A stretch of 64,000 bases of DNA from a virus. Within the stretch, counting starts at the first letter, position 1. Every line of letters starts with the position of its first letter. A program made the position numbers and the translations under genes. This document shows, piece by piece, positions 1 through 64,000 of this stretch. The DNA lies in the IMG/VR virus record IMGVR_UViG_3300046779_001123, positions 9,972 to 73,971 of that record; one strand, given 5' to 3'. Below the pieces are notes generated by a model. The model did not search any database. It had not been told where the DNA came from and was given only the letters and a program-made list of their open reading frames with translations.

Positions 1-21
1 AGCAATAACCTACACCCAGGC

Positions 22-570
22 ATGATTATTCGTCCCGGCTTGGAAACATTTATACAGGACATGGTCAGTTTTGATCCATTGTATCTAGTGGACCACAATG
101 ACAATATGTTGTTTCCGGCTATGGTCGAGTTTCCGGATCAATATCGACGACGCTTGAGACCCTGCGCTGTCAATGAGCGTGATCAATCTTCGGCGATACT
201 GCATCGATTGCCAGACAATCAATTTGCCGTGTGCTTGGCTTATAACTTTTTTGAATTTAAACCACTGCCTGTGATTGAACGTTGGCTAACTGAAATATTT
301 GCCAAGCTCAAACCCGGCGGCAGATTGATGATGACATTTAACGATTGCGACAATGAAAAAGCTGTGCGCCTAGCTGAAAGCTATTATGCTTGTTATACGC
401 CAGGTCGCATGGTTCGAAAAATTGCCGAACAAATTGGATACGAAATCTACTTTGTTTGGAATGACAATGTTCCTACTACTTGGCTGGAATTGCAAAAACC
501 TGGAACATTGTCCACGCTGAGAGGCGGTCAAGCATTGGCAAAAGTTGTTCACTATCCTGAACAAAAATAA
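22..570 (+). CDS. Class I SAM-dependent methyltransferase-like protein; the N-terminus may lie upstream of the window
   Basis: LKPGGRLMMTF post-motif typical of Rossmann-fold MTases; ORF runs to the window edge. Confidence 0.45.
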   Translation: MIIRPGLETFIQDMVSFDPLYLVDHNDNMLFPAMVEFPDQYRRRLRPCAVNERDQSSAILHRLPDNQFAVCLAYNFFEFKPLPVIERWLTEIFAKLKPGGRLMMTFNDCDNEKAVRLAESYYACYTPGRMVRKIAEQIGYEIYFVWNDNVPTTWLELQKPGTLSTLRGGQALAKVVHYPEQK

Positions 571-627
571 TCAAAAGCTCTTGAAAAATCTAAATAAATC
601 TTGTAAACTTAATCATTAGGAGAAAAT

Positions 628-1350
628 ATGAAAGATCATCTACTTGACTTAGTAAGTCATACATACGACCTTGGCTGCATTGACTTGGTAAAAATCACGG
701 GCACAGACACTGAAACAACCATCAGCGGACTTGCAGAAGATCGCAGTGTGGTTGTCGAAGGACAGTTTGCTGGCCCTGTTGCTGAGTTTGTCGGCACATT
801 TGGTATGCCAAACTTGAACAAACTCAAGATCTTGCTCAATCTACAAGAATACAGAGAAAATGCCAAACTGAGCATTACTAAAAACAATGCCGGCGAACCC
901 GATGGGATTAACTTTGAAAATGCCGCAGGAGATTTTAAAAACAACTATCGCTTTATGACATCGTCAATCATCAACGAAAAGCTAAAGACTGTGAAGTTTA
1001 AAGGTGTTAACTGGCACATTGAATTCGAGCCCACAGTGGCAGCTATTCAACGATTGAAGATGCAGGCACAGGCCAACGCAGAAGAAACTGTGTTTCAGGC
1101 CAAAACTGAAAACGGTGATTTAAAATTTAGCTTTGGCGATCACTCTACCCACTCGGGAAACTTTGTGTTTGAACCTGGTGTCAAGGGTCAACTCAAACGT
1201 GCCTGGTCATGGCCTGTGGCCACAGTGATTGGCATCTTGAGTCTAACTGGTGACAAGGTAATGAAGATCAGCGATGATGGTGCTGCAATGATCACAGTCA
1301 ACTCCGGTATCGCTACTTACAACTACATTCTACCAGCACAAAGCAAGTGA
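628..1350 (+). CDS. Sliding clamp, T4 gp45-like
   Basis: ~240 aa; C-terminal GILSLTGDKVMKISDDGAAMI resembles T4 gp45 GILSLVNDDAEISQSEDGNIKI; AGGAG RBS upstream. Confidence 0.5.
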   Translation: MKDHLLDLVSHTYDLGCIDLVKITGTDTETTISGLAEDRSVVVEGQFAGPVAEFVGTFGMPNLNKLKILLNLQEYRENAKLSITKNNAGEPDGINFENAAGDFKNNYRFMTSSIINEKLKTVKFKGVNWHIEFEPTVAAIQRLKMQAQANAEETVFQAKTENGDLKFSFGDHSTHSGNFVFEPGVKGQLKRAWSWPVATVIGILSLTGDKVMKISDDGAAMITVNSGIATYNYILPAQSK

Positions 1351-2018
1351 TCGAACAATTACAAAAACGTGGTTATGGGTATGGCACAGGATTTTTAAGT
1401 CCTGGCTGTGCTCAATTTGTTGTTAGCATACCTAAAAATGCCAGTAGCTACATTCTAGACTGGTGTGGACACCACGGATGGACCAACGCCATCGTAGGTG
1501 ATGCATGTGATTGGAATAGAGTAGAAGAAGTTATTGTAGTTCTCAGAGATCCGTTGCAACGATGGGTCTCTGGTATAGGACAATACATAACCAGTTATAT
1601 TCTCAATGTCACAGGAGTATATGATTGGTCTACTGGACCGGGGCCCAATGATCAATTTATAACCGGTGACGAGTTTATTGCCAACTACAATCCTGTAGTC
1701 GAGCGAATGTTGTTTGACAATTTAGATCGCCACGACGATCATGTTTGGCCTCAGATTGAATTTTTTGAAAATGTGTTGCCCAGTATTCCAAGAAAATACT
1801 TCTACATTGACCAGGACTTCAACACTAAATTTAGCAAATACTTAAATTTCAAACACATAGATGGACTAGACAGCAATCAAGGAGATTCTAATCCGCATAC
1901 TGAAAAAGTTCAACAGTTTATCAAGAGCCGTCTAAATATTCGTCCGGAACTAAAGCAACGAGTGATAGATGCTTATGCTCGTGATTACAAATTAATAAAA
2001 GAAATATTCAATGTCTGA
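1347..2018 (+). CDS. Hypothetical protein with sulfotransferase-like motifs
   Basis: SIPKNASSY (5'-PSB-like) and VVLRDPLQRWVSG (3'-PB-like RDPxxxxVS) motifs; weak. Confidence 0.3.
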   Translation: MIEQLQKRGYGYGTGFLSPGCAQFVVSIPKNASSYILDWCGHHGWTNAIVGDACDWNRVEEVIVVLRDPLQRWVSGIGQYITSYILNVTGVYDWSTGPGPNDQFITGDEFIANYNPVVERMLFDNLDRHDDHVWPQIEFFENVLPSIPRKYFYIDQDFNTKFSKYLNFKHIDGLDSNQGDSNPHTEKVQQFIKSRLNIRPELKQRVIDAYARDYKLIKEIFNV

Positions 2019-3567
2019 ACAAGATAATCTAACTGCCAAGCAAAAGGACTACGCTGTATTCCTTCCGGCTATCAGTGGCTTTTACGCTACATTTATAGGA
2101 AAGCAAAGAAATGAACACTATGTTGATCCGGCGAGATTTCCACAGGGTCTTACTGATATGGAACAGCTTAATTGGCTCAACTCAACTAAGTCCTTGTTTC
2201 CATACAAGTGGAGCCTTTATAGTGGGGGACACGCCAACTTGGATCTTGCTAGACAAGATTGGAGCGAAGACATGGTGCGAAACAGAGAGGCCGGGTCATT
2301 TATACTGGGAGACTCTGGAGGGTTCCAGATTGCCAAGGGTCTTTGGGAAGGTGATTGGAAAGCCAACTCTGGTTGTCCCAAGGCTCAAAAGAAGCGTGAG
2401 CTGATTCTAAACTGGCTGGACAATGTTGCTGATTATGGTATGATTCTTGATATCCCAACTTGGGTTATCCATGACAAGAAAGCATCGGCTGCTTGCCAAA
2501 TTACTACTCTACAAGAAGCTGTAGATGCAACCAAGTTCAACAATGAATACTTCATGAAGCATCGTCGAGGTGTTGCCAATGGTGGTGCTCGTTTCTTAAA
2601 CGTGTTGCAAGGCGACAATCACACTTCAGCAGAGCAATGGTATCAGACCATGAAGGAATACTGCGATCCAGCAAAGTATCCAGACACACATTTTGACGGC
2701 TGGTCCATGGGCGGCCAGAACATGTGTGACGTTCACTTGGTATTAAAACGTCTAGTAGCACTACGCTACGATAACTTGTTGCAACAGGGCAAACACGATT
2801 GGATGCACTTCTTGGGCACAAGTAAATTAGAGTGGGCAGTGTTGCTCACAGTTATTCAACGAGCTGTAAGAAAATATGTCAACCCTGCTTTTACTATTAG
2901 TTTTGATTGCGCTAGTCCATTCCTTGCAACGGCGAACGGGCAAGTCTATTTTGAAAACGTCTTTGAGCACGATTCTAAGTGGAGCTACCGAATGGCGCCA
3001 TCGGCAGACGACAAAAAATACGCCACAGACACCCGACCCTGGGGCCAAGGAGTAGTCCAAGACGGTATCTACGAACGTTGGCAAGATTCACCAATTAGTT
3101 CAATGCTGACAATGAAGGATATCTGCATTTACAAACCCGGAGACTTAAACAAGATCGGCAAAGAAGGCAAGACATCTTGGGATAGTTTCTCGTATGCCTT
3201 GCTTATGGGACACAATGTCTACATGCACTTGACTGCTGTTCAAGAAGCCAACCGACGTTTTGATGCCGGTGAGTATCCTGCTATGATGCGTCGTAGCACT
3301 GGCGATTATGCTAAATTCGAAGACATTGTTGAAGCAATCTTTGCAGCGCCGGATCGTCAGTCTGCTGAAGAAATCATCGAACTGTATAGTGGATATTGGA
3401 TGGAGATTGTGGGCACACGAGGATTCAAAGGCAAAAAGACCATGAATGCTCGAACACAATTCAACGCATTGTTTGATTTCGAAGAACCTGAGGTTGCAGA
3501 GGTGGCCGAAGATAGTGTAGAATTAGATACAACAGCATTAGATAAACTTGAAAATGAACAGACCTGA
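2011..3567 (+). CDS. dpdA: DpdA-like DNA-guanine transglycosylase (TGT superfamily) with acidic C-terminal tail
   Basis: LGDSGGFQ catalytic motif identical to TGT LTDSGGFQ; ISFDCASP ~ TGT MFDCV; no TGT zinc CxCxxC site. Confidence 0.75.
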   Translation: MSEQDNLTAKQKDYAVFLPAISGFYATFIGKQRNEHYVDPARFPQGLTDMEQLNWLNSTKSLFPYKWSLYSGGHANLDLARQDWSEDMVRNREAGSFILGDSGGFQIAKGLWEGDWKANSGCPKAQKKRELILNWLDNVADYGMILDIPTWVIHDKKASAACQITTLQEAVDATKFNNEYFMKHRRGVANGGARFLNVLQGDNHTSAEQWYQTMKEYCDPAKYPDTHFDGWSMGGQNMCDVHLVLKRLVALRYDNLLQQGKHDWMHFLGTSKLEWAVLLTVIQRAVRKYVNPAFTISFDCASPFLATANGQVYFENVFEHDSKWSYRMAPSADDKKYATDTRPWGQGVVQDGIYERWQDSPISSMLTMKDICIYKPGDLNKIGKEGKTSWDSFSYALLMGHNVYMHLTAVQEANRRFDAGEYPAMMRRSTGDYAKFEDIVEAIFAAPDRQSAEEIIELYSGYWMEIVGTRGFKGKKTMNARTQFNALFDFEEPEVAEVAEDSVELDTTALDKLENEQT

Positions 3568-4063
3568 ACACGATAACATAGACTTCTTTACAGGTATTGA
3601 AGTGGAACATACTCCTGCATACGGCATGGATACACTGTTTGTAATCGGTGTGCAACCGTTTAGCGAAATCACGCCTAGACTCAAAACCCCAGGGCAACAT
3701 ATCTATTTCGGTGCTAACCAAAGTTTTCCTAACCTAAAAGTCAATGACGGTGCAGAGTGGGCTAAGTGGGAACGTATGATTTATCACTATTTGGATATGG
3801 GCTATTGGTGCACCTTGGACATTGATATTTCGTGTGTGGAAGGTTTATTAGAATCTGGGCTGTGCGAGAACTCGCGCTTCATTCCAATGATTTCTGCCAA
3901 GCTGCCTTATATCGGTCAACTTGGCTACAATGCCACTCTCAAACTAGATGACAAAGACTTTAAAGCAACTAATCCAGGTGTATGGTGTCATAGTATACAT
4001 TCATTAATGGACCGTCACAACTTTACCGACTGGTCTAAATATACCAAAGATCAACCACTATGA
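3548..4063 (+). CDS. Hypothetical protein
   Basis: ORF overlapping the dpdA stop; no recognisable motif. Confidence 0.4.
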   Translation: MKMNRPEHDNIDFFTGIEVEHTPAYGMDTLFVIGVQPFSEITPRLKTPGQHIYFGANQSFPNLKVNDGAEWAKWERMIYHYLDMGYWCTLDIDISCVEGLLESGLCENSRFIPMISAKLPYIGQLGYNATLKLDDKDFKATNPGVWCHSIHSLMDRHNFTDWSKYTKDQPL

Positions 4064-4329
4064 TTAAATGGTTTAAAAGAAAAATTCTTCACTGGGCGTG
4101 GGATATAGACGAGGAGCCCATTGAAGTAGGTCGCAATGGTCGATGCCTTGAATCAGATTACATTCGTATCGACATCTATCGCGGCGAAGGCGGTCTTGCT
4201 GTAGAAACGCTGATCTACAACAAGAAAAAAGATATAAATCACATCGGCTTTCACATTGTCCACGACGACGAAGAACTCGGCAATAGACTTAGTAAAATTA
4301 TCACAGCAGAAAGTATCAAATCACTATGA
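4060..4329 (+). CDS. Hypothetical protein
   Basis: ATGA start/stop overlap with the upstream ORF. Confidence 0.35.
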   Translation: MIKWFKRKILHWAWDIDEEPIEVGRNGRCLESDYIRIDIYRGEGGLAVETLIYNKKKDINHIGFHIVHDDEELGNRLSKIITAESIKSL

Positions 4330-4769
4330 CACAATCAGAACGAGAACAAATTGAACGAATTAAAGAAAAAGCAGAACGCAAGATCTGGGTCACATTCCGC
4401 AAAGAAGGAATTCACAAATACCCTGCCGCAGCTACTGATCCGCTACTGGCGACCGGCGATGAATACGATGTTAGTTTTCTTGGTGTGCCTCACCGCCATA
4501 TATTCCATTTTCGAGTCTGGATCGATGTATTCCACAACGACCGAGATGTTGAGTTCATCCAATTTAAGCGATGGCTTGAAAATCTTTACAGAGACGGAAC
4601 TCTCCAACTCGACTTCAAGTCATGCGAAATGATGAGCGACGATTTGTATGTAAAGATTGCAGAACGCTATCCCAATCGCGCTGTATGGATCGAAGTGGCC
4701 GAAGACGGAGAAAACGGCGCACTGATCAAATACGAACTTTCTTATCCTGCACAATCAATTACAGTATAA
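4326..4769 (+). CDS. Hypothetical protein
   Basis: Tightly packed ORF; no assignable motif (contains His-rich VPHRHIFHF). Confidence 0.4.
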   Translation: MTQSEREQIERIKEKAERKIWVTFRKEGIHKYPAAATDPLLATGDEYDVSFLGVPHRHIFHFRVWIDVFHNDRDVEFIQFKRWLENLYRDGTLQLDFKSCEMMSDDLYVKIAERYPNRAVWIEVAEDGENGALIKYELSYPAQSITV

Positions 4770-5365
4770 TGACTGCACTTGTTATTGCCTATCCGCCGTC
4801 GGGTGGAGGCAATCATCTTAAAAACATTCTGTGCCTTGACTCAAGTTTTGGTAACAGCAGTGATCTCAACGTTGAAGTTTACACTCGCGGTGAAAGAGAA
4901 GTTCATTCCACACCTGGAAGAAATGTGTCCGCTGAACGAGTAATAGCCGCTGCCAATGATCCGCATCATGAACACATTATCCATGGGCACTTCGGCGAGT
5001 TGGCTACCCAGCGAGATCAAATCAACGCTATCGTAGACAAGAAGTTTGTTGTTATAACTATTGCCACTCCACGAGATAGATACTTGCTCAATATTCGTCA
5101 GAATAGACTAGGGCAAATGAGTCACGAATATTACTTAAACGAAGAACAACTTTACCTTTATCAACCGTATTTTTACCAAACTTACTTTACAGGGTTGCCG
5201 CAAAACATTTATACTATAGCATTAAATGACTTCTGGCATCCCGATTTAAACGAATATAAAATTGTTCAACAACTCAACACTTTTCTAAATAAGAACGTTG
5301 ATCAAGAACAAGCACAGTTTTTACATAACCATTGGCACAAAAACAATCAAATTGATTTTTATTGA
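4769..5365 (+). CDS. Hypothetical protein
   Basis: Start trimmed to the ATG overlapping the upstream stop (TAATG); ORF track 4622..5365. Confidence 0.4.
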   Translation: MTALVIAYPPSGGGNHLKNILCLDSSFGNSSDLNVEVYTRGEREVHSTPGRNVSAERVIAAANDPHHEHIIHGHFGELATQRDQINAIVDKKFVVITIATPRDRYLLNIRQNRLGQMSHEYYLNEEQLYLYQPYFYQTYFTGLPQNIYTIALNDFWHPDLNEYKIVQQLNTFLNKNVDQEQAQFLHNHWHKNNQIDFY

Positions 5366-5376
5366 AAGGAAATATC

Positions 5377-5598
5377 ATGGCCAAAATCGCAATCAAACCC
5401 AATGCTCGCGCACAACAATGTCTTGAAGACTTAGACCGGTTCCGCGAGTTTGTAGCCGAATATGGCTACAGATTCAACGAAGCTGACTTGTATAACTTCA
5501 AAAGTTATGCATGGCAGCAATATTCTAAATACACCACAGGTAAAACTGTAAAAGACATGTGGGCCGAAGACGCTCGTAGACTTGGGCGATTGATCTAA
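5377..5598 (+). CDS. Hypothetical small protein
   Basis: AAAGGA RBS before ATG 5377. Confidence 0.4.
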   Translation: MAKIAIKPNARAQQCLEDLDRFREFVAEYGYRFNEADLYNFKSYAWQQYSKYTTGKTVKDMWAEDARRLGRLI

Positions 5599-5600
5599 TC

Positions 5601-6056
5601 ATGGGTGCCGCAAGAGAACCCGACCAGGCGGACTTTGACTTAGACCGCTTTGTTGATATGTTTGACGAAGCGATGACAAGCCAGGATCCGCGTGTGGTTG
5701 AAACATTACGCAAGTTAATGATGATTGTGACATTGACACGACCAGAGACACACAACGAGCAAGGTCGTAGATCTGGACCGTTGAGAAGATTGTTCGAGGA
5801 CATGAACGATCTAAATAGAGCTATGAATCGCATGCAGGAGGAACTTCACATTATCTCTAACGAAGTTCGTCGTAGTTCACAACCATATCGCTGGGAAGCC
5901 GAAGACAAGTATACCTTGGCGGCGTCAGCAAAAATGGCCTCTCAGATCGATCATGATGTGTTGAATCAACTGAGACAACAACAAATTCAAGCCGCCAAAG
6001 TAATCAACGGTGGCTTGAACTTGGGTCCAGAGACTAAAGCAAAAGGACTTAAATGA
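5601..6056 (+). CDS. Hypothetical protein
   Basis: 151-aa ORF in the operon. Confidence 0.4.
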   Translation: MGAAREPDQADFDLDRFVDMFDEAMTSQDPRVVETLRKLMMIVTLTRPETHNEQGRRSGPLRRLFEDMNDLNRAMNRMQEELHIISNEVRRSSQPYRWEAEDKYTLAASAKMASQIDHDVLNQLRQQQIQAAKVINGGLNLGPETKAKGLK

Positions 6057-7243
6057 GAAAACTATACTACATGGGCTTGGAAAGCTATGAAGCCCGTTAC
6101 ACACTACAACTAACAGAATGGAACCGTCGTGTGTTTGAGCGCCGCGGTCTAGACGTTGTTTATGTTCCTGGCACTACAATTGACAACACACAAGCTATCT
6201 CCGTAGGGCAAGTGTTGGACGCACACGGTCGCAGTTATTTTGCCATGAGCCAAATGATGAACTTGGTTCAAATGATGAAGAACGGCGAAGTCACAGAGTC
6301 CGACGTTATTTACTTTGAAGACATGTTCCAGCCCGGCTTCGAAAGTCTTGGTTATATCATGAATCAAATTCCGCCAGGACATTGCCCACGTATCTATGTG
6401 CGTTGTTTGGCACAGGCCATTGACCCCGATGACTTTGTGCATGTGTGGGGCTTGCAGAAGTGGATGAATTTATATGAGCATATGGTCAATGAAATGGTGG
6501 CGTTCTCTGGTGGAGCCGTTCTGGCAACCAACGAGGAAATGGTGGCTCACATGCGGATTGCTGGCTGGACTGCTCCGATCTACAACATTTCCGGCCTGGC
6601 ATTTGGCAAATCAGAAGTTCTTGAGCGACTGGGCGGCAAAGAAAACATCCGTCCGTTTAATCAGCGTACCAGGAGGGTGGGTTTCGCAGCAAGATTCGAC
6701 CAAGAAAAGCAACCTGGCTTTTACATGGACCTTGCTGAAGAGTATCAAAAGAGATATCCTGGCACAGAGTTCGCTATATTTCAGGGTGGTCCGCTACGCT
6801 CCAACAATCAAGCGTATGTTGACAGAGCAAGAAATCTCGAGGCTAGCGGCAAGATTAAAATCTACGAGAATCTAAGCAAAAATGATTACTATAATCTACT
6901 CAATGATACTTGCGTTCTATTTAACTGTGCTTTACAAGACTGGGTTTCGAACACTGTGTCGGAAGCAGATAGTCTTGGTTGTAATGTGCTGTATCCTGCT
7001 TATCGGAGTTTCCCAGAAACTTTTGCCAATGATCCAGAACGCTTATACATCCCCTGGAGCCAGGATGATGCAATTCGTAAACTAGAAATGTTAATGACAG
7101 GACTGCACCCAAATGCTGGCAAGATTAGTGACTGGAACGATGGATGTGTTGACCGCATTGTTGATATTATTACTGGCATGGGCAGTCAATGGGATCGGTC
7201 GGGCAACCGTTATCGTGATCACGTTGCTGGGGCAAAATACTAA
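6053..7243 (+). CDS. Putative glycosyltransferase (GT-B-like)
   Basis: ~396 aa, N-terminus MRKLYYMGLE weakly resembles phage alpha-glucosyltransferase; C-terminal KIKIYENLS...CNVLYP resembles GT-B C-domain; weak. Confidence 0.35.
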   Translation: MRKLYYMGLESYEARYTLQLTEWNRRVFERRGLDVVYVPGTTIDNTQAISVGQVLDAHGRSYFAMSQMMNLVQMMKNGEVTESDVIYFEDMFQPGFESLGYIMNQIPPGHCPRIYVRCLAQAIDPDDFVHVWGLQKWMNLYEHMVNEMVAFSGGAVLATNEEMVAHMRIAGWTAPIYNISGLAFGKSEVLERLGGKENIRPFNQRTRRVGFAARFDQEKQPGFYMDLAEEYQKRYPGTEFAIFQGGPLRSNNQAYVDRARNLEASGKIKIYENLSKNDYYNLLNDTCVLFNCALQDWVSNTVSEADSLGCNVLYPAYRSFPETFANDPERLYIPWSQDDAIRKLEMLMTGLHPNAGKISDWNDGCVDRIVDIITGMGSQWDRSGNRYRDHVAGAKY

Positions 7244-8191
7244 ATGTCAACTGTAATTGTCACCGGCTCAGCTGGATACATTGGCGGACAAACTGCCCTG
7301 TTGTTAAAAGACGCAGGGCACGAAGTCTATGGCATTGACCGTAGAGAACCGCCACGGCATCTAGCAGGTGTTGTAGATGGGTTCTTGTATCAAGATTTTG
7401 CCAGTGATGTGGCATTAAGCTGGATTATACAAAAACAACCCACGGCTATCGTTCACTGTGCCGGCACCAGTCTCGTTGGCCCTAGTGTTGAGAACCCTGC
7501 AGAGTATTACAACAACAATGTAGTTAAGACACTGAAGTTGTTGGATATTGTTCGCAAGAGTTTGCCAAGAACAAGAATTATTTTTAGTTCTAGTGCTGCA
7601 ACTTACGGCGAGCCTGTAATGACTCCCATTGACGAATCATTCCCTGAATTGCCTGTAAGTCCTTACGGCGAAAGCAAGTATATAATTGACATGATGTTGC
7701 AATCGTACCATAAGGCCTATGGGTTGGACTATGTGTCATTCCGCTACTTCAATGCTTGTGGTGCCGATCCTAAAGGTAGGCATGGTCAAGAGCCTGGCGC
7801 CACACATTTAATTGCTCGCTTCTTAGAAGCAGCAAGAGATCAAGGAACGTTTAAAGTTTATGGAGTTGATTATCCTACTAGTGATGGTACTTGTGTTCGC
7901 GATTACGTGCATGTGGATGATATCGCCCGAGCCCACGCTTTGGCAATCTATCACAAAGTCCCTGCGGGCGTCTACAACCTTGGATCAAATCAAGGACACA
8001 CGGTCAAACAAGTAATAGAACGTGCAATGGCTATCACCGGCAAGCGGCCCGAGATTCAGTTTGGTGCTGCACGACCCGGCGATCCTGCTAAGTTAACAGC
8101 CACCGCAGCTAAGTTTGATTTGTTAGCAGGCGCTTGGAGACATTATACATTGGATGACATGATCCAACATGCATGGAACTGGTATGTTTGA
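7244..8191 (+). CDS. galE: UDP-glucose 4-epimerase / NAD-dependent epimerase-dehydratase
   Basis: VTGSAGYIGG Rossmann motif, YGESK catalytic YxxxK, RYFN. Confidence 0.85.
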   Translation: MSTVIVTGSAGYIGGQTALLLKDAGHEVYGIDRREPPRHLAGVVDGFLYQDFASDVALSWIIQKQPTAIVHCAGTSLVGPSVENPAEYYNNNVVKTLKLLDIVRKSLPRTRIIFSSSAATYGEPVMTPIDESFPELPVSPYGESKYIIDMMLQSYHKAYGLDYVSFRYFNACGADPKGRHGQEPGATHLIARFLEAARDQGTFKVYGVDYPTSDGTCVRDYVHVDDIARAHALAIYHKVPAGVYNLGSNQGHTVKQVIERAMAITGKRPEIQFGAARPGDPAKLTATAAKFDLLAGAWRHYTLDDMIQHAWNWYV

Positions 8192-8789
8192 AAAAATTAA
8201 AGAATTTGAAACAAAGCTCGCAGAGTTTACTGGATCTCCGTATGCAATTATGACTGATTGTTGCACACACGCTATTGAAATGTGTTTGCGATATGACCAA
8301 ATTACAGATTGCTCTTTTACACCTTACACCTATTTGAGCATTCCTATGACTATGCACAAGTTAGGAATTGAGTATAGCTATTTTCCAGATCATTTGCCGC
8401 ACAGGCAACAATGGACAGGTGAATACAAATTTGAAGGTACACGTATTTGGGACTCTGCTCGTAGATTAGAACGCAACATGTATCGCCCTGGTCAGATGCA
8501 ATGTTTGAGTTTTGGACATACTAAGCCTTTACATATCGGCCATGGTGGTGCTATACTGTTGGATGACAAGCGGGCGTATGATGACATAATTCGTATGCGA
8601 TACGACGGTCGCGATCTAAATATATCGCCCTGGGCAGAACAAAAGGTATTTTATGTTGGATACCATTACAAACCAAGCATTGAAGATGCTATTCAAGGCA
8701 TAGCATTGTTGGTCGGGCTTGAGGAGTATTGCCCTGAACCTAAATTTGTTCAATATCCAGATCTAAGACAAATCATTATTAAGGACTAA
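8184..8789 (+). CDS. Shortened DegT/DnrJ/EryC1-family PLP-dependent sugar aminotransferase-like protein
   Basis: FETKLAEFTGSPYAIMT and SFGHTKPLHIGHGGAIL match DegT blocks including the PLP lysine; only ~200 aa against ~370 expected. Confidence 0.45.
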   Translation: MFEKIKEFETKLAEFTGSPYAIMTDCCTHAIEMCLRYDQITDCSFTPYTYLSIPMTMHKLGIEYSYFPDHLPHRQQWTGEYKFEGTRIWDSARRLERNMYRPGQMQCLSFGHTKPLHIGHGGAILLDDKRAYDDIIRMRYDGRDLNISPWAEQKVFYVGYHYKPSIEDAIQGIALLVGLEEYCPEPKFVQYPDLRQIIIKD

Positions 8790-8790
8790 A

Positions 8791-9492
8791 ATGACAGACA
8801 ACAGTTTGAATCTATCACAAGCAATTCGCAATCAAATGAAATCACAAGGCAAGCGTTTCTGGGCCGGCGACAACATCAGCGACTATGTTGATGAAGAACA
8901 AAAACAAGTTCTAATCAACGAAGCAACCGTGGCGTTTGAGCAGGTTTTAGATGCACTATTAATCGACAGAGAAAATGATCCAAACTCTAAAGGCACAGCA
9001 AGACGACTTGCAAAAATGTATTTCAATGAAATCATGGCTGGCAGGTATGAGGAGAGCCCTTCAGCAACGGCGTTTCCTAATGACACAGAAGGAGCATATG
9101 AAGGTATGCTGGTGGTGCGTTCGGAGCTTAAAAGCATGTGTAGCCACCATCACCAACCTGTTACGGGTGTGGCTTATATTGGAATCATTGCTGGTCCCAA
9201 ACTCATTGGCCTATCAAAATACACTCGCATTGCGCAATGGTGTGCCCGTCGAGGAACGTTACAGGAAGAGCTGTGTATGGATATCGCTAGAGAAATTGAA
9301 ACAGCAACTGGATCCAAAGACGTTGCAGTTTATATCCAAGCTACCCACGGATGCTGTGAGAATCGTGGTATTATGGCACACTCTAGTCTTACACAAACCA
9401 CAGTTCTACACGGTGCATTTAAAACAGATGCAGGCGTGAAAAAAGAGTTTTTTGACAACATCAAACTGCAACAGGACTTTGCGCCGCGCTAA
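8791..9492 (+). CDS. folE: GTP cyclohydrolase I
   Basis: SMCSHHH, GLSKYTRIAQWCARR, QEELCMDIA, ATHGCCENRG match FolE blocks. Confidence 0.8.
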   Translation: MTDNSLNLSQAIRNQMKSQGKRFWAGDNISDYVDEEQKQVLINEATVAFEQVLDALLIDRENDPNSKGTARRLAKMYFNEIMAGRYEESPSATAFPNDTEGAYEGMLVVRSELKSMCSHHHQPVTGVAYIGIIAGPKLIGLSKYTRIAQWCARRGTLQEELCMDIAREIETATGSKDVAVYIQATHGCCENRGIMAHSSLTQTTVLHGAFKTDAGVKKEFFDNIKLQQDFAPR

Positions 9493-9521
9493 TTGACCAA
9501 TAAATTCCAATCTGCTATAAT
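9493..9521 (+). promoter_or_regulatory. Sigma70-like promoter (TTGACC-17-TATAAT) of the conserved extended family
   Basis: TTGACCAATAAATTCCAATCTGCTATAAT. Confidence 0.55.
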
Positions 9522-9527
9522 AGGTGC

Positions 9528-10763
9528 ATGAACAAAATTCTTGCACCTATTTTTCTGTGTACTTTAGTATTAACCGGCTGCGGCGGCGGCGGAACGTCTA
9601 TTGCTGGCGGCGGAACGAGCACTACTATTACTTCCGCAACAAATACAATGAATGCAGTAGTTCGAACTACCTCTACTGCACTAAATCTAGTTAACACATT
9701 AGCAGTAGGTGATCTAAACAACGACGGTCTAGACGATGTAGTCATAGGTGGGTGGGTCAACGATGGCACTCACACAGCACGAATTTATGTGTTTTATCAA
9801 AATAGCAATGGCACATTGACAGAAAAAACCACAGAAGTATTGACATCAAATACTTACAGCGGCAGTCAGCATGTGTTTATAAAAGACTTTGACGGTGATG
9901 GGCGCAATGATATTTTCCTTCCGGCATTCGACGATGGCGTTGGCCAACCCGTAGCCAACAGTGTGTTCTTTTGGAACAACTCTGGACAGTTTGTTCGCCA
10001 AGATCTAACAGATCAAGTCTACGCCCACGGTGCTTGCTACAACGATATTGATCGTGATGGCGATATTGACATATTGGTCAGTGGCGCCAACGGCGGTTTA
10101 TATGTCAACAACGGAAACAGAAATTTCTCAATTCAGACCGCAGTATTGCCCAACGACTTCTTTGCCACTTGCAGTGTAATTCACAATTCTAACAATACAA
10201 TTTCTATTATCATGGGCCAAAGCGGGTTGGTTGCAGGATTTAAATCATCTATCCTAACTATAGATCGAAATTTCAATGTTGTTTCTAATGTAGGTGTTGT
10301 TGCTCCTACCAATAATGGTGTAGAATTTGATTTGATCAACAGTCGTGCCATGGATGTCAATAATGACGGCAACACAGATTTTGTTGCAGTGTTCAACGAC
10401 ATGGCACCTGGGGTTCCTGGGGCCAAGCAAGTATTGCTGGGAGACGGGCAAGGCAACTTTGTAGCACAGCCGGCATTTGATACACAATATAACAATGCCT
10501 ATTATTCACACACAATTTTCACTGCAGGGCATATCACTGTGTTGTTTGGTGCCGACAACGGGCATACAAAACTTTATCAAATCATCAACGGTGTATGGAC
10601 GTTATACAAACAAGATGTGTTAGACTCGATGGCTGCGTCTGTTGGTGCTAGTGCAGGAAATTGGAATATCGGGCATGGCACAGTTTACCAAAACACTGTT
10701 AATGGCCGTGTATATGTGCTACAATATCTAGCAGGAAAATATTATACAAAAGAACTCATATGA
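9528..10763 (+). CDS. Lipoprotein with FG-GAP/VCBS-like Ca-binding repeats
   Basis: Signal peptide + LTGC lipobox; repeated DxNxDGxxD motifs (DLNNDGLDD, DFDGDGRND, DIDRDGDID, DVNNDGNTD). Confidence 0.6.
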   Translation: MNKILAPIFLCTLVLTGCGGGGTSIAGGGTSTTITSATNTMNAVVRTTSTALNLVNTLAVGDLNNDGLDDVVIGGWVNDGTHTARIYVFYQNSNGTLTEKTTEVLTSNTYSGSQHVFIKDFDGDGRNDIFLPAFDDGVGQPVANSVFFWNNSGQFVRQDLTDQVYAHGACYNDIDRDGDIDILVSGANGGLYVNNGNRNFSIQTAVLPNDFFATCSVIHNSNNTISIIMGQSGLVAGFKSSILTIDRNFNVVSNVGVVAPTNNGVEFDLINSRAMDVNNDGNTDFVAVFNDMAPGVPGAKQVLLGDGQGNFVAQPAFDTQYNNAYYSHTIFTAGHITVLFGADNGHTKLYQIINGVWTLYKQDVLDSMAASVGASAGNWNIGHGTVYQNTVNGRVYVLQYLAGKYYTKELI

Positions 10764-11161
10764 AATATCAAACATTAGAAACAGCAGCCAAGGCAGGCGT
10801 AGCACCTTGGGATCTAAAAGTCAAAGAACTCAGCGACTTTCATGTTGCAGTGTTTCAAGATCGATTTCCTGTAGCTAAAGGGCATCTACTATTTGTGCCT
10901 GTGTATAACACCGGTGCTATGATCGAAGACTGTTTCAACTCGGCATACTATCATGGCACACGAATGGTAGAATCCGGCGAGTGGGAAGCATTCAACATTG
11001 GATTCAACTGTGGCGCGGCTGCTGGTCAAACAGTGATGTATCCACATATACACTTAATTCCTCGCAAGACTGGAGATTGCGCCAATCCCACTGGTGGTGT
11101 TCGTGGTGTTATTCATGGCCAAGCCGATTACAAAAGTGGCGGTTACCAACTGCCAGCATAA
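10760..11161 (+). CDS. HIT-family (histidine triad) nucleotide hydrolase/transferase
   Basis: HIHLIPR histidine triad; GHLLFVP. Confidence 0.7.
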   Translation: MKYQTLETAAKAGVAPWDLKVKELSDFHVAVFQDRFPVAKGHLLFVPVYNTGAMIEDCFNSAYYHGTRMVESGEWEAFNIGFNCGAAAGQTVMYPHIHLIPRKTGDCANPTGGVRGVIHGQADYKSGGYQLPA

Positions 11162-11241
11162 GTATTTCTTTAAGCGGCCTGTCCGGCATCATCCCGCTAT
11201 ACAAACTCTGCTGCCTATGCTATAATACATAGGAGGACAAT

Positions 11242-11745
11242 ATGGCAAATCAACCCCGACAATATCAATACACTAGCACCAAAGAGTATCACGATGCGTT
11301 TCCCTGCGCTTATCGTCAATGGCGTGCGGACAGCCACTGCAATCTAATTCATGGCTACAGTTTTTCAATGAAGTTCTACTTCGGCACAGACAATCTAGAC
11401 GTGCGAAACTGGGCAGCTGACTACGGCGGACTCAAAGAACTGAAGAAGACATTGGAAGATCAATTTGATCACACCTTGCTGGTGGCACAAGATGATCCAG
11501 AATTGGAAACATACAAACTGTTACAAGAAAAGAAGTTGGCCAAACTCACAGTCCTGCCTAGATTAGGTTGCGAAGGTTTAGCAGACATGCTATACAAGTA
11601 TGTCAACGGTGTTTACATTCCTGACATGTGGGGACCGGGCGAAGCCGAACGTTTGTGGTGCTATCGCGTGGAGGTGCGCGAAACCCAGTCGAATATGGCT
11701 TTCCGTGAAGGTCACCGTGAATGGAATGAAGATTTGTTTGCTTAA
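11242..11745 (+). CDS. queD: 6-carboxy-5,6,7,8-tetrahydropterin synthase (PTPS family)
   Basis: CNLIHGYSF (Cx3HG motif), FDHTLL ~ LDHHYL; extended -10 TGCTATAAT upstream. Confidence 0.7.
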   Translation: MANQPRQYQYTSTKEYHDAFPCAYRQWRADSHCNLIHGYSFSMKFYFGTDNLDVRNWAADYGGLKELKKTLEDQFDHTLLVAQDDPELETYKLLQEKKLAKLTVLPRLGCEGLADMLYKYVNGVYIPDMWGPGEAERLWCYRVEVRETQSNMAFREGHREWNEDLFA

Positions 11746-11766
11746 AAAATAAGCACTTCAAAATAT

Positions 11767-11792
11767 GCCCTGTTTTTACAGGGCATGATCAT
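11767..11792 (+). terminator. Hairpin terminator after queD
   Basis: GCCCTG-TTTTTA-CAGGGC followed by a T-rich run. Confidence 0.5.
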
Positions 11793-11811
11793 TTTATAGA
11801 TACATAACGAT

Positions 11812-12642
11812 ATGAAATATAGCATTGCAGTTTTACTACCAACAAGAGGACGCACTGGCGCACTGAGCCGTAGCGTGATGAGCTTGATCAACCGAGCTGT
11901 TAAATTAGAGCGAGTCCAGCTACTGCTTGGGTTCGACGATGATGACACAGAAGGAATTGAGCACTTTCAAAATGAGTTAGAGCCTTGGCTTATTGAGAAA
12001 AAAGTCAATTATGACGCCCAAGTGTTTCCTCGCATGGGCTATGCTCGTTTAAATGAATATGTTAATGCTCTTGCTCAAGCCAGCGATGCAGATTGGTTAA
12101 TGTTCTGGAACGATGACGCCATGATGGACACTGCTGGATGGGACAAGCAAATTGCTGATCACACCGGCGAATTCAAATGCTTGGCAGTGCATACACATCG
12201 AGATCATCCATATAGTATTTTTCCCATTGTTCCTAGAGAATGGCTAGATGCACTAGGATATCTCAGCCCACATCAAATTTCAGATGCATGGCTAAGCCAA
12301 CAAGCATATCTACTAGATATATTTGAAAGAATTCCTGTATGGGTTACACATGATCGTCACGATCTTACTGGCAATAACAATGACGACACTTACAAAAATC
12401 GTGTGATGTATGAAGGCAATCCCAACAGCCCCAAAGACTTCCATCACATCAGTTGGCATCTCCGTAGAATGGAAGATGTTGAAAAACTTGCCAGCTATAT
12501 GCAATCACAGAATCTCAGCACCGAATGGTGGGAAAATGTTAAATTAAAAAAACAAGATCCATGGGCAAAATTACAAGAAAATGATGTCAATGGTCAATGT
12601 AAACAATTTCAACTTCCAGTAAATCAAATGGGTGGAGTATGA
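11812..12642 (+). CDS. GT-A fold (GT2-like) glycosyltransferase
   Basis: SIAVLLPTRGR N-terminus and DDDD (DxD) motif. Confidence 0.5.
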   Translation: MKYSIAVLLPTRGRTGALSRSVMSLINRAVKLERVQLLLGFDDDDTEGIEHFQNELEPWLIEKKVNYDAQVFPRMGYARLNEYVNALAQASDADWLMFWNDDAMMDTAGWDKQIADHTGEFKCLAVHTHRDHPYSIFPIVPREWLDALGYLSPHQISDAWLSQQAYLLDIFERIPVWVTHDRHDLTGNNNDDTYKNRVMYEGNPNSPKDFHHISWHLRRMEDVEKLASYMQSQNLSTEWWENVKLKKQDPWAKLQENDVNGQCKQFQLPVNQMGGV

Positions 12643-13418
12643 GCGAGACCTTAGAAGAGCGTATCAAAAGATATTGGAATGCACAGCCATGCAACATCAA
12701 GCATGGCACTGCTGATTTTGGCACACCTGAATTCTTTCAACAAATTAGCGAGCGTCGATATAAAGTAGAACCTCATATTGCGGAGTTTGCTGGATTCCAT
12801 TTATGGCAAGGCAAACGTGTGTTAGAAGTAGGTTGCGGAATTGCCAGTGATGGCGAAGAGTTTGCCAAACATGGTGCCGAATATGTGGGTATTGACTATA
12901 GTGACCAAAGCGTGGAAATTGCCCGCAAGCGTTTTGAAGTGCATGGTCTCGAGGGCGAGTTCCATAACATTGATGCCAGTGACAGTAACGCAACCGCTAA
13001 TTTGGGCAAGTTTGATCTTGTTTACAGCTACGGTGTTATTCATCACTTTCCTGCAATTGATACTATTATCAATAACATTCATTCCTTGCTCAAACCCGGT
13101 GGTGAATTCCGCTTCATGGTATATGCCAAAAACTCTTGGAAACAGGCAATGATCTACAAAGGGCTGGATCAATACGAGGCACAAGCAGGGTGTCCGTATG
13201 CCAAGAGTTTCTCCAAAGAAGAAATCCCCGAATTACTGGGGCCTGGCTGGCATGTGGAACGAGTGAGACAAGATCATTGTTTTATGTATAACGTAGAAGC
13301 CTATAAACAAGGGCAATATGAGTTAGAACCTTGGTTTGCTGCTATGCCGGACGCAATGCGCGAAGCTGTGCGTGAATATCTAGGCTGGCATTTACTAGTT
13401 AAGGCGAAGAAGGTTTGA
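12639..13418 (+). CDS. Class I SAM-dependent methyltransferase
   Basis: VLEVGCGIASDG motif I, LKPGG post-motif. Confidence 0.75.
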   Translation: MSETLEERIKRYWNAQPCNIKHGTADFGTPEFFQQISERRYKVEPHIAEFAGFHLWQGKRVLEVGCGIASDGEEFAKHGAEYVGIDYSDQSVEIARKRFEVHGLEGEFHNIDASDSNATANLGKFDLVYSYGVIHHFPAIDTIINNIHSLLKPGGEFRFMVYAKNSWKQAMIYKGLDQYEAQAGCPYAKSFSKEEIPELLGPGWHVERVRQDHCFMYNVEAYKQGQYELEPWFAAMPDAMREAVREYLGWHLLVKAKKV

Positions 13419-14365
13419 AAAAAATAGTTTATATCACAGGGTGTCTTGGGTTCATGGGTGTTCATGTAACACGTGAGCTACTTGCCCGAGGCTGGTATGT
13501 CATAGGTGTGGACAAATGCACTTATGCCAGCAATGAAAACTTCTTAAATGAATTTAACAAGTATAAAACTTTTAAGTTCATTAAGTCCGACATCAATGAT
13601 TTAGATCGTTTACATGATTGTGATTATGTTATCAACATGGCAGCAGAAACACATGTTGATAATTCTATCATGAGCAGTGGTGTATTTTTACACAGTAATG
13701 TCAACGGGGTGCATCACCTGCTGGAATTGATCAAACAGCAACCCCGACACAAACAACCTGTGCTGTTGCATTTTAGCACAGACGAAGTCTATGGCGACAT
13801 CAACTCGGGTGCTCACACAGAAACTGATTTGCTAAAGCCCAGCAATCCGTATTCAGCCAGCAAGGCTGCTGCTGATATGTTAATCACTGCTTGGGCAAGA
13901 ACATATGGTATGAAGTATATCATTGTGCGTCCTACTAACAACTACGGCACAGGGCAGTATGTTGAAAAACTCATACCCAAGTCTATAAAGTATCTCACAC
14001 TAGGCAAAAAGATCGATTTGCATGATCGCGGCGAACCTGTGCGAACTTGGCTTCATGCCACTGATACTGCTGTTGCTGTTGCAACAATTATCAATTCGGG
14101 CGTGACCAACGAAATATACAACATTTCGGGCAATGCAGAAATGCCTAACCGAGAAGTTATCAAGAAGATACTGACTCTTTATCAAGGTTCCGATGCCGCG
14201 GCGAATTGGGAAGATTATATCTTTGATAGCAATCGAGTCGGGCAAGATGTTCGCTATGCAATTGATGACTCAAAACTCAAGGCTTTGGGATGGTATCCGC
14301 TTGCAGACTTTGACACGGCACTGGCAGATATAGTAAAATATTACATTGAAAATTTTGTATGGTAA
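13415..14365 (+). CDS. NDP-glucose 4,6-dehydratase (RfbB-like, extended SDR)
   Basis: ITGCLGFMG, STDEVYG, YSASKAAAD (YxxxK). Confidence 0.8.
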   Translation: MKKIVYITGCLGFMGVHVTRELLARGWYVIGVDKCTYASNENFLNEFNKYKTFKFIKSDINDLDRLHDCDYVINMAAETHVDNSIMSSGVFLHSNVNGVHHLLELIKQQPRHKQPVLLHFSTDEVYGDINSGAHTETDLLKPSNPYSASKAAADMLITAWARTYGMKYIIVRPTNNYGTGQYVEKLIPKSIKYLTLGKKIDLHDRGEPVRTWLHATDTAVAVATIINSGVTNEIYNISGNAEMPNREVIKKILTLYQGSDAAANWEDYIFDSNRVGQDVRYAIDDSKLKALGWYPLADFDTALADIVKYYIENFVW

Positions 14366-15081
14366 AAAACTATCTAGTGTGTGCTGTTCGTCCTATTGAG
14401 GATGGCTGGCACCTTGAAAAAAATCACGATCTGTATGCACAATACAGACAAATGTATGACCTGCGATTAGCAAGTTTCCGCAAGTTTGTTGAGGAACCAT
14501 TTGAAGCCGTTCTGTGGACTGATCCGGTTAAAAACAATGATGAGTATACCATTGCAAACTGGAACGCGATCAAGGAATTATGGCATAGCGAGCCGTGCAA
14601 TATCTTCTGGGCCGGGGCTGACACAATCATGACACAGCCTACAAGTTTGTTCAGCGATAGATTCAAAGAATATCGCATGTTCAACTACACTGACCCAAGG
14701 TCACACAGAGAATTTGCGCATTACTTCAACGACGATATTCAATACTATCCTCATACTATGAGCAAGGAGACGTGGGACTTAGGCGAGGAATTGTGGTCTC
14801 AACGCGAAGGTCATCCAGATCAGTTTTGGGGATTTGATCAGAATAGACACAACACAATGTTTTGGAGTCAAGACATCCCAGACAACGATCGATTCCATCC
14901 CCATCTAGCATACCAGGCAATGCAACTTAGAGAGCTAACACAACAAGTAATAGATAAGCATAATGCGTGGAATGGCTTGGACATACGTCAAGCACACATT
15001 ATACATTTTCATGCCAGTCGTGGCAGTCAACAGGTCATTGATCTCATGCGTTTTATTTCTCAACAACTAGGTATCATTTAA
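14359..15081 (+). CDS. Hypothetical protein in the sugar cluster
   Basis: 240-aa ORF, W/H-rich, no clear motif. Confidence 0.4.
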   Translation: MVKNYLVCAVRPIEDGWHLEKNHDLYAQYRQMYDLRLASFRKFVEEPFEAVLWTDPVKNNDEYTIANWNAIKELWHSEPCNIFWAGADTIMTQPTSLFSDRFKEYRMFNYTDPRSHREFAHYFNDDIQYYPHTMSKETWDLGEELWSQREGHPDQFWGFDQNRHNTMFWSQDIPDNDRFHPHLAYQAMQLRELTQQVIDKHNAWNGLDIRQAHIIHFHASRGSQQVIDLMRFISQQLGII

Positions 15082-16400
15082 TGGAAGAAATTCTCAAATT
15101 AGTGCGAGAGCACATCGAACAAAAACAAGCTAACAAAACTTGGACAGCTGGCGAGGACTTTGTAAACTATGCCGGATCTTATTTTGATGAAAAAGAATTT
15201 GTTGCTGCGGTGGAAAGTTTGCTCAAAGGTTGGCTTGTCATGGGCGACGCTGGCTTGAAGTTTGAGCGTGAGTTTCCGCAATATTTTGGCAAAAGCAAAG
15301 GCATTCTGACAAACTCCGGGTCATCTAGCAACTTGCTGATGATGTCAGCGTTAACATCCAAGCGTGGTTACAACTTGCCTAAAGGCACAAAAGTGTTAAT
15401 GCCTATTGCAGGTTTTCCTACCACACTAAACCCAACATTACAAGTGGGGTTTGAACCTGTGTTTGTGGACATTGAACTAGATACTCTTAATTTAGACTTG
15501 GATCAAGTTGAAATGAGATTGATATCTGATCCTTCTATTCGTGTAATTACATTTGCTCATGTGCTAGGTAATCCCCCAGCAATGGATCGATTGATGGAAT
15601 TAGTCGAGCGGCATGATCTTATTTTGTTAGAAGATTGTTGCGATGCATTGGGCAGCACATATGACGGCAAACCCTTGGGCAGTTATGGCTTGATGGCATC
15701 GTGCAGTTTCTATCCAGCACACCACATGACCATGGGCGAAGGCGGCTATGTTGCCACCAATGACGCAAACACAGATGTTATCTTACGTTCATTCCGTGAA
15801 TGGGGCCGTGGTTGCTATTGCGTAGGCCCAGAGGCCAATAAGTTGAAATGCGGCACTTGTGGCAATAGATTCAACAACTGGATTCCAACCTTGCCCAATG
15901 AAATATTTGATCACAAATACGTCTATGACGAAATTGGCTACAACATGAAGCCCATTGAAGTTCAATGTGCCATGGGCTTGGAGCAGTTGAAAAAGTTGCC
16001 TGAAATTCATGCCTTGCGTCGACGCAACTATCAATTACTATTTGACATTTACAAAGACTATGAAGAATTCTTCTACTTACCAAGAGCGACTGCAAAGTCT
16101 GACCCTAGTTGGTTTGCTTTCCCACTCACCATACGCCCGGGTGCTCCCTTTACTAGGAATGACATTGTGGATTACCTCGAAGAAAATCTCATTCAAACTC
16201 GTCCTTATTTTGCTGGCAATATTATGTTGCAGCCTGCTTATAGCCATTTGATGGATCCGCAGAAAGCCAAGGACAATTTCCCCAACGCAACACACGCAAT
16301 GACACACACTTACTTCCATGGAACAAGTCCAGTCATTACACCCGAACAAATTGAATATATTGGTTCAGTGGTTCGCGGTTTCTTAAGTTTATATCGATAA
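15081..16400 (+). CDS. DegT-family PMP-dependent NDP-4-keto-6-deoxyhexose 3-dehydrase (E1/RfbH/ColD-like)
   Basis: SFYPAHHMTMGEGG with His replacing the PLP Lys, as in E1/ColD; 439 aa. Confidence 0.7.
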   Translation: MEEILKLVREHIEQKQANKTWTAGEDFVNYAGSYFDEKEFVAAVESLLKGWLVMGDAGLKFEREFPQYFGKSKGILTNSGSSSNLLMMSALTSKRGYNLPKGTKVLMPIAGFPTTLNPTLQVGFEPVFVDIELDTLNLDLDQVEMRLISDPSIRVITFAHVLGNPPAMDRLMELVERHDLILLEDCCDALGSTYDGKPLGSYGLMASCSFYPAHHMTMGEGGYVATNDANTDVILRSFREWGRGCYCVGPEANKLKCGTCGNRFNNWIPTLPNEIFDHKYVYDEIGYNMKPIEVQCAMGLEQLKKLPEIHALRRRNYQLLFDIYKDYEEFFYLPRATAKSDPSWFAFPLTIRPGAPFTRNDIVDYLEENLIQTRPYFAGNIMLQPAYSHLMDPQKAKDNFPNATHAMTHTYFHGTSPVITPEQIEYIGSVVRGFLSLYR

Positions 16401-16410
16401 GGAGACAGCC

Positions 16411-18171
16411 ATGAAGGGTAGTCAATACGTAGCAAAGTTTTTAAAGGCCGTTGGTGCCAACAAAGTTTTCCAAGTGCAAGGTGGTGCAATCACATTTATG
16501 GTTGATCAAATTGCCCTAGAAGAAGGCATGGAAGTCGTTTGCTTCCAGCACGAGCAAGCCGCTGCAATGGCAGCAGATGCACTGTGGCGCACAAATGGAC
16601 AACTAGGTGTGTCAATGGCAACGTCTGGTCCTGGTGCATCAAACTTGATCACCGGTATTGCTTGTGGCTATTACGATAGTATTCCTAGCTTGCACATCAC
16701 AGGGCAAGTAAACTATGAAGAACAAAAACTCTATCGTGGTGCTGCTGTTCGCCAAGCTGGTTTTCAACAAATGGACATTGTCTCTATGGTCAAGCCTGTT
16801 TGCAAATATGCTGTGAACGTCACAACACACGATGACATGCGCCAAGAACTTAAACGTTGTGTGGAAGAAGCATACTCGGGCCGCATGGGTCCTGTGCTGA
16901 TTGACATTCCCATGAACTTGCAAAACGCCGAAATGGAAGATAGCACAATGTTGTTGCCTGATTCTTCAAAATGGAGTGCCGTTGACACTGGTATTCTTCC
17001 CGAGGGAGTTGGCAGCGCAATTCAACACTTCTTAGGCAGTGCCAAGCGACCACTTATTATATTCGGCGCAGGTGTTGGCCTTGCAGGTAAGCAAGCAGAA
17101 CTTGAGCGTTGGTTAGGCTCTAATAAGATTCCGTTTGTTGCTACTTGGGCTGCATTAAATTACTTTAGTCACGAAGCACCTACCTACATCGGACACTTTG
17201 GTGTGTATGGCAATCGCGGCGGTAACAATGCTATTCAAAACGCAGACCGCATTCTTGTGCTAGGTTCTCGCTTAGACAACCGCCAGCGGTCAGGAAACCC
17301 TGCTAACTTTGCACCTAATGCTAAAATCTTGTGTATTGATATTGACCCAGCTGAGTTAGAAAAACTAGATCCAGCGAACTATCGCGGCATCGAATTCGAC
17401 TTGCGTAATCTTGACAAAGCATTGCGTGGTGTAGAGAAGCCCAAGTTTGATCCAGAATGGGGTAAGTATTGCCAAAGTCTCAAGGCAAAGTATTTTAACA
17501 AAGATACTAGTTCATACAGCCAACAACACGATGTTATGAGTCCGTATGCAGTGGTAGAAAAGCTACAGCAAGTAGCTGAGTCTGATGCTGTTATCACAAC
17601 AGATGCAGGTGCTAACCACTGCTGGGTTTACCAGTCATTCTATCGCAATCAAGATCAACTGTTAATGACCAGCTCGGGTCACTATGCCATGGGTTATGCA
17701 TTGCCTGCATCAATTGGTGCTGCATTGGTTGCACCTACTCGTCAGCACATTTGCTCCAATGGCGATGGTGGCATTCAAATGAACTTGCAAGAGCTGCAAA
17801 CTGTCAAAGAGTATGATTTGGATATCAAAGTTGTTGTGTTCAACAATCGTCGATTGGGAATGATTTGTCAGTTCCAAGACACTTATATGGATGGCCGTCA
17901 TGCTGCTACAGAGAATGGCCCCGGTCGTCCCGACTTTAGAAAGATTGCTGAAGCATTTGATTTTGATTATGTGTTGATTACTTCGTTAGATCAAATCAGT
18001 GCCGAGACACTAAAGCCCGGTCGTAGAATTATCGAAATCAAGATCCATCCTGGCGTGCAAATTGAACCTAAACTAGAAAAAGGTCGTCCTATTAATGATC
18101 AATCACCGTTGGTCAGCGACGAAGAGTTTGCTACTGGTAATCCATATTATACCTACGAGAGAATTCGTTGA
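16411..18171 (+). CDS. ThDP-dependent acetolactate-synthase-like enzyme (YerE-like branched-sugar synthase candidate)
   Basis: 586 aa; GDGGIQMNLQELQT ThDP-binding GDG-x24-N motif; AGGAGA RBS. Confidence 0.75.
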   Translation: MKGSQYVAKFLKAVGANKVFQVQGGAITFMVDQIALEEGMEVVCFQHEQAAAMAADALWRTNGQLGVSMATSGPGASNLITGIACGYYDSIPSLHITGQVNYEEQKLYRGAAVRQAGFQQMDIVSMVKPVCKYAVNVTTHDDMRQELKRCVEEAYSGRMGPVLIDIPMNLQNAEMEDSTMLLPDSSKWSAVDTGILPEGVGSAIQHFLGSAKRPLIIFGAGVGLAGKQAELERWLGSNKIPFVATWAALNYFSHEAPTYIGHFGVYGNRGGNNAIQNADRILVLGSRLDNRQRSGNPANFAPNAKILCIDIDPAELEKLDPANYRGIEFDLRNLDKALRGVEKPKFDPEWGKYCQSLKAKYFNKDTSSYSQQHDVMSPYAVVEKLQQVAESDAVITTDAGANHCWVYQSFYRNQDQLLMTSSGHYAMGYALPASIGAALVAPTRQHICSNGDGGIQMNLQELQTVKEYDLDIKVVVFNNRRLGMICQFQDTYMDGRHAATENGPGRPDFRKIAEAFDFDYVLITSLDQISAETLKPGRRIIEIKIHPGVQIEPKLEKGRPINDQSPLVSDEEFATGNPYYTYERIR

Positions 18172-18980
18172 AAGTATTGATCACAGGAGCCGGGGGATTC
18201 CTTGGCTCGTATCTTAGTAAACATCTTCCACATGAAGTTGTTGCGCTGACCCGACAACAACTGGACTTGTCGGATACACTGGCAACATACAATCATTTTC
18301 AAAACAACAGATACGACGCAGTAATTCATTGCGGTGCTGCCGGGCGCAACACTCCATTGGCCGAAGATTGGAACATAGTTAACAATAATTTACAGTCGGT
18401 TATGAATCTCATGATCAACAATCGTGAATTTGACAAACTGATCAATATTGGCACCGGTGCCGAATTTGATGTTGGCCGCGATATCGACTGTGTTAGCGAA
18501 AATGAAATATTCAATCGTATGCCGCCACAAAGTTATGGAATGAGTAAAAATCTCATAGCCAGATATTTGCGTGGCCACCCCATGTGCTACAATCTGCGAC
18601 TGTTTGGTTGTTTTGATTCGTCAGAAGATCCGGCTAGACTTCTCAAAAAATTTCATTCAACTGTGTCCCAGGGCAAGAAGTTCAGCATTACGGACAGGGA
18701 ATTTGACATGATCAGTGCCACGGATTTTGCCGTTGTTGTCAATGCTGTGCTCAATGGAGCCATAAATTATCGCGATATCAACTGCGTTTATGCCAAAAAG
18801 TATAGACTAAGCGAAATATTGAGTGTATACTGTGACAAACATGGACTAGATAAATCCTTGATTGAAATCAACGGGCAAGGATTGAATTATACCGGCAATG
18901 GTGATACGCTGTCTAAATACAACCTCAATCTACTTGGATTGGAACAATCATTAGCAAACTATGAAATTAAAAATCAGTGA
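18168..18980 (+). CDS. NAD(P)-dependent epimerase/reductase (short SDR)
   Basis: MKVLITGAGGFLGSYL Rossmann motif. Confidence 0.6.
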   Translation: MKVLITGAGGFLGSYLSKHLPHEVVALTRQQLDLSDTLATYNHFQNNRYDAVIHCGAAGRNTPLAEDWNIVNNNLQSVMNLMINNREFDKLINIGTGAEFDVGRDIDCVSENEIFNRMPPQSYGMSKNLIARYLRGHPMCYNLRLFGCFDSSEDPARLLKKFHSTVSQGKKFSITDREFDMISATDFAVVVNAVLNGAINYRDINCVYAKKYRLSEILSVYCDKHGLDKSLIEINGQGLNYTGNGDTLSKYNLNLLGLEQSLANYEIKNQ

Positions 18981-19818
18981 ACTCTTTTACTCTGCTCAAG
19001 GTGAAGGCCGTTTTGTTGGCGTTCCTTCAGTGTTCTTACGCACATTCGGATGCAATTTCACATGTTCTGGATTTGGCTGCAAGCCAGGCGAGAAGAGCAC
19101 AGAGGCGGACGAAGTTGCGAAGAATATCCATCTCTATAAGGATTTTACTAGCCTCCCGCTGGTTAATACTGGATGTGATTCCTACGCATCATGGCACCCT
19201 GCATTTAAGGATCTTAGCCCGACTATCGAAACCGCAGAGTTAGTCGATCAAATGCTAGCACTAACACCCAATCATCGTTGGGTGCAGGACAATGGCAACG
19301 ACGTGCATTTGGTGATCACCGGAGGCGAACCATTGCTGGGTTGGCAACGTGCATACACAGAACTCTTAAGTCACGAACGCATGGCAGACCTGCGTAATAT
19401 TACATTTGAAACAAATGGCACTCAAACGCTACAAGGAAAGTTCATCGACTACTTGCTGGATTGGAGTGAAATTGCTGGAAATGAAATTACATTCTCAGTA
19501 AGTCCTAAACTAAGTGCATCAGGCGAGAAGTGGGAAGAAGCAATTCGTCCTGAGATTGTTCGCATGTATCAAGACTATGGCTTTACATATTTGAAGTTTG
19601 TTGTAGAAACAGAACAACACTTTGAAGAAGTAGACAAGGCTGTTGGTCAATATCGTGCTGTTGGATTTAATGGTCCAGTATTTGTAATGCCACAAGGTGG
19701 TGTTGTCACTCCTTATGCACAGAATCGTGTTCGAGTAGCAGACTGGGCACTAAGCAAAGGATACAATTACAGTCCACGTTTACACGTTGACCTGTGGGGC
19801 AATGGTTGGGGAAAATAA
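18961..19818 (+). CDS. queE: 7-carboxy-7-deazaguanine synthase-like radical SAM enzyme
   Basis: SAQGEGRFVGVPSVFLRTFGCNFTCSGFGC resembles the QueE N-terminal Cys cluster. Confidence 0.6.
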   Translation: MKLKISELFYSAQGEGRFVGVPSVFLRTFGCNFTCSGFGCKPGEKSTEADEVAKNIHLYKDFTSLPLVNTGCDSYASWHPAFKDLSPTIETAELVDQMLALTPNHRWVQDNGNDVHLVITGGEPLLGWQRAYTELLSHERMADLRNITFETNGTQTLQGKFIDYLLDWSEIAGNEITFSVSPKLSASGEKWEEAIRPEIVRMYQDYGFTYLKFVVETEQHFEEVDKAVGQYRAVGFNGPVFVMPQGGVVTPYAQNRVRVADWALSKGYNYSPRLHVDLWGNGWGK

Positions 19819-20615
19819 TGAAATTACACGCACAAATTACAAAATGGATCAAGGACTACGCTAAGAAAGCAAAAGTCAGCACACTAGTTGTTGGTATCTC
19901 GGGAGGTATCGATAGTTCTGTTGTCAGCGCTCTGTGTGCTAAAACTGGAATGAAAACTATTGTTGTTCAAATGCCTATTCGTCAAGACAAGAAACTAGAC
20001 AAGCGCAGTTCTCTACACGCAACTTGGTTGCTTAATCGTTTCCCCGACAATGTGCATCACATGAGCATGGACTTAACTCCAGTGTTTGCTGCTTTTGAAA
20101 AGAAAGTGGATCCTTTCTGTGATATTGCGGATGATTCTTACGAAACATATCGACTAGCCAGTGCTAACAGCCGTAGTCGTTTACGCATGATGACGCTGTA
20201 TCAAATTGCACAATGTCATAACGGTATTGTTGTGGGCACAGGCAACAAGGTCGAAGACTTTGGTGTAGGTTTCTTTACTAAATATGGTGACGGTGGTGTA
20301 GATATCTCTCCAATCGGCGATTGCTTAAAAACTGAAGTGTGGGCAATTGCACGTGAACTAGGCATTGAACAAGAAATTATCGACGCTCCACCAACAGATG
20401 GTCTGTGGGACGATGGTCGCACAGACGAAAGTCAATTGGGTATGACTTACCCAGAATTAGAACATGCTATGGCACTGGACCAAGCTGACAATTGTGTTTG
20501 GGATCCATTGACTTTAACTAAAACCGAAAAGGCACAACTTAAAAAGTATCGCGAAATTCGTGCTAGAAATATGCATAAGATGAATCCTATTCCAGTGTTT
20601 AAGAAGGGAAAGTAA
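19818..20615 (+). CDS. nadE: NH3-dependent NAD+ synthetase-type PP-loop amidoligase
   Basis: GISGGIDSSV PP-loop; VVGTGNKVEDFGVGFFTKYGDGGVDISPIG matches the NadE signature; start overlaps queE stop (TAATG). Confidence 0.75.
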   Translation: MKLHAQITKWIKDYAKKAKVSTLVVGISGGIDSSVVSALCAKTGMKTIVVQMPIRQDKKLDKRSSLHATWLLNRFPDNVHHMSMDLTPVFAAFEKKVDPFCDIADDSYETYRLASANSRSRLRMMTLYQIAQCHNGIVVGTGNKVEDFGVGFFTKYGDGGVDISPIGDCLKTEVWAIARELGIEQEIIDAPPTDGLWDDGRTDESQLGMTYPELEHAMALDQADNCVWDPLTLTKTEKAQLKKYREIRARNMHKMNPIPVFKKGK

Positions 20616-20616
20616 C

Positions 20617-21000
20617 ATGGGACTGTTTGATAGATTTAAGAAGAAAAAGGAAGAGCCCAAAGTAGTGGATCTTCCTAAACCAAAGAAAAAAACAGAAAAG
20701 GAAATTGCCACAGAGCGGGGCGAGCCCTGGGTTCAAGTTCTGCGTATAGATATCGACCCTAACAACTTGCACCAGGGTGCATTTGAGCTAGATTGGAATG
20801 ATAAGTTTGTTTCCAACCTAATTCGCGCCGGATATCAAATGAAGCCCGATGACACAGATGCCGACATTGTAGATCGTTGGTTTCAAAATGTTTGTAGACA
20901 CGTTGTCATGGAAACTTGGGAACAAGAAGAAGCCATGCGCAATAGTGGTATCTATGTAAAGACCACGGACCTAGGCAACGGTCGCAAAGAAGTCAGCTGA
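20617..21000 (+). CDS. Hypothetical protein (lysine-rich N-terminus)
   Basis: ORF with AAGGGA RBS. Confidence 0.4.
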   Translation: MGLFDRFKKKKEEPKVVDLPKPKKKTEKEIATERGEPWVQVLRIDIDPNNLHQGAFELDWNDKFVSNLIRAGYQMKPDDTDADIVDRWFQNVCRHVVMETWEQEEAMRNSGIYVKTTDLGNGRKEVS

Positions 21001-21299
21001 TGACACTTGTTAGCATTGATGGCATCCTTCAAATTCCCGGTGTAGATTATCACTTGGGCAAGGATAGCATTTCATTTTCACAGCCGCCGCACACAGGAGC
21101 ATCAATAACATTAATGAATGATACTGGTGTTTTCTTAAATCTAAGGGCGGATGGATCAACTTATTTGTTTAGATACATTGATGAAGAATCGTCAAAGATT
21201 ACCGAAATGTTGGAACAAGCATTTAAACACAGAGATGTTCCGGCAGTGGCAGATATGTTGGATCAACTTAAGGTAGTCGTTGAACTAGTAAAACAATAA
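21000..21299 (+). CDS. Hypothetical protein
   Basis: ATGA overlap with the upstream ORF. Confidence 0.35.
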   Translation: MTLVSIDGILQIPGVDYHLGKDSISFSQPPHTGASITLMNDTGVFLNLRADGSTYLFRYIDEESSKITEMLEQAFKHRDVPAVADMLDQLKVVVELVKQ

Positions 21300-21964
21300 T
21301 GACAATTTTATATGTAAACGGCGACAGTTATTCTGCCCTATCTACAAAGTTCAAAGTATACAGTGAAATACTAGGAGAAAAATTATCAGTTCCTGTGGTC
21401 AACGAGGCAATGCCCGGATCATCCAATGACAGAATTTTTAGAACTACTCTAGAATACGTTGCAACATTGAGCCCAGATACAAACCCATTTATTGTTATAG
21501 GGTTTAGTTTCATTACTAGAGAAGAGATCTGGATCGACAATATTGCCAAGTATAAGAATCGAATAAAAGATTATCCTACATCTCAATTTATTTCCGCAGG
21601 ATGGCTAGAATCAACAGACATCAACGAATCTATTCAACATTTAATTATAGATCAAAATATAAACAAGCAGACTGTAAATTTTTATACTAAATTGTATATG
21701 TTGACTAGCTTATTAAAAGGGTTAAGCATACCTTATTTTATGTTTTCCGCCGCAAGAAATACTGATTATAAAAACTTAAATCATGACAGTTTAAATAACC
21801 TATCGATGTATCAAAAAATTTGTCAAGATTCTAATATACTCAATTTTCAAACTTTCAACATACCTCAATGGGCAAACGATAACAATATCAAAACCACAGG
21901 TAGCGGTCATCTATTAGAAGATGGGCATATCAAATTCGCTGAATACCTCCAAACTAAAATATGA
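21299..21964 (+). CDS. SGNH/GDSL-hydrolase-like protein (paralog 1)
   Basis: N-terminal YVNGDSYS GDS(x) block; AT-rich. Confidence 0.5.
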   Translation: MTILYVNGDSYSALSTKFKVYSEILGEKLSVPVVNEAMPGSSNDRIFRTTLEYVATLSPDTNPFIVIGFSFITREEIWIDNIAKYKNRIKDYPTSQFISAGWLESTDINESIQHLIIDQNINKQTVNFYTKLYMLTSLLKGLSIPYFMFSAARNTDYKNLNHDSLNNLSMYQKICQDSNILNFQTFNIPQWANDNNIKTTGSGHLLEDGHIKFAEYLQTKI

Positions 21965-22662
21965 TACTATACGTTAACGGCGACAGCCATACTGCCGCAG
22001 CTGAAGCGGTAAACCATCATGCGTTCGCCATGGATGATGGCGACTTGTTTTATCTCGGGCGTTCGCCACATCCTGCCAACTTGGCTGTGAGTTGGGGCAA
22101 ATGTCTAAGTCAATCACTGAAAACCAGTTTTCATTGTGGCGCCGAAAGTGCTAGTTCAAATCAACGTATTTTAAGAACAACAAAGGAATGGTTAGCACAA
22201 CCTCGCAACCAAGACGCTTTTGTAATCATACAATGGTCTACATGGGAACGCGAAGAGTGGCAAGACCAAGATGGAACATACTTTCAAGTCAATGCAAGCG
22301 GCATAGACGATGTGCCCGATAGCATGAAACTACGATACCAGAACTTTGTAATTGACGTAGACTGGCGTGCTTGCACCCAAATGTGGCATGACAAGATTTG
22401 GGAATTCCACCAAGAACTTGAAGCCCAAGGTATTCCACATATCTTCTTCAATGGCAACAGTCATTTTGAAAGCATCCAAAATCGCCATGATTGGGGCACA
22501 AGCTACATTGACCCTTACGGCACAAACAGCACTTACGATGCAATCTTAAAACAAAATAATTACCAAACTGTTGCGCCCGAATCGTGGCATTTTGGACCAG
22601 AAGCCCATAGCTTTTGGGCAAATTATATGTTACAATACATTGTTCGTAACCAGTTAATCTAA
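21961..22662 (+). CDS. SGNH/GDSL-hydrolase-like protein (paralog 2)
   Basis: N-terminal LYVNGDSHT; paralogous to 21299 and 35582. Confidence 0.5.
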   Translation: MILYVNGDSHTAAAEAVNHHAFAMDDGDLFYLGRSPHPANLAVSWGKCLSQSLKTSFHCGAESASSNQRILRTTKEWLAQPRNQDAFVIIQWSTWEREEWQDQDGTYFQVNASGIDDVPDSMKLRYQNFVIDVDWRACTQMWHDKIWEFHQELEAQGIPHIFFNGNSHFESIQNRHDWGTSYIDPYGTNSTYDAILKQNNYQTVAPESWHFGPEAHSFWANYMLQYIVRNQLI

Positions 22663-22670
22663 GGCCACAA

Positions 22671-23726
22671 ATGAAATATGTGTTAATTGACACAAGCAAT
22701 ATGTTTTTCCGTGCTCGGCATTCAGCACATCGCGCAAGCGACACATGGACTAAACTAGGTTTTTCCCTGCAAGTTACTATGATGAGTGCAAACAAAGTGG
22801 CCCGCAAGTTTGGCGCAGATCACATGGTTTTTGCACTAGAAGGTCGTAGCTGGCGCAAAGATGCATACAAACCTTACAAAGCCAATCGTGCCGTTGCCCG
22901 TGCTGCAATGAACGAAACTGAAGCAGAAGAAGATACCCTGTTTTGGGAAACGTATGACGAACTGACTAAATACTTGTCTACAAAAACCAACTGTAGTGTT
23001 ATTCGTTGTGCCACAGCAGAAGCAGATGATGTCATTGCACGTTGGATTGCTTTACACCCCCAAGACGAACATGTTATTGTAAGTTCAGATTCAGATTTTG
23101 TGCAATTAGTTGCACCCAACGTCAGTCTCTATAATGGTATTACCGATCAACTGTTTACGCCAGACGGGGTAAAAGATGACAAAGGTCGTTCATTGAAGTT
23201 CACAGTTAAAAGCGATAGCAAGCTCAAGGTCGAGAAACACGATCCTGAATTTGTTGCACAAGAAGATTGGCATAAGTGGGCATTGTTCTTAAAATGTATC
23301 CGTGGTGATACAGGCGACAATGTGTTTTCTGCTTATCCAGGTGCTCCTATCAAAGGCAGCAAGAACCGTGTTGGCTTAACTGAAGCGTTTGAAGATCGTG
23401 ACAAAAAAGGATATTCTTGGAACAATCTCATGTTGCAACGTTGGACCGACCACAATGAACAAGAACACAAGGTGCTGGATGATTACGAACGCAATCGCAC
23501 ATTGATCGATCTTACTTGTCAGCCCGATGACATTAAAGCAACTGTAGATGCAGCCATTCGTGAGCAAGTAAGTCATCGCGATGTTGGTCAAGTTGGCATG
23601 CATTTTCTCAAGTTCTGTGGCAAATACGAGCTTAACAAACTAAGTGAATTTGCTGATCCAATTAGTCGTTGGATGAATGAAACATACAAAGGAGTATTAG
23701 ATGATAATAGCCAAACCAGTAGTTGA
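22671..23726 (+). CDS. rnh: RNase H / 5'-3' flap endonuclease (T4 rnh-like)
   Basis: EADDVIARWIALHPQDEHVIVSSDSDFVQL ~ T4 RNase H EADDHIAVLV...ILIISSDGDFTQL. Confidence 0.8.
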   Translation: MKYVLIDTSNMFFRARHSAHRASDTWTKLGFSLQVTMMSANKVARKFGADHMVFALEGRSWRKDAYKPYKANRAVARAAMNETEAEEDTLFWETYDELTKYLSTKTNCSVIRCATAEADDVIARWIALHPQDEHVIVSSDSDFVQLVAPNVSLYNGITDQLFTPDGVKDDKGRSLKFTVKSDSKLKVEKHDPEFVAQEDWHKWALFLKCIRGDTGDNVFSAYPGAPIKGSKNRVGLTEAFEDRDKKGYSWNNLMLQRWTDHNEQEHKVLDDYERNRTLIDLTCQPDDIKATVDAAIREQVSHRDVGQVGMHFLKFCGKYELNKLSEFADPISRWMNETYKGVLDDNSQTSS

Positions 23727-24156
23727 TAAACAGTTTTGGATTCTTCAACAAAACGATGAAAAAATCGGCAACGTTGAAGCTTGTCAAGATGGTGGATTTC
23801 AAGTTCGCCTTAACGATACTGTTCAACAATATAAGACCATTAGAATGGTAACTCAATTACACGATATTGTGTTTGAGCCGCCAGTTAAAACAAAAAAGAA
23901 ATCTTCTGGTAACGATGTTCATGGCTACGAAGCCCATGGCCGAGTTTACAATCCTGTATGGGACGTAAAACATCGATTGCCGTTGTTCACCAAAGATAAC
24001 AAAAGCAAATCGTGGTTTGCTGCAGGATGGTATCAAGTTCAAAGAGGCAAGCACTGGCGCACAGTGCAAGATCCTAAACTAATCACACTACAGCGTTACA
24101 AATACCACGGTCCATTTCATACCAAAGAGGAAGCCAATGACCAATCCATTTCGTGA
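23701..24156 (+). CDS. Hypothetical protein
   Basis: 151-aa ORF. Confidence 0.4.
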   Translation: MIIAKPVVDKQFWILQQNDEKIGNVEACQDGGFQVRLNDTVQQYKTIRMVTQLHDIVFEPPVKTKKKSSGNDVHGYEAHGRVYNPVWDVKHRLPLFTKDNKSKSWFAAGWYQVQRGKHWRTVQDPKLITLQRYKYHGPFHTKEEANDQSIS

Positions 24157-24502
24157 TCAAGAAAAATTTATGCAAGCATGTGGACAGACCACACTAGGTG
24201 AGAACATAGAACAATACAAACTATACTATGATCTTATTAAAGAAGAAGTTCAGGAGCTGGATGATTCCACCACAATGAAAGATGACCTCGATGCGCTAAT
24301 TGATATTCTTGTTGTTACCATTGGTGCTATTCATTCAATGGGCGCAGATGCAGAAGGTGCGTGGAAAGAAGTCATGCGAACTAACTTTGCTAAGATCGAT
24401 AAAGAAACTGGCAAAGTGCGCAAAAGAGAAGATGGCAAAGTGTTAAAACCCTTGGGTTGGACTCCACCTGAGCTAGGACCATTCCTTACTAAAAAGCAAT
24501 GA
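24137..24502 (+). CDS. MazG-like all-alpha NTP pyrophosphohydrolase
   Basis: ~120 aa; TLGENIEQ...EEVQELDD...DALIDILVV pattern. Confidence 0.5.
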   Translation: MTNPFRDQEKFMQACGQTTLGENIEQYKLYYDLIKEEVQELDDSTTMKDDLDALIDILVVTIGAIHSMGADAEGAWKEVMRTNFAKIDKETGKVRKREDGKVLKPLGWTPPELGPFLTKKQ

Positions 24503-24708
24503 TACATTTACAAAAATTCATTGATCGTGTGCAAGGCACCGAAGCTCGAGGATTAAAGGATCTTTCGATCCCTCTTAGTGACGCCAAGGCTATGTCAGCA
24601 GAATTAACACGCATTTTGTTGGATATGCAAACTCTTAGAGAACGTGCAGTTCAATCCACTACTAACGAAGTTATAACTGTGGAAATGCAAGGCGGCAGTT
24701 TTAAATAA
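24499..24708 (+). CDS. Hypothetical protein
   Basis: 69-aa ORF. Confidence 0.3.
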   Translation: MIHLQKFIDRVQGTEARGLKDLSIPLSDAKAMSAELTRILLDMQTLRERAVQSTTNEVITVEMQGGSFK

Positions 24709-24738
24709 ACTGCGCAGTTTTCTGTCATAAATATTTGT

Positions 24739-25032
24739 ATGAGTAGACCCAAGCCCACTGTTCTTGTTGAACTAACCAATAAAACAACTTACAAAAGCGA
24801 GCAAGTTCTTGCCAGCGAAGGTGTGTGGGCTGTGTTCTATGAAAACAAGCCTATTAATCTCAAAACATCAAACTTGTTGGTTCAATATCCCGGGCCCAAA
24901 TACAAAAAGGTCAGCTTTTCAAATCCCGGGCATGCCATTAACTTGGCCAAGAAGTTGAACACACAATTCAAAACAGACAAGTTCACTGTAGTGCTGTTGA
25001 CACAAGGTCAACAAATTTACCCAGGTGCGTGA
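24739..25032 (+). CDS. Hypothetical protein
   Basis: 97-aa ORF. Confidence 0.35.
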   Translation: MSRPKPTVLVELTNKTTYKSEQVLASEGVWAVFYENKPINLKTSNLLVQYPGPKYKKVSFSNPGHAINLAKKLNTQFKTDKFTVVLLTQGQQIYPGA

Positions 25033-25390
25033 CAAAATAGAACTCACCCGCCAACTGGTGGAACGATTGCCACCGGGCAGTTGGACAGTGGATCAAGCAA
25101 GAATAACATGGTGGTATAACTTTAGAGACGGTGGTGGCATGCGCCTGACCAAACAAGGTTACGATGCTCTTGTCAACGATTTGGAATTAGAATATTACGA
25201 ATTTACAATTCCCTCTACTGCCAAATTTACTTACGGCACTATACTTGCCCTGGACCAACGTTTACAAACTCCATATTATTTAGGTAGAGACCGGGGTAAG
25301 TTTGTTAAAATTGTATTCTTTGGCAGTAAGGAAGCTGTTTTGGTTAACCTATACGGTGACATTGAAAAGTTTTTGAATAATTACAATTGA
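25025..25390 (+). CDS. Hypothetical protein
   Basis: 121-aa ORF. Confidence 0.35.
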   Translation: MRDKIELTRQLVERLPPGSWTVDQARITWWYNFRDGGGMRLTKQGYDALVNDLELEYYEFTIPSTAKFTYGTILALDQRLQTPYYLGRDRGKFVKIVFFGSKEAVLVNLYGDIEKFLNNYN

Positions 25391-25415
25391 CTTTTTAAAA
25401 TTTTGATTGTATAAT
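25387..25415 (+). promoter_or_regulatory. Sigma70-like promoter before the first tRNA
   Basis: TTGACT-17-TGTATAAT. Confidence 0.5.
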
Positions 25416-25424
25416 ACAAATATC

Positions 25425-25496
25425 GGGGCTATAGCTTAATGGTAAAGCAGTGAACTCATAATTCATTGAGTCTAGGTTCAATTCCTAGTGGCCCTA
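25425..25496 (+). tRNA. tRNA anticodon CAT (Met, fMet or Ile2)
   Basis: Cloverleaf with acceptor GGGGCTA, loop CTCATAA, T-arm CTAGGTTCAATTCCTAG, CCA encoded. Confidence 0.7.
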
Positions 25497-25541
25497 CCAT
25501 TTTCCACGGTTAGAGATAAATACTCTAACCAGGAGAATATT

Positions 25542-25898
25542 ATGAAAGAATATGTTTGTAAAGATTGCGGCATCGAAGGATCTGAGCATTTTTATGCCAA
25601 GGGGTATAGATATCAGTGTAAAAAGTGTTGGAACAAAAGAACTTATCAAGTTGCAAGAGACAAACTAGACAAACTAATTGTAGAACGAGGCGGAAAGTGC
25701 GAGCGTTGCGGCTACGATAAATGCTTTTCAGCATTACAATGGCACCACAACGATCCTACCGAAAAAGAATTTGGTATCAGCGGACGCAGAGGTGCATCAA
25801 TAGATATTCTTCGTAAAGAAGTAGAAAAATGCAGTCTATTATGTGCTAACTGCCATGCAGAAGTCCACGACGAAATATACAAGAATTCATTGCTATGA
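25542..25898 (+). CDS. HNH endonuclease
   Basis: CKDCG...CKKCW zinc ribbon then LQWHHNDP...LLCANCHAEVH; AGGAG RBS. Confidence 0.7.
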   Translation: MKEYVCKDCGIEGSEHFYAKGYRYQCKKCWNKRTYQVARDKLDKLIVERGGKCERCGYDKCFSALQWHHNDPTEKEFGISGRRGASIDILRKEVEKCSLLCANCHAEVHDEIYKNSLL

Positions 25899-26269
25899 AA
25901 GTTACCGAAGATCAGTTTCGTTATGAATGGTTCTCTGGCACAGGCAAAGGAGGACAGCATCGCAACAAGCATCAAAATTGTTGCCGCTGTATCCACGAGC
26001 CCACTGGAATAAGTGCCAACGGAACCAACAGTCGCAGTCGCGAGGACAACAAGGCCGCAGCTTATTCGACTTGTCGTAGTCGTGTGTTGGCACATTTTCA
26101 CAAAGATAAAGATCGATTTCAAGCAGGTCAAGAACGCATTAGAACATATCACGAACCCGATAATCGTGTAGTGGATCACGCCAGCAACTTTGTTGACACA
26201 TACACAAATGTCATTGTCAAAGGCAATGCCGATGATGTAATACAGGCAAGAGCCAAGGCAGTTAGATAA
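25895..26269 (+). CDS. Peptide-chain-release-factor-like (RF-1 domain) GGQ protein, ArfB/PrfH-like peptidyl-tRNA hydrolase candidate
   Basis: FSGTGKGGQHRNK matches the GGQ hydrolase loop of class I RFs/ArfB. Confidence 0.55.
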   Translation: MKVTEDQFRYEWFSGTGKGGQHRNKHQNCCRCIHEPTGISANGTNSRSREDNKAAAYSTCRSRVLAHFHKDKDRFQAGQERIRTYHEPDNRVVDHASNFVDTYTNVIVKGNADDVIQARAKAVR

Positions 26270-26270
26270 T

Positions 26271-26816
26271 ATGAATCGCAGTCCCGAACGCAATACTTTT
26301 CAACTCAAATGCTATCTCGAACGCTGTGAAGCCGATGGCAAAGAACCTCGAGAGGACTATATCAACATATACAAGCAAGCCGACCAGCGTGATCTTGAGA
26401 ATGAAAAAGAAGCTGAGTGGAAGCTAAACAATCTTGAATACGATCTTCGTAGCAACAAGTGGATCTGCGACAAAGCCAAGGCCCGCGAAGCCTACGCACA
26501 AAACATCTACGCTGCCTTGTGCAATCAAGACTGGCAAAAGAACGATGTATGGCCGCTGCTGAAAGGTCAAACTTACTCTTGCTCTTGGCGCTATGCTGGG
26601 GGTATTGTAGCTGACATGGTCGAGTCGGGAGACTACATTGATTGGTATTGCTCGGGTATCAAGGGCGACTTAACGGAAGAGCAGATAGCATCAGCTCTAG
26701 AACAAGGCATGGACATTGTTAAGTATGTAGGCGAAGGGCATGTAACAGATGAAGTTCGTGAGGACTTTTTCAAATTAGGGTGGATTCCGGTAGAAAGCAA
26801 TAATGACAGCAATTAA
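26271..26816 (+). CDS. Hypothetical protein
   Basis: 181-aa ORF. Confidence 0.4.
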   Translation: MNRSPERNTFQLKCYLERCEADGKEPREDYINIYKQADQRDLENEKEAEWKLNNLEYDLRSNKWICDKAKAREAYAQNIYAALCNQDWQKNDVWPLLKGQTYSCSWRYAGGIVADMVESGDYIDWYCSGIKGDLTEEQIASALEQGMDIVKYVGEGHVTDEVREDFFKLGWIPVESNNDSN

Positions 26817-27975
26817 TTATAACACTATTAAAAATAAAAAAATAGGATATTATGTAGTGCATGACCCGGCTGGTAAAGTAGCCTATAGTAATAAATCGCA
26901 AGCACTATTGCATGCATCAAAAACTAAATCACATGTTGAATGGAACTTCAACGAGGAAGCATTCAACAAAGTTAATTGGACCATAGAACCACCTGAGACA
27001 TTGTCTCAGTTATATTGTCAACGTGCATTACAACTAAGACAAACCTACGACTATCTAGTTCTAAATTACAGTGGCGGTAGCGATAGTAAAAATATTTTAG
27101 ATACCTTTTTAAATAACAATATTCATATAGATGAAATATTAATTCGTTGGCCCCGAAAAGGAACAGAAAAAATATATGTTCCTAATTCAATAGACTACGT
27201 CCCCGAAAATGTGTATAGCGAGTGGGATCTAGTAATGTTGCCCGATATTCAATGGATATCAACCCATCATCCGCAAATAAAAATTACAGTATGGGATTAC
27301 ACCGAAGAGGTAATAGATCTTTATAATGACATCGATTGGATCACAAGAGTCAATGGAGAGCACCTTAATCCTGCCCAAATTGGAAGATATGCAATGGGTA
27401 TGGACATGCATAAACGTGTGTTAGACAAAGGTTCAAAAGTTGCACACATTCATGGTCTTGACAAACCTCGTGTAGCACACGAAAACGGCAAATTTTACTG
27501 TTTCTTTTTAGACAGTGTTGCCAATCAATCCGGCATGGTGTATGATGACAGTGTTGATGTTATGAACACGCAAGAATTGTTTTACTGGACTCCGGACTTT
27601 CCAAAAATTATAGTAAAACAAGCACATATTGTTTCTAATTTTTTTAAATCCAATCCTTATCTTTTGCATTTGATTGCCAGAGGCTTTGTGCCTTACTCAA
27701 GTAGGACTGCGTATGAGATGATTATCAAGAGTCTCATTTACCCCACCTGGGACCCAAAAAGATTCCAGGCGCCTAAACCTAGTTCTGTATTTTACTGTGA
27801 ATACGACGAATGGTTCTTTAACGCATTTAAAGACACTGACATATTCGAAACTTGGAAACGTGGGTTAGAGTATGTTACAGATAATGTTGATTCTAAATAT
27901 TTAAATTTTAATAGGAATGGTAAGCCCAACGGGTTTTCTGGGTATGTGTCCACTCATTATGATTTAGGAATTTAA
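26803..27975 (+). CDS. PP-loop ATP pyrophosphatase superfamily protein (paralog 1; PAPS-reductase/TilS-like, function unknown)
   Basis: YDYLVLNYSGGSDSKNIL SGGxDS motif at ~residue 90; AT-rich; paralog of 50243. Confidence 0.5.
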   Translation: MTAINYNTIKNKKIGYYVVHDPAGKVAYSNKSQALLHASKTKSHVEWNFNEEAFNKVNWTIEPPETLSQLYCQRALQLRQTYDYLVLNYSGGSDSKNILDTFLNNNIHIDEILIRWPRKGTEKIYVPNSIDYVPENVYSEWDLVMLPDIQWISTHHPQIKITVWDYTEEVIDLYNDIDWITRVNGEHLNPAQIGRYAMGMDMHKRVLDKGSKVAHIHGLDKPRVAHENGKFYCFFLDSVANQSGMVYDDSVDVMNTQELFYWTPDFPKIIVKQAHIVSNFFKSNPYLLHLIARGFVPYSSRTAYEMIIKSLIYPTWDPKRFQAPKPSSVFYCEYDEWFFNAFKDTDIFETWKRGLEYVTDNVDSKYLNFNRNGKPNGFSGYVSTHYDLGI

Positions 27976-27997
27976 ATTATTTTCTTGGCCATTTTTC

Positions 27998-28026
27998 TTG
28001 ACATGAGACAAACCAGTATATATAAT
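27998..28026 (+). promoter_or_regulatory. Consensus sigma70 promoter (TTGACA-17-TATAAT)
   Basis: Perfect -35/-10 hexamers with 17-bp spacer upstream of the OMP gene. Confidence 0.65.
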
Positions 28027-28069
28027 TGTGACTGACTTAGGTCATTCTAACTTTTAAAAGGAAAAACAA

Positions 28070-28621
28070 ATGAAGAAAATCTTCGCAATCTTGGCTTTGG
28101 CCGTTTCTAGTTCTGCTTTTGCAGTGTCTTATGTTTCTGTGGATGTAGACAACGTTCTGGGTCGTGCAGGCTCAGGTGACAGCACAGCACAATACATCCG
28201 TGCTGGCAAAGAAATCGGCGGAATTCAATATGGCTTGCAAGGACGCACTGCCAAAATGAAAGACGGTTCGGGCTCGTTGAGTTCAGTTGAAGTCACTGCT
28301 GCCAAGAACAACTTAAACATTAAGGGCGTCACACCATTTGTGGGTGTTGGCCATGACAATGGCTTCAGTGGTGGTGCAGGCTACAACTACGGTTTGGTTG
28401 GCGCAACTTATGGCTTGCCGGTTGGTCCTGGTTTCTTGTTGACCGGTGTCAAGACTCGCGTTGGTTCTACCGAAGATGGTGCTCGCACTAAGCAAACAGT
28501 GGGTTTTGCTACTTACTCAATCCCAGTTGCCAAAGATGTTAGCGTTAACTTGAATGCCAGCCGTTCAGGTCAGACTATCAAAGAAAACGCATTTGGTGTT
28601 GGCTTAGGCTTCCGCTTCTAA
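28070..28621 (+). CDS. Small outer-membrane beta-barrel protein (Ail/OmpX/Lom-like moron)
   Basis: Signal peptide AFA-VS; alternating-hydrophobic strands; C-terminal GLGFRF ending in Phe; AAAGGA RBS. Confidence 0.65.
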   Translation: MKKIFAILALAVSSSAFAVSYVSVDVDNVLGRAGSGDSTAQYIRAGKEIGGIQYGLQGRTAKMKDGSGSLSSVEVTAAKNNLNIKGVTPFVGVGHDNGFSGGAGYNYGLVGATYGLPVGPGFLLTGVKTRVGSTEDGARTKQTVGFATYSIPVAKDVSVNLNASRSGQTIKENAFGVGLGFRF

Positions 28622-28644
28622 TCCTAGTTTAGGACAAGTATACT

Positions 28645-28668
28645 AGCCCACTTCGGTGGGCTTTTTGT
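28645..28668 (+). terminator. Rho-independent terminator
   Basis: AGCCCAC-TTCG-GTGGGCT + TTTTTGTT. Confidence 0.8.
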
Positions 28669-28696
28669 TGACTTTTTAAAAGAAGTCATATATAAT
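28668..28696 (+). promoter_or_regulatory. Sigma70-like promoter (TTGACT-17-TATAAT)
   Basis: Directly after the terminator; no long ORF downstream. Confidence 0.55.
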
Positions 28697-28699
28697 TGT

Positions 28700-29191
28700 T
28701 GTATTGCTGTAAAGACCGTAAGGAAAGAAACAGATAAAAATGGATTCAAGAAGAGGCTTCGAAGCCTCCAGGTCCACCATAAAACACATTAGCACAACAT
28801 TTTGACTTCCAGGTCTTTTTGGGTGTTGTGGTCGTTCTAGTGTGTTTTATAGAATACATTTCTTGGCTAGTACTGGAAAGAATACTTAATCGGGGCAACG
28901 AGCCTTAACTCCACCCGAAGAATGGTATCGTAAAGATATATGGACCGTCTATGTATTGTGAAGTGTATTTTATAATGGGCCTGACATGGTGATCGATTGG
29001 GTCAGGAGTATTGAAGTGGACAGCAGGGTAGGCGATGACCCTAAATCAAGCAAACTTAGTAAATGCAAACGCAAATACAAAAGGTGAAGTGGCTATCAAC
29101 GGTCGCGGTGTAAAAATCGCTCGTCGTGCTGCTGTATTGGCTTAATAACCCAAACACCCGGGGTAGGACTTACCTTGTAAACCAAACAACC
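28700..29191 (+). ncRNA. Candidate non-coding/small-peptide transcript bounded by promoter and terminator
   Basis: No ORF over 25 codons between promoter 28668 and terminator 29192; internal hairpin GAGGCTTCGAAGCCTC. Confidence 0.3.
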
Positions 29192-29217
29192 AAGGCTCTT
29201 CGGAGCCTTTTTTATCT
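29192..29217 (+). terminator. Rho-independent terminator
   Basis: AAGGCTC-TTCG-GAGCCTT + TTTTTTAT. Confidence 0.8.
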
Positions 29218-29274
29218 TTGTTGTCAACGCAAGTTCAACGTAAGGCGTTGTATATAGTAGCCAAGGAGGCTGCT

Positions 29275-29430
29275 ATGATCAACACACATTGTTCCAGCAA
29301 TGACAAACCAGGTAAAAATGAAAAACCTATGTTTTTCAAAACATGGATGATAGTAAAAGATTGTCCTCACTGTGATACAAAAAGAATCACAGTCTGCAAC
29401 GATCCAAATTGTGTTAGACGAAAAAAGTAG
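29275..29430 (+). CDS. Small zinc-ribbon protein
   Basis: AAGGAGG SD 7 nt before ATG; CPHCD...CNDPNC. Confidence 0.4.
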   Translation: MINTHCSSNDKPGKNEKPMFFKTWMIVKDCPHCDTKRITVCNDPNCVRRKK

Positions 29431-29472
29431 TCAAATCGGCAAAATATCTTGAAAAATATAAATACTCGTGGT

Positions 29473-29501
29473 TGACAAGGTATAAATAACTCTATACAAT
29501 A
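29473..29501 (+). promoter_or_regulatory. Sigma70-like promoter (TTGACA-17-TACAAT)
   Basis: TTGACAAGGTATAAATAACTCTATACAAT. Confidence 0.5.
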
Positions 29502-29504
29502 ACA

Positions 29505-29679
29505 CTTTTATGAAACACATATCGCATTATTGCTTATCACTCAAATCACAGGCGCAAGGCTTGGGCTTTAGACCCACCTCTTGGTCTGCGGTAGAGATGA
29601 TTAGTAATGATCGCACACCAGAGGGAACCGGGGTCCAGGAGGACAGTATGTAATACAAAAGCATACGCAAACTTCCAAG
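29505..29679 (+). ncRNA. Candidate sRNA (promoter to terminator, no ORF)
   Basis: ~175-nt unit between promoter 29473 and terminator 29680. Confidence 0.4.
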
Positions 29680-29716
29680 GACCCTAGGACAAAAAATCCT
29701 AGGGTTTTGTTTTTTG
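29680..29716 (+). terminator. Rho-independent terminator
   Basis: ACCCTAGGA-caaaaaa-TCCTAGGGT + TTTGTTTTTTG. Confidence 0.8.
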
Positions 29717-30072
29717 TAATACTAAAGTAGGAATTGACAATTAATGACAGTGACAGTAAAATTAGCACCCAATGATAAGAAGGACTGGTTAAAGACGCAT
29801 ACTTTAACTCCTGAGCAAAGACAAAAGCTCATTACTCAGAAGTTAGAACATGCTGTAAAGCAGTTCGAGGCCAATGCCAAGGCGCAAGCCGTAGCATAAG
29901 GTAACAGTGGTTAGGCAACGCGAGCCGTAGAGACACTTTAAAAATCTAGAATGAGGGCGGCCTAGGGGATGAGAAGCACCTTGTGTGGTGTGTGAAAAAA
30001 CCTAGCGTATTAAAGAGCATAGAGCTGACCTGGGTTGAGATACCGCAGACTGTGCTTTTTAATACACACTCT

Positions 30073-30101
30073 TGACAAATATTGTTGAGAGTGTTATAAT
30101 A
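30073..30101 (+). promoter_or_regulatory. Sigma70-like promoter (TTGACA-17-TATAAT) upstream of the tRNA block
   Basis: TTGACAAATATTGTTGAGAGTGTTATAAT. Confidence 0.55.
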
Positions 30102-30111
30102 CAATTTTTGT

Positions 30112-30187
30112 TGGGGATTCGCCAAGTTTGGTCTAAGGCACCGGGTTTTGATTCCGGCATTCACAGGTTCGAATCCTGTATCCCCTG
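30112..30187 (+). tRNA. tRNA-Gln (TTG)
   Basis: Close resemblance to E. coli tRNA-Gln(UUG); loop TTTTGAT; CCA encoded. Confidence 0.75.
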
Positions 30188-30196
30188 CCAAATTTT

Positions 30197-30268
30197 TGCC
30201 GTGTAGCTCAGAGGAAGAGCAAACGCTTGATAAGCGTTAGGTCGACATTTCGAAATTGTCCATGGCAA
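30197..30268 (+). tRNA. tRNA-Ile (GAT)
   Basis: Acceptor TGCCGTG/CATGGCA, loop TTGATAA. Confidence 0.65.
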
Positions 30269-30287
30269 CCATTATAAGTATGTGAAC

Positions 30288-30361
30288 GCGGGTATGATGT
30301 TTAACGGTAGCATGTCAGTCTTCCAAACTGATCGAGAGGAGTTCGAATCTCCCTACCCGCT
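30288..30361 (+). tRNA. tRNA-Gly (TCC)
   Basis: Acceptor GCGGGTA/TACCCGC, loop CTTCCAA, T-arm GGAGTTCGAATCTCC. Confidence 0.75.
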
Positions 30362-30606
30362 CCAAAGGATTATAAATTATGGACATGGATCAAGCGGCAG
30401 TATTTTTAGCCGGGTCAGTTTTAACAATGATGGGTTTCATTGTAATTGTGATTGGTATTGTTGTAGTAAACAATATCATACACAGATACTGGAAACCACT
30501 GGGTTGGTTTAAATCGTGGGGGCTTACCTTTGAGCATCACGATGCAAGATTTGCCGAGCCGCATGAGCTTGACAAAAGCAAAGAACCTAAAATAAAATAA
30601 GTTTTT

Positions 30607-30681
30607 CCGAGTATAGCGCAGTCTGGCTAGCGCATCTGGTTTGGGACCAGAGGGTCGGGAGTTCGAATCTCTCTACTCGGA
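30607..30681 (+). tRNA. tRNA-Pro (TGG)
   Basis: Acceptor CCGAGTA/TACTCGG, loop TTTGGGA; resembles E. coli tRNA-Pro. Confidence 0.8.
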
Positions 30682-30835
30682 CCATTTTAAAACAAAAGTA
30701 TTACAAAACCCTACTCAGCGTAGGGTTAATACTTTGCGGTAGACCAGAAATTGGTTAACTGCTACAATAGAATCAAGTTAGGCAACAAAGCAACTGAATT
30801 TGCAAAGCCCCTACAAGTTGTCGGGACTTTACAAA

Positions 30836-30864
30836 ACAAGTTGACCGGTAAAGCAGAAGATGCT
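30836..30864 (+). promoter_or_regulatory. Sigma70-like promoter (TTGACC-17-TATACT)
   Basis: TTGACCGGTAAAGCAGAAGATGCTATACT; precedes a non-coding stretch. Confidence 0.45.
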
Positions 30865-31260
30865 ATACTAGATGCTTAGTTAGTTAAACAGTTTATCTAA
30901 ACAGTTTAGCAAGGTTCTTTAAAAAATTATCTTTCATGTAGTTGTCTAGTTCTTGTGACTAGCAACTATATGTAAACACATTAGGGTTACCGAATCCACT
31001 AGGATTTTGTATAGGTTACGCCAACCGGCGGGTTGGGCTTATGCAAGGTCATGAAGCAGGCAATCGGATAACAGAGGGACACAAGGTGTCGGCCCGTGAA
31101 ACGGCTACATTCTCCCCGAGTTATATGTCAGATACCAGAAAAGCGGTGGTGCCGTTCGGCAGTAATGATTTCGAGCGAAAGGGTAGTCGCACACCCAAAG
31201 ACAAGATACTAGGCATCTATAAGCCCTAGGTGAGTCGCAGTCATTGAGATTCCCAAATTA
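30865..31260 (+). ncRNA. Candidate structured ncRNA (~400 nt) with GNRA hairpins
   Basis: CCGT-GAAA-CGG and GCGAAAGG hairpins, GCCAACC-GGCG-GGTTGGGC stem-loop; the only ORF here (31041..31229) has protein-atypical composition. Confidence 0.3.
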
Positions 31261-31289
31261 ATGTGTTTTCATATAGTTAAAAAACTAAT

Positions 31290-31371
31290 GCTCGAGTGGT
31301 GTAATCGGTAGCCACAAGGGACTTAAAATCCCTCGCCGCAAGGCGTGCCGGTTCGATTCCGGCCTCGAGCA
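31290..31371 (+). tRNA. tRNA-Leu (TAA)
   Basis: Acceptor GCTCGAG/CTCGAGC, loop CTTAAAA, long variable arm. Confidence 0.8.
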
Positions 31372-31442
31372 CCAATCTATTGCGACATGTCAGAAATGAC
31401 CCTAGATTCGTTCGGGACTGGAAACAGTGTGTCTCTTTTTAT

Positions 31443-31514
31443 GGAGCTATCGTCTATCGGTTAGGACACCAGGTTTTCATCCTGGTAAGCGGGGTTCGAC
31501 TCCCCGTAGCTCTT
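31443..31514 (+). tRNA. tRNA-Glu (TTC)
   Basis: Acceptor GGAGCTA/TAGCTCT, loop TTTTCAT. Confidence 0.6.
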
Positions 31515-31691
31515 CCAAGTTTATGGAGACAGAAACTTATCACTGGTGCAACCGTTGTGCAATACGGCGGTCAATGTTCTCAGATAAGCGGATAACGTGG
31601 ACGGCATATGGGTAAGTGACTTGGCGCACCGCGAAAGCGTACCGCTGATATCGACCGCCTGTGTGTAGGCGGTCTCCACCATTTAGTTTAT

Positions 31692-31773
31692 GGATGTGTA
31701 GGAAAATTGGTAACCCCAGTGGACTGTAAATCCGCCGCCTCTGGCACTGCTGGTTCAACTCCAGCCGCATCCA
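31692..31773 (+). tRNA. tRNA-Tyr (GTA)
   Basis: Loop CTGTAAA, long variable arm. Confidence 0.7.
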
Positions 31774-31875
31774 CCAAATGTAAGATAGTTGTGTTCGCGT
31801 CCTGCAGGTAAGAGCACAACCGTATCATCACGGACGGGCGTATATGCCGTGTAAAAAATGCGACTCAGAAATTTA

Positions 31876-31947
31876 GGTCTCAAGGTGTTCATGGACGCAC
31901 ACAGCACTGTCACTGCTGAGGAGGGGGATCGTTACCCCCTGGGACCG
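31876..31947 (+). tRNA. tRNA-Asp (GTC)
   Basis: Acceptor GGTCTCA/TGGGACC, stem CAGCA/TGCTG with loop CTGTCAC; non-canonical T-loop ATCGTTA. Confidence 0.65.
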
Positions 31948-32060
31948 CCAGTATTCATTGCAAAGAAGACAACAACGATGCTCTACTCCCGTCCGGAGCA
32001 TTCGGCGAGATTGGGCTTACAATCGTAGCGTAAAAGTCGTAGAACGGGAACTAATTTTAT

Positions 32061-32136
32061 TCCGCAAAATCCGAGCAAGGTGCATGGACCTGACTGTTAA
32101 TCAGTGGTTAGGTGAGTTCGATCCTCACATGCGGAG
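32061..32136 (+). tRNA. tRNA-like gene with GTT anticodon loop (second Asn-like copy, aberrant D/anticodon stems)
   Basis: Acceptor TCCGCAA/ATGCGGA (one mismatch), loop CTGTTAA, good T-arm GTGAGTTCGATCCTCAC. Confidence 0.4.
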
Positions 32137-32145
32137 CCATACAAT

Positions 32146-32234
32146 GGAAGATGATGCAGCGGGGTTGGTCCTGCGACTGGCCTTGAAAACCAGGTCCTGA
32201 GAAATCGGGTGGGGTTCGACTCCTCCGTCTTCCG
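32146..32234 (+). tRNA. tRNA-Ser (TGA)
   Basis: GGAAGAT...CTTCCGCCA ends and loop CTTGAAAA resemble E. coli tRNA-Ser(UGA); long variable arm. Confidence 0.7.
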
Positions 32235-32292
32235 CCAGAATAAGCCTATACCCACTCCTGACGTGACCTGAGTCCCTGGGCTTTCTTTTTTC

Positions 32293-32364
32293 GCCCCGTT
32301 AGTTCTAGTGGTAAAACATCGGTTTTGTAATCCGAGGTCGGGTGTTCGATTCACCCCCGGGGCA
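32293..32364 (+). tRNA. tRNA-Thr (TGT)
   Basis: Acceptor GCCCCGT/CCGGGGC, loop TTTGTAA, T-arm GGGTGTTCGATTCACCC. Confidence 0.55.
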
Positions 32365-32373
32365 CCAAGTTAT

Positions 32374-32448
32374 GCAGTAATGGAAAGGGGTAGGAGGCCT
32401 GTCCTCTGAGTTCTAGACACCCGCAGTGGTTCGAGTCCACTGGCTGCA
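32374..32448 (+). tRNA. tRNA-like gene, isotype undetermined
   Basis: Good T-arm AGTGGTTCGAGTCCACT and acceptor closure; anticodon arm could not be folded canonically. Confidence 0.3.
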
Positions 32449-32611
32449 CCAAATTTTGAGATAGACGTAGGGATTGAGTCCCTTGTGCGCTAGGGCCCTG
32501 TTCTTGTGCCTGACACACCAGTAGCAACACAAGGTAGTTAAACTCTCCCATACGAGACAAGCTGATGAGTCCTTGAGAAAGATAGTCAGTCTCTCAAAAA
32601 CCTATTTTGTC

Positions 32612-32679
32612 CTTTGTGTAGAATAACGGGAGTTCGCCCCGGTGCACAGGAGGTAGTGGTTCGATTCCACTCACAAAGG
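32612..32679 (+). tRNA. tRNA-like gene, aberrant anticodon arm (possible pseudogene)
   Basis: Acceptor CTTTGTG/CACAAAG, D-arm GAAT..GTTC, T-arm AGTGGTTCGATTCCACT; no foldable anticodon stem. Confidence 0.3.
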
Positions 32680-32687
32680 GCCTTTAT

Positions 32688-32761
32688 ACCACCTTAGCTC
32701 AGCTGAACAGAGCACCAGGCTACGAACTTGGGGGTCGGGAGTTTGAATCTCTCAGGTGGTA
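32688..32761 (+). tRNA. tRNA-Arg (ACG)
   Basis: Acceptor ACCACCT/AGGTGGT, loop CTACGAA. Confidence 0.75.
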
Positions 32762-32774
32762 CCATAAAGATTTT

Positions 32775-32847
32775 GGGCTGTGATTGAGCTGGGGTTCTTG
32801 GCTGCTTTGCAAGCAGTTATCGGTGGGTTCGATTCCCACACGGTCCA
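32775..32847 (+). tRNA. tRNA-Ala (TGC)
   Basis: Acceptor GGGCTGT/ACGGTCC (G-U pairs), loop TTTGCAA. Confidence 0.6.
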
Positions 32848-33078
32848 CCAAGTTTTGTAAGTGTCAGCAAGAGAATGTCACGCTATGCAATATTCTTCGA
32901 AGGTGTTGTATAGTAGAAGGTAGCGGGTTCGATCCCCGGCCTGCGGGAAACTGCGGGCATACAGTTGGAGTATCATCTGGACTTAGTATCCCAAGTGTCA
33001 TGCCGCCCCCTGTCCGGACTTGTATAATCAGGAAAAAAGTTGAGATAAAAGTGGCTCAACTACTTACAAATTCAACAT

Positions 33079-33150
33079 GTCGCATTAGACTTCTGGTGAG
33101 GTCACTACCCTTTCAAGGTGGCCAGAGGGGATCGTAACCCCTATGCGACT
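33079..33150 (+). tRNA. tRNA-Glu (TTC), second copy
   Basis: Acceptor GTCGCAT/ATGCGAC, loop CTTTCAA as in E. coli tRNA-Glu; T-loop ATCGTAA. Confidence 0.6.
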
Positions 33151-33268
33151 CCATTGATAAGCATACTCAAGGCAATAAAAAGCCATAACGCTGGGCGCAG
33201 CTCGACCGGTAAGAGTGGGCAGGTTCAAATCCTGCAGAGTCTGATCAACTCTGAGTGTGTTTTTCAAT

Positions 33269-33366
33269 GGGAGCGTTGCTAATACTGGCCTTAGGGCGAG
33301 ACTTATACCCTCGTAAGCACTGTCTAGATAAGGCAGTTAATGTGGGTTCGATTCCCACCGCTCCTA
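33269..33366 (+). tRNA. Unusually long (98 nt) tRNA-like gene, possible anticodon TAT
   Basis: Acceptor GGGAGCG/CGCTCCT, T-arm GTGGGTTCGATTCCCAC, ~28-nt extra arm ACTGTC-TAGATAA-GGCAGT. Confidence 0.4.
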
Positions 33367-33373
33367 CCAACTT

Positions 33374-33445
33374 CTGGCGTTAGTTCAACGGATAGAACAT
33401 AGAGCTTCTACCTCTAGAATGTGGGTTCGATTCCTGCACGCCGGA
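33374..33445 (+). tRNA. tRNA-Arg (TCT)
   Basis: Stem TAGAG/CTCTA, loop CTTCTAC. Confidence 0.7.
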
Positions 33446-33490
33446 CCAAATTTATTGGTAGCGCATAAATAAAACAAAAGATGCTCTACC

Positions 33491-33874
33491 ATGAAAACTT
33501 ATAACTGTATCCAATGCGGGAAAGAATGTTCTTTTTCGCATCAAAAAAGAAACAAATTTTGTAGCAACGACTGCCAACATCAACATCGCCGTGCTCAAAC
33601 TTTTTCAAGATTACTCGAAGGTGAGATAACCGAGCGCCAAACGATTCGGAGCACGTTAATTTACCAATTTGGACATAAGTGTATGTCGTGTGAGTTAACA
33701 GAATGGCAAGGGCAACCTATACCACTTGAGGTTGATCATGTCGACGGAAACGCAGGAAACAATGCGTATAATAATTTAAAACTTCTTTGTGCTAACTGCC
33801 ACGGTATTACCCCAACATGGAAGGGTAAGAATAAAGGTAATGGCAGAGCAGCACGAGGATTGAAGCTCTCATAG
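33491..33874 (+). CDS. HNH endonuclease
   Basis: CIQCGKEC, EVDHVDGNAGNNAYNNLKLLCANCHG. Confidence 0.75.
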   Translation: MKTYNCIQCGKECSFSHQKRNKFCSNDCQHQHRRAQTFSRLLEGEITERQTIRSTLIYQFGHKCMSCELTEWQGQPIPLEVDHVDGNAGNNAYNNLKLLCANCHGITPTWKGKNKGNGRAARGLKLS

Positions 33875-33935
33875 TATAATGGCATTACACACCCTTGGTA
33901 AGGGTGAAACACAAGTTCAATTCTTGTTGAGAGCA
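33865..33935 (+). tRNA. tRNA-Thr (GGT)
   Basis: Acceptor GCTCTCA/TGAGAGC, stem CACCC/GGGTG, loop TTGGTAA; overlaps HNH stop. Confidence 0.75.
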
Positions 33936-34011
33936 CCAAGGTACTACTCATAGAATTGTTCGCACTAGTCTATAAGTGGAGGGCAGTAGCGAACACTGCC
34001 CGAGAGATAAT

Positions 34012-34084
34012 GCTGCTTTAGCTGATGTGGTCATAGCACCGGATTGAAAATCCGAGGAACCCTGTTCGATCCGGGGAGGCAGCA
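34012..34084 (+). tRNA. tRNA-Phe (GAA)
   Basis: Loop TTGAAAA, acceptor GCTGCTT/AGGCAGC. Confidence 0.7.
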
Positions 34085-34107
34085 CCACCATTTACAAGGA
34101 GACGATC

Positions 34108-34170
34108 ATGGCAATCATTGTTGTGTTGGTTATCTTTGTTACACTATATTTTTTTATAAGGAAACTTTGA
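34108..34170 (+). CDS. 20-aa hydrophobic micro-peptide (MAIIVVLVIFVTLYFFIRKL)
   Basis: AAGGAG SD 6 nt upstream; speculative. Confidence 0.25.
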   Translation: MAIIVVLVIFVTLYFFIRKL

Positions 34171-34256
34171 CATGAAACGTTCAGCGAAACCGTAGTGTCA
34201 TCTCAGCACCCTGTATGGTCCGGGATGGCACGTAAAAGACAATTTTTACATTCCAT

Positions 34257-34328
34257 CCCTTTGAGATGTTAAGGCAGCATGCCGGACTCTTAATCCGTGA
34301 CGTGTGGGTTCGACTCCCACCAGAGGGA
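34257..34328 (+). tRNA. tRNA-Lys (CTT)
   Basis: Acceptor CCCTTTG/CAGAGGG, loop CTCTTAA. Confidence 0.55.
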
Positions 34329-34334
34329 CCATAT

Positions 34335-34405
34335 GGGGGTGAAACTTTAAGGTGAAGTAACCGGCTTTTAACCGGTAAAATTCGGATCGTTCCCGAACAC
34401 CCCTA
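34335..34405 (+). tRNA. tRNA-Lys (TTT)
   Basis: Stem ACCGG/CCGGT, loop CTTTTAA; non-canonical T-loop ATCGTTC. Confidence 0.7.
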
Positions 34406-34407
34406 CC

Positions 34408-35100
34408 ATATAAAAACACACTCTACCCTACCCTGGCTGGAACGGCTGTGCGGGGATAGGAGAACAGACCCGTTTGAGTGTGTTTCTATATGGTAACAAG
34501 GTTCGAAACTTGTCCTTCCGGTGGCGGAAATTTACCTGTAAGGGGAAAAACCGGTGCCATATAGAAATACATTATTGCCTGAAAAGATGAAAATTCTAGA
34601 CAAGTAATCATATGTTGTCTGCAGATGCGTTAGATATCGGCGTAATCACAGCAGAGGTATAGTGTGTTTCTATATGGTAAGTGTTATCTGCAGGTAACAC
34701 CCATGCTGGAGAGTAATTAACTCCAGGAGCTCGTAGTGATGGAACTGGAAGACATTCCTCCGTTATAGGAGGCGGGAGTTCCGCAAGGCCCCCATGCAGG
34801 TTCGAACCCTGCCTACAATGAGCTTGCATATAAAAGCATTCTTGGCATAAGTCAAAGCAGAAGAAGAAACCTAGTGGATGCATACGCGAAAGTTTCAGTG
34901 GTTCAACCCCCTTCTAGGCCTGCCGTCGAGAGTGCCTCTATATGTAATTAGAGATTGTTAATAAAGCGTAGAGCTCGATTGATGTCGGTGAAGTAACGCA
35001 TAGTTAGTTCGCAGTCATAGATATCGTAGACCACAATACAGCATACGCCATCATCACTTAGACTTAATTGAAAGTCTAATCCAGCTGGGGTTTGACTGTA
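34408..35100 (+). ncRNA. ~700-nt tRNA-free non-coding stretch with direct/inverted repeats (structured RNA candidate)
   Basis: AGTGTGTTTCTATATGGTAA at 34470 and 34661; 11-bp inverted partner CCATATAGAAA at 34557; several T-arm-like hairpins without acceptor closure. Confidence 0.3.
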
Positions 35101-35124
35101 ATAAGTTTTCACAAAAATATTTAT

Positions 35125-35198
35125 GGTGGGTATCGCCAAGTGGTTAAGGCCTCGGGTTGTGATTCCGATATGCGTGAGTTCGATCCTCACTATCCACC
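35125..35198 (+). tRNA. tRNA-His (GTG) with encoded G-1
   Basis: G-1 + GTGGGTA...TATCCAC-C-CCA (discriminator C), loop TTGTGAT. Confidence 0.8.
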
Positions 35199-35205
35199 CC
35201 AACAT

Positions 35206-35277
35206 GGATGTATAGCATAATGGTAGTGCGCCTCCTTCATACGGAGTCCGGTGGTAGTTCGAATCTACTTACATCCA
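35206..35277 (+). tRNA. tRNA anticodon CAT (Met, fMet or Ile2), copy 2
   Basis: Acceptor GGATGTA/TACATCC, loop TTCATAC. Confidence 0.65.
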
Positions 35278-35324
35278 CCAAATAATTGCCGACAGCAAGT
35301 GTTGTCGACTATATAATAACGTAT

Positions 35325-35396
35325 TCCCCGGTAGCTCAGCGGTAGAGCAGGAGACTGTTAATCTCTTGGTCGCAAGTTCGATCCTTGCCTGGGGAG
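35325..35396 (+). tRNA. tRNA-Asn (GTT)
   Basis: Stem GGAGA/TCTCT, loop CTGTTAA, T-arm GCAAGTTCGATCCTTGC. Confidence 0.8.
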
Positions 35397-35404
35397 CCAA
35401 ATTT

Positions 35405-35491
35405 CGAGAGTGGGCCGGATGGTAAGGCAGCGGATTGCTAATCCGTAGAGTGTAGTAATACGCTCACAGGGTTCGACTCCCTGACTCTCGG
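35405..35491 (+). tRNA. tRNA-Ser (GCT)
   Basis: Acceptor CGAGAGT/ACTCTCG, loop TTGCTAA, long variable arm. Confidence 0.8.
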
Positions 35492-35501
35492 CCAGTATAT
35501 T

Positions 35502-35573
35502 GCGGGTATGGTGCTAGTGGTAACACACGACCTTGCCAAGGTTGAGTTGAGGGTTCGATCCCCTCTACCCGCT
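35502..35573 (+). tRNA. tRNA-Gly (GCC)
   Basis: Acceptor GCGGGTA/TACCCGC, loop TTGCCAA. Confidence 0.75.
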
Positions 35574-35581
35574 CCAAAATT

Positions 35582-36220
35582 ATGTATAAAAGATTGTTAG
35601 CGTTCGGTGATAGTTTTACATTTGGGCACGAGTTAGACGATTGTTTCAAAGACCAACCGAGTAATCAAACGTATTCGGCATTACTAGGACAATGGTTAGA
35701 TATTCCATACCAATGCCACGCTGTTGGGTCTAACGCCAATCAAAGCATTACTAGAAATATACTCAATGCTGATATTTTGCAAAACGATCTTGTGATTATA
35801 ATGTGGACATACGAAGAGCGCCAAGACTTTTTGTTTGATGGCAAACGTGGATGGTCGAGTGTGTCCCCAACTGATTTTGATCAATTTGCAACTTGTTTTT
35901 ATAAACATATTGATCCTACATTACAGTATTTTCAATATCTATCACATAAAGAAATATTTTTAGTCCAAAAGTATTTGGATAATATTGGAGTAAATCACAT
36001 TCATTGTTGTGTTACTTCGTCTTTATTAGAAAGTATCAACTACAGAAATTCCCCAATAAGTAAACAGATTAACACATCTAATTGGATTGCGATGCCGGGA
36101 CCTACAGGGTTCTATGATTGGGCAAAAAGTCAATCATTGATTGTAAGACAGGGCGGGCATGCAAACTCGTATGCACACCAACAATTATTTGAGTTAATAA
36201 AACAACACATGCCTGGATAG
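35582..36220 (+). CDS. SGNH/GDSL-hydrolase-like protein (paralog 3) inside the tRNA island
   Basis: N-terminal LLAFGDSFTFG; overlaps tRNA-Val at its 3' end. Confidence 0.5.
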   Translation: MYKRLLAFGDSFTFGHELDDCFKDQPSNQTYSALLGQWLDIPYQCHAVGSNANQSITRNILNADILQNDLVIIMWTYEERQDFLFDGKRGWSSVSPTDFDQFATCFYKHIDPTLQYFQYLSHKEIFLVQKYLDNIGVNHIHCCVTSSLLESINYRNSPISKQINTSNWIAMPGPTGFYDWAKSQSLIVRQGGHANSYAHQQLFELIKQHMPG

Positions 36221-36282
36221 CTCAGGGGTAGAGCGTCTCCTTTACACGGAGAGGGTCCGCGGTTCGAAACCGTGTCCAGGTA
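36211..36282 (+). tRNA. tRNA-Val (TAC)
   Basis: Stem TCTCC/GGAGA, loop TTTACAC. Confidence 0.8.
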
Positions 36283-36291
36283 CCAGACAAT

Positions 36292-36363
36292 CGGCTGTTA
36301 GTTCAATGGATAGAATTCCATGCTTCGAACTTGGAGATGTGGGTTCGATTCCTGCACAGCCGG
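36292..36363 (+). tRNA. tRNA-Arg (TCG)
   Basis: Loop CTTCGAA; D- and T-arms paralogous to tRNA-Arg(TCT) at 33374. Confidence 0.55.
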
Positions 36364-36383
36364 CCACTAGCAAGGAGGAAGAG

Positions 36384-36569
36384 ATGAAACCCGTGACTTT
36401 TGAAAATAAATTAAATCGCGAACGTGTCATCTGTGATGATACACGACTATCCCAGTGGGTAGATGGGGTAGAATACCTTGCAGTGCATCGAGAGAATTCA
36501 CCTAGAATTTTTTTAATGCGGCGAGATAGTTTAGAAAAAGTAAAAACAAAAGAAAAAATGGCTCCGTAG
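36384..36569 (+). CDS. Small hypothetical protein (61 aa)
   Basis: AAGGAGG SD 6 nt upstream of ATG. Confidence 0.35.
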   Translation: MKPVTFENKLNRERVICDDTRLSQWVDGVEYLAVHRENSPRIFLMRRDSLEKVKTKEKMAP

Positions 36570-36633
36570 TTCAGTCTGGCAGAACGTTGGTCTCCAAAAC
36601 CAAATGTCGGTGGTTCAAATCCATCCGGGGTCG
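36560..36633 (+). tRNA. tRNA-Trp (CCA)
   Basis: Stem TTGGT/ACCAA, loop CTCCAAA. Confidence 0.75.
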
Positions 36634-36649
36634 CCATACACAACAGTAA

Positions 36650-37198
36650 TCATCGAGGTTTACACCATAAAGACAGAAAAGAAAGGTCAAGCCATTTTTT
36701 TTCCATTCCTAAGATAGGCACTGGATCAGTTAGAAAAGAACTATAAATTTCAAAGTGCCGATTAAATTGATCAATATACCAATCTTTAGTCCTTAGCTGA
36801 TGATTTGGTAATATTACTATTTTAGCAACAAGATCCTTTTTAGTTAAAAAATGCAAGTCGTCAAGAACAGTATCAAAATATTGATTTTCAACGTGATTTA
36901 TTGCATTGTTAGTTAAAACTAAATCACAAGGCACAGTAGGATATGTTGAATATTTGCTAACAAAAGGATCATATCCATAAGCTGGCATGTCTGTAACATC
37001 TTTTAGTATTAATCCGTTGCCGCAACCATAGTCTAATATTGACGTAGGTTTTAACTTGTTTATAATATCTGTGTGAGATACTTCTTTGCCATCTTGCGCT
37101 CGGAACATGTAAGGATAATTATTTCCCCAGTGTGGAATATTTGCGTATGCAAACTCGTGCTTGGCACGAAGTTCGTTAGTATACAATATTTTGGTCAT
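36650..37198 (-). CDS. Class I SAM-dependent methyltransferase (minus strand, inside the tRNA island)
   Basis: ILDYGCGNGLILKD motif I; start trimmed to MTKILY because the longer ORF overlaps the + gene at 37223. Confidence 0.55.
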   Translation of the reverse strand: MTKILYTNELRAKHEFAYANIPHWGNNYPYMFRAQDGKEVSHTDIINKLKPTSILDYGCGNGLILKDVTDMPAYGYDPFVSKYSTYPTVPCDLVLTNNAINHVENQYFDTVLDDLHFLTKKDLVAKIVILPNHQLRTKDWYIDQFNRHFEIYSSFLTDPVPILGMEKKWLDLSFLSLWCKPR

Positions 37199-37222
37199 AA
37201 AATATTTATTTGAGAGGAAAAA

Positions 37223-37714
37223 ATGACAAAATTTAACATCGAAGAAATCCGTGACTTCATTGCGGCACAAAGTCCAGAAACCAAAATTTACATTGGTTGC
37301 GACTCTGAACGCACAAAGATCAACGGCGTATGGCATGCTGTATATACAGCCGCCATTGTAGTTCACATCAATGGCAACAATGGATGCAGACTATTCGGTG
37401 AAGTGACTCGTGAACGTGACTATGATCAAAAGGCCAATCGCCCTAGCACACGTTTAATGACCGAAGTTTACAAAGTTTCTGCTTTGTATTTGAAATTAGC
37501 AGATGTGTTAGAAGGTCGTGATGTTGAAGTTCACTTAGACGTCAACCCCGACGAACATTATGGTTCAAGCTGTGTTGTAAGCCAAGCTATCGGTTATATC
37601 CGTGGCGTTTGCAATGTTGAACCAATGGTTAAGCCGCAAGCGTTTGCCGCAAGTTATGCAGCCGACAGGTTCCGTAGCTTAGGCACAGCTCGAGGCCATG
37701 CCCAGGTGGTGTAA
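37223..37714 (+). CDS. Hypothetical protein
   Basis: GAGGAAAAA RBS; 3' end reads into tRNA-Leu. Confidence 0.4.
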   Translation: MTKFNIEEIRDFIAAQSPETKIYIGCDSERTKINGVWHAVYTAAIVVHINGNNGCRLFGEVTRERDYDQKANRPSTRLMTEVYKVSALYLKLADVLEGRDVEVHLDVNPDEHYGSSCVVSQAIGYIRGVCNVEPMVKPQAFAASYAADRFRSLGTARGHAQVV

Positions 37715-37778
37715 TTGGTAGCCACGTCAGACTCAAAATCTGATGCGCAAGCGTGTCGGTTCGAGTCCGACCCTGGGC
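37700..37778 (+). tRNA. tRNA-Leu (CAA)
   Basis: Stem TCAGA/TCTGA, loop CTCAAAA, long variable arm. Confidence 0.85.
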
Positions 37779-37812
37779 ACCACAATTTCGGTAAAACTGA
37801 TTAAAAAAGTTG

Positions 37813-37841
37813 TTGACAACTAAATCAGTTTATACTACAAT
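37813..37841 (+). promoter_or_regulatory. Sigma70-like promoter (TTGACA-17-TACAAT) driving the downstream structured region
   Basis: TTGACAACTAAATCAGTTTATACTACAAT. Confidence 0.5.
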
Positions 37842-37844
37842 AGA

Positions 37845-38335
37845 TACTTAGGGCAGTTTATTGTCCTGTAGCGTATGGTTCGCCCAGCGTTGCGAAGAAT
37901 AACTGTGGTGACACAGCCAAAGGAGGTAAGCCTACGCAACTCCGCCAGCAATGGTTCATGTAAACAAGCCTGCTCAGGTCCGTGAGGATCCGATCACTGA
38001 TAAGACCGGTGGTTGTAACAATGACGCTGGAAGTATAGGAAAGAGCTTTTGCTTACAAGCCCGCAAGGGGAACTTGAGTAGAAGAAAAGTAACAGGTGGT
38101 GCTGACTTCTATGCAAAACCAGTCCAGTTAATTGGTATGAGAAAGGGTAGTGTATTTGTCCGAGGGGTTGCACCCAAGGGCTTGTATGCAGTTTTAGTGG
38201 CAAGTGGAGGTACGCGAAAGCCGAGACCCGACACTGATCGCAAAAGACGACTGAGTAGTCCGCAAGACAAAAGGTACATGGTGAGTTGTATTATGCAATC
38301 CAAAAGATTGTGTAGCAACTGAGGCAGCTCATCGT
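37845..38335 (+). ncRNA. ~490-nt GC-rich structured ncRNA candidate
   Basis: Multiple GNRA-tetraloop hairpins (CCCGCAAGGGG, GCGAAAGC, CGCAAAAG); higher GC than neighbours; overlapping ORF 37951..38322 has R/K/G-rich protein-atypical composition and no RBS. Confidence 0.4.
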
Positions 38336-38339
38336 AGTA

Positions 38340-38411
38340 GGTTAAGTAGCACAATGGTAGTGCAGTTCCCTTTTAAGGAATAGGCTGTTGGTTCAAATCC
38401 AACCTTATACA
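38340..38411 (+). tRNA. tRNA-like gene, loop CTTTTAA (Lys-TTT-like), imperfect acceptor; possible pseudogene
   Basis: D-arm GCAC..GTGC, stem GTTCC/GGAAT, T-arm GTTGGTTCAAATCCAAC; acceptor pairs 5/7; no CCA. Confidence 0.3.
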
Positions 38412-38415
38412 AAAA

Positions 38416-38835
38416 TGCAAAGACTGCCTCGGTCATACGTGAAAAGCATCTAATGCTTGACACGCAAGTGAATCAAGTCTGACGTAGCTCGCAAGGTGAA
38501 ATCAGTTTGTGTTAGAAGTTTCGTAGCATCTTAGCGGATGTGAATGGCTCTAAAAGGTCAACGGGAAATAAGACACAGAGTAGCGTGTGACGACAAGTCT
38601 ACTGCCTGACTTTAAAAACGGCGATGCTGATAGCAGACAGTGATACCGCAAGGGTCGCTGTGGATGTCGGAAGAAGTAGTGCTCGCAAGGTGCTATATAA
38701 TGTCCGAGGTGCTATTGGCTTAAGGTGTAATCTCAACCTTAGGCACTATTATAAAACACATTAGTTGAGCTTGATGTTTTGACTGATCAACATAGCTACA
38801 TAGGGTAGATTAGTGTGTTTCATAATAGAAAGATT
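38416..38835 (+). ncRNA. ~420-nt non-coding structured region with repeated GCTCGCAAGGTG motif
   Basis: GTAGCTCGCAAGGTG at 38477 and GTGCTCGCAAGGTG at 38679; CCGCAAGGG hairpin; no ORF. Confidence 0.35.
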
Positions 38836-38837
38836 TT

Positions 38838-38912
38838 GTCTCGGTACCAGAGCGACTCAATGGCGTGGATTGCAAATCCATCGATTCGTAGGTTTGAATC
38901 CTACCCGGGACT
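38838..38912 (+). tRNA. tRNA-Cys (GCA)
   Basis: Loop TTGCAAA, T-arm GTAGGTTTGAATCCTAC. Confidence 0.75.
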
Positions 38913-39207
38913 CCAATTAGTTTTGCTAGTTTTCACAAAACTAGACTGTGATGTATGGAGATGAGGAGTTGCACAAGTAGTATCCGACTTGAAATTGGAA
39001 TACTGCATAATTAACGTGATCCAGTGTCCTGAGATGAATTGGCGAAAGCCGTGTTTGTTGATGCTCAGAAAAATTGGTATCCTCTGCTTGTTGAATGTTG
39101 CTTTGGCGCTATACTGTAATGGTTATGCCAATGTTAATTGCAAATTGTTCAGCGGCTTACTTGCCATACACTCACTGTTTTATATTCAAATAGAAAGGAA
39201 CTCGAAT

Positions 39208-39774
39208 ATGAAGATTACACTTCGCAAAGCAAATGCTTTACAAAACGCTATCCAAGACCACATCAAGACTCTTGATGTTAAGACCTCGATTTCTCTAAAC
39301 GAGTTCCAAAACATCGAAGGTGAGTTGGCTCTAGCTCGTGGTGTTGCATTTGAAAACGATCTTAAACGTGCTCGTTTGACAAAGGCATTGTATGGCATTC
39401 GTGCCCGTGTTGGTCGTGCTAATGTTGAATCTGGCGTAAGCGATTTGCTTGCTGATGCCGCTTATGTTGATAAGCGCCTGGGCCACTTGAAAGGCTTAAC
39501 TGAAAGCAAAGCAGTTGAACCGGCATCTGTTTTAAACGGCAAAGTTGAAAAACTTCGCAACACAGATGCCAAGAACCGTATGTATGGTTATAACGACACA
39601 GTTGATACTGGTGTGTTTACACCGGATCAAATCGAAGGCTACAAAGCAGACATGCGTAGCCTGAAGAAGGAAAAGCAAAGCATCAACGACAAGGTGCTAG
39701 AACTCAATGTTCGCACTGAAGTTGAGTTGGATGTAGACACTGTTGCACTGCTACAAGCAGAACAATTAGTGTAA
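39208..39774 (+). CDS. Hypothetical protein (coiled-coil-like)
   Basis: AAAGGAACT RBS; start trimmed from ORF 38989 to the internal ATG. Confidence 0.45.
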   Translation: MKITLRKANALQNAIQDHIKTLDVKTSISLNEFQNIEGELALARGVAFENDLKRARLTKALYGIRARVGRANVESGVSDLLADAAYVDKRLGHLKGLTESKAVEPASVLNGKVEKLRNTDAKNRMYGYNDTVDTGVFTPDQIEGYKADMRSLKKEKQSINDKVLELNVRTEVELDVDTVALLQAEQLV

Positions 39775-39781
39775 ATAGTTG

Positions 39782-39855
39782 TGCGGAAGAGTGAAACGGT
39801 TTCCACGGAAGTCTCATAAGCTTCAGACATCAGGTTCGACTCCTGCTTTCCGCAA
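39782..39855 (+). tRNA. tRNA anticodon CAT (Met, fMet or Ile2), copy 3
   Basis: Acceptor TGCGGAA/TTCCGCA, loop CTCATAA. Confidence 0.6.
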
Positions 39856-39906
39856 CCAGGCCTCGCCTTTGCTAACGGCGTATAATAGGATAAATTGTTA
39901 GCACTT

Positions 39907-39987
39907 GCCCCGGTGGTGTAATGGTAGCCACGCTGGTCTTAGAAGCCAGTGGAGAGATCCGTGTCGGTTCGAGTCCGACCTGGGGCA
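39907..39987 (+). tRNA. tRNA-Leu (TAG)
   Basis: Loop CTTAGAA, long variable arm. Confidence 0.85.
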
Positions 39988-39996
39988 CCAAAATTT

Positions 39997-40069
39997 GCGT
40001 GATTAACTCAGTTGGTAGAGTGCCAATTTGACTCGTTGGATGTCGGCAGTTCGAATCTGTCATCACGCA
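39997..40069 (+). tRNA. tRNA-Val (GAC), position 37 is U
   Basis: Acceptor GCGTGAT/ATCACGC, stem CCAAT/GTTGG, loop TTGACTC. Confidence 0.55.
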
Positions 40070-40087
40070 CCAAGCCATATATAAGCT

Positions 40088-41986
40088 GTGCAGAAAATTA
40101 TCAGCTTTGTCCAAGTAAACTTTCAACAAGGACCTCGAGAACTCAACGCTTACTATCTACCCTACACCGCAGGTGTGGTGTTAGCCTACGCATTAGAGCA
40201 AAATCCAGACTGGAAACTCGGCGAACTTATATGGCGTAGAGATCCAATTGAAGAAACAGCACAACGTCTAAAGCACAGTGATGCAGTTGGGTTCAGCACG
40301 TATGTGTGGAATCATCAATACAACTATGCTCTAGCTAAACGAGTAAAAGAGCTTAATCCTAACTGCTTGATTGTAACCGGGGGTCCCGAGATTGCAATTA
40401 CAGATCCAGACTTGTTTATAAAAAACCCCTGGATGGATGCAGCAGTTAAGATGGAGGGCGAGCTTGTGTTTTCACAACTACTAAAAGAATATGGGAATAA
40501 CTTATTATCTATCTCAGGCTTAGTAGTTAACGTGGATGGACGGGCAGTAGACACAGGCAATAGTGATCGAATTAATACCTTAGACCAACTTCCAAGTCCG
40601 TATCTAACCGGACTGTTTGACGACCTATTGAGTGCCTACCCAGACATAACCTGGAACGCCACACTTGAAACAAATCGCGGTTGCCCATACCAATGCACGT
40701 TTTGCGATTGGGGTAGCCTTACTTACAATAAAGTAAAGCTATTCAACTTAGATCGTGTATTCCGTGAGTTAGAATGGATTGGCGAGCATTGCGGTTTCGT
40801 TACTATTACAGACGCAAACTTCGGAATGTTTGTTGAACGCGACAACTCAATTGTTTCAAAGTTGATCGAAGTCCAGTTACGTTGGAACAATCTTACTAGT
40901 TTCTCAATGACCTGGGCCAAGAATCAAAAGAACGAAGTTGTTGATATTGTGCGTAGACTTGTCGACGAAAGTCCCACAGCTAGTCAAGGACTTACTGTTA
41001 GTGTGCAAAGCATGAACGAAGGTGTGCTGGATATTATCAAGCGCCGCAACTTGGACCAACACAAGATTGAAGAAATATTTTCATTGTGTGATCGTTATAA
41101 CATTCCCGTGCATACCGAACTTATTTTAGGCTTGCCCGGTGATACAGAAGCCAGCTGGAAGGAAAATTTTTGGCGATTATTTAGAGCAGGCAATCACACA
41201 GGCATCAGCATACTACATGCACAGTTGTTAGAAAATGCTGAAATGAATATCAGCCAACGCAAATTCTACAAGCTAGACGCTGTTCCAATCTATGATTATA
41301 TGAGTGGCAGTTATAGCAATGGCGAAGTCGAAGAAAGCATGGAAGTAGTTGTCGGCACTAGAGATATACCGCGCAACAAAATGCTGGACTTGATGATATG
41401 GAACAGTTTCATACAAACATTTCATATTAATGGTTTGACAACTTACATTGCAAGATACATGGCCTCACAAGGTGTAGACTATAAAGAATTTTACGACAAA
41501 TTATGGTATCGATTGCAACGTGATCCATGGTGGCAACAGCAGTTTGCAACTACTCGAAAACTATACGAAGAGTGGATTAATAATGGCAGAGTCAATGTTC
41601 AAGTGGGCGGAATAAGTGTGCCTGGGTGGAATCTACACAACAGAATGACTTTGGTACTACATGCTGAACACAAAATCAATCAAACATACGATTTGATATA
41701 TCAATTCATTTGTGCAGAGTTTGATATCAACTGCGCAGATCAATTGACCGTATTTCAAAGATTTACTGTGATTGATCATGCTACATTATCAAAGTTTCCC
41801 CGGCGTCAACAATTTGATTGGGATTTTTGGGGATACTTGGTTCACGGTTCAGAAATAAATCAAGCAGTGTGCTATGAGTTTGACACTGCCGAAGACAAAA
41901 CAATGAGTGCCAAAATGTTTTTAGAAAATTTTTATTTCGGTCGTAAAAGAAATTTTGGTAAAACAAATATTACCCGGGTGGTGTAA
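40088..41986 (+). CDS. B12-binding radical SAM (class B) enzyme
   Basis: N-terminal B12-binding-like Rossmann region (LIVTGGPE), TNRGCPYQCTFCDW CxxxCxxC cluster; 632 aa; located between tRNA genes. Confidence 0.65.
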   Translation: MQKIISFVQVNFQQGPRELNAYYLPYTAGVVLAYALEQNPDWKLGELIWRRDPIEETAQRLKHSDAVGFSTYVWNHQYNYALAKRVKELNPNCLIVTGGPEIAITDPDLFIKNPWMDAAVKMEGELVFSQLLKEYGNNLLSISGLVVNVDGRAVDTGNSDRINTLDQLPSPYLTGLFDDLLSAYPDITWNATLETNRGCPYQCTFCDWGSLTYNKVKLFNLDRVFRELEWIGEHCGFVTITDANFGMFVERDNSIVSKLIEVQLRWNNLTSFSMTWAKNQKNEVVDIVRRLVDESPTASQGLTVSVQSMNEGVLDIIKRRNLDQHKIEEIFSLCDRYNIPVHTELILGLPGDTEASWKENFWRLFRAGNHTGISILHAQLLENAEMNISQRKFYKLDAVPIYDYMSGSYSNGEVEESMEVVVGTRDIPRNKMLDLMIWNSFIQTFHINGLTTYIARYMASQGVDYKEFYDKLWYRLQRDPWWQQQFATTRKLYEEWINNGRVNVQVGGISVPGWNLHNRMTLVLHAEHKINQTYDLIYQFICAEFDINCADQLTVFQRFTVIDHATLSKFPRRQQFDWDFWGYLVHGSEINQAVCYEFDTAEDKTMSAKMFLENFYFGRKRNFGKTNITRVV

Positions 41987-42051
41987 TGGTAGCCACGCAG
42001 CGTTGAGGTCGCTGTGCCAAAAGCGTGTGAGTTCGAATCTCATCCCGGGTA
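41972..42051 (+). tRNA. tRNA-Leu (GAG)
   Basis: Stem CAGCG/CGCTG, loop TTGAGGT, long variable arm. Confidence 0.85.
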
Positions 42052-42061
42052 CCAAATTTAT

Positions 42062-42127
42062 TGACTCTTCTGGAGATGTGCTGGATTCCAACCCTGGCAC
42101 TTGGAGGTTCGATTCCTTCCGGGTCAG
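42062..42127 (+). tRNA. Short (66 nt) tRNA-like gene lacking a proper D-arm
   Basis: Acceptor TGACTCT/CGGGTCA + G + CCA, T-arm GGAGGTTCGATTCCTTC. Confidence 0.3.
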
Positions 42128-42135
42128 CCAGTTTT

Positions 42136-42349
42136 GCAAGCAAATAAACGTGTAAGGGTAATGCCCCAGTTAGCTCTAGGACTGGAACTCCACTTAATCT
42201 AACATGGACCAGCTGGATAGATGAGAGGTCTATCACTGTTTTCGGTGTCAAGGATTTTCTATTACGGAATGCCGGAGTGCTAACCCCGTGTCGAAAGTTT
42301 TCAGCCACACGCCTTAGCGAAACCGAGTTGCTTGCATTTTTTTTTACCA
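42136..42349 (+). ncRNA. ~200-nt structured RNA candidate closed by a long-range helix, ending in a U-tract terminator
   Basis: TGCAAGCAA (42136) pairs with TTGCTTGCA (42327) then TTTTTTTTT; internal GCGAAAC/GTCGAAAG hairpins. Confidence 0.35.
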
Positions 42350-42379
42350 TTTTTCTCAAAAGAGATATATACGCATAAT

Positions 42380-42814
42380 ATGTTGCACTTTATTACACAA
42401 TCCACTGATCCATTGTTGACTTATCTCAAAGACGATCCTGTGCGTCCAGATATTCCTGCGGATTTTCGTGTAAGTGGAAAGCGATTTGTTTCGGCATTGG
42501 TTGATCAACAGCCTCGAGCAATAGTGTGTGTAAGTCTACATGATTTTGTCCCTGCAGATGTCAACGATCTCAAACAAGATTCTACTAAACCGGATACAGC
42601 AATTTTTTACACTATCTGGAGTTATGCACCAGGTGCTGGCGCAGAACTGTTGCGTGAAACAGTTGCAGGAATTCGCAAACAATTTCCCAATATTAAAAAC
42701 TTTGTTACTCTGAGTCCAAAGACAGAAATGGCTCGACGTTTTCATTTAAAGAATGGTGCCAGAATCATGCGAGAAAATCCCGATACTGTCAACTACGAGT
42801 ATTGGAATCTATGA
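42380..42814 (+). CDS. Hypothetical protein
   Basis: ORF track 42332..42814, start trimmed to the ATG after the terminator. Confidence 0.4.
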   Translation: MLHFITQSTDPLLTYLKDDPVRPDIPADFRVSGKRFVSALVDQQPRAIVCVSLHDFVPADVNDLKQDSTKPDTAIFYTIWSYAPGAGAELLRETVAGIRKQFPNIKNFVTLSPKTEMARRFHLKNGARIMRENPDTVNYEYWNL

Positions 42815-43053
42815 ACAACGTTGCGTCACATGACAACTACAATCTAAAACTACTATATGCAACCACAGGTGGGTTGCCATATAACCCTGCTACTTACACC
42901 CGTATCACCGAATTCACTGCTAGCTTTCCCAGTGTAAGCAATCAACCATTCTCTGCCGAGCCTCATCATGCCAAGCCAGCGTATGAACCCGAGGCTCCAT
43001 ATCCCCAAATTTACACCCGAGACTATAAGAAAACTCTATTAGCGACATTGTAA
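42802..43053 (+). CDS. Hypothetical protein
   Basis: 83-aa ORF, proline-rich. Confidence 0.3.
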   Translation: MESMNNVASHDNYNLKLLYATTGGLPYNPATYTRITEFTASFPSVSNQPFSAEPHHAKPAYEPEAPYPQIYTRDYKKTLLATL

Positions 43054-43169
43054 AATACAATAGGAAAAATCTATTTTTTCGTAGACTTCATTGCTAATTA
43101 CTATTATAATAACACATGTCAGCGATGACATAAAATCAATTTTTCATTTAACTTATAGGAGAATTATCA

Positions 43170-43709
43170 ATGAAAACTGTTGGCGATAAAATCACAAATT
43201 TTGCAGTAACAGGCGTTAAGCCCGGACAACCCGAAGACGCTTTTTATACAATCACAGACCAGAGCTTCGAAGGCAAATGGAAAGTCATCGTATACTACCC
43301 AAAGGACTTTACCTTTGTATGCCCAACTGAAATTGTAGCATACGACAAGTTAGCACAAGACTTTGCTGATCGTGACGCTGTATTGCTCACAGGTTCTACA
43401 GATAATGAGTTCTGTAAAGTTGCTTGGCAAAATGCTCACGCCGACTTAAAGAAGATCACACATCACCAGTTCGCCGACACACAGCGTGGCGAGTTGAGCT
43501 TGATTGAGCAGTTAGGTGTATTCTATGCTCCAGCAGGTGCTGCACTTCGTGCAACATTCATTGTTGACCCTAACAACGAAATCCAGCACGTTACAGTCAA
43601 CAACTTAAACGTTGGTCGTAGCCCGGAAGAAACCCTGCGTGTGTTAGACGCATTGCAAACTGGCGAACTCTGTGCTTGCAACCGCACTGTTGGTGGCGAG
43701 ACTCTGTAA
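43170..43709 (+). CDS. ahpC: Peroxiredoxin (AhpC/TSA 2-Cys family)
   Basis: DFTFVCPTE peroxidatic Cys motif; AGGAGA RBS. Confidence 0.85.
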   Translation: MKTVGDKITNFAVTGVKPGQPEDAFYTITDQSFEGKWKVIVYYPKDFTFVCPTEIVAYDKLAQDFADRDAVLLTGSTDNEFCKVAWQNAHADLKKITHHQFADTQRGELSLIEQLGVFYAPAGAALRATFIVDPNNEIQHVTVNNLNVGRSPEETLRVLDALQTGELCACNRTVGGETL

Positions 43710-44332
43710 TGTTAGAAACTATATGCGACACACTGGTTGAAGCATATAGGCGCAACTGGATTACCAGTCGTGATGGCAATGTGAGTATTCGTCATCACGA
43801 CAGGGATCACTTTTACATCACACCCAGTGGCGTTCGTAAGCAAACCATGCAACCGGATCAGTTCAAAAAGATTAGAATTGTAAGTAGTCTAATGTGGTCA
43901 GAAGAATACTACACTGACATCAGTGCTAACCTAAAACCCAGTGGCGAGATTCCACTTCATTTTGGTTTACAGAAGAACATGGGTCAGCACAGTAATGATG
44001 TTAGAGTAGTAGTTCACTTACATCCTACATATTGTGTGGCTGCTATGCATCGTGGAATCGAATTAAGCAGTCTTGCTAATGACTTTCCTGAACTCAGTCG
44101 CTATACCAAGGTAGCACCTAACGTGGGAGATGTTCCTCCAATCAGTCAAGAACTAGCAGATCGGTGCCATGAGAACTTGCAGCTAGATATTCGCGGCAAC
44201 ATTGGTTATGATATTGTAGGCATCAAAGGCCACGGCGTAGTTGCTATAGACACCAGCCCATGGCGGGCTTTTGAACACATTGAACGATTGGAACACATTT
44301 GCCAAATCGTATTAGCATCAGGGAAATATTAA
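43709..44332 (+). CDS. Class II aldolase/adducin-family protein
   Basis: RDGNVSIR, VHLHPTY, GIKGHGVVAID blocks; start overlaps ahpC stop (TAATG). Confidence 0.55.
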   Translation: MLETICDTLVEAYRRNWITSRDGNVSIRHHDRDHFYITPSGVRKQTMQPDQFKKIRIVSSLMWSEEYYTDISANLKPSGEIPLHFGLQKNMGQHSNDVRVVVHLHPTYCVAAMHRGIELSSLANDFPELSRYTKVAPNVGDVPPISQELADRCHENLQLDIRGNIGYDIVGIKGHGVVAIDTSPWRAFEHIERLEHICQIVLASGKY

Positions 44333-44333
44333 A

Positions 44334-44849
44334 ATGACACAATGGGTAGATCAATTAAAAGAAGGACTTCCTGAGTATGCCAAGGACACCAAGTTAAACT
44401 TGGATGCTGTGATCAAACGCAGTAGCTTGGCTCCTGAGGAAGCAGAAGCAATCGCATTGGCTGCGGCCTTTGCAACAGGCAATGGTAAGCTAGTCACTTT
44501 TATCCAAAGTGGCTTAGCTGATGCAAAAGAGCGCGATGCTGCATTAACAGCTGGCTCGATCATGGCACAAAACAACACCTGGTATCCCTATGTTGAAATG
44601 GCCGATGACGAAAACTTAAAAGGTTTACCGGCACAATTACGCATGAACGCTATTGCCCAACACGGTGGAACTACCAAAGCTCGTTTCGAAGCATATAGCT
44701 TGGCGGCGAGCATTGTTGGCAAGTGCCATTTCTGTGTAAAAGCTCATTATGAAACCCTTAAGCAAGAAGGTTATACTGTTGAACAGTTGCGTGACATTGG
44801 TAGGATTGCCGCGGCAATCACCAGTGTTGCACGAGTGTTAAATAGTTAA
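44334..44849 (+). CDS. ahpD: AhpD-like carboxymuconolactone-decarboxylase-family peroxidase
   Basis: GKCHFCVKAH CxxC...H active-site-like motif. Confidence 0.6.
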   Translation: MTQWVDQLKEGLPEYAKDTKLNLDAVIKRSSLAPEEAEAIALAAAFATGNGKLVTFIQSGLADAKERDAALTAGSIMAQNNTWYPYVEMADDENLKGLPAQLRMNAIAQHGGTTKARFEAYSLAASIVGKCHFCVKAHYETLKQEGYTVEQLRDIGRIAAAITSVARVLNS

Positions 44850-45505
44850 TGCACCAACGTCCCAAGCTAGCCCTGTTTACTCGACATCCGCATTGTAGTC
44901 TACAATGTTGTAATGGAGTAATCGGGGCTTTGTCGCCTTACTATCAGTTCATGTTGTTTAATGAAGGACAATGCGAAGGCAACACATTAGATGGGGTAGA
45001 CATGGTTGTGTTCCCCGGCGGGGTAGGTGATTCAGAAAGCTATCATAGGTTCTTCCGTGATCGTAAGAAAGCTAAATTTATTACTGAGTATGTTCGCAAC
45101 GGTGGAAGATATTTAGGTATTTGCATGGGTGCATACTGGGCAGGCAGTGAGTATTTTAATATGCTTCAAAATGCAGATGCAGTTCAATACATTACACAAC
45201 CTAACACAGATACTCGACGTCCTCATCCCAAGGCTATAGATGTCTCTTGGTTAGGCAATCGAGAAAAAATGTATTTTTACGACGGGTGTGCTATCATCGG
45301 CGACCCTGCAGAATTTGAAACCATAGCAACTTACGCAAACGGCGATGCTATGGCCATAATACAAAACAGGGTAGGGTTAATTGGATGCCATCCCGAAAGC
45401 GAACCTTTTTGGTACGAGAATCATAGCTGGATGAAAGAGCGATATCACGGCGGAACACATCACCAATTACTACGAAATTTTGTTGACACACTGATGCAAA
45501 GATAA
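44849..45505 (+). CDS. Class I glutamine-amidotransferase-like (DJ-1/PfpI-like) protein
   Basis: VVFPGGVGDSES ... GRYLGICMGAY nucleophile-elbow-like Cys. Confidence 0.45.
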   Translation: MHQRPKLALFTRHPHCSLQCCNGVIGALSPYYQFMLFNEGQCEGNTLDGVDMVVFPGGVGDSESYHRFFRDRKKAKFITEYVRNGGRYLGICMGAYWAGSEYFNMLQNADAVQYITQPNTDTRRPHPKAIDVSWLGNREKMYFYDGCAIIGDPAEFETIATYANGDAMAIIQNRVGLIGCHPESEPFWYENHSWMKERYHGGTHHQLLRNFVDTLMQR

Positions 45506-45516
45506 TATAATACACT

Positions 45517-45813
45517 ATGAGCAACGATTTAGCAAAATACATCAACTCACGTCGACGTCACAAAACTGACGTAGCTATTGCCCGGCAAGTTAAAATTGCC
45601 AAATCACATGGCACTTACAACCAAGCAAATATTCGACAGCCGCATAGATTAGCAAAACATCATGCCATGGATTGCGGTAATCCAAATTGTTTCTTGTGCG
45701 GCAATCCTCGCAAGACACACAAGGACAAGCTAACAGCACAAGAAAAACGTTTGTTCCAAGACTTGGAAAGCAAACGTGACAGGCACTCAAATGGGGTAGA
45801 CACCGAAGAGTAA
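45517..45813 (+). CDS. Small basic zinc-ribbon protein
   Basis: CGNPNCFLCGNP; K/R-rich. Confidence 0.4.
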   Translation: MSNDLAKYINSRRRHKTDVAIARQVKIAKSHGTYNQANIRQPHRLAKHHAMDCGNPNCFLCGNPRKTHKDKLTAQEKRLFQDLESKRDRHSNGVDTEE

Positions 45814-45827
45814 TACTTTATTACTAC

Positions 45828-45856
45828 TTGACCAAAATCTCCTTGTGTGCTATAAT
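45828..45856 (+). promoter_or_regulatory. Conserved-family promoter (TTGACC-17-TGCTATAAT)
   Basis: TTGACCAAAATCTCCTTGTGTGCTATAAT. Confidence 0.55.
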
Positions 45857-45878
45857 AACGCATTAAAGGAGATTTTTT

Positions 45879-46367
45879 ATGTGGATTCAAAATGTAAGCA
45901 TGAGCGATATCAAGCAAGGGTTTCACATTGACCCAGGCTTTAACTCCATGCTGATTCAGATTGTGGATCCTGCATACGAGTTTCCTATACCCAAGTATGC
46001 ATTCCGCGAAACACATCGGTTTGAATTCTTGGATGCCGAGCGGGATGACAACTTTCCAGATGAGGCAAAGATTACAGATGCTCAGGCTCAAGAGCTGGTT
46101 CGACTGTTACAACATGCACAAGAGCAACGCATGAACGTCGTTGTTCATTGCCATGCAGGTGTGTGCCGTTCAGGTGCAGTTTGTGAAATTGGTGTGATGT
46201 TGGGATTTAAAGACACAGAGTCTTTCCGTAGTCCCAACTTGTTGGTCAAGCATCGCATGATGAAGGTTTTGGGTTGGACTTACGACGAAAACGAGCCGCA
46301 TACCATCAATGGTGAAACAACAGATTGGGGCTTTGTAATTCCTAAGTCTCGCGAGGGCGACGTCTAA
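45879..46367 (+). CDS. Cys-based protein tyrosine/dual-specificity phosphatase
   Basis: VVHCHAGVCRSG = HCx5R(S/T) P-loop; AAAGGAG RBS. Confidence 0.8.
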   Translation: MWIQNVSMSDIKQGFHIDPGFNSMLIQIVDPAYEFPIPKYAFRETHRFEFLDAERDDNFPDEAKITDAQAQELVRLLQHAQEQRMNVVVHCHAGVCRSGAVCEIGVMLGFKDTESFRSPNLLVKHRMMKVLGWTYDENEPHTINGETTDWGFVIPKSREGDV

Positions 46368-46396
46368 ATGTAATACAAAAGTACTACATATTTTGG

Positions 46397-46425
46397 TTGA
46401 CCAAAATTACCCATTTTGCTATAAT
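46397..46425 (+). promoter_or_regulatory. Conserved-family promoter
   Basis: TTGACCAAAATTACCCATTTTGCTATAATATACACATAG. Confidence 0.55.
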
Positions 46426-46451
46426 ATACACATAGCAAGAAAGGAGCCAGC

Positions 46452-46649
46452 ATGATGATAGTAGCAAAGATGAAAGACAAAATCGTGCAGATTGTCCGAG
46501 TCCAAGATACTGTCATGTTCTCTGAGGACAAAGGCTGGATTTTTATCTGTTTTGACTTTGACAAGATTAACAGACGTCGCGAACAATTCAAATGGATCAA
46601 AGCTAGTGAAGCTAAGTTTGAATGGGTTCGCGAATACATTGGAGAATAA
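46452..46649 (+). CDS. Hypothetical small protein
   Basis: AAAGGAGCC RBS. Confidence 0.4.
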   Translation: MMIVAKMKDKIVQIVRVQDTVMFSEDKGWIFICFDFDKINRRREQFKWIKASEAKFEWVREYIGE

Positions 46650-46651
46650 TA

Positions 46652-46855
46652 ATGAACGAACGAATTAAAGAACTTTGGGAAGAATCAACTGGTGCAACAA
46701 TTCCGGCGGAAGGATTTTATTCGTCGGCATCAACCTATAATATTGAAAAGTTCGCCGAGTTGATCGCCAAAGAAGTAATCAATGTTATGCTACATTATGC
46801 TGATGTTGATGAAGGTGCCCGTGTTGCTAAAAAACATTTCGGAGTTGAAGAATGA
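46652..46855 (+). CDS. Small protein, KFAELI-motif family (paralog A)
   Basis: MNERIKEL...EKFAELIAKEV; paralogs at 58195 and ~62408. Confidence 0.4.
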   Translation: MNERIKELWEESTGATIPAEGFYSSASTYNIEKFAELIAKEVINVMLHYADVDEGARVAKKHFGVEE

Positions 46856-47394
46856 AAAAGTGGATTACATCAGATTTGCATTTCGGGCACGCTAATATCA
46901 TGAAGTTCTGTCCTGTGACACGGGCAGGGTTCAAGGATGTAGAGGACATGCGTGAAAAGATGATTGCAGAGTGGAATGCAAGTGTTGCACCCCAAGACGA
47001 AACATTTATCTTGGGCGACTTTGCTTTCTTGCCAGCCAAGGATGCTGTTGCAATTTTGCGCCGTTTGAATGGCACTAAGATTTTGATTGAAGGCAATCAC
47101 GATCGTAAGTTGTTGAACGACCCGGCATTCCGTGGGGAATTTAAGGAAGTGCATCAGTATTTGCGTTATAATCATGATGGTCAAATTGTGATTATGTTGC
47201 ACTACCCTATTTGGGAGTGGGACCAAATGCACCGTGGTGCGGTTCACTTTTATGGTCATGTTCACGGCGCAAAGACTGGCATGGAAAAGTATCGTGCTCG
47301 TGACGTAGCGTTTGACGCCACAGGTCGTGTGGTTAGCAACATGGATGAAATGATTGCAGACGCATTGAAGGGTGAGATTCGAGCTCACCACTAA
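46852..47394 (+). CDS. Calcineurin-like metallophosphoesterase
   Basis: SDLHFGH, GDF, GNHD motifs. Confidence 0.75.
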   Translation: MKKWITSDLHFGHANIMKFCPVTRAGFKDVEDMREKMIAEWNASVAPQDETFILGDFAFLPAKDAVAILRRLNGTKILIEGNHDRKLLNDPAFRGEFKEVHQYLRYNHDGQIVIMLHYPIWEWDQMHRGAVHFYGHVHGAKTGMEKYRARDVAFDATGRVVSNMDEMIADALKGEIRAHH

Positions 47395-47403
47395 GGAGAA
47401 GAT

Positions 47404-47865
47404 ATGCCTAAGTGTTATCAATTGATTGGCGTGCCTTGTGCGGGCAAGTCCACTTGGATCGAGTCACAAGAGTGGGCTCGGGACTTGCCTGTTATTAGCA
47501 CCGACAATTTTGTCGAAGCGTATGCAAAGGAACAAGGCAAGACTTACAACGAAGTGTTCAAGGATTACATGCCCATTGCTGTTCGTTTGATGGCTAACCA
47601 AGCGTTGGTCTGTCAAGCAAATAACTTGGATGTGATTTGGGATCAAACTTCTGTTAGTATAAAGTCTCGAAAGAAGAAGTTCGACACTTTGCCAGGCTAC
47701 GAGCATATTGCTGTTGTGTTTAAGACCCCCGAGGCAGAAGTATTGGCCCAACGGTTGGCAAGTCGTCCAGGTAAGAATATCCCGGACAATGTTATGCGTA
47801 GCATGATTGATAGTTTTGAAATGCCAACTAAAGAAGAAGGCTTCAAGGAAATTTGGTATGTTTAA
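47404..47865 (+). CDS. pnk: Polynucleotide 5'-kinase (T4 Pnk kinase-domain-like P-loop kinase)
   Basis: LIGVPCAGKSTW ~ T4 Pnk TIGCPGSGKSTW; VMRSMIDSFEMP ~ VLRSMYKSMREY. Confidence 0.65.
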   Translation: MPKCYQLIGVPCAGKSTWIESQEWARDLPVISTDNFVEAYAKEQGKTYNEVFKDYMPIAVRLMANQALVCQANNLDVIWDQTSVSIKSRKKKFDTLPGYEHIAVVFKTPEAEVLAQRLASRPGKNIPDNVMRSMIDSFEMPTKEEGFKEIWYV

Positions 47866-48049
47866 GGACAAGAAACAGTTAAACAAAGCATACTACAACG
47901 GCATCCGCGAAGGCATTGAGCAATACGCTCACTGGAAGGACGGGGTGCAGTATGTAGGCACTTGCGGAACTACTCTTAAGAAAGCTCTTGAGAGAATCGA
48001 TTCCGAAGAAAAACGTGCAGAAGAATTGCTAAGGAAAGAAAATGTTTAA
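47857..48049 (+). CDS. Hypothetical small protein
   Basis: Trimmed from ORF 47807. Confidence 0.3.
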
Positions 48050-48947
48050 GGACGAGTTGAAAGAGTATGTGCAAACTTCTAACTTAGTTAACATGAAGGA
48101 AGCCGGCGACGGTATCTACGTGTTGAAGTATAAGAAGAAGGTGTTCTACGATGGTTTGTGGAACGAATACATTGCTGAATGTCGTGGCTCTATTGTAGAC
48201 AAGGATTTCAACCTAGTGTCGTATCCATTTACAAAGATCTACAACTATGGTATCGAAAAGGAAGCACCAGTGCTTGCTGACGACACTGAAGTCCTAGCAT
48301 ATCGTAAGGTCAATGGCTTTATGGTTGCTATGACATGGCATAACCATGATCTCCTTATATCCACTACAGGATCTACAGACAGCCCGTATGTTGAAATGGC
48401 TCGGGAAATGATGCTAACACATCAGTCCATGGCTGATTGGCTTATAGCATTTTGTGACGATGAACTGGAAGGTATGACTGTGATGTTTGAGTGTGTTCAT
48501 CCCAATGATCCACACATCGTTCCAGAAAAGCCAGGCATGTATGTGCTAGGTTATCGTGAAAACGAGTTTGGATCCAAGGTAGGACACGATCCATGCGTGT
48601 TGCAAGACTTAGCATTGTTGTTCAACTGCCACAAGCCAGAAAGCGTAACAACTTCCATGGCTGCATTAAAGAACTTAGCAAAGGAATGCAAGCACGAAGG
48701 TTTTGTATTTTATACCGAAGATGGTGTGAGTGCCAAAATCAAGTCGCCATACTACTTGACTTCAAAGTGGGTTGCTCGCAATCCACGCACAGACAAGTTA
48801 GTGGACTTGAAGAAGGACATCAAGCATCAGTTAGACGAAGAATACTATCCACTAGTGGATGCTATCCGTGCTAACATTGTGGAATACACAGCGTTAGATG
48901 AACAAGGCCGTTTGGCTTGGGTTCGTAACTACATGGAGGCAGTATGA
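48042..48947 (+). CDS. RNA ligase (nucleotidyltransferase superfamily)
   Basis: YRKVNGFMV motif I (KxNG); 301 aa directly downstream of pnk. Confidence 0.55.
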   Translation: MFKDELKEYVQTSNLVNMKEAGDGIYVLKYKKKVFYDGLWNEYIAECRGSIVDKDFNLVSYPFTKIYNYGIEKEAPVLADDTEVLAYRKVNGFMVAMTWHNHDLLISTTGSTDSPYVEMAREMMLTHQSMADWLIAFCDDELEGMTVMFECVHPNDPHIVPEKPGMYVLGYRENEFGSKVGHDPCVLQDLALLFNCHKPESVTTSMAALKNLAKECKHEGFVFYTEDGVSAKIKSPYYLTSKWVARNPRTDKLVDLKKDIKHQLDEEYYPLVDAIRANIVEYTALDEQGRLAWVRNYMEAV

Positions 48948-49153
48948 TTGATGAAAGTCATTTGCCTGTCTCCGAACAAAGTCTAGTCTTTCGTTTGCGT
49001 AAGCGGGCAGAGATTAGACGACAGATTCCGGGAAGACTGTCAGTACAAGAGGGTAAACCTGATCGTATTGCAGACTTACTAGAAGAAGCTGCTGACGAAA
49101 TTGAACGCCTTAACACAGACTTAGATGCCGCAGGCGGAAAAGGAATGTGTTAA
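48944..49153 (+). CDS. Hypothetical protein
   Basis: 69-aa ORF. Confidence 0.3.
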   Translation: MIDESHLPVSEQSLVFRLRKRAEIRRQIPGRLSVQEGKPDRIADLLEEAADEIERLNTDLDAAGGKGMC

Positions 49154-49315
49154 CTACACAATTAAGGTGGTGCGACCAACCTTGCTCACTGAATATCATA
49201 GCAAATCAGGGACGGGAGAAAGGAAGGCACGATGTGCCGAGCGGCAAGAGCCATATGCTTGCACCGGATTCGTAACCGGTAATTTTACCACATTCAATTA
49301 TATAGATATAAATAT

Positions 49316-50233
49316 TTGTCATTATCTATTATTTTCCATATTATGACATTAAATTTATTTCGCACTATTGCGACTTTTGTTTTATCTCTATCTGTATTTT
49401 CAAGTTATGCAGACACAGTGCCCTTGATCATACAAACCGGCCCCGGCGGACTGAATCACAAATACGCTCTAGAATTAGAACCAGTATTGACTAAAATTTT
49501 AGATGCGCCGGTTATCATTGAATTTAAGCCAGGTGGCCAAGGTATTGTCGGTGCAAGAGCATTAGCATCAAATAAAAACTCATCGATGTCACTTATGCTC
49601 GGGGCTGTCCAGCAAGACTTTGCAATAGATCAAACCAAGGATATTGTTCCGGTGTTAGATCTTGGCATTGCACCAACTGTTCTTATTGCAAAACCATCTT
49701 TGGGAATAAGTTCATTGTCACAACTGACCAAAACGTCCAGGAGTTACACTGTTGGAATTCCCAATGGCGCCGCACAACTTTATTGGGTTCGAGAGTTTGC
49801 TAAAAATTATAAAAATTTAAATTTGATCGAAGTTCCATACAAGTCAGGCGCGGCAGTGATAACCGATGTTATAGGAGGTCATGTTGATATCGGCATAGCA
49901 AGTGCCATTGGTGCAGCACCGCTGATTCAAGAAAATAAAGTAATTGTATTAGCTACATTATCTACCAAAAGATCTACTTTGATCCCAATAGTGCCTACTG
50001 CAAAAGAGCAAGGAATAGTCTACAAAAAAGACACAGTAGGGTTCAGCCATATGTATATTTGGGCCAACCCAGGAGCTTCTGTAGAATCGATACAAAAATT
50101 AAAATCTAGTTTTTACCAATGGGCAAACACTAGAGAAGCAATTGATTTATTTCAACGAATAGATCTAGGAGTAGACATTCAAGTAGTTGCAAAACCAGAA
50201 CTGTCTCTTCAAACATACATACAAGAAAAATAA
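49316..50233 (+). CDS. TctC/Bug-family periplasmic substrate-binding protein
   Basis: Signal peptide; family-like layout (VPYKSGAAVITDVIGGHVDIGIAS); AT-rich. Confidence 0.5.
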   Translation: MSLSIIFHIMTLNLFRTIATFVLSLSVFSSYADTVPLIIQTGPGGLNHKYALELEPVLTKILDAPVIIEFKPGGQGIVGARALASNKNSSMSLMLGAVQQDFAIDQTKDIVPVLDLGIAPTVLIAKPSLGISSLSQLTKTSRSYTVGIPNGAAQLYWVREFAKNYKNLNLIEVPYKSGAAVITDVIGGHVDIGIASAIGAAPLIQENKVIVLATLSTKRSTLIPIVPTAKEQGIVYKKDTVGFSHMYIWANPGASVESIQKLKSSFYQWANTREAIDLFQRIDLGVDIQVVAKPELSLQTYIQEK

Positions 50234-50242
50234 CAGTCAAAT

Positions 50243-51457
50243 ATGTCAATAGATGACAACTATGGGTATTACGGATACTATCAAGTAAATGACAAAATTT
50301 ATGTTAGTAAACATCATGCACTGGTAGCTGCCAACTTTGATTATTGGAAAATAAAATTTATATGGCACGACGATAAATTTTCTAGCTTTGATTGGACACG
50401 TGAACCAGAACCTCAGGTCAGTATCAAAGAATTCTACAAACGAAGAGCTATCCAATTAAGAGAAAAATATGATTATCTAATTTTAATGTTCAGTGGTGGG
50501 CCAGATTCCACTAACATGTTAAATGCGTTTATCGACAACGGTATTCATATAGATGAAATAGTAAATGTAAATAGCTTCGACCGAACTCAAATAGTAAATC
50601 AGACTATTCACAATGCAGACTATGTTTACAATGTCAAGCCTTATCTTGATAACTTGATTAAAGAGTCTAATTTTCAAACTAAAATTACCATAGTTGATGA
50701 AATTGAATTAGTTAAGCAGCACTGGAAACACCACGAAAAAATAGACCATTGGGAACCATTGTTTGGTGCTATCCCTGCACCTAGCATGATCATGACTAAA
50801 ATTATATGGATTAAGTATGTCCCACACCTATGGAAAATGGTCAAGGATGGGGTTAACCTAGGAATAATTATCGGGCATGCAAAAGCATCGTTGGAGGTTA
50901 AAAATAACAAATATACCACTTCGTTTACTGATATGCTAGGTCCAGATACTACTACGTATTGCAACGAAGAGCCGGAATTAAAAGGTCGTAATCTAATGGA
51001 CTTTTTTTACTCAAGCCCGAATGCAGTTGAGCTATCGATTAAACAAGCACATGTCTTAAAAAACTACATGGAATCTCATCGCACTTTGAATTTTTTTACC
51101 GACCCAAAGTTAGTAGATGACGCATACAAAAAAGGACAAAGAAGAGCAGTAACATGTGAAAGCAAATATGCGCCAGGACATCATCTTCGTTATGATTTAT
51201 TCCATCAAATTTTATATCCCGGACTAAAACAAAATTTCATAACTCCCAAAACATCATTGCTAACAACACGACCCGAGGATAACTGGTGGTTTCATAATTT
51301 TGATTACAACGACAAAAAAATATTCTTACACGGCATAGCCAAAGTCAAAAATTACATTCAATGGTCTGGCATGTCAAATATAGGATGGGACGGCAAAAGT
51401 GGGCAGTCTATAGAACATATTCCTTTAAGACAAGGAAAACTTTATTATCTAGAATAA
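50243..51457 (+). CDS. PP-loop ATP pyrophosphatase superfamily protein (paralog 2)
   Basis: YDYLILMFSGGPDSTNML; collinear with 26803 (LRxxYDYLxLxxSGGxDS...NIHIDEI). Confidence 0.5.
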   Translation: MSIDDNYGYYGYYQVNDKIYVSKHHALVAANFDYWKIKFIWHDDKFSSFDWTREPEPQVSIKEFYKRRAIQLREKYDYLILMFSGGPDSTNMLNAFIDNGIHIDEIVNVNSFDRTQIVNQTIHNADYVYNVKPYLDNLIKESNFQTKITIVDEIELVKQHWKHHEKIDHWEPLFGAIPAPSMIMTKIIWIKYVPHLWKMVKDGVNLGIIIGHAKASLEVKNNKYTTSFTDMLGPDTTTYCNEEPELKGRNLMDFFYSSPNAVELSIKQAHVLKNYMESHRTLNFFTDPKLVDDAYKKGQRRAVTCESKYAPGHHLRYDLFHQILYPGLKQNFITPKTSLLTTRPEDNWWFHNFDYNDKKIFLHGIAKVKNYIQWSGMSNIGWDGKSGQSIEHIPLRQGKLYYLE

Positions 51458-51460
51458 AAT

Positions 51461-51868
51461 ATGAATTTTATATTTAAAGCAAACACAAATTTTTTTGTTT
51501 ACACATCAGTGTTTAAAGACGAATATCAAAAAATGTCTGACGAAATTTCCAAATTGATTGCAAGCAGAAACAACTGGCAACAAGATGAAAAAAGTTATGT
51601 CGAAACTGTAGACGATCAACAGTTCTGGGTAGTTTCAAGAAAACATCCTGACTTAGATTTTTTTAGAAAAGTTATGATTGTTGTTGCACATAATCACACA
51701 GACGATATGCTCAAATACTTGTCGCAACATTCTATCATTAGGTATTTGTCATTAGAAGATGATTCTAACAAAGTAATCATTCCACAAACTCGGATACCAA
51801 ACGTCCGGGGTCATGATTACATGTTATGGATTGATAGCCTGTTAGCTAACCAACAAGTTTGTTCTTAG
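51461..51868 (+). CDS. Hypothetical protein (AT-rich)
   Basis: 135-aa ORF. Confidence 0.35.
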   Translation: MNFIFKANTNFFVYTSVFKDEYQKMSDEISKLIASRNNWQQDEKSYVETVDDQQFWVVSRKHPDLDFFRKVMIVVAHNHTDDMLKYLSQHSIIRYLSLEDDSNKVIIPQTRIPNVRGHDYMLWIDSLLANQQVCS

Positions 51869-53042
51869 CAATTTCAAAATCCAAATAACTGCAATCAATT
51901 ATTCGATCTGCAGAACATGTTAGGTTCCATTGTTGTATTACATTTGAAAAGTTATCAACTAACTCGTCGACAATAATTTTTTTAAACTGAGAATAAAAAT
52001 GTGTTTTATTATGCAACAATACCTCTTGCATTTCTTGTTGCATTTTTTTCAAACTAGGCATTGATAACGAAGAAATGTATTTTATTTGTTCTACTACCAT
52101 TTCCATTCGTTTGTTGTTATCAGTTTCTGCATCATAACTTTCGTCTATCCATTTGTCAAATGTTTGAAATCCATAGGATTTCAAATATGCAAGATTGCCA
52201 GGAGCACCCACTAATATAAATGGACGTTTACTAACAATTGGTTTAAAAATTTTTTCTGTAAGGTGTAATTTATTGTAATAGAACACTGTTTCTGTTACTA
52301 TGTGCCATAGAGCACTTTGATTTAGTGTCATTTCGTTTGCGCCTGCGTGTGCGCTAGCAGTAGAGCAAATATTGCTTGTGTCAACTAGTAACGGCCCTGT
52401 GAGAGTTGTTAGATGATTCTGAATTAAATTTTTTTGTTGAAGATTTAGTTTACTATATGGATTTTCTAACTCAGCTTGCCAAGCACCTTCTTGATGATGT
52501 CCTGTATGCAGACTCACATGCCCGTGATCAACCAGATCATGCTCAAAGAGCATTGCTACCAGCAATAATCGATAACTCCTATCACCTGTTAAAATTCTGT
52601 TAAGGCATATAAATTTTTTATCAAACTCTGCATCAAGATCAACATATTGATAATCTCTATACCAGTCCAGGGCGGCAAATCCGTGATAAAAATAATACCA
52701 GTTTACTAGATTATTTTCTTGACATAAAGTTTGTTTAAAATCAGATTGTTCACTATTGGCCAAAATTTTCATTCCGTATGATGTATCTAACACCATCTCG
52801 GGCCTTGACGCAAATCGTTCTTTCCATACTATTGATTCGTTGAGTGGCTCTTGGTCATAAAATACCAAAGCAGCTTTTGGTATGTGGAGAAAATTTATTT
52901 TGTTAGAAGCGTTTGGCAAATTCAGTGGTATTAAATCTGCGGGGTCTGTAGATCCAAATGTTCTAAAATAAAACGACAAAATATCTTCGGAATCTAATAG
53001 ATTTGATTTTAAAATAAAGTAAAAATTTTCAACTGAAAACAT
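51846..53042 (-). CDS. Hypothetical protein (398 aa, minus strand, AT-rich; possible glycosyltransferase-like)
   Basis: Long minus-strand ORF in an AT-rich island. Confidence 0.45.
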   Translation of the reverse strand: MFSVENFYFILKSNLLDSEDILSFYFRTFGSTDPADLIPLNLPNASNKINFLHIPKAALVFYDQEPLNESIVWKERFASRPEMVLDTSYGMKILANSEQSDFKQTLCQENNLVNWYYFYHGFAALDWYRDYQYVDLDAEFDKKFICLNRILTGDRSYRLLLVAMLFEHDLVDHGHVSLHTGHHQEGAWQAELENPYSKLNLQQKNLIQNHLTTLTGPLLVDTSNICSTASAHAGANEMTLNQSALWHIVTETVFYYNKLHLTEKIFKPIVSKRPFILVGAPGNLAYLKSYGFQTFDKWIDESYDAETDNNKRMEMVVEQIKYISSLSMPSLKKMQQEMQEVLLHNKTHFYSQFKKIIVDELVDNFSNVIQQWNLTCSADRIIDCSYLDFEIAKNKLVG

Positions 53043-53114
53043 AGGTAGTATTTACAATACATTTTGTAACCCAAAGTATTACTTTTTAAACCTTACAGTT
53101 TGTAGGGTTTCTTT

Positions 53115-53143
53115 TTGACTGTAAAATCAACTTTTGCTACAAT
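53115..53143 (+). promoter_or_regulatory. Conserved-family promoter (TTGACT-17-TGCTACAAT)
   Basis: TTGACTGTAAAATCAACTTTTGCTACAAT. Confidence 0.5.
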
Positions 53144-53173
53144 AGAAGCACTTAGACAGCAAAGGAACTGTAA

Positions 53174-53338
53174 ATGAGCAAAATGAGTGAGTTGTCGATT
53201 TTAATCCAAGAACGTCTCGAGCGTGGCGAAGAACCAGTTGATATCGCTTATGCACTTGACATTCCAATCTCTTGGATCTTTGAAGAGCAAGAACAGTTGC
53301 AAGAAAACAACAGTCCCTTTGCAACAATCAACAGTTAA
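53174..53338 (+). CDS. Small acidic protein (54 aa)
   Basis: AAAGGAACTG RBS. Confidence 0.3.
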   Translation: MSKMSELSILIQERLERGEEPVDIAYALDIPISWIFEEQEQLQENNSPFATINS

Positions 53339-53342
53339 GAGT

Positions 53343-53370
53343 TGACCGATAAATCAACTTTTGCTACAAT
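53343..53370 (+). promoter_or_regulatory. Conserved-family promoter (TTGACC-16-TGCTACAAT)
   Basis: TTGACCGATAAATCAACTTTTGCTACAAT. Confidence 0.5.
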
Positions 53371-53411
53371 AGAGTTTCAGTAGTTAATTTTTAAACAGAA
53401 AGGCCTAGTCC

Positions 53412-54494
53412 ATGTCAGATAACCGCACCGTCACCGCGACCCAAGCTCGCAAATCTTTGCTCGAAGCATTCCGCGTCAAGCGTCCTTTGTTCCTGTGGGG
53501 TCCTCCCGGTATCGGTAAATCCGAACTCGTCGAAGGCATTACTAAAGAACTTGGTGGCTTGATGATCGACTTGCGTTTGGGCCAAATGGAACCCACAGAC
53601 ATTCGTGGTATTCCGTTTTACAACAAAGACTCCAATACCATGGAGTATGCGGCACCTGGTGATTTGCCCGACGAAGAAACTGCTAGCCAGTATCCCGTGG
53701 TTGTGTTGTTCTTGGACGAAATGAACTCTGCACCAGCTTCTGTGCAATCAGCGGCTTATCAGCTGATTTTGAATCGTCGTGTTGGCAAGTATAAACTGCC
53801 CGACAACGTGGTTATGGTTGCCGCAGGCAATCGTGAAAGCGACAAGGGTGTGACTTATCGCATGCCAACTCCGCTGGCAAACCGCTTCATCCACCAAGAG
53901 ATGAAAGTGGACTTCCCCAGCTGGCAAGAGTGGGCTGTGCAAAACAACATCCACAAAGACGTTGTTGGTTATTTGAGTTTTGCCAAGCAAGACTTGTATG
54001 ACTTTGATGCCAAGTCTGCGTCACGTGCATTCGCTACCCCACGTTCATGGAGCTTTGTGAGCCAGCTGTTGAATGACGGCGTGGACGACGAAACTATGAC
54101 TAACTTGGTTGCAGGCACTGTTGGCGAAGGTTTGGCAGTTAAGTTCATGGCACACCGTAAGATTGCAGGTCGCATGCCCAAGCCCGAAGATATCTTGAAC
54201 GGCAAGGTCACTGACTTGAATGTCAAGGAAGTGTCGGCAATGTATTCGTTGGTGATTTCCATGTGCTACGAATTGAAGGGCGCTGTGGAAAAGAAGATGG
54301 ACTCCAAAGAGTTCCACAACATGGCAGATAACTTCTTCAGCTACATGATGAAGAACTTTGAAACTGAGTTGGTTGTGATGGGTGCTCGTATTGCATTGAC
54401 CACATACAACTTGCCGTTCCAACCTACCAAGTTGAAGAACTTTGATCAGTTCCACGACAAATACGGCAAATACATTTTGCAGGCTTCGGCCTAA
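53412..54494 (+). CDS. MoxR-family AAA+ ATPase (CobS-like)
   Basis: LFLWGPPGIGKSEL Walker A, VVLFLDEMNSA Walker B; AGAAAGG RBS. Confidence 0.8.
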   Translation: MSDNRTVTATQARKSLLEAFRVKRPLFLWGPPGIGKSELVEGITKELGGLMIDLRLGQMEPTDIRGIPFYNKDSNTMEYAAPGDLPDEETASQYPVVVLFLDEMNSAPASVQSAAYQLILNRRVGKYKLPDNVVMVAAGNRESDKGVTYRMPTPLANRFIHQEMKVDFPSWQEWAVQNNIHKDVVGYLSFAKQDLYDFDAKSASRAFATPRSWSFVSQLLNDGVDDETMTNLVAGTVGEGLAVKFMAHRKIAGRMPKPEDILNGKVTDLNVKEVSAMYSLVISMCYELKGAVEKKMDSKEFHNMADNFFSYMMKNFETELVVMGARIALTTYNLPFQPTKLKNFDQFHDKYGKYILQASA

Positions 54495-54550
54495 ACTAAG
54501 AAGGTTGTGGGGTGCCAGGCTGTGCCCCACAGCCTTTTCTTTTGAAAACT

Positions 54551-54877
54551 ATGCATTACAAAATCACAAAAATGGACGGCAGGTATTCCACGCATGGATA
54601 CACTCACCTCATTGAGTTTTCAAAATCTACTAGCCGCGGCACTGGTGTGTTAGATTTTGATCGTTGTCGACGTTGGTTTAATGAACACTTCGGCTGGAGC
54701 CAAGATGTTGAAACTCGCGATGAGATGAAGAGCAATAAGCGTGTCTTTAAAGAAGAATACGAAGACAACGACATTAATCCTATGTGGGCGTATAGCGTAA
54801 AATACAGGGAGTATCGTATCTACGTCAACGATGACAAAACATTGAGCTGGTTTGTTTTAAATCATCCTGCATCATGA
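54551..54877 (+). CDS. Small protein, WF-motif tandem family member 1
   Basis: C-terminal KTLSWFVLNH motif. Confidence 0.4.
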   Translation: MHYKITKMDGRYSTHGYTHLIEFSKSTSRGTGVLDFDRCRRWFNEHFGWSQDVETRDEMKSNKRVFKEEYEDNDINPMWAYSVKYREYRIYVNDDKTLSWFVLNHPAS

Positions 54878-55116
54878 GCCGTAGTTTTTATCTTCCATAC
54901 AAAGCCTCCAACCCGAGAAGTGTGCGTGGTGCTGTCAAACGTGGGTGGACTGTGATTGTGCCCAAACCAAACTATGTAGAAAAAACAAGTTGGCTGGGAC
55001 TTAACATTTGGTGCGGCGCTCGGTGCAGTGGGTATTGGATTGGAAATTTTGCAATGCGTAAATTTGCATTTGAAAAATCATCTGATGCAATGTTATTTCA
55101 ACTAGCATGGGGATAA
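54874..55116 (+). CDS. Small protein, tandem family member 2
   Basis: C-terminus DAMLFQLAWG; ATGA-coupled to upstream. Confidence 0.4.
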   Translation: MSRSFYLPYKASNPRSVRGAVKRGWTVIVPKPNYVEKTSWLGLNIWCGARCSGYWIGNFAMRKFAFEKSSDAMLFQLAWG

Positions 55117-55117
55117 G

Positions 55118-55360
55118 ATGTCTGACAAGTTTCGTGTTGATGTTGGAAGCCTTTGGAAAGAGCCTTGGCCTCAATACTTTGATAACTTTTGGCGGCATTG
55201 TAGCGACGTTGCCCGTGCAAACAGCTGGGCACCTATTACAGTGGCTAACTATCAACTTAGGCCATTAAATGGCAAATTGATTACTACTAAAACACAAGGT
55301 TGGTATCTGCGTTGGGACTCGGAAGCCAGCCATACTGCATTTGTATTGAAATGGAGTTGA
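55118..55360 (+). CDS. Small protein, tandem family member 3
   Basis: C-terminus HTAFVLKWS. Confidence 0.4.
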   Translation: MSDKFRVDVGSLWKEPWPQYFDNFWRHCSDVARANSWAPITVANYQLRPLNGKLITTKTQGWYLRWDSEASHTAFVLKWS

Positions 55361-55364
55361 ACAG

Positions 55365-55649
55365 TTGAAGTCTACAAGAATAAGTGTATTAGCACAAGAA
55401 TTAGGCAATGGTTGGTGGACTCGCACAGATTACGAAGAAGATGTCGACTATGCACTAGATTTAGCAGAACAACTGTTTGGCAAGGGTGGCACTAGAAAAG
55501 GTAAGTGGTTCCACCGAACAAGATTTGAATGGATTAATTCTGCTCCTGAAGTTGTTCAGCGTCAATGGTGCGACATATACTTCAAATCACAAAAGGATGC
55601 AACATGGTTTCAATTAAAGAGAGATTCATTGTCGTCCCAGACGTGTTGA
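55365..55649 (+). CDS. Small protein, tandem family member 4
   Basis: QRQWCDIYF...DATWFQLKRD. Confidence 0.4.
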   Translation: MKSTRISVLAQELGNGWWTRTDYEEDVDYALDLAEQLFGKGGTRKGKWFHRTRFEWINSAPEVVQRQWCDIYFKSQKDATWFQLKRDSLSSQTC

Positions 55650-55813
55650 CAGACACTGATCAAATGGTTATACTAACAGATTACAACTATTGGGCAGAGT
55701 GTGAAGTTGAGCTAGCGCAATGGTGCAAGGATAACGATTCAGATTTTACTGGAATGCTGGTAGTATTCCCCAATCACCAAACGTTAACAGCATTTTTATT
55801 GAGGTGGAGCTAA
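55604..55813 (+). CDS. Small protein, tandem family member 5 (start uncertain, overlaps member 4)
   Basis: AQWCKDND...LTAFLLRWS. Confidence 0.35.
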   Translation: MVSIKERFIVVPDVLTDTDQMVILTDYNYWAECEVELAQWCKDNDSDFTGMLVVFPNHQTLTAFLLRWS

Positions 55814-56052
55814 TGGAAAAGTTCTACGGTGGCGGAGGCAGGCAAAACCCAGACTTTAGATACAAGGTTCGAGTAAAACGTGATTCTTGCGAAGGCGCAT
55901 ACGAATGGTGCGAGGCATATCCTGTCACTGGCAAAGGCTACTTCCAGCGTTGGTATCTCGATACCCGAGAGTTTGATCAAGGCTACTTAACTTATCAATT
56001 TGAGTGGGAAGAGCCTGCTATTATGTTTGCATTGAAATTTGGATCAGCATGA
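55804..56052 (+). CDS. Small protein, tandem family member 6
   Basis: YEWCEAYPVTGKGYF...AIMFALKFG. Confidence 0.4.
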   Translation: MELMEKFYGGGGRQNPDFRYKVRVKRDSCEGAYEWCEAYPVTGKGYFQRWYLDTREFDQGYLTYQFEWEEPAIMFALKFGSA

Positions 56053-56267
56053 TTACATACACATATCCTTGGCCGGAACAGCCAACTTTTAAAGTGCCAA
56101 AATTGCACAGAGTAAACTACAATCCCAAATACAATTGGGGCGAAGTGCATTACTGGTGTAAGGAAAATTGTCGTGCTCCGTTTTACGTGTCAATGGCCTG
56201 GTCTGGCACATTTGTTCAGTTCGAAGACGACGAAGATGCAACACTATTTGCATTGAGGTTTGCGTGA
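56049..56267 (+). CDS. Small protein, tandem family member 7
   Basis: HYWCKENC...DATLFALRFA; ATGA coupling. Confidence 0.4.
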   Translation: MITYTYPWPEQPTFKVPKLHRVNYNPKYNWGEVHYWCKENCRAPFYVSMAWSGTFVQFEDDEDATLFALRFA

Positions 56268-56521
56268 AGCTGGAACTAGACGAAGGCCGTGTGTTTGGTG
56301 CAAGGTATTGGCTTGTGCATCCTGTGCCTAGTTGGAACTTGCTAGGAGATTGGGGCGGAGTCGACACCTGGCACCGAATGGTAGAGTGGTGTGTAGCCAC
56401 ATTTGGTCCTACCCCCAAAGATGGTGTTTGGACTCCGGGCTGTCGCTGGTATGCTAACAATGCTAGATTTTATTTTCGCAATGAAGCAGACCGAGATTGG
56501 TTTTTGTTGAGGTGGCAATGA
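56264..56521 (+). CDS. Small protein, tandem family member 8 (GTG start)
   Basis: VEWCVATFG...DRDWFLLRWQ; GTGA overlap with member 7 stop. Confidence 0.35.
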   Translation: MKLELDEGRVFGARYWLVHPVPSWNLLGDWGGVDTWHRMVEWCVATFGPTPKDGVWTPGCRWYANNARFYFRNEADRDWFLLRWQ

Positions 56522-56742
56522 ATAGCCGGCAACGTCGAAAAGATAGACGAGAGTGGAAATACATAATTGTCACTCCAACAACAGACTGGAATCAGTATAT
56601 AGATAGGTTTGACTGGTGTGTAAAGAACTTTGGTGGCTGTGTGACTGACGGATGGCGCGATCCACGAGAATACGGTGAGGATGTTGAATGGAAGTTCAAC
56701 TGCCCAAAGAAGGCAATGGCATTTGCAATGAGGTGGCAATGA
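56518..56742 (+). CDS. Small protein, tandem family member 9
   Basis: FDWCVKNFGG...KAMAFAMRWQ; ATGA coupling. Confidence 0.4.
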   Translation: MNSRQRRKDRREWKYIIVTPTTDWNQYIDRFDWCVKNFGGCVTDGWRDPREYGEDVEWKFNCPKKAMAFAMRWQ

Positions 56743-57017
56743 AATTAAAAGTTAACCGTAGCATCGGTTGGAATTTGGAATATGCAACAATGAAGATAAC
56801 ACAAATTATCACCGACGGTGCAGATTGCTATCCATGGACCCGAACATTTGTAATCTGGCCACGCCGAACAATCACAGGACAGCGCATTGGTTGGCAACGA
56901 GCTTACAAACGACGAGTTTGGGTAGTATGGGGCACAGGGTTTCACATGGAACCAGAAACACAATATGCAACACTTTTTGAGATATTAGCAGATGAAACCA
57001 ACAACAGGCTGGCGTAA
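56739..57017 (+). CDS. Small protein, tandem family member 10
   Basis: ...YATLFEILADE; ATGA coupling. Confidence 0.35.
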   Translation: MKLKVNRSIGWNLEYATMKITQIITDGADCYPWTRTFVIWPRRTITGQRIGWQRAYKRRVWVVWGTGFHMEPETQYATLFEILADETNNRLA

Positions 57018-57309
57018 AAAGCAAATCAATACCATAATGGCTGCTCGCCAAACAGGTAAAAGCACATACATGGACATAGCAAACCCTCCTGCAATTCGTA
57101 TTTTAGATCAAGCCCAAGTCGACGGCGAAACATGGTATACAGTTCAATGTAAACCTAGCTCAGTTAGTGGGTGGGTTCAAGAGCAAGATCCTTCACTGTG
57201 GCACCGACACGATCACATAGATACAAAATGGTATATGCACTTTAATGTGTTTGACATGCACGAAAAACTTTACACAATGATGGTGTTAAAATGGAAGAAC
57301 GTTTCGTAA
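56992..57309 (+). CDS. Small protein, tandem family member 11 (start uncertain; ATG 57037 alternative)
   Basis: C-terminus YTMMVLKWKN. Confidence 0.35.
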   Translation: MKPTTGWRKKQINTIMAARQTGKSTYMDIANPPAIRILDQAQVDGETWYTVQCKPSSVSGWVQEQDPSLWHRHDHIDTKWYMHFNVFDMHEKLYTMMVLKWKNVS

Positions 57310-57659
57310 TAAACGACTTGATGGATAACGCATACTCTGTGACCTGGCCCGGTTATGAGATGGTGGTATGCGACAATGAACGCAAGGCCACTAATCTGCT
57401 GAAAATTCTGTTTGACGAAGTTGATGTAGAAGATGCTACATTGGCCGTAAAAGTAGCCGAGTATAGTGACAAAGATTACATCATAAGCATTCCTTGGTAT
57501 ACCTATCATCAGAATCCCGACGGTGCAGGCAGGTTCCTTGTTGGCAATCACGCTGTAGTCGGTTGTAAGTTCCCCAATCGAGAACAAGCAGAAAAGTTTA
57601 AAACAATCATGGACAAACGCCTGGCATGGCGTCGCCTTAGTGGCAGAGGGTGGGCATGA
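57291..57659 (+). CDS. Small protein in tandem array (member 12, divergent)
   Basis: Contains EDATLAVKVAEY. Confidence 0.35.
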   Translation: MEERFVINDLMDNAYSVTWPGYEMVVCDNERKATNLLKILFDEVDVEDATLAVKVAEYSDKDYIISIPWYTYHQNPDGAGRFLVGNHAVVGCKFPNREQAEKFKTIMDKRLAWRRLSGRGWA

Positions 57660-57934
57660 AAGTCACAGTTAAAAAGAATCTGATCATCTTCCACCGGCCC
57701 GGGGAGTGGTCAGACATCTATGCTATGATCCTGCGGGACTTTGGCATGGGCATGGCTGTAAGGACTCGCATGCGGCGTGAGCTTGGGTTTACATACCGCT
57801 ATCACAAAGGATTAGTCCCGCACGAAATCAGTCATCCCAGCGAGCCAAAAATGCACTACGAGGACCAAGTCCACTTGGATTTCTTTGATGAAAAAGCCCA
57901 AAGTTGGTTCCAGCTAAAATACTTAAATTTGTAA
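57650..57934 (+). CDS. Small protein, tandem family member 13
   Basis: C-terminus AQSWFQLKYLNL. Confidence 0.4.
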   Translation: MGMKVTVKKNLIIFHRPGEWSDIYAMILRDFGMGMAVRTRMRRELGFTYRYHKGLVPHEISHPSEPKMHYEDQVHLDFFDEKAQSWFQLKYLNL

Positions 57935-57969
57935 TACTTGAGTATTACTTTTTGGGTTGCATTTTTTGG

Positions 57970-57999
57970 TTGACCAAAAATGCCCGATTTGCTATAATA
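57970..57999 (+). promoter_or_regulatory. Conserved-family promoter
   Basis: TTGACCAAAAATGCCCGATTTGCTATAATATACACATAG. Confidence 0.55.
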
Positions 58000-58027
58000 T
58001 ACACATAGACAGCAAAAAGGAGCCGAT

Positions 58028-58198
58028 ATGTTTTATGTGATTACACTAGGCCAGGATGATGCAAAGTTTGCAATCGGTCGCAACGAATACGACCGCAGTG
58101 GTCGGATCACTTTTGTGCGTCAACCCCAAACATATCGGAGCCGTGCTCAAGCACTCAAGGTTGCAAAACAACTCAATAGCAAGGTGGAATCAAAATGA
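58028..58198 (+). CDS. Small hypothetical protein (56 aa)
   Basis: AAAAGGAGCC SD before ATG. Confidence 0.35.
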   Translation: MFYVITLGQDDAKFAIGRNEYDRSGRITFVRQPQTYRSRAQALKVAKQLNSKVESK

Positions 58199-58443
58199 AC
58201 GAACGAATGCTAGAACTTTACAGACAGGCCCAAGTGCCGGACACTGCGATTGATCCGTCTAACAACATGCCCTATGAGACAACCCGATTTAGCGCAGACA
58301 AGTTCGCCGAGTTGATTGTGCGAGCCTGTGCTAACGCCGCTGACATGGCACAAGACGCTGGTTGCGAATATGCCGGTGACTATGTTGCTGAATACATGGG
58401 CTACGGTGAACAAGAAGGCGTAACAGAATGGAGAGCAAAATGA
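58195..58443 (+). CDS. Small protein, KFAELI-motif family (paralog B)
   Basis: MNERMLEL...DKFAELIVRA; same ATGAACGAACGAAT start as paralog A. Confidence 0.4.
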   Translation: MNERMLELYRQAQVPDTAIDPSNNMPYETTRFSADKFAELIVRACANAADMAQDAGCEYAGDYVAEYMGYGEQEGVTEWRAK

Positions 58444-58745
58444 ACATCCACACCGTAGCAGAAAATCTGCGTAAAACAATCGCCGGCAAGGAAGAAATGC
58501 TGGAAAAACTACAAGAATCTAAGAATGTTGCCGCTCGTAAAGATAATCCCGACCAATTAACTATCGGAACTATCGGGGCAATGGCAGGATTCTTGTCTAC
58601 CAATATTGACGAACTCAAGCGTATCTTACAGGATGTGGAGAAGTGTTGCGAAAAAGCCACAGCGGATAGTTGGGCACTGAACCCCGACCGTTCAGGTGGT
58701 GCATTCACTGACGAAGAAATCAACCGTGGCAACGAGCGGCATTGA
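58440..58745 (+). CDS. Hypothetical protein
   Basis: ORF 58428 trimmed to the ATG overlapping the upstream stop. Confidence 0.35.
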   Translation: MNIHTVAENLRKTIAGKEEMLEKLQESKNVAARKDNPDQLTIGTIGAMAGFLSTNIDELKRILQDVEKCCEKATADSWALNPDRSGGAFTDEEINRGNERH

Positions 58746-58770
58746 CGAATAATTCATCTTTTGCTACAAT
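58743..58770 (+). promoter_or_regulatory. Conserved-family promoter (TTGACG-16-TGCTACAAT)
   Basis: TTGACGAATAATTCATCTTTTGCTACAATATATTCATAG. Confidence 0.5.
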
Positions 58771-58799
58771 ATATTCATAGAGCAACAAAGGAGCCAAAG

Positions 58800-59075
58800 A
58801 TGGACATGGTCAATGCCACTAAACTTATTCAGGAACAGGCAACAGCAAACGGAAGGCCTTTTGCTGAAGAACTAATTTATATTTCTGAAACTTTGCAGGC
58901 ATCGTCCGACATTTACGATGCTTTCATTGTGTATCATAGCACCATAAACCGCTATTTCAGTTATAGTGCCAGAAAAGCACAGATCGAACAGTTTGCCCGC
59001 GATTTCAAATGTTTGTCCCAGGATTTCAAAGATCAAATGTATAATGACACATTTACAAACGCCAAAACTTACTGA
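58800..59075 (+). CDS. Hypothetical protein
   Basis: AAAGGAGCC SD before ATG 58800. Confidence 0.35.
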   Translation: MDMVNATKLIQEQATANGRPFAEELIYISETLQASSDIYDAFIVYHSTINRYFSYSARKAQIEQFARDFKCLSQDFKDQMYNDTFTNAKTY

Positions 59076-59104
59076 TTGACCAATAAATCACATTCTGCTA
59101 TAAT
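59076..59104 (+). promoter_or_regulatory. Conserved-family promoter
   Basis: TTGACCAATAAATCACATTCTGCTATAATATACACATAA. Confidence 0.55.
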
Positions 59105-59130
59105 ATACACATAAACAACAAAGGACCCGC

Positions 59131-60453
59131 ATGCAATATTTCAATCCCACTGTGCTACATGCCCGTACCGCTGGCACCACTGCTACCAAAGATGACGCTA
59201 AAAAGTTTGCCAATTTGATTGGCCCCATGGAGCCCAAGTTGGATCGCGAAGTGCGTGAAAAATTGATCACTGCCCGTGTGGGCTTGCTGTTGAAAGCCAG
59301 CTTCTTTGGCAACTTAGCAACTCGACTGAAGTTGGTTAATGCCGACGAGTGGTGCCCTACTGCCGCTACAGATGGACGCCACTTTTACTACAATAGCCGC
59401 TTCATCCAAATGTTGCGTCCCAAAGAAATTGAGTTCTTGTTTGGCCACGAAGTGTTGCACTGTGTTTATGATCACTTTGGCCGCCGTGGCGATCGCGATC
59501 CGCAAATCTGGAACATTGCCAACGATTTCTGTGTCAACGCAGACTTGGTTAAACACAATGTCGGCGAGTTGATTACTACAGTGCCTGCCTTGTATGATCG
59601 CAAGTATGACGGCATGAGCTCCGAAGAAGTCTACGACGACTTGATGCAAAACGCTCAAAAAATCAACATGAGCGACTTGATCGACAAGTTGATCGACGAG
59701 CACTTGGACGGTGAAGGTGATGCTGACGGCGATGGTGAAGAAGGCGATCAGGACGGTGAAGGCAAGGGCAAAGGCCGTCCCAAGCTCAGCGATGCTGAAC
59801 GTCAAGCTATCCGCGACGAGATCAAAGAAGCTATGTTGGCGGCTGCAAGTGCCACACAAGATGCAGGCAACATTCCAGCTGGTGTCAAGCGATTGATCTC
59901 GGACTTGACCGAGCCTAAGATGAACTGGCGCGAACTGTTGCGCATGCAATTGGAGTCTACTATCAAGTCTGACTACACTTGGATGCGAGCAAGCCGTAAA
60001 GGTTGGCACATGGATGCGGTTATGCCCGGTCGCAATACTGATCCAATGATTGATATTGCTGTGGCGTTGGACGCTTCTGGTTCGATCTCTGAATCTATGT
60101 TGAAGGACTTCTTGAGTGAAATCCAAGGCATTATGGACTCGTTCCCTGCTTACAAGATTCACGTTATCACTTTCGATACTGATGCATACAACCCTGCACA
60201 ATACGACAGCGACAACTTGGATACCATTTGCGATTACGAAGTCAAAGGTGGTGGTGGCACAGACTTTGACTGTGTTTACAACTACTTGAAAGAAAACGAA
60301 ATCGAGCCCAAGCGACTGGTTATGTTTACAGACGGTTATCCGTTTGGTAGCTGGGGTGATGAGAACTACACAGAAACAGTTTTCATCTTGCATGGCACTA
60401 CAACTATTGTGCCACCATGGGGTCAATATGCCTACTACGACGAAAGCAAATAA
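59131..60453 (+). CDS. vWA-domain protein with N-terminal zincin-like HExxH metallopeptidase domain (DUF2201-like, CobT-like partner of MoxR)
   Basis: FGHEVLHCVYDH (HExxH), acidic linker DGEGDADGDGEEGDQDGEG, MIDAS ALDASGSIS. Confidence 0.7.
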   Translation: MQYFNPTVLHARTAGTTATKDDAKKFANLIGPMEPKLDREVREKLITARVGLLLKASFFGNLATRLKLVNADEWCPTAATDGRHFYYNSRFIQMLRPKEIEFLFGHEVLHCVYDHFGRRGDRDPQIWNIANDFCVNADLVKHNVGELITTVPALYDRKYDGMSSEEVYDDLMQNAQKINMSDLIDKLIDEHLDGEGDADGDGEEGDQDGEGKGKGRPKLSDAERQAIRDEIKEAMLAAASATQDAGNIPAGVKRLISDLTEPKMNWRELLRMQLESTIKSDYTWMRASRKGWHMDAVMPGRNTDPMIDIAVALDASGSISESMLKDFLSEIQGIMDSFPAYKIHVITFDTDAYNPAQYDSDNLDTICDYEVKGGGGTDFDCVYNYLKENEIEPKRLVMFTDGYPFGSWGDENYTETVFILHGTTTIVPPWGQYAYYDESK

Positions 60454-60591
60454 CATGGCTTGGTTAGGTTTTTGGATCTTTTTAAGTGTGTTGGCTGCAT
60501 GCGACACATGGCTGTTCGCCAAGGGATACGAAAGTATCCTTTGGGAACGCAAAACTGAAGCTGAAAAACAACTAGGTCAGGAGTGCCAAAA

Positions 60592-60816
60592 ATGAAATTG
60601 TATTTGCTTTACTTTGATACTGACATGGGCAGTCGTGAAGAATGGAATACATTCTACACACCAGTAGAAGTATTTGACAGTGCCAAAAAGCGACAAGATC
60701 GTATTGACTTTATCAAAGCGCAAGTAGACGAAGACGGCGATCCTGTTCGATATGAGTTCCATACTGTCAACACTGTATTGATGACTGACAAACTTGCACA
60801 GGAGTGGGAGACATGA
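60592..60816 (+). CDS. Hypothetical protein
   Basis: CAGGAGTG RBS. Confidence 0.35.
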   Translation: MKLYLLYFDTDMGSREEWNTFYTPVEVFDSAKKRQDRIDFIKAQVDEDGDPVRYEFHTVNTVLMTDKLAQEWET

Positions 60817-61007
60817 TCGAAATGCGTTGGTTCACTCGCACTCATCCCACTTGGCCAGGCACTCAAAAGGTCTTGCAGTATCGGCAAAAAGTAGATATGA
60901 CCATCTATGCCGGTATGGGACCTTTTCCCGACAGTGCCCGAAACATGCAATGGTCAGAGTGGCGAGATGTTCCTGAAGTTGTTGAACGTGACATGAACTG
61001 TCCTTAA
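60813..61007 (+). CDS. Hypothetical protein
   Basis: AGGAGTGGGAGAC RBS; ATGA coupling. Confidence 0.35.
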   Translation: MIEMRWFTRTHPTWPGTQKVLQYRQKVDMTIYAGMGPFPDSARNMQWSEWRDVPEVVERDMNCP

Positions 61008-61015
61008 GGAATACT

Positions 61016-61174
61016 ATGTCAGATCGTTGGATTGTAATTTTAATTTTTGGTGTTATGTTTCTAATGTTTGCCCCAATTGGCTGCATGGAATACAGCAAAC
61101 ATCAATGTCGCATCGAGGCAATCAAGGCCGGCGTCGAAGCAGATAAAATCAACACGGCCTGTGGAGTTAAGTAA
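61016..61174 (+). CDS. Small membrane protein (52 aa, one TM helix)
   Basis: TAAGGAATACT RBS; hydrophobic IVILIFGVMFLMFAPIG. Confidence 0.35.
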   Translation: MSDRWIVILIFGVMFLMFAPIGCMEYSKHQCRIEAIKAGVEADKINTACGVK

Positions 61175-62022
61175 TGTTTACTATCATCTTTTTCTTTATT
61201 ATAGCAGTGATTGCTTCCGCGGCAATTGCTGTATTCCTCCAGCAAAAGGTGCTGGCTAATGTAGCAGGTATTGCTATCTTTGCTGTTGGTGTAATCTACA
61301 GCTCATTTACTATTGTGCCAGCAGGCCATGTGGGTGTGCAGATTACCCTAGGCGAAGTTAATCAAACTGTGCTAAACGAAGGTGCTCAGTTTGTTAACCC
61401 AATCTCAAATGTCAAACATGTTGATGTTCGACTTGCTCGTGCTAACTTGAATAACGCAAGTGCAGGCACAAAGGACATTCAGCAAGTGCATACTGATATT
61501 GTTATTAACTATCGACTGACTCCTGCTAAGGTGCCACACATCTACAAAGAGTTCGGTCTTGATGTGGATACAAAGGTGCTTGGTCCAGCGATCAATGAAT
61601 CGTTTAAGTCAGCAGTGGGTCACTATACCAGTGAAGAACTGATTACAAAACGTGATGCAGTTAACGCAGACATTATGACTCGACTGAGCGAAAAGTTGCA
61701 ACCGTTTAACATTGTTGTAAACAACGTGAGCTTGGTTAACTTTGGATTCAGTAAAGCATATCAAGATGCTATTGAACAAAAAGTGATTGCTACACAGGCC
61801 AAACTGCGAGCAGATCAAGACTACGAACGTATTCAAGTTGAAGCCAAGAGTCGTATTGCACAAGCCAAAGGTGAAGCCGAAGCTATTGCAATTCAAGCAA
61901 GTGCTATCCAACACCAAGGTGGTGCGGCATACGTTCAGCTCCAAGCAATCGAAAAGTGGGATGGTAAGTTGCCCAACGTGATGGGAGCAGGGCCTACACC
62001 GTTTATTAATGTAGGCAAGTAA
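61174..62022 (+). CDS. SPFH/band-7 (prohibitin/HflK-like) membrane protein
   Basis: N-terminal TM helix then VPAGHVGVQITLGEV band-7 core; coiled-coil C-terminus. Confidence 0.7.
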   Translation: MFTIIFFFIIAVIASAAIAVFLQQKVLANVAGIAIFAVGVIYSSFTIVPAGHVGVQITLGEVNQTVLNEGAQFVNPISNVKHVDVRLARANLNNASAGTKDIQQVHTDIVINYRLTPAKVPHIYKEFGLDVDTKVLGPAINESFKSAVGHYTSEELITKRDAVNADIMTRLSEKLQPFNIVVNNVSLVNFGFSKAYQDAIEQKVIATQAKLRADQDYERIQVEAKSRIAQAKGEAEAIAIQASAIQHQGGAAYVQLQAIEKWDGKLPNVMGAGPTPFINVGK

Positions 62023-62023
62023 A

Positions 62024-62221
62024 ATGAAACTTCCGATAAGTCCTGGTCAGTATATGTTCTGGACCGGACTTATCTACTTTGTTGTCGGCATGTATGACAT
62101 CTTTGTAGATAGGTTTGTTGAGCCAGAATACATACAAATGACATGGATGCTAGTGCTATTGATTCCGGTGCTATTACCCATAGGTAAGTTAGTGCGCGGC
62201 GCACCTTTTTGGAGAACATAA
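62024..62221 (+). CDS. Small two-TM membrane protein
   Basis: ATGA-coupled to the SPFH gene. Confidence 0.4.
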   Translation: MKLPISPGQYMFWTGLIYFVVGMYDIFVDRFVEPEYIQMTWMLVLLIPVLLPIGKLVRGAPFWRT

Positions 62222-62433
62222 TGGCAGATCTATTTGATTTAGAACAGCAAATGCTAGAATGTTGGCGGGTCACCGACGACATCGAACTGTTTGCTACACA
62301 GAACCCCAGTGATGAAAAATGGCAGGCATTAAAAACATATTATGATGCCAAGTTTGAACAACTGTGGGCAACGTTTGAAACCATGTGCCAAGAAAGACAA
62401 TTTACAAATGCACCCAACCCTCCACAACTTTAG
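62221..62433 (+). CDS. Hypothetical protein
   Basis: ORF 62209 trimmed to the ATGG overlap. Confidence 0.3.
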   Translation: MADLFDLEQQMLECWRVTDDIELFATQNPSDEKWQALKTYYDAKFEQLWATFETMCQERQFTNAPNPPQL

Positions 62434-62650
62434 TCTCCAAGCAGGTGGTAGCCACTACCCAACTGTAAATCCCAAACTGCAAGAAGCCTTTGCTAACATG
62501 ATCGTCAATGAATGTATCAAGCTAGCAGAGGACGAGGAAGAAAGATTCCTCGAAATGGGCGAAGTTGATCTTGCGTATGCAATGCAAAACTATCAACTAA
62601 TGCTCAAGCAACATTTCGGAGTTGATGATGGACGCAAAGCAAGTAATTAA
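62408..62650 (+). CDS. Small protein, KFAELI-motif family (paralog C; start uncertain)
   Basis: KLQEAFANMIVNECIKLAEDEE aligns with paralogs A and B. Confidence 0.3.
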   Translation: MHPTLHNFSLQAGGSHYPTVNPKLQEAFANMIVNECIKLAEDEEERFLEMGEVDLAYAMQNYQLMLKQHFGVDDGRKASN

Positions 62651-62834
62651 CCGCATAGGTAAATTGCAAGAGTTTGAAGTGCAAGTCACTATGCCAAAAG
62701 TATTTCGCTTCAACGGAAGTGTGCCGTTTGACATGGAGATCCTGGGCGAGACTGCGTTTATTACCATGCTGGCAGAAAGCATCGAAGAGGCCACACAACG
62801 TGCAAATGACTACATCAAGAGTTTAGAAGTATGA
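62622..62834 (+). CDS. Hypothetical protein
   Basis: 70-aa ORF. Confidence 0.3.
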   Translation: MMMDAKQVINRIGKLQEFEVQVTMPKVFRFNGSVPFDMEILGETAFITMLAESIEEATQRANDYIKSLEV

Positions 62835-63070
62835 GTAATATTGCACGTTATTTTGAAAGCAAAGCATACAAACCTACATGGCATATCGGCGATCGTGTCA
62901 CTGGTAAGTGGAATAAGATTCCTTTTGTCGGCACTGTAGGCAATGATACATTGATCAATGAAATTCGGGGACCTCAAGTAAGTGTGCATCTTGACCTTCC
63001 TGTTAAATTCAAAGACCAAGTGCATAATATTTTATTTGTTAAACCCAACGAACTAAAGGTATTCAAATGA
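62831..63070 (+). CDS. Hypothetical protein
   Basis: ATGA coupling. Confidence 0.3.
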   Translation: MSNIARYFESKAYKPTWHIGDRVTGKWNKIPFVGTVGNDTLINEIRGPQVSVHLDLPVKFKDQVHNILFVKPNELKVFK

Positions 63071-63381
63071 ACAAACTATTTCGCCCATTAGAAAAGTCAA
63101 CACGATCTACAATGAAGTTGCGCCGCATGGGTTATAGCAACGAGTGGGTCAATTACAACTTTGTAAATCGTGCGAAGTGGTATCCTGCAGGGTGGAAATA
63201 TAATCATCAAGTGATTGGCAGTAGGCACAGTAACCTACATTACCTTGCTTGTCATGCGCCTGAACCAATTCGCAAGAAATGGCGCACAACATACAACAAT
63301 TTTATGATTAAACATTTCGGCGCAAGTGGCAAAGGAACCATGCGCTATCTTAATAAGTGGAGTTGTCACTCATGGCTGTGA
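63067..63381 (+). CDS. Hypothetical protein
   Basis: 104-aa ORF, basic. Confidence 0.3.
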   Translation: MNKLFRPLEKSTRSTMKLRRMGYSNEWVNYNFVNRAKWYPAGWKYNHQVIGSRHSNLHYLACHAPEPIRKKWRTTYNNFMIKHFGASGKGTMRYLNKWSCHSWL

Positions 63382-63614
63382 TTCCCGAGCATAAAGACGT
63401 TCTTGGACAACCGCTGGCTGTAGGCGATTGTGTTGTGTTTCCTTCCAGCAATACCATGTATGTGGGCACCATTACCAAGTTCAACCCCAAGATGGTCAAG
63501 GTTCGACGTGTAGGCACCAAGTATAGTTGGGAACAAAACAAATATCCATCAGACTTAGCAAAGGTCAGTGGCGCTGAAGTAACAATGTATTTGCTCAAGC
63601 ATCAAAACAACTAA
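63357..63614 (+). CDS. Hypothetical protein
   Basis: 85-aa ORF. Confidence 0.3.
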   Translation: MELSLMAVIPEHKDVLGQPLAVGDCVVFPSSNTMYVGTITKFNPKMVKVRRVGTKYSWEQNKYPSDLAKVSGAEVTMYLLKHQNN

Positions 63615-63698
63615 TCAACTTTACCGAAATGCCCCAAATATGGGGTATTTTCGTGGCCAAAAACTCTTGCCACTATGCAATGACCGTTAAATATTTGC

Positions 63699-63905
63699 AT
63701 GGATACAAATATTTCAATTACCGATCTTGTTGCCATTCGTAATATTATGAATATGGCTGCAGAACGCGGTGCGTTTAAAGCAGAAGAAATGCTTGAGGTA
63801 GGCACTGTCTACACCAAGTTGAATAATTTTTTAGAGGCTGTAATTGCTCAAGCAGCAGCTCAAGAAGCAGCGGCCGACACCGCTACACCCCCACAAGGAG
63901 AATAA
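63699..63905 (+). CDS. Hypothetical protein
   Basis: 68-aa ORF. Confidence 0.3.
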   Translation: MDTNISITDLVAIRNIMNMAAERGAFKAEEMLEVGTVYTKLNNFLEAVIAQAAAQEAAADTATPPQGE

Positions 63906-64000
63906 TATGTCATTTTTAAAACACATTGGCCGACACGGCGATCGTAAAGTAGCTATGCTATTTAGAGAAGTTCCACAAGAAGAGCACATGTGCTTGGTTA

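Follow-up and report, generated by a model that had tools for sequence, protein, structure and literature searches.

The DNA of the Cellulophaga phage phiST carries dDG in place of G. Cui et al. (2023, PMC10516641) relate the modified base to a gene set comprising DpdA3, FolE, QueD, QueE and DpdL, the last being a QueD paralog proposed as the 7-carboxy-7-deazaguanine (CDG) decarboxylase giving dDG. According to that study, DpdL is found exactly in phages that have DpdA, FolE, QueD and QueE and lack QueC. Its decarboxylase activity is a proposal, and dDG could not be reconstituted in E. coli from DpdL and DpdA of phiST or of the Acidovorax phage ACP17, whose DpdA and DpdL were those used. In the Pseudomonas jumbo phage PA5oct (Wroclawvirus) the DNA has been reported to contain modified G and to show G-dependent restriction resistance, and nucleases that sense modified G restrict this phage (PMC12191111). 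The published analysis of PA5oct named QueE and PTPS only.

Here, we describe a related locus in a window of 64 kb, the whole stretch of DNA analyzed, from an uncultured freshwater jumbo phage of the PA5oct-like type; the window is probably part of a genome of about 350 kb. Positions refer to the window, and the genes discussed between 2011 and 20615 are all on the plus strand. The locus was compared with 80 related loci, whose flanks total 1.19 Mb.

The transglycosylase and its conserved neighbours

The sequence-only reading had assigned ORF 2011..3567 (518 aa) to the TGT superfamily from its DSGGFQ motif; the six-frame translation has a single copy of it, at nt 2311. The ORF has no match in Pfam, the TGT model included, or in PHROGs. 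Its AlphaFold2 model, built from 58 diverse homologs (mean pLDDT 90.1, pTM 0.90), is predicted to adopt the TGT fold: the 13 best Foldseek matches in the PDB are all TGTs (bacterial TGT, QTRT1, archaeosine TGT), headed by 6yry (E 9e-8), and the BFVD matches include phage tRNA-guanine transglycosylase and DpdA-like proteins. D101, S102, G104, H266 and D299 are invariant in the family alignment, so that motif, fold and conserved residues uphold the assignment. The protein shares with bacterial and eukaryotic TGT/QTRT1 the (beta/alpha)8 fold, the DSGGFQ-type motif and the second conserved Asp. It differs from them in its low identity (about 12–16%), an additional helical C-terminal region, a DNA replication context and the lack of the zinc-binding Cys/His cluster. 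The option of a true tRNA TGT with a zinc site, raised in the earlier reading, was checked across the whole DpdA-like family alignment, in which no Cys cluster or TGT zinc site is conserved. Together, the model and the alignment support a member of the TGT superfamily that resembles phage DpdA and lacks the zinc site. PA5oct gp168 is its closest cultured relative (35% identity), and ACP17 gp123 (424 aa) aligns with it at hhalign 96%. The named DpdA subfamilies resemble it poorly, DpdA3 matching at 72% over a partial region and DpdA1 of phage 9g giving no match; the phiST transglycosylase has 259 aa.

The genes for DNA polymerase B and a 5′-3′ exonuclease adjoin the module, whose order (DpdA-like, p171, DpdL, GT4-like glycosyltransferase, GalE, shortened DegT and FolE) is almost unchanged among the relatives. 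The 171-aa accessory protein p171 (3548..4063), with no assigned fold, comes right after the DpdA-like gene in 69 of the 70 relatives whose sequence extends far enough. It matched nothing in Pfam, PHROG or PDB and is homologous to ACP17 gp122 (E 4.5e-13). DpdL is conserved in 61/62 relatives, the glycosyltransferase in 41/41, GalE in 34/36, the DegT-like gene in 31/34 and FolE in 23/25.

The DpdA-like, glycosyltransferase and DpdL trio occurs with QueE also in ACP17, PA5oct, Phosso and two metagenomic loci (L009 and L010). ACP17, a 156-kb myovirus, has orthologs in gp122 (p171), gp123 (DpdA-like), gp124 (GT4-like), gp125 (DpdL) and gp126 (QueE), with FolE and QueD as well and the whole set beside the DNA polymerase, but it lacks GalE, DegT and the deoxysugar cassette described below. 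PA5oct keeps the order gp168 (DpdA-like), gp167 (glycosyltransferase), gp166 (DpdL) and, later, gp162 (QueE), as well as the synteny of flanking structural, exonuclease and ATPase genes; it differs in having no extended sugar cassette, and its annotation lists gp168, gp167 and gp166 as hypothetical proteins.

CDG pathway genes, DpdL and the expected base

FolE (GTP cyclohydrolase I, 8791..9492) is identified by Pfam GTP_cyclohydroI (1.4e-39) and NCBIfam FolE models. QueD (CPH4 synthase, 11242..11745; Pfam PTPS 4e-16, phrog_2389 QueD-like 6e-37) is of the phage type, with the CxxxHGY motif of the annotated QueD in ACP17 and phiST. The radical SAM enzyme QueE (CDG synthase, 18961..19818; phrog_2076 4.7e-53) matches solely QueE models in NCBIfam, carries an N-terminal ELFYSAQGEG and is 32% identical to PA5oct gp162. 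Thus, the three genes that had been read from the sequence beside the transglycosylase are borne out by profile matches. The accompanying claim that QueC and QueF are missing stands within the sequence searched: no Pfam match to either among window ORFs of at least 150 aa and some shorter ones, no window match at a cutoff as loose as E ≤ 10 to a QueC HMM based on the E. coli protein and the Gat-QueC of phage 9g, and neither gene in the 1.19 Mb around the 80 relatives. QueC may lie outside the 64 kb, in the remainder of the approximately 350-kb genome.

The prediction of dCDG, drawn from FolE, QueD and QueE alone, is not supported, since it overlooked a DpdL homolog of 147 aa (4326..4769) two genes downstream of the transglycosylase, and the phiST precedent is dDG. 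The homolog carries LGVPHRHIF, conforming to LxxxHRHxF, and matches phrog_17812 (1.4e-35). By tblastn it is 69% identical to its counterpart in Phosso, 57% to PA5oct gp166 and 34% to phiST CGPG_00067 (E 2e-9), and it is 56–59% identical to ACP17 gp125; its profile comparison with QueD is weak (44%). In addition to DpdL and the QueD motif, phiST shares the genes leading to CDG, with neither QueC nor QueF, and a TGT-like transglycosylase beside the polymerase. It differs in lacking the GT4-like glycosyltransferase, p171, GalE and the other sugar genes, having a MazG-like gene instead. Because the gene set, with DpdL and without QueC, matches the published precedent, the expected base is probably dDG or a derivative of it rather than dCDG, dPreQ0 or dG+.

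The glycosyltransferase and the sugar genes

The GT4-like (GT-B) glycosyltransferase (6053..7243) has a weak Pfam Glycos_transf_1 match; many of its homologs, which include PA5oct gp167 (E 4e-12), ACP17 gp124 and a Phosso protein annotated as glycosyltransferase, carry PF00534, and the family profile matches WlaC (E 0.006). It is followed by GalE (UDP-glucose 4-epimerase, 7244..8191; NCBIfam TIGR01179, 289.7 bits, cutoff 262.3) and by a shortened DegT/PLP-enzyme-like protein of 206 aa (8169..8789; partial Pfam DegT_DnrJ_EryC1 match, 1.6e-13). The alpha- and beta-glucosyltransferases of T4 act in DNA hypermodification of 5hmC, the acceptor being a hydroxymethyl pyrimidine. The likeness with T4 is a general one, a GT-B enzyme encoded inside a DNA base-modification module, and a hydroxymethyl-pyrimidine pathway was not seen in this window. 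To our knowledge, plain 7-deazaguanine offers no obvious acceptor for a sugar. The glycosyltransferase, p171, GalE and the DegT-like protein probably belong to the same pathway as the transglycosylase, either as required partners or for sugar addition. The conservation of the glycosyltransferase and sugar-nucleotide genes in the module keeps alive the option of an undescribed derivative, which the sequence-only reading had mentioned without this reason.

Downstream of FolE the content is more variable. An FG-GAP repeat protein (9528..10763; Pfam FG-GAP_3 1.4e-18) is an insert present in 3/80 relatives. A HIT-family gene beside FolE and QueD (10760..11161; Pfam HIT 3.6e-8; 13/24 relatives) occupies the same place in the loci L003, L004 and the marine L009. 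They are followed, after QueD, by a second glycosyltransferase (11812..12642; phrog_14945 1.2e-11; 11/24 relatives) and a SAM-dependent methyltransferase (12639..13418; Pfam Methyltransf_12/23/25, about 1e-20) with counterparts in 3 relatives; in the locus L085, QueE lies directly 3′ of the methyltransferase gene. In the present phage a variable cassette (13415..18980), predicted from NCBIfam and Pfam matches to serve a branched, yersiniose-like 3,6-dideoxyhexose, comes next. It comprises an NDP-glucose 4,6-dehydratase (13415–14365; NCBIfam, 307 bits), a 240-aa ORF with no assigned function (14359–15081), an RfbH 3-dehydrase (15081–16400; NCBIfam RfbH equivalog, 450.7 bits against a cutoff of 423), an acetolactate-synthase-like TPP enzyme (16411–18171; best NCBIfam models ALS, all under their cutoffs) and an RmlD-like reductase (18168–18980). 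The cassette was not found in the 80 sampled relatives.

Alternative readings and proposed pathway

Were the pathway to end at CDG and the transglycosylase to insert it, as first predicted, the DNA would contain dCDG. FolE, QueD and QueE without a detected QueC fit this outcome, and dCDG, like dDG, is a base already described: PMC10516641 gives dCDG in STSV-2 and low-efficiency CDG insertion by VH7D DpdA2 in a queC mutant. The reading is nevertheless unlikely given the conserved DpdL, two genes from the transglycosylase, and given phiST, the sole analyzed precedent with this gene set, in which the base is dDG. Equally improbable is amidation or further conversion of the carboxyl to dADG or dPreQ0 by host QueC, by NadE or by a PP-loop paralog serving as QueC surrogate. 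NH3-dependent NAD synthetase (NadE, 19794..20615; Pfam NAD_synthase 7.8e-52, phrog_11189 2.7e-83), a carboxylate-amidating PP-loop enzyme, comes straight after QueE; two paralogous PP-loop ORFs with no assigned family (26803–27975 and 50243–51457) have an AsnB/LarE/beta-lactam-synthetase-like fold, a type that implies carboxylate-adenylating chemistry, and the best PDB sequence match of their family profile is the QueC PP-loop 3bl5, at a non-significant E of 0.21; a class I GATase is encoded at 44849–45505. However, NadE is 45–53% identical to the NadE of pelagiphages and cyanophages and, despite its adjacency, probably lies outside the module. None of the 80 relatives has NadE or the paralogs in its flanks; the paralogs are 7 and 30 kb from the module, with no QueC within their best 50 fold matches, and DpdL itself speaks for removal of the carboxyl.

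That the TGT-like protein acts on tRNA would agree with the nearest solved structures, which are tRNA enzymes, and with the approximately 33 tRNAs of the phage, including, 10–16 kb downstream, genes for all four of the Q34 type, tRNA-Tyr(GTA), Asp(GTC), His(GTG) and Asn(GTT). Yet the zinc site is lacking throughout the family, the gene adjoins PolB in a replication module, the PA5oct ortholog belongs to a phage whose DNA resists restriction in a G-dependent way, and dDG is in the DNA of DpdL phages; a tRNA target is therefore highly improbable. A more serious, though still less likely, possibility is that the base is plain dDG and that the glycosyltransferases and sugar-nucleotide genes are passengers, with the virion or host glycans as their targets. 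Such genes are common in jumbo phages, the yersiniose-like cassette is variable, and phiST produces dDG without a GT4-like enzyme. Against it, the GT4-like family is present in just 23 of 50,697 phage records, PA5oct among them, with DpdL at most 3 kb away in 18, and these DpdL-linked records span seven unrelated host groups. Moreover, the gene is kept in every relative examined for it, and ACP17 carries it, as the only sugar gene in the vicinity, with the DpdA-like gene on one side and DpdL on the other.

We consider a DNA guanine-modification module, with dDG or a base built on dDG, the most probable explanation. In the pathway proposed, FolE, QueD and QueE, by homology, convert GTP to CDG, and the DpdL homolog, by the phiST precedent, may decarboxylate CDG to 7-deazaguanine (DG). 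The TGT-fold protein, as its fold, conserved catalytic residues and gene context suggest, would then exchange guanine in replicated phage DNA for DG (or CDG). In this phage, the yersiniose-like cassette is inserted into the module. The gene context is the new part of the result: the module would probably be a kit for swapping guanine in phage DNA for a 7-deazaguanine base, and a putative glycosylated deazaguanine, a modification not yet described, is a plausible product.

The DpdA-like transglycosylase and its phage

The DSGGFQ motif occurs once in the six-frame translation of the window, within a plus-strand ORF of 518 amino acids (2011-3567). The sequence-only reading had taken this ORF for a member of the TGT superfamily placed alongside FolE, QueD and QueE, and the motif, the fold and the Pfam, PHROG and NCBIfam evidence show that reading to be correct. 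Among 1.84 billion cluster representatives, 974 homologs of the ORF were identified. In an alignment of 58 diverse homologs D101, S102, G104, H266 and D299 are invariant, and the motifs GDSGGFQ, LDxP, NVLQG, GW..G, HFLG and SxDxxSP parallel those of TGTs; the two residues required in the TGT superfamily, the catalytic Asp of a DSGGFQ-type motif and a second conserved Asp acting as nucleophile, are both present. At the sequence level, residues 98-221 of the family profile align weakly to residues 101-235 of the Z. mobilis TGT (E = 1.7, search of PDB sequences). The AlphaFold2 model of the protein (pLDDT 90.1, pTM 0.90) is that of a (β/α)8 TGT fold, its best 13 PDB matches being all TGT, QTRT1 or ArcTGT (E from 9e-8 to 6e-4). 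In BFVD the model matched uncharacterised jumbo-phage proteins (1e-27), a 'tRNA guanine transglycosylase' of Achromobacter phage Motura (1e-12), a protein of Vibrio phage nt-1 (7e-9) and actinophage queuine tRNA-ribosyltransferases.

The ORF has no match in Pfam at E 0.01, TGT PF01702 included, and none in PHROGs. This does not set it apart from known DpdAs, since DpdA1 of phage 9g, DpdA3 of phiST and gp123 of ACP17 likewise gave no Pfam TGT match at E ≤ 1. Comparison of the family by hhalign gave 96% with ACP17 gp123 and 72%, over part of the length, with phiST DpdA3; 9g DpdA1 was not matched, nor was the Pfam family of DpdA4 (DUF6610) in ORF 2011-3567. The alternative raised from the sequence, a true tRNA-guanine transglycosylase with a zinc site, shares the fold and the catalytic residues. 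Its CxCxxC...H zinc site was not found in the family alignment, in which no Cys cluster is conserved and only C372 (64%) and H401 (88%) are partly so; the TGT zinc site is therefore absent. As expected of a phage DpdA, the 7-deazaguanine synthesis genes FolE, QueD and QueE lie in the same gene string as the transglycosylase, both here and in the relatives. The family brought to view goes unseen by Pfam and PHROGs. It is large: clustering at 50% identity yields about 970 groups and at 90% more than 7,600, and the contigs that carry it reach about 350 kb.

Long ORFs of the window are close-packed and nearly all on the plus strand. Searched with megablast, the 50,697 phage records gave no nucleotide-level match to the region. 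At the protein level there is synteny with Pseudomonas jumbo phage PA5oct, involving structural gp170, gp168, gp166, QueE gp162, exonuclease gp159 and ATPase gp149. Metagenomic relatives, many from JGI environmental metagenomes, carry a DpdA-like ORF 65-94% identical to the one described here; their contigs are as long as about 350 kb. Synteny and contig size together indicate that the window is a piece of an uncultured jumbo phage. A plus-strand array of about 33-35 tRNA genes (25425-42054), in which all four Q34-type tRNAs (Tyr, Asp, His and Asn) are represented, explains why there are no long ORFs at 28.6-40 kb. Within the array lies a full-length GOLLD RNA (38278-38739, plus strand; Rfam RF02032, 210.6 bits, E = 4e-58) in which a tRNA-Lys (38340-38411) is embedded. 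The start of the tRNA region matches the permuted tmRNA (28705-29113, plus strand; Rfam RF04321, 66.6 bits where the gathering score is 47), a feature absent from the ARAGORN output. An odd tRNA at 34730-34820 was called with an 'anticodon' of two bases. Further along the plus strand are a metabolic gene run (42332-45505) encoding a malonyl-CoA-decarboxylase-like fragment, an AhpC/peroxiredoxin, a class II aldolase, a carboxymuconolactone-decarboxylase-family protein and a class I glutamine amidotransferase; a TctC-like periplasmic binding protein (49316-50233); a MoxR-type AAA ATPase orthologous to PA5oct gp149 (53412-54494); a DUF2201 metallopeptidase/VWA protein (59131-60453); and an SPFH/Band 7 protein (61174-62022).

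Precursor synthesis and the predicted base

The identities assigned to FolE, QueD and QueE were confirmed with Pfam, PHROGs and NCBIfam. FolE (8791-9492) has a GTP cyclohydrolase I domain (Pfam, 1.4e-39) and scores 137.6 bits with the NCBIfam FolE model, under its cutoff of 202. QueD (11242-11745) matches Pfam PTPS (4e-16) and the QueD PHROG (6e-37); its motif CNLIHGY has the form CxxxHGY instead of the expected CxxxHGH, a form also seen in the annotated QueD of ACP17 and phiST. QueE (18961-19818) matches phrog_2076 (4.7e-53), contains the N-terminal xFxSxQGEG motif and is hit by five NCBIfam QueE models, all under their curated cutoffs, and by no other family.

QueC, QueF and a Gat-QueC fusion had been reported missing, and this was borne out for the window: no scanned ORF matched QueC (PF06508) or QueF in Pfam, and a QueC HMM that detected its two controls, from E. 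coli and phage 9g, found nothing in the window at E ≤ 10. Three ORFs carry an SGGxDS motif, namely NadE and two AsnB/LarE-like paralogs, and each could be weighed as a substitute. NadE, the NH3-dependent NAD synthetase (19794-20615, plus strand; Pfam NAD_synthase, 7.8e-52), was considered as a QueC surrogate because it directly follows QueE; NadE is a carboxylate-amidating enzyme. It is nonetheless a typical aquatic-phage NadE, sharing 45-53% identity with the enzymes of Pelagibacter phage HTVC008M and marine cyanomyophages, and is absent from the flanks of 80/80 relatives, so this was rejected as the main reading. The paralogs (26803-27975 and 50243-51457, plus strand), of about 400 amino acids and 26% identical to each other, match nothing in Pfam, PHROGs or the phage records and belong to a family that lacks annotation and counts 409 homologs in metagenomes and none in sequenced phages. 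The best PDB sequence match of their profile is the PP-loop of QueC, at a non-significant E of 0.21. The AlphaFold2 model of the first paralog (pLDDT 88) resembles AsnB, LarE and β-lactam synthetase weakly, and no QueC appears among its top 50 fold matches, for which reason divergent QueC was rejected; as modelled, the paralogs are not canonical QueC, and a deazaguanine role for them, which nothing supports, is conceivable. Neither QueC nor NadE nor the paralogs were found in the 1.19 Mb of the 80 relatives' loci.

FolE, QueD and QueE without QueC had led the sequence-only reading to predict dCDG, the nucleoside of 7-carboxy-7-deazaguanine (CDG), or an undescribed derivative. That prediction missed a DpdL homolog of 147 amino acids (4326-4769), which was found with a regular expression for the published DpdL signature. 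Its motif LGVPHRHIF shows the pattern LxxxHRHxF in place of the CxxxHGH of QueD, and H56 and H58 are invariant across the family. It is 69% identical to a protein of Phosso, 57% to PA5oct gp166, 56-59% to ACP17 gp125 (tblastn 56%, E = 4e-42) and 34% to phiST CGPG_00067 (tblastn, E = 2e-9). No match to it was found in Pfam or the PDB, profile search of PDB sequences included. The hhalign comparison with QueD profiles was weak (44%, E = 2e-4, across only 40 residues), and the case for DpdL and QueD being paralogs comes from the HHpred analysis by Cui et al. (PMC10516641). In 2023 Cui et al. gave CGPG_00067 the name DpdL and proposed that it decarboxylates CDG, which would account for phiST having all its G replaced by dDG; DpdL occurs in phages that have DpdA, FolE, QueD and QueE and lack QueC (PMC10516641). 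The same paper gives 267.109 as the [M+H]+ of dDG. Vibrio phage VP1 has since been reported as a second phage with full dDG substitution (bioRxiv 10.1101/2025.10.29.685425), and viral DNA has already yielded dCDG, dDG and dADG (PMC10516641). By the phiST precedent the gene set predicts dDG, and in place of dCDG a DpdL-type product, dDG or a derivative, should be expected.

Glycosyltransferase, sugar genes and their linkage to DpdL

Local HMMs were run on 80 IMG/VR loci with a transglycosylase 64-90% identical to that of the window, the loci having been located with a 10-sequence alignment, and presence was counted among the loci reaching far enough. The gene order after the DpdA-like gene is then nearly invariant: a 171-aa protein, p171 (3548-4063), in 69/70 loci, DpdL in 61/62, a GT4-like glycosyltransferase (6053-7243) in 41/41, GalE (7244-8191) in 34/36, a short DegT-like protein (8169-8789) in 31/34 and FolE in 23/25, followed by a HIT protein (10760-11161; 13/24), QueD (17/24) and a second glycosyltransferase (11812-12642; 11/24). 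Profile search of PDB sequences with p171 returned nothing. The short DegT-like protein (plus strand, 206 amino acids) keeps the SFxxTK lysine region and is missing roughly half of the usual aminotransferase; its conservation in the relatives argues against a pseudogene fragment. GalE is above the curated NCBIfam cutoff.

The first glycosyltransferase matches PF00534 (Glycos_transf_1) at E = 0.0024, under the cutoff of a Pfam family that many of its homologs carry, and the family profile matches WlaC (E = 0.006). Its E/D-x7-E motif reads QETLGIxxxE in relatives and QDWVSNTVSE here. By sequence, the DpdL-linked protein is a GT-B/GT4-like glycosyltransferase. A tblastn search with ACP17 gp124 found the family in 23 of the 50,697 phage records, and comparison of coordinates with the DpdL matches placed DpdL at 3 kb or less in 18 of these: ACP17 (two records), Phosso, 11 PA5oct-like phages, Xanthomonas BUDD and X1, Burkholderia BCSR5 and Synechococcus BUCT-ZZ01. 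Linkage in 18/23 records across seven host groups indicates a specific association with DpdL and not a generic jumbo-phage sugar gene.

Between a methyltransferase (12639-13418) and QueE lies a plus-strand cassette (13415-18980) with NCBIfam matches to a dTDP-glucose 4,6-dehydratase-like enzyme (13415-14365), RfbH, the 3-dehydrase of 3,6-dideoxyhexose pathways (15081-16400, above the curated cutoff), an acetolactate-synthase-like TPP enzyme (16411-18171) and an RmlD-like reductase (18168-18980). Dehydratase, RfbH, TPP enzyme and reductase follow the logic of yersiniose-type branched dideoxyhexose synthesis, and we infer a branched 3,6-dideoxyhexose (yersiniose-like) pathway. None of the 80 relatives sampled has the cassette, and in one related locus (L085) QueE directly follows the methyltransferase, which points to a lineage-specific insertion into the module. 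In other relatives the same position is filled by a B12-radical-SAM gene. The B12-binding radical SAM protein of the window (40088-41986, plus strand, 632 amino acids) has a 49%-identical homolog inside the deazaguanine module of another related locus (L003), and in L003 and several IMG/VR loci such a homolog directly follows the second glycosyltransferase.

The trio of DpdA-like protein, glycosyltransferase and DpdL, with QueE, is also found in distant phages. In ACP17 (gp122-126), gp122 is a p171 homolog, gp123 the DpdA-like protein (hhalign 96%) and gp124 the glycosyltransferase. In PA5oct, gp168, gp167 and gp166 (L001, NC_071039, 222985-226130) correspond to the DpdA-like protein, the GT4-like enzyme and DpdL and are annotated as hypothetical; the 2025 END-nuclease preprint lists only QueE (gp162) and PTPS (gp230) as deazaguanine genes of this phage, whose DNA shows G-dependent resistance to restriction (PMC12191111). 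For the modification in PA5oct, GA or GG is the suggested motif. In Phosso, DpdL, the glycosyltransferase, FolE and QueE are clustered, with the DpdA-like gene elsewhere in the genome. The trio with QueE is also present in a marine locus and an ACP17-like 184-kb contig.

A proposed pathway and its implications

Taken together, the evidence gives good support for a genuine 7-deazaguanine DNA-modification module at this locus. Homology shows the route from GTP to H2NTP (FolE), on to CPH4 (QueD) and then to CDG (QueE). DpdL would then turn CDG into 7-deazaguanine (DG), following phiST, where this activity has been proposed in the literature. The DpdA-like protein would exchange G for the deazapurine after replication, as suggested by its fold, its catalytic residues, the replication-module context and the restriction resistance of PA5oct. 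Gene linkage suggests that p171 and the GT4-like enzyme may take part, possibly in base glycosylation.

Attempts to reconstitute dDG in E. coli from DpdA and DpdL of phiST or ACP17 failed, and further enzymes are perhaps needed (PMC10516641). The near-exclusive occurrence of the glycosyltransferase in the DpdL neighbourhood may explain this failure, and the linked glycosyltransferase and p171 are obvious candidates for the missing ACP17 enzymes. Rather speculatively, the glycosyltransferase might attach a sugar to 7-deazaguanine, as free base or in DNA, aided by GalE, the short DegT-like protein, the second glycosyltransferase and the dideoxyhexose cassette; in that case the DNA of PA5oct-like and ACP17-like phages and of these freshwater jumbo phages would contain a glycosylated deazapurine, and exchangeable cassettes would provide each lineage with its own sugar. 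To our knowledge no sugar-bearing purine hypermodification has been described, and this would be the first.

Systems of this kind are already known; new here are the unannotated DpdA family, the fixed linkage with glycosyltransferase and sugar-nucleotide genes, and the swappable sugar cassettes. For the modified G of the therapeutic jumbo phage PA5oct, a candidate DpdA (gp168), DpdL (gp166) and glycosyltransferase (gp167) are now at hand, and the existence of glycosylated deazapurines in DNA is directly testable in cultured PA5oct, ACP17 and Phosso. The relatives of this phage are abundant freshwater jumbo phages, and 7-deazaguanine DNA modifications influence which restriction, CRISPR and glycosylase defences act on a phage.

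Follow-up and report, generated by a model that had tools for sequence, protein, structure and literature searches.

A possible phage module for glycosylated 7-deazaguanine DNA with a variable sugar part and an apparently mobile branched-sugar cassette

Introduction

In the viral DNA considered here, genes for unusual sugars stand among genes for 7-deazaguanine synthesis, which raises the question of whether the sugar is destined for the modified base. The window, i.e. the whole stretch that was analysed, comprises 64,000 nt of one strand of the IMG/VR virus record IMGVR_UViG_3300046779_001123 (positions 9,972 to 73,971). A sequence-only reading had described, between 6053 and 18980, a co-directional block of sugar genes interleaved with folE, queD, queE and dpdA, and had suggested that the sugar is attached to the deazaguanine or to another DNA base. 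The genes are indeed all on the + strand, with stops and starts that mostly abut or overlap, and the interleaving with folE, queD and queE was borne out; a dpdA candidate exists as well, but upstream of that interval (2011-3567). With slightly less than even confidence, we propose that the region 0.6-20.6 kb may be a phage DNA-hypermodification module whose core is fixed and whose sugar part varies. Genes for FEN/RNaseH and MazG adjoin it.

Results and discussion

The deazaguanine core

The genes assigned to deazaguanine synthesis and insertion, and two conserved neighbours, are the following:

628-1350, + strand, protein conserved next to the DpdA-like gene; its PA5oct homologue EST35_0314 is annotated 'structural protein'
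2011-3567, + strand, candidate DNA-guanine transglycosylase, DpdA-like and of the PA5oct/ACP17 type, a divergent member of the TGT superfamily (motifs, profiles)
3548-4063, + strand, 171-aa conserved protein between the DpdA-like and DpdL genes (76 of 80 relatives)
4326-4769, + strand, DpdL, proposed 7-carboxy-7-deazaguanine decarboxylase, QueD-like T-fold (signature, tblastn)
8791-9492, + strand, FolE, GTP cyclohydrolase I (PF01227, E 1.4e-39)
11242-11745, + strand, QueD, 6-carboxy-tetrahydropterin synthase, PTPS (PF01242, E 4e-16)
18961-19818, + strand, QueE, 7-carboxy-7-deazaguanine synthase (phrog_2076, E 4.7e-53; TIGR QueE models, E ~1e-10)

DpdL carries the published signature LxxxHRHxF in the form LGVPHRHIF, and its tblastn matches are in phiST, phi13:1 and phi19:2 (E 2e-9), ACP17 (56%) and PA5oct (57%). 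No QueC, QueF or phosphoribosyltransferase was found within the 64 kb window. The presence of DpdL together with the absence of QueC predicts a phiST-type pathway to 7-deazaguanine (dDG): the Cellulophaga phage phiST likewise lacks QueC and has the same core, but without the glycosyltransferase GT1 discussed below, and its DNA contains 100% dDG (PMC10516641). Both DpdL and the lack of QueC had been overlooked in the earlier reading. The gene at 19794-20615 is not QueC but NadE-like by PF02540 and phrog_11189.

The DpdA candidate gave no match in Pfam, PHROGs or PDB phmmer searches. It contains the motifs GDSGGFQ and ISFDCASP, and D101, S102, G104 and D299 are invariant in its family; hhalign against E. 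coli Tgt and the BUDD DpdA gave a probability of 79% (E 1.5e-5), and the family profile retrieved exclusively TGTs from the PDB (32 of 32 matches, weak at E ~0.7-1). The family HMM matches a 424-aa protein in the DpdA position of ACP17 (E 1e-8), and PA5oct and Vibrio phage 2.275.O have homologues inside their deazaguanine clusters. The DNA of PA5oct is resistant at G-containing restriction sites (PMC12191111). The neighbour at 628-1350 is present in 79 of the 80 DpdA-anchored relatives and is 35% identical to the product of the gene immediately upstream of the PA5oct DpdA-like gene, while a family search with 3548-4063 returned no match.

A glycosyltransferase associated with the core

Two glycosyltransferase candidates had been noted in the block, and both were recovered. 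The first, GT1, is the one that ties sugar chemistry to the deazaguanine genes:

6053-7243, + strand, GT1, glycosyltransferase of GT-B/GT4-like fold, conserved partner of DpdL/DpdA

GT1 stands beside DpdL/DpdA/QueE/FolE in all 38 loci of the window's family, and it also adjoins deazaguanine genes in PA5oct, ACP17, BUDD, BCSR5, Phosso and BUCT-ZZ01. The order is DpdA-GT1-DpdL in PA5oct and ACP17 (GT1 hhalign 99.7-99.8%), GT1-DpdA-DpdL-QueE in BUDD, and DpdL-GT1 in BUCT-ZZ01 and Phosso. It occurs with deazaguanine genes in 6/6 inspected metagenomic contexts, and at distant IMG/VR GT1 loci DpdL lies within a few kb in 33 of 34 cases, even though the gene order is rearranged. As a control, none of ~65 sugar-cassette loci outside the window's family carries any deazaguanine gene. 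The genes are identified and their synteny is conserved across lineages; this association argues for a conserved functional link between GT1 and the deazaguanine genes. Against a glycosylated deazaguanine counts that roughly one in two DpdL phage groups in culture has no GT1 near DpdL, and since phiST makes dDG without GT1, the latter is dispensable for dDG itself.

Other genes in and beside the block

Outside the branched-sugar cassette, the block and its edge contain:

7244-8191, + strand, GalE, UDP-glucose 4-epimerase (TIGR01179, 289.7 bits against a cutoff of 262)
8169-8789, + strand, short, fragment-like DegT-like protein, 206 aa (PF01041, E 1.6e-13, profile positions 163-238)
9528-10763, + strand, FG-GAP lipoprotein (PF13517, E 1.4e-18)
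10760-11161, + strand, HIT-family nucleotide hydrolase/transferase, core member (PF01230, E 3.6e-8)
11812-12642, + strand, GT2p, second glycosyltransferase candidate (phrog_14945 glycosyltransferase, E 1.2e-11; DDDD and NDD motifs)
12639-13418, + strand, SAM-dependent methyltransferase (PF08242 and PF13649, E ~1e-20)
19794-20615, + strand, NadE-like NAD synthetase, variable neighbour (PF02540, E 7.8e-52; phrog_11189, E 2.7e-83)

GalE, present in 50 relatives, probably supplies a UDP-hexose donor. The shortened DegT protein, conserved in 47, keeps the PLP-lysine motif SF..K..GxGG and had no PDB match by phmmer; the HIT protein, found in 36, is Hint/Fhit-like and retains the last two His of the triad. 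GT2p shows 53-86% conservation among relatives, and its family profile found no match in the PDB. The earlier reading listed two SAM methyltransferases, and only the one above was found inside 6053-18980; it occurs in cassette-bearing and cassette-free relatives alike. At the corresponding place in the module, relatives have additional tailoring genes of various kinds (radical SAM, UDP-Glc dehydrogenase, aminotransferase, SDR, AMP-binding and Rieske proteins). The NadE-like gene is missing in several relatives and flanks cassettes in other genomes too.

The FG-GAP lipoprotein, omitted from the earlier reading, has a signal peptide and an LTGC lipobox, the sole clearly hydrophobic signal-like segment of the block. 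Its gene has its own sigma70-like promoter (9493-9521), occurs in only 5 relatives and is probably a variable moron outside the pathway. A terminator-like hairpin (11764-11787) follows the QueD gene. That the block is interrupted by this hairpin and by the exported-lipoprotein gene was counted against a glycosylated deazaguanine as its product.

The branched-sugar cassette

13415-14365, + strand, NDP-glucose 4,6-dehydratase, dTDP type (TIGR01181, 307 bits, below the cutoff of 365)
14359-15081, + strand, 240-aa protein, 67% identical in a distant cassette (L097)
15081-16400, + strand, E1/RfbH-type PMP- and [2Fe-2S]-dependent NDP-4-keto-6-deoxyhexose 3-dehydrase
16411-18171, + strand, three-domain YerE-like ThDP carboligase (best PDB match 5ahk)
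18168-18980, + strand, RmlD-like SDR (PF01370, E 1.3e-14; PF04321, E 1.2e-10)

The combination of 4,6-dehydratase, E1/ColD-like 3-dehydrase, acetolactate-synthase-like ThDP enzyme and SDR reductase, which the earlier reading had recognized as YerE/YerF logic, was supported. The dehydratase, which travels together with the cassette, scores only 79.8 bits against the CDP-type model. The E1 protein exceeds the NF011936 cutoff (450.7 against 423), aligns over its full length with Yersinia E1 (PDB 3bcx, E 1.6e-99), has His at the Lys position in SFYPAHHMTMGEGG, and conserves the Fe-S cysteines in CCDALG and CYC...CGTC. The ThDP enzyme matches 5ahk, a YerE homologue from Pseudomonas protegens, with 310 bits as against at most 263 for any bona fide acetolactate synthase (ALS), and is under all ALS equivalog cutoffs; like 5ahk it has Phe at the ALS Trp position and a common C-terminal tail. 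These features support its assignment as a YerE-like carboligase that would attach a branch of two or more carbons at C4. In every cassette the ThDP gene is followed by the SDR gene, whose product is a candidate YerF-type ketoreductase. Because the dehydratase is of the dTDP type, and a cytidylyltransferase and E3 are absent (no sugar-1-phosphate nucleotidyltransferase or E3 reductase was present among the scanned ORFs), the pathway is not strictly that of yersiniose.

As for the sulphotransferase-like ORF of the earlier reading, none was confirmed; 14359-15081 has no match in Pfam, PHROG, NCBIfam or PDB. Its slot is held in other cassettes by a GT34 (PF05637) gene, and by position it is possibly a glycosyltransferase. 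Comparison with the GT34 proteins of the slot gave an hhalign probability of only 11.7%, with WAGADT aligned with WTGCDT, and a single-sequence AF2 model was unusable (pLDDT 42).

The cassette is an accessory insertion of 5.6-7.6 kb. Few relatives have it: IMG/VR contains 15 ThDP loci, compared with 598 stretches that match DpdA. E1 and ThDP genes lie side by side in all relatives, even at identities as low as ~55%, which also speaks for the YerE/YerF reading. In other viral lineages (L097, L098, L108-L114, L176, L177) deazaguanine genes are absent within 10 kb of the cassette, and distant ThDP homologues of giant viruses likewise have none nearby. The rare cassette thus appears, from this distribution, to be a separate mobile add-on to the deazaguanine module, and its insertion site is the one thing that makes a link with deazaguanine plausible.

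Possible functions of the module

The best reading, which we hold tentatively and at a little short of an even chance, is that the phage modifies its DNA with a glycosylated 7-deazaguanine whose glycan varies. FolE, QueD and QueE would convert GTP to 7-carboxy-7-deazaguanine, and DpdL would take this to 7-deazaguanine without QueC, as in phiST. The divergent DpdA-type transglycosylase would replace guanines of the phage DNA by the deazaguanine, and GT1 would move a hexose from a nucleotide sugar onto the deazaguanine, either as free base before insertion or in DNA after it; the presence of GalE suggests UDP-Gal or UDP-Glc as donor. The deazaguanine would thus be the acceptor of GT1, and the product would be located in DNA. 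Lengthening or varying the glycan would fall to the variable part, which comprises GT2p, the methyltransferase, the short DegT and HIT proteins and, in this subclade, also the cassette at 13415-18980. From host NDP-glucose the cassette would make a yersiniose-like NDP-3,6-dideoxy-4-C-branched hexose, with 4,6-dehydratase, E1 3-dehydrase (for which a reductase of the host would supply the electrons), YerE-like carboligase and SDR reductase acting in turn; its sugar may belong to the same glycan, and its reaching DNA is plausible. The earlier proposal of a sugar on deazaguanine is therefore supported through GT1 synteny, but not through the cassette, which is accessory and found without deazaguanine genes. 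To our knowledge, the sole precedent for the atom of attachment is the exocyclic N2 (huimycin, dapiramicin), and we know of no obvious O- or N-handle at C7 of plain 7-deazaguanine, which counts against glycosylation. A GT4-type transferase acting with a methyltransferase and RmlB/RmlD on a 7-deazaguanine base has precedent (PMC7439116; bioRxiv 10.64898/2026.04.15.718813).

An appreciably less probable, though serious, alternative is that the deazaguanine genes (perhaps with GT1) alone modify DNA, while the remaining sugar genes (chiefly the dehydratase-E1-YerE-SDR cassette together with GalE, GT2p and 14359-15081) are auxiliary. These would remodel glycans of the host surface, such as LPS, O-antigen or capsule, or would glycosylate proteins of the virion, and would be located here only because the early region tolerates insertions. 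The mobility of the cassette fits this, as do the fact that LPS is the only known setting of YerE-type sugars (PMC12247030), the E1 homologue of cyanophage S-H68 in an LPS-like cluster adjoining tail genes, the exported lipoprotein with its own promoter inside the block, and the interpretation of the phage X1 glycosyltransferases by the authors of the X1 paper as surface-modifying AMGs. On the other hand, no Und-P-linked initiating transferase, flippase, polymerase or ligase was found, every glycosyltransferase of the block is predicted to be soluble, with no transmembrane segments, and cassettes elsewhere lie among replication genes (PolB/UvsX/DnaB in L177, helicase/RNaseH in L097). GalE, short DegT, HIT and GT2p are moreover kept within the deazaguanine block in most relatives, an argument weakened by the close relatedness of the loci.

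It is improbable that GT1 and the deazaguanine genes make a free glycosylated 7-deazapurine of the huimycin/dapiramicin kind, acting as infection inhibitor or signal, and not a DNA base. The huimycin cluster follows the same logic (FolE/QueD/QueE, GT4-type transferase, SAM methyltransferase), RmlB/RmlD-like genes are proposed for dapiramicin, and a phosphoribosyltransferase adjoining QueE in BUCT-ZZ01 and some relatives suggests nucleotide or nucleoside chemistry. Yet a DpdA-type transglycosylase adjoins GT1 in most lineages, absence of dpdA is the criterion for secondary-metabolite pathways in the genome-mining study, and PA5oct DNA is modified at G (PMC12191111).

A similarly low probability attaches to GT1 being required for deazaguanine synthesis or insertion, via an intermediate that bears a sugar only transiently or as non-catalytic partner of DpdA, with a sugar-free final base. 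The GT1-DpdA or DpdA-GT1-DpdL order is tight, often with overlaps, and dDG was not reconstituted by dpdA and dpdL alone of ACP17 (Cui et al.), in which the GT gene lies between the two; this failure fits the glycosylated-deazaguanine reading as well. However, replacement by dDG is full in phiST without GT1, and GalE and further sugar enzymes, needless for such a role, are kept beside GT1 in the window's family.

Finally, that the ThDP enzyme is a genuine ALS serving branched-chain amino-acid synthesis in infection is highly improbable: the top NCBIfam names are all ALS large subunits and the JGI annotation agrees, but, besides its closer likeness to 5ahk, equivalog scores are far under the cutoffs (e.g. 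385 against 738), a small regulatory subunit is absent, and the gene is invariably beside E1 and SDR.

Under the glycosylated-deazaguanine reading, the occurrence of GT1 with deazaguanine genes in many unrelated phages hints at an undescribed sugar-decorated DNA base.

Gene content of the block

Searches with Pfam, NCBIfam, PHROGs and PDB sequences bore out most of the gene calls made in a sequence-only reading, which had described yersiniose-type sugar genes interleaved with deazaguanine genes and had proposed that the sugar is attached to a DNA base. Between position 22 and roughly 24.5 kb, nearly all long ORFs are tightly packed on the + strand, and the main features are:

2011-3567, DpdA-like protein
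4326-4769, DpdL
6053-7243, GT4-like glycosyltransferase (GT1)
9493-10763, FG-GAP lipoprotein gene, promoter included
11812-12642, glycosyltransferase candidate (GT2p)
12639-13418, SAM methyltransferase (MT)
13415-18980, sugar cassette: 4,6-dehydratase, 240-aa ORF (u14359, 14359-15081), E1/RfbH-type 3-dehydrase, ThDP enzyme (16411-18171) and RmlD-like SDR
19794-20615, NadE-like protein

GalE scored above its equivalog cutoff, the short DegT protein (206 aa) keeps its lysine motif, and FolE, the HIT protein, QueD, QueE and the RmlD-like SDR were all found. Two glycosyltransferase candidates and two SAM methyltransferases had been proposed: a PHROG glycosyltransferase and one methyltransferase were recovered, while the second methyltransferase was not, nor was a supposed sulfotransferase-like ORF. 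A dpdA gene had been placed within 6053-18980; the sole candidate is instead the gene at 2011-3567, which was matched by none of the libraries. Searches of PDB sequences with phmmer returned nothing useful for the short DegT protein, GT1 or the DpdA candidate.

The deazaguanine core

The protein encoded at 4326-4769 contains LGVPHRHIF, an exact match to the LxxxHRHxF signature that replaces the CxxxHGH of QueD in DpdL, the proposed decarboxylase of 7-carboxy-7-deazaguanine (CDG) (PMC10516641), and tblastn matched it to the DpdL of phages phiST, phi13:1, phi19:2 and ACP17. It is accompanied by the DpdA-like protein, FolE, QueD and QueE, without QueC: no QueC, QueF or phosphoribosyltransferase was found in the 64-kb window by tblastn, nor any QueC in the block by Pfam. 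Because of this signature, these matches and these absences, the gene set matches the phiST type, whose DNA has 2'-deoxy-7-deazaguanine (dDG) in place of every G (PMC10516641). Common to the window and to the phiST dDG pathway (FolE, QueD, QueE, DpdL and DpdA3; Cui, Hutinet et al., NAR 2023, PMC10516641) are FolE, QueD and QueE, the DpdL signature, the lack of QueC and an adjoining transglycosylase, in the window a candidate member of the TGT superfamily. However, the candidate transglycosylase of the window is not detectably DpdA3 by BLAST and falls in the PA5oct/ACP17 branch, and the window module embeds a GT4-type glycosyltransferase and nucleotide-sugar enzymes, of which phiST has none. 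The last 150 nt or so of DpdL are shared with a doubtful ORF at 4622-5365, which has a provisional start, may not be a real gene and was found in only 4 relatives.

The protein encoded at 2011-3567 carries both TGT catalytic Asp motifs (GDSGGFQ and ISFDCASP), and residues D101, S102, G104 and D299 are invariant among 57 homologues. Pfam gave zero matches to PF01702 (TGT) for the protein and these homologues. In hhalign the protein aligned with E. coli Tgt plus an annotated phage DpdA at a probability of 79% (E 1.5e-5), the profile of its family matched only tRNA-guanine transglycosylases in the PDB, weakly (E about 0.7-1), and one homologue (L179_410) gave a faint TGT match. The family is large (974 representatives at the 50% cluster level), and some homologues lie in deazaguanine clusters: that of PA5oct is 3 kb from QueE, and that of Vibrio phage 2.275.O adjoins QueF, a YhhQ-like transporter and FolE. 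The family HMM also matches, at E 1e-8, a 424-aa protein in the DpdA position of ACP17, to judge from that position the published ACP17 dpdA gene (used in PMC10516641). From the motifs, the hhalign result, the invariant residues, the exclusively TGT matches in the PDB, the deazaguanine-cluster homologues and the ACP17 match, we accept a putative DpdA-like function for this gene.

A glycosyltransferase associated with DpdL

GT1 is a GT4-type enzyme, with a GT-B fold and a Glycos_transf_1 C-terminal domain. The DpdA-like gene matched 598 IMG/VR stretches, and in the best 80 of these loci (81-93% identity) the common order is u628-DpdA-u3548-DpdL-u5362-GT1-GalE-short DegT-FolE-HIT-QueD-GT2p-(MT)-QueE, where u628, u3548 and u5362 are ORFs named by their starts. 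GT1 is present in all 38 loci of the window family that reach far enough, and its relatives lie near DpdL in other phages as well.

Table. Relatives of GT1 in other phages (phage; relation to window GT1; gene order or neighbourhood)
BUCT-ZZ01 (T4-like cyanophage); 64% identical; QueE-PRT-x-QueD-FolE-x-x-DpdL-GT1
Xanthomonas phage BUDD; 25% identical; FolE-PAPSreductase-like-x-x-GT1-DpdA-DpdL-QueE
ACP17 (GT gene ASD50404.1); hhalign 99.8%; DpdA-GT1-DpdL-QueE
PA5oct; hhalign 99.7%; DpdA-like-GT1-DpdL
Phosso; GT1 HMM match; DpdL, then annotated glycosyltransferase
BCSR5; GT1 HMM match; GT1 near DpdL

The BUDD-type GT1 had the same neighbourhood in 6 of 6 metagenomic contexts. In the IMG/VR set, 34 loci had a full match to the BUDD-type GT1 (35-55% identical to the BUDD protein); their gene orders are of several different kinds, and DpdL lies within a few kb of GT1 in 33 of them, FolE in 25, QueE in 19 and QueD in 18. 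As a control, deazaguanine-module genes were found in none of about 65 viral ThDP-enzyme loci outside the family of the window. In about half of the DpdL phage groups in culture, GT1 is missing near DpdL; one of these is phiST, with plain dDG in its DNA (PMC10516641). GT1 therefore acts like an optional extra of the DpdL-type module, comparable to the glucosylation of hydroxymethylcytosine.

Some of these loci have further peculiarities. In the BUDD-type modules (L105, L106, L178, L179; BUDD L101 10380-11953) a shared series of genes leads up to GT1: a small PAPS-reductase-like PP-loop protein, for which activation of the CDG carboxylate is a possible role; a two-domain protein of about 270 aa that includes a DpdL domain; and a protein of about 140 aa without assignment. 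Many loci contain two tandem DpdL-like matches. A phosphoribosyltransferase adjoins QueE in BUCT-ZZ01 (L099 15093-15554), in whose cluster no DpdA was recognised, and in some relatives of the window phage (L014 12561-13094), which suggests a nucleotide-level deazapurine route in some phages.

The module locus is a diversification hot spot. At various points relatives carry several radical SAM enzymes, a UDP-glucose/GDP-mannose dehydrogenase, an aminotransferase-like protein, another SDR, an AMP-binding enzyme, a Rieske protein and a phosphoribosyltransferase. The FG-GAP lipoprotein gene, with its near-consensus sigma70-type promoter (TTGACC-17-TATAAT with TG), looks like a moron within the modification block; it is found in only 5 relatives, and L042 encodes a 790-aa FG-GAP protein elsewhere.

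The YerE-type cassette

The block 4,6-dehydratase-u14359-E1-ThDP-SDR occurs in only 15 IMG/VR loci, between MT and QueE, where it adds 5.6-7.6 kb; in L080 and L044 QueE directly abuts MT. The ThDP enzyme has three domains of the acetolactate synthase (ALS)/decarboxylase superfamily, PF02776, PF00205 and PF02775 (E 1e-28 to 1e-36). Its best PDB score was with 5ahk (310 bits), which we take to be the YerE homologue from Pseudomonas protegens (Hampel et al. 2018), followed by E. coli ALS I (263), 8rph (246) and the plant and yeast ALS (about 202). As in 5ahk, a Phe stands where ALS has a Trp, and the two proteins have a C-terminal tail in common; 8rph carries the CDG ThDP motif given for the YerE-like JanthE (PMC12247030). 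We therefore regard it, on comparison of sequences, as a probable YerE-like carboligase, closer to YerE-like enzymes than to ALS. That it is a true ALS is a reading of smaller weight, since 5ahk outscores every ALS and the protein falls below the cutoffs of all ALS equivalog models. When this enzyme was searched against phage records by tblastn, the matches were all ALS genes of host-like type, from records that are contaminated or are prophages.

The DegT-family protein, in which a His had been noted at the position of the PLP lysine, is of the E1/RfbH type: it exceeds the cutoff of NF011936 (450.7 against 423), and its alignment with Yersinia E1 covers the full length (PDB 3bcx, E 1.6e-99, residues 2-436). 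Its SFYPAHH, with the His at the lysine position, aligns with the AHH of E1, and its CCDALG and CYC..C with the Yersinia E1 cysteines, so that a [2Fe-2S] cluster is predicted. No ferredoxin-NAD(P) reductase-type gene that could encode a dedicated E3 (DdhD) partner was found among the ORFs scanned, and a host reductase would have to serve E1, as one does for SpnQ. The 4,6-dehydratase keeps its identity, with the dTDP type (307 bits) in place of the CDP type (79.8 bits), and neither a glucose-1-phosphate cytidylyltransferase nor any other sugar nucleotidyltransferase was found among the ORFs scanned.

E1, the ThDP enzyme and the SDR are adjacent in all relatives and in distant cassettes, and in other large-phage contigs the three recur with a 4,6-dehydratase at 55-61% identity. 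In those contigs the slot of u14359 is usually held by a GT34 gene, and deazaguanine genes are absent within 10 kb; L177 has PolB, UvsX and DnaB as neighbours, and L097 a helicase and an RNaseH-like gene. The cassette is thus an independent mobile module. No GT34 relationship was found either for u14359 (BLASTP against the GT34 genes of the slot was not significant, and hhalign gave only 11.7%) or for GT2p; family profiles of neither matched the PDB, and the single-sequence AF2 model of u14359 (pLDDT 42) was unusable.

More distant ThDP-DegT-SDR sets are present in giant-virus bins. ThDP homologues with 23-31% identity occur in GVMAG contigs L136, L138, L141, L149, L159 and L164, with DegT-like and SDR partners in L136, L138 and L141; given this pairing, acyl-branched sugar chemistry may occur in giant viruses too.

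The similarity of the ThDP enzyme to 5ahk and the recurrent E1-ThDP-SDR-dehydratase sets make a yersiniose-like chemistry, the YerE/YerF-type logic of the sequence-only reading, well supported as a prediction. As in the yersiniose A pathway of Yersinia pseudotuberculosis (DdhA-D, YerE, YerF; PMC12247030), a 4,6-dehydratase, E1, an ALS-like ThDP carboligase and a reductase would act in succession from one cassette, and ErwE, JanthE and MMAR_2332 offer further YerE-like branching systems for comparison (PMC12247030). There are, however, three deviations from that pathway, namely the dTDP-type dehydratase, the lack of a nucleotidyltransferase and the lack of E3; in addition, the window cassette is viral and contains the internal u14359.

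The gene that follows QueE is NadE-like and is not QueC. It was considered as a substitute for QueC and rejected, because several relatives have QueE without it and because cassettes elsewhere are flanked by it too. It is found next to sugar cassettes in the unrelated phages L097 (5248-6177) and L109 (about 5330), and is missing in several close relatives.

Surrounding genes and possible host

The window derives from a large uncultured phage, with 33 tRNA genes in a 17-kb array at 25425-42054. One ARAGORN call in the array (34730-34820) has an undetermined two-base anticodon; within the array lies a 632-aa B12-binding radical SAM protein (40088-41986), possibly with a role in RNA or tRNA modification, and immediately ahead of the array a 124-aa RF-1 domain protein (25895-26269, ArfB/peptidyl-tRNA hydrolase-like). 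Two tandem DUF6071 paralogues (21299-22662) follow the module and are kept in relatives. Further on there are an AAA ATPase (53412-54494; 72% nucleotide identity over 190 bp to a PA5oct ATPase), a DUF2201 metallopeptidase-VWA protein (59131-60453) and an SPFH/Band-7 protein (61174-62022).

Megablast against INPHARED (50,697 phage records) gave no near match to the window block, and distant blastn gave only short matches, to Pseudomonas jumbo phage PA5oct, Acidovorax phage ACP17 and a Limnohabitans phage. A periplasmic solute receptor of the TctC/Bug family, which is expanded in Betaproteobacteria, is encoded at 49316-50233; together with the weak Acidovorax and Limnohabitans phage matches, it hints at a betaproteobacterial host.

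Discussion

In the mechanism that we propose, the core genes would produce a 7-deazaguanine, which the DpdA-like protein would put into DNA and to which GT1 would add a hexose; GalE suggests a UDP-hexose donor. The glycan would be lengthened or diversified by GT2p, by the tailoring enzymes and possibly by u14359, and in the subclade of the window the cassette would supply a branched dideoxy sugar; calculated for C8H16O5 as the free sugar, its residue would add 174.09 Da. That the DNA contains a glycosylated deazaguanine with a variable glycan we consider quite possible, if somewhat short of probable. The fuller version can be advanced only tentatively: guanine would be replaced by a glycosylated 7-deazaguanine whose glycan varies between related phages and here includes a yersiniose-like 3,6-dideoxy-4-C-branched hexose from a virus-borne YerE-type cassette, the founding transferase being the GT4-type enzyme paired with DpdL/DpdA in PA5oct, ACP17, BUDD/X1, BCSR5, Phosso and BUCT-ZZ01. 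The observation in the sequence-only reading is thus partly confirmed and its interpretation partly supported: for GT1 the link between sugar and deazaguanine genes is real, as a conserved gene neighbourhood, whereas for the YerE-type cassette it is only positional.

The main alternative, that the remaining sugar genes serve surface or virion glycans, seems to us unlikely, but deserves serious attention. Several points speak against a nucleic-acid role: plain deazaguanine offers no obvious handle, the cassette occurs independently of deazaguanine genes, GT1 resembles the T4 DNA glucosyltransferases no more closely than it does ordinary GT4 enzymes, and the block includes an FG-GAP lipoprotein that is exported and has a promoter to itself, as well as a terminator-like hairpin after QueD. 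In favour of a cytoplasmic nucleic-acid role, all the glycosyltransferases are predicted to be soluble, no flippase or polymerase was seen, the module adjoins FEN/RNaseH and MazG genes, and coupling within gene pairs is tight.

A glycosylated deazaguanine in DNA would have partial counterparts in known systems. In eukaryotic tRNA, mannosyl- and galactosyl-queuosine carry the sugar on a hydroxyl of the queuosine cyclopentenediol side chain; there, too, a glycosyltransferase decorates a 7-deazaguanine derivative already in nucleic acid, but the window cannot make that side chain. In the T-even phages, where alpha- and beta-glucosyltransferases (PDB 1y6f, 1c3j) produce glucosyl-hydroxymethylcytosine, soluble GT-B enzymes encoded among DNA-metabolism genes transfer a host UDP-sugar onto an already non-canonical base and the glycan varies between related phages, all of which the window case would match.

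Huimycin and dapiramicin combine a 7-deazaguanine core with a GT4-type glycosyltransferase and a SAM methyltransferase, which act together in huimycin, and RmlB/RmlD-type 6-deoxysugar genes have been proposed for dapiramicin (PMC7439116; bioRxiv 10.64898/2026.04.15.718813). Their sugars are on N2 of the 7-deazapurine (PMC7439116; bioRxiv 10.64898/2026.04.15.718813), and this precedent alone would place the attachment site at N2 in the phage. The same likeness might point to a free glycosylated deazapurine metabolite, to which we give smaller weight: huimycin and dapiramicin are free actinomycete metabolites made from preQ0, with QueC and without DpdA, whereas the window block has no QueC and has both DpdL and a DpdA-like protein. 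A non-decorating role of GT1 likewise carries smaller weight.

Through many rearrangements GT1 stays with DpdL and DpdA, and this persistence offers a directly testable route to a DNA base of a new class. To our knowledge, phage DNA is known to contain only simple 7-deazaguanine derivatives, and sugars only on hydroxymethyl-pyrimidines; no report of glycosylated 7-deazaguanine in phage DNA was found in the literature searched, and the base, if real, would be the first purine analogue in DNA described as carrying a sugar. The cultured phages that carry GT1 infect Pseudomonas, Acidovorax, Xanthomonas, Burkholderia, Sinorhizobium and Synechococcus. The lead, if right, would bear on the restriction enzymes, type IV nucleases and DNA glycosylases able to see such genomes, including those of PA5oct-like phages, which have been studied as therapeutic candidates. 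The pairing of GT1 with these genes may also explain why dDG was not reconstituted from ACP17 dpdA and dpdL (PMC10516641). Even if the sugar never reaches DNA, the spread of YerE-type cassettes in large phages and giant viruses is absent from the literature searched. If it does reach DNA, new enzymes for site-specific DNA glycosylation would become available, and phages would be shown to mobilise branched-sugar chemistry of the YerE type.
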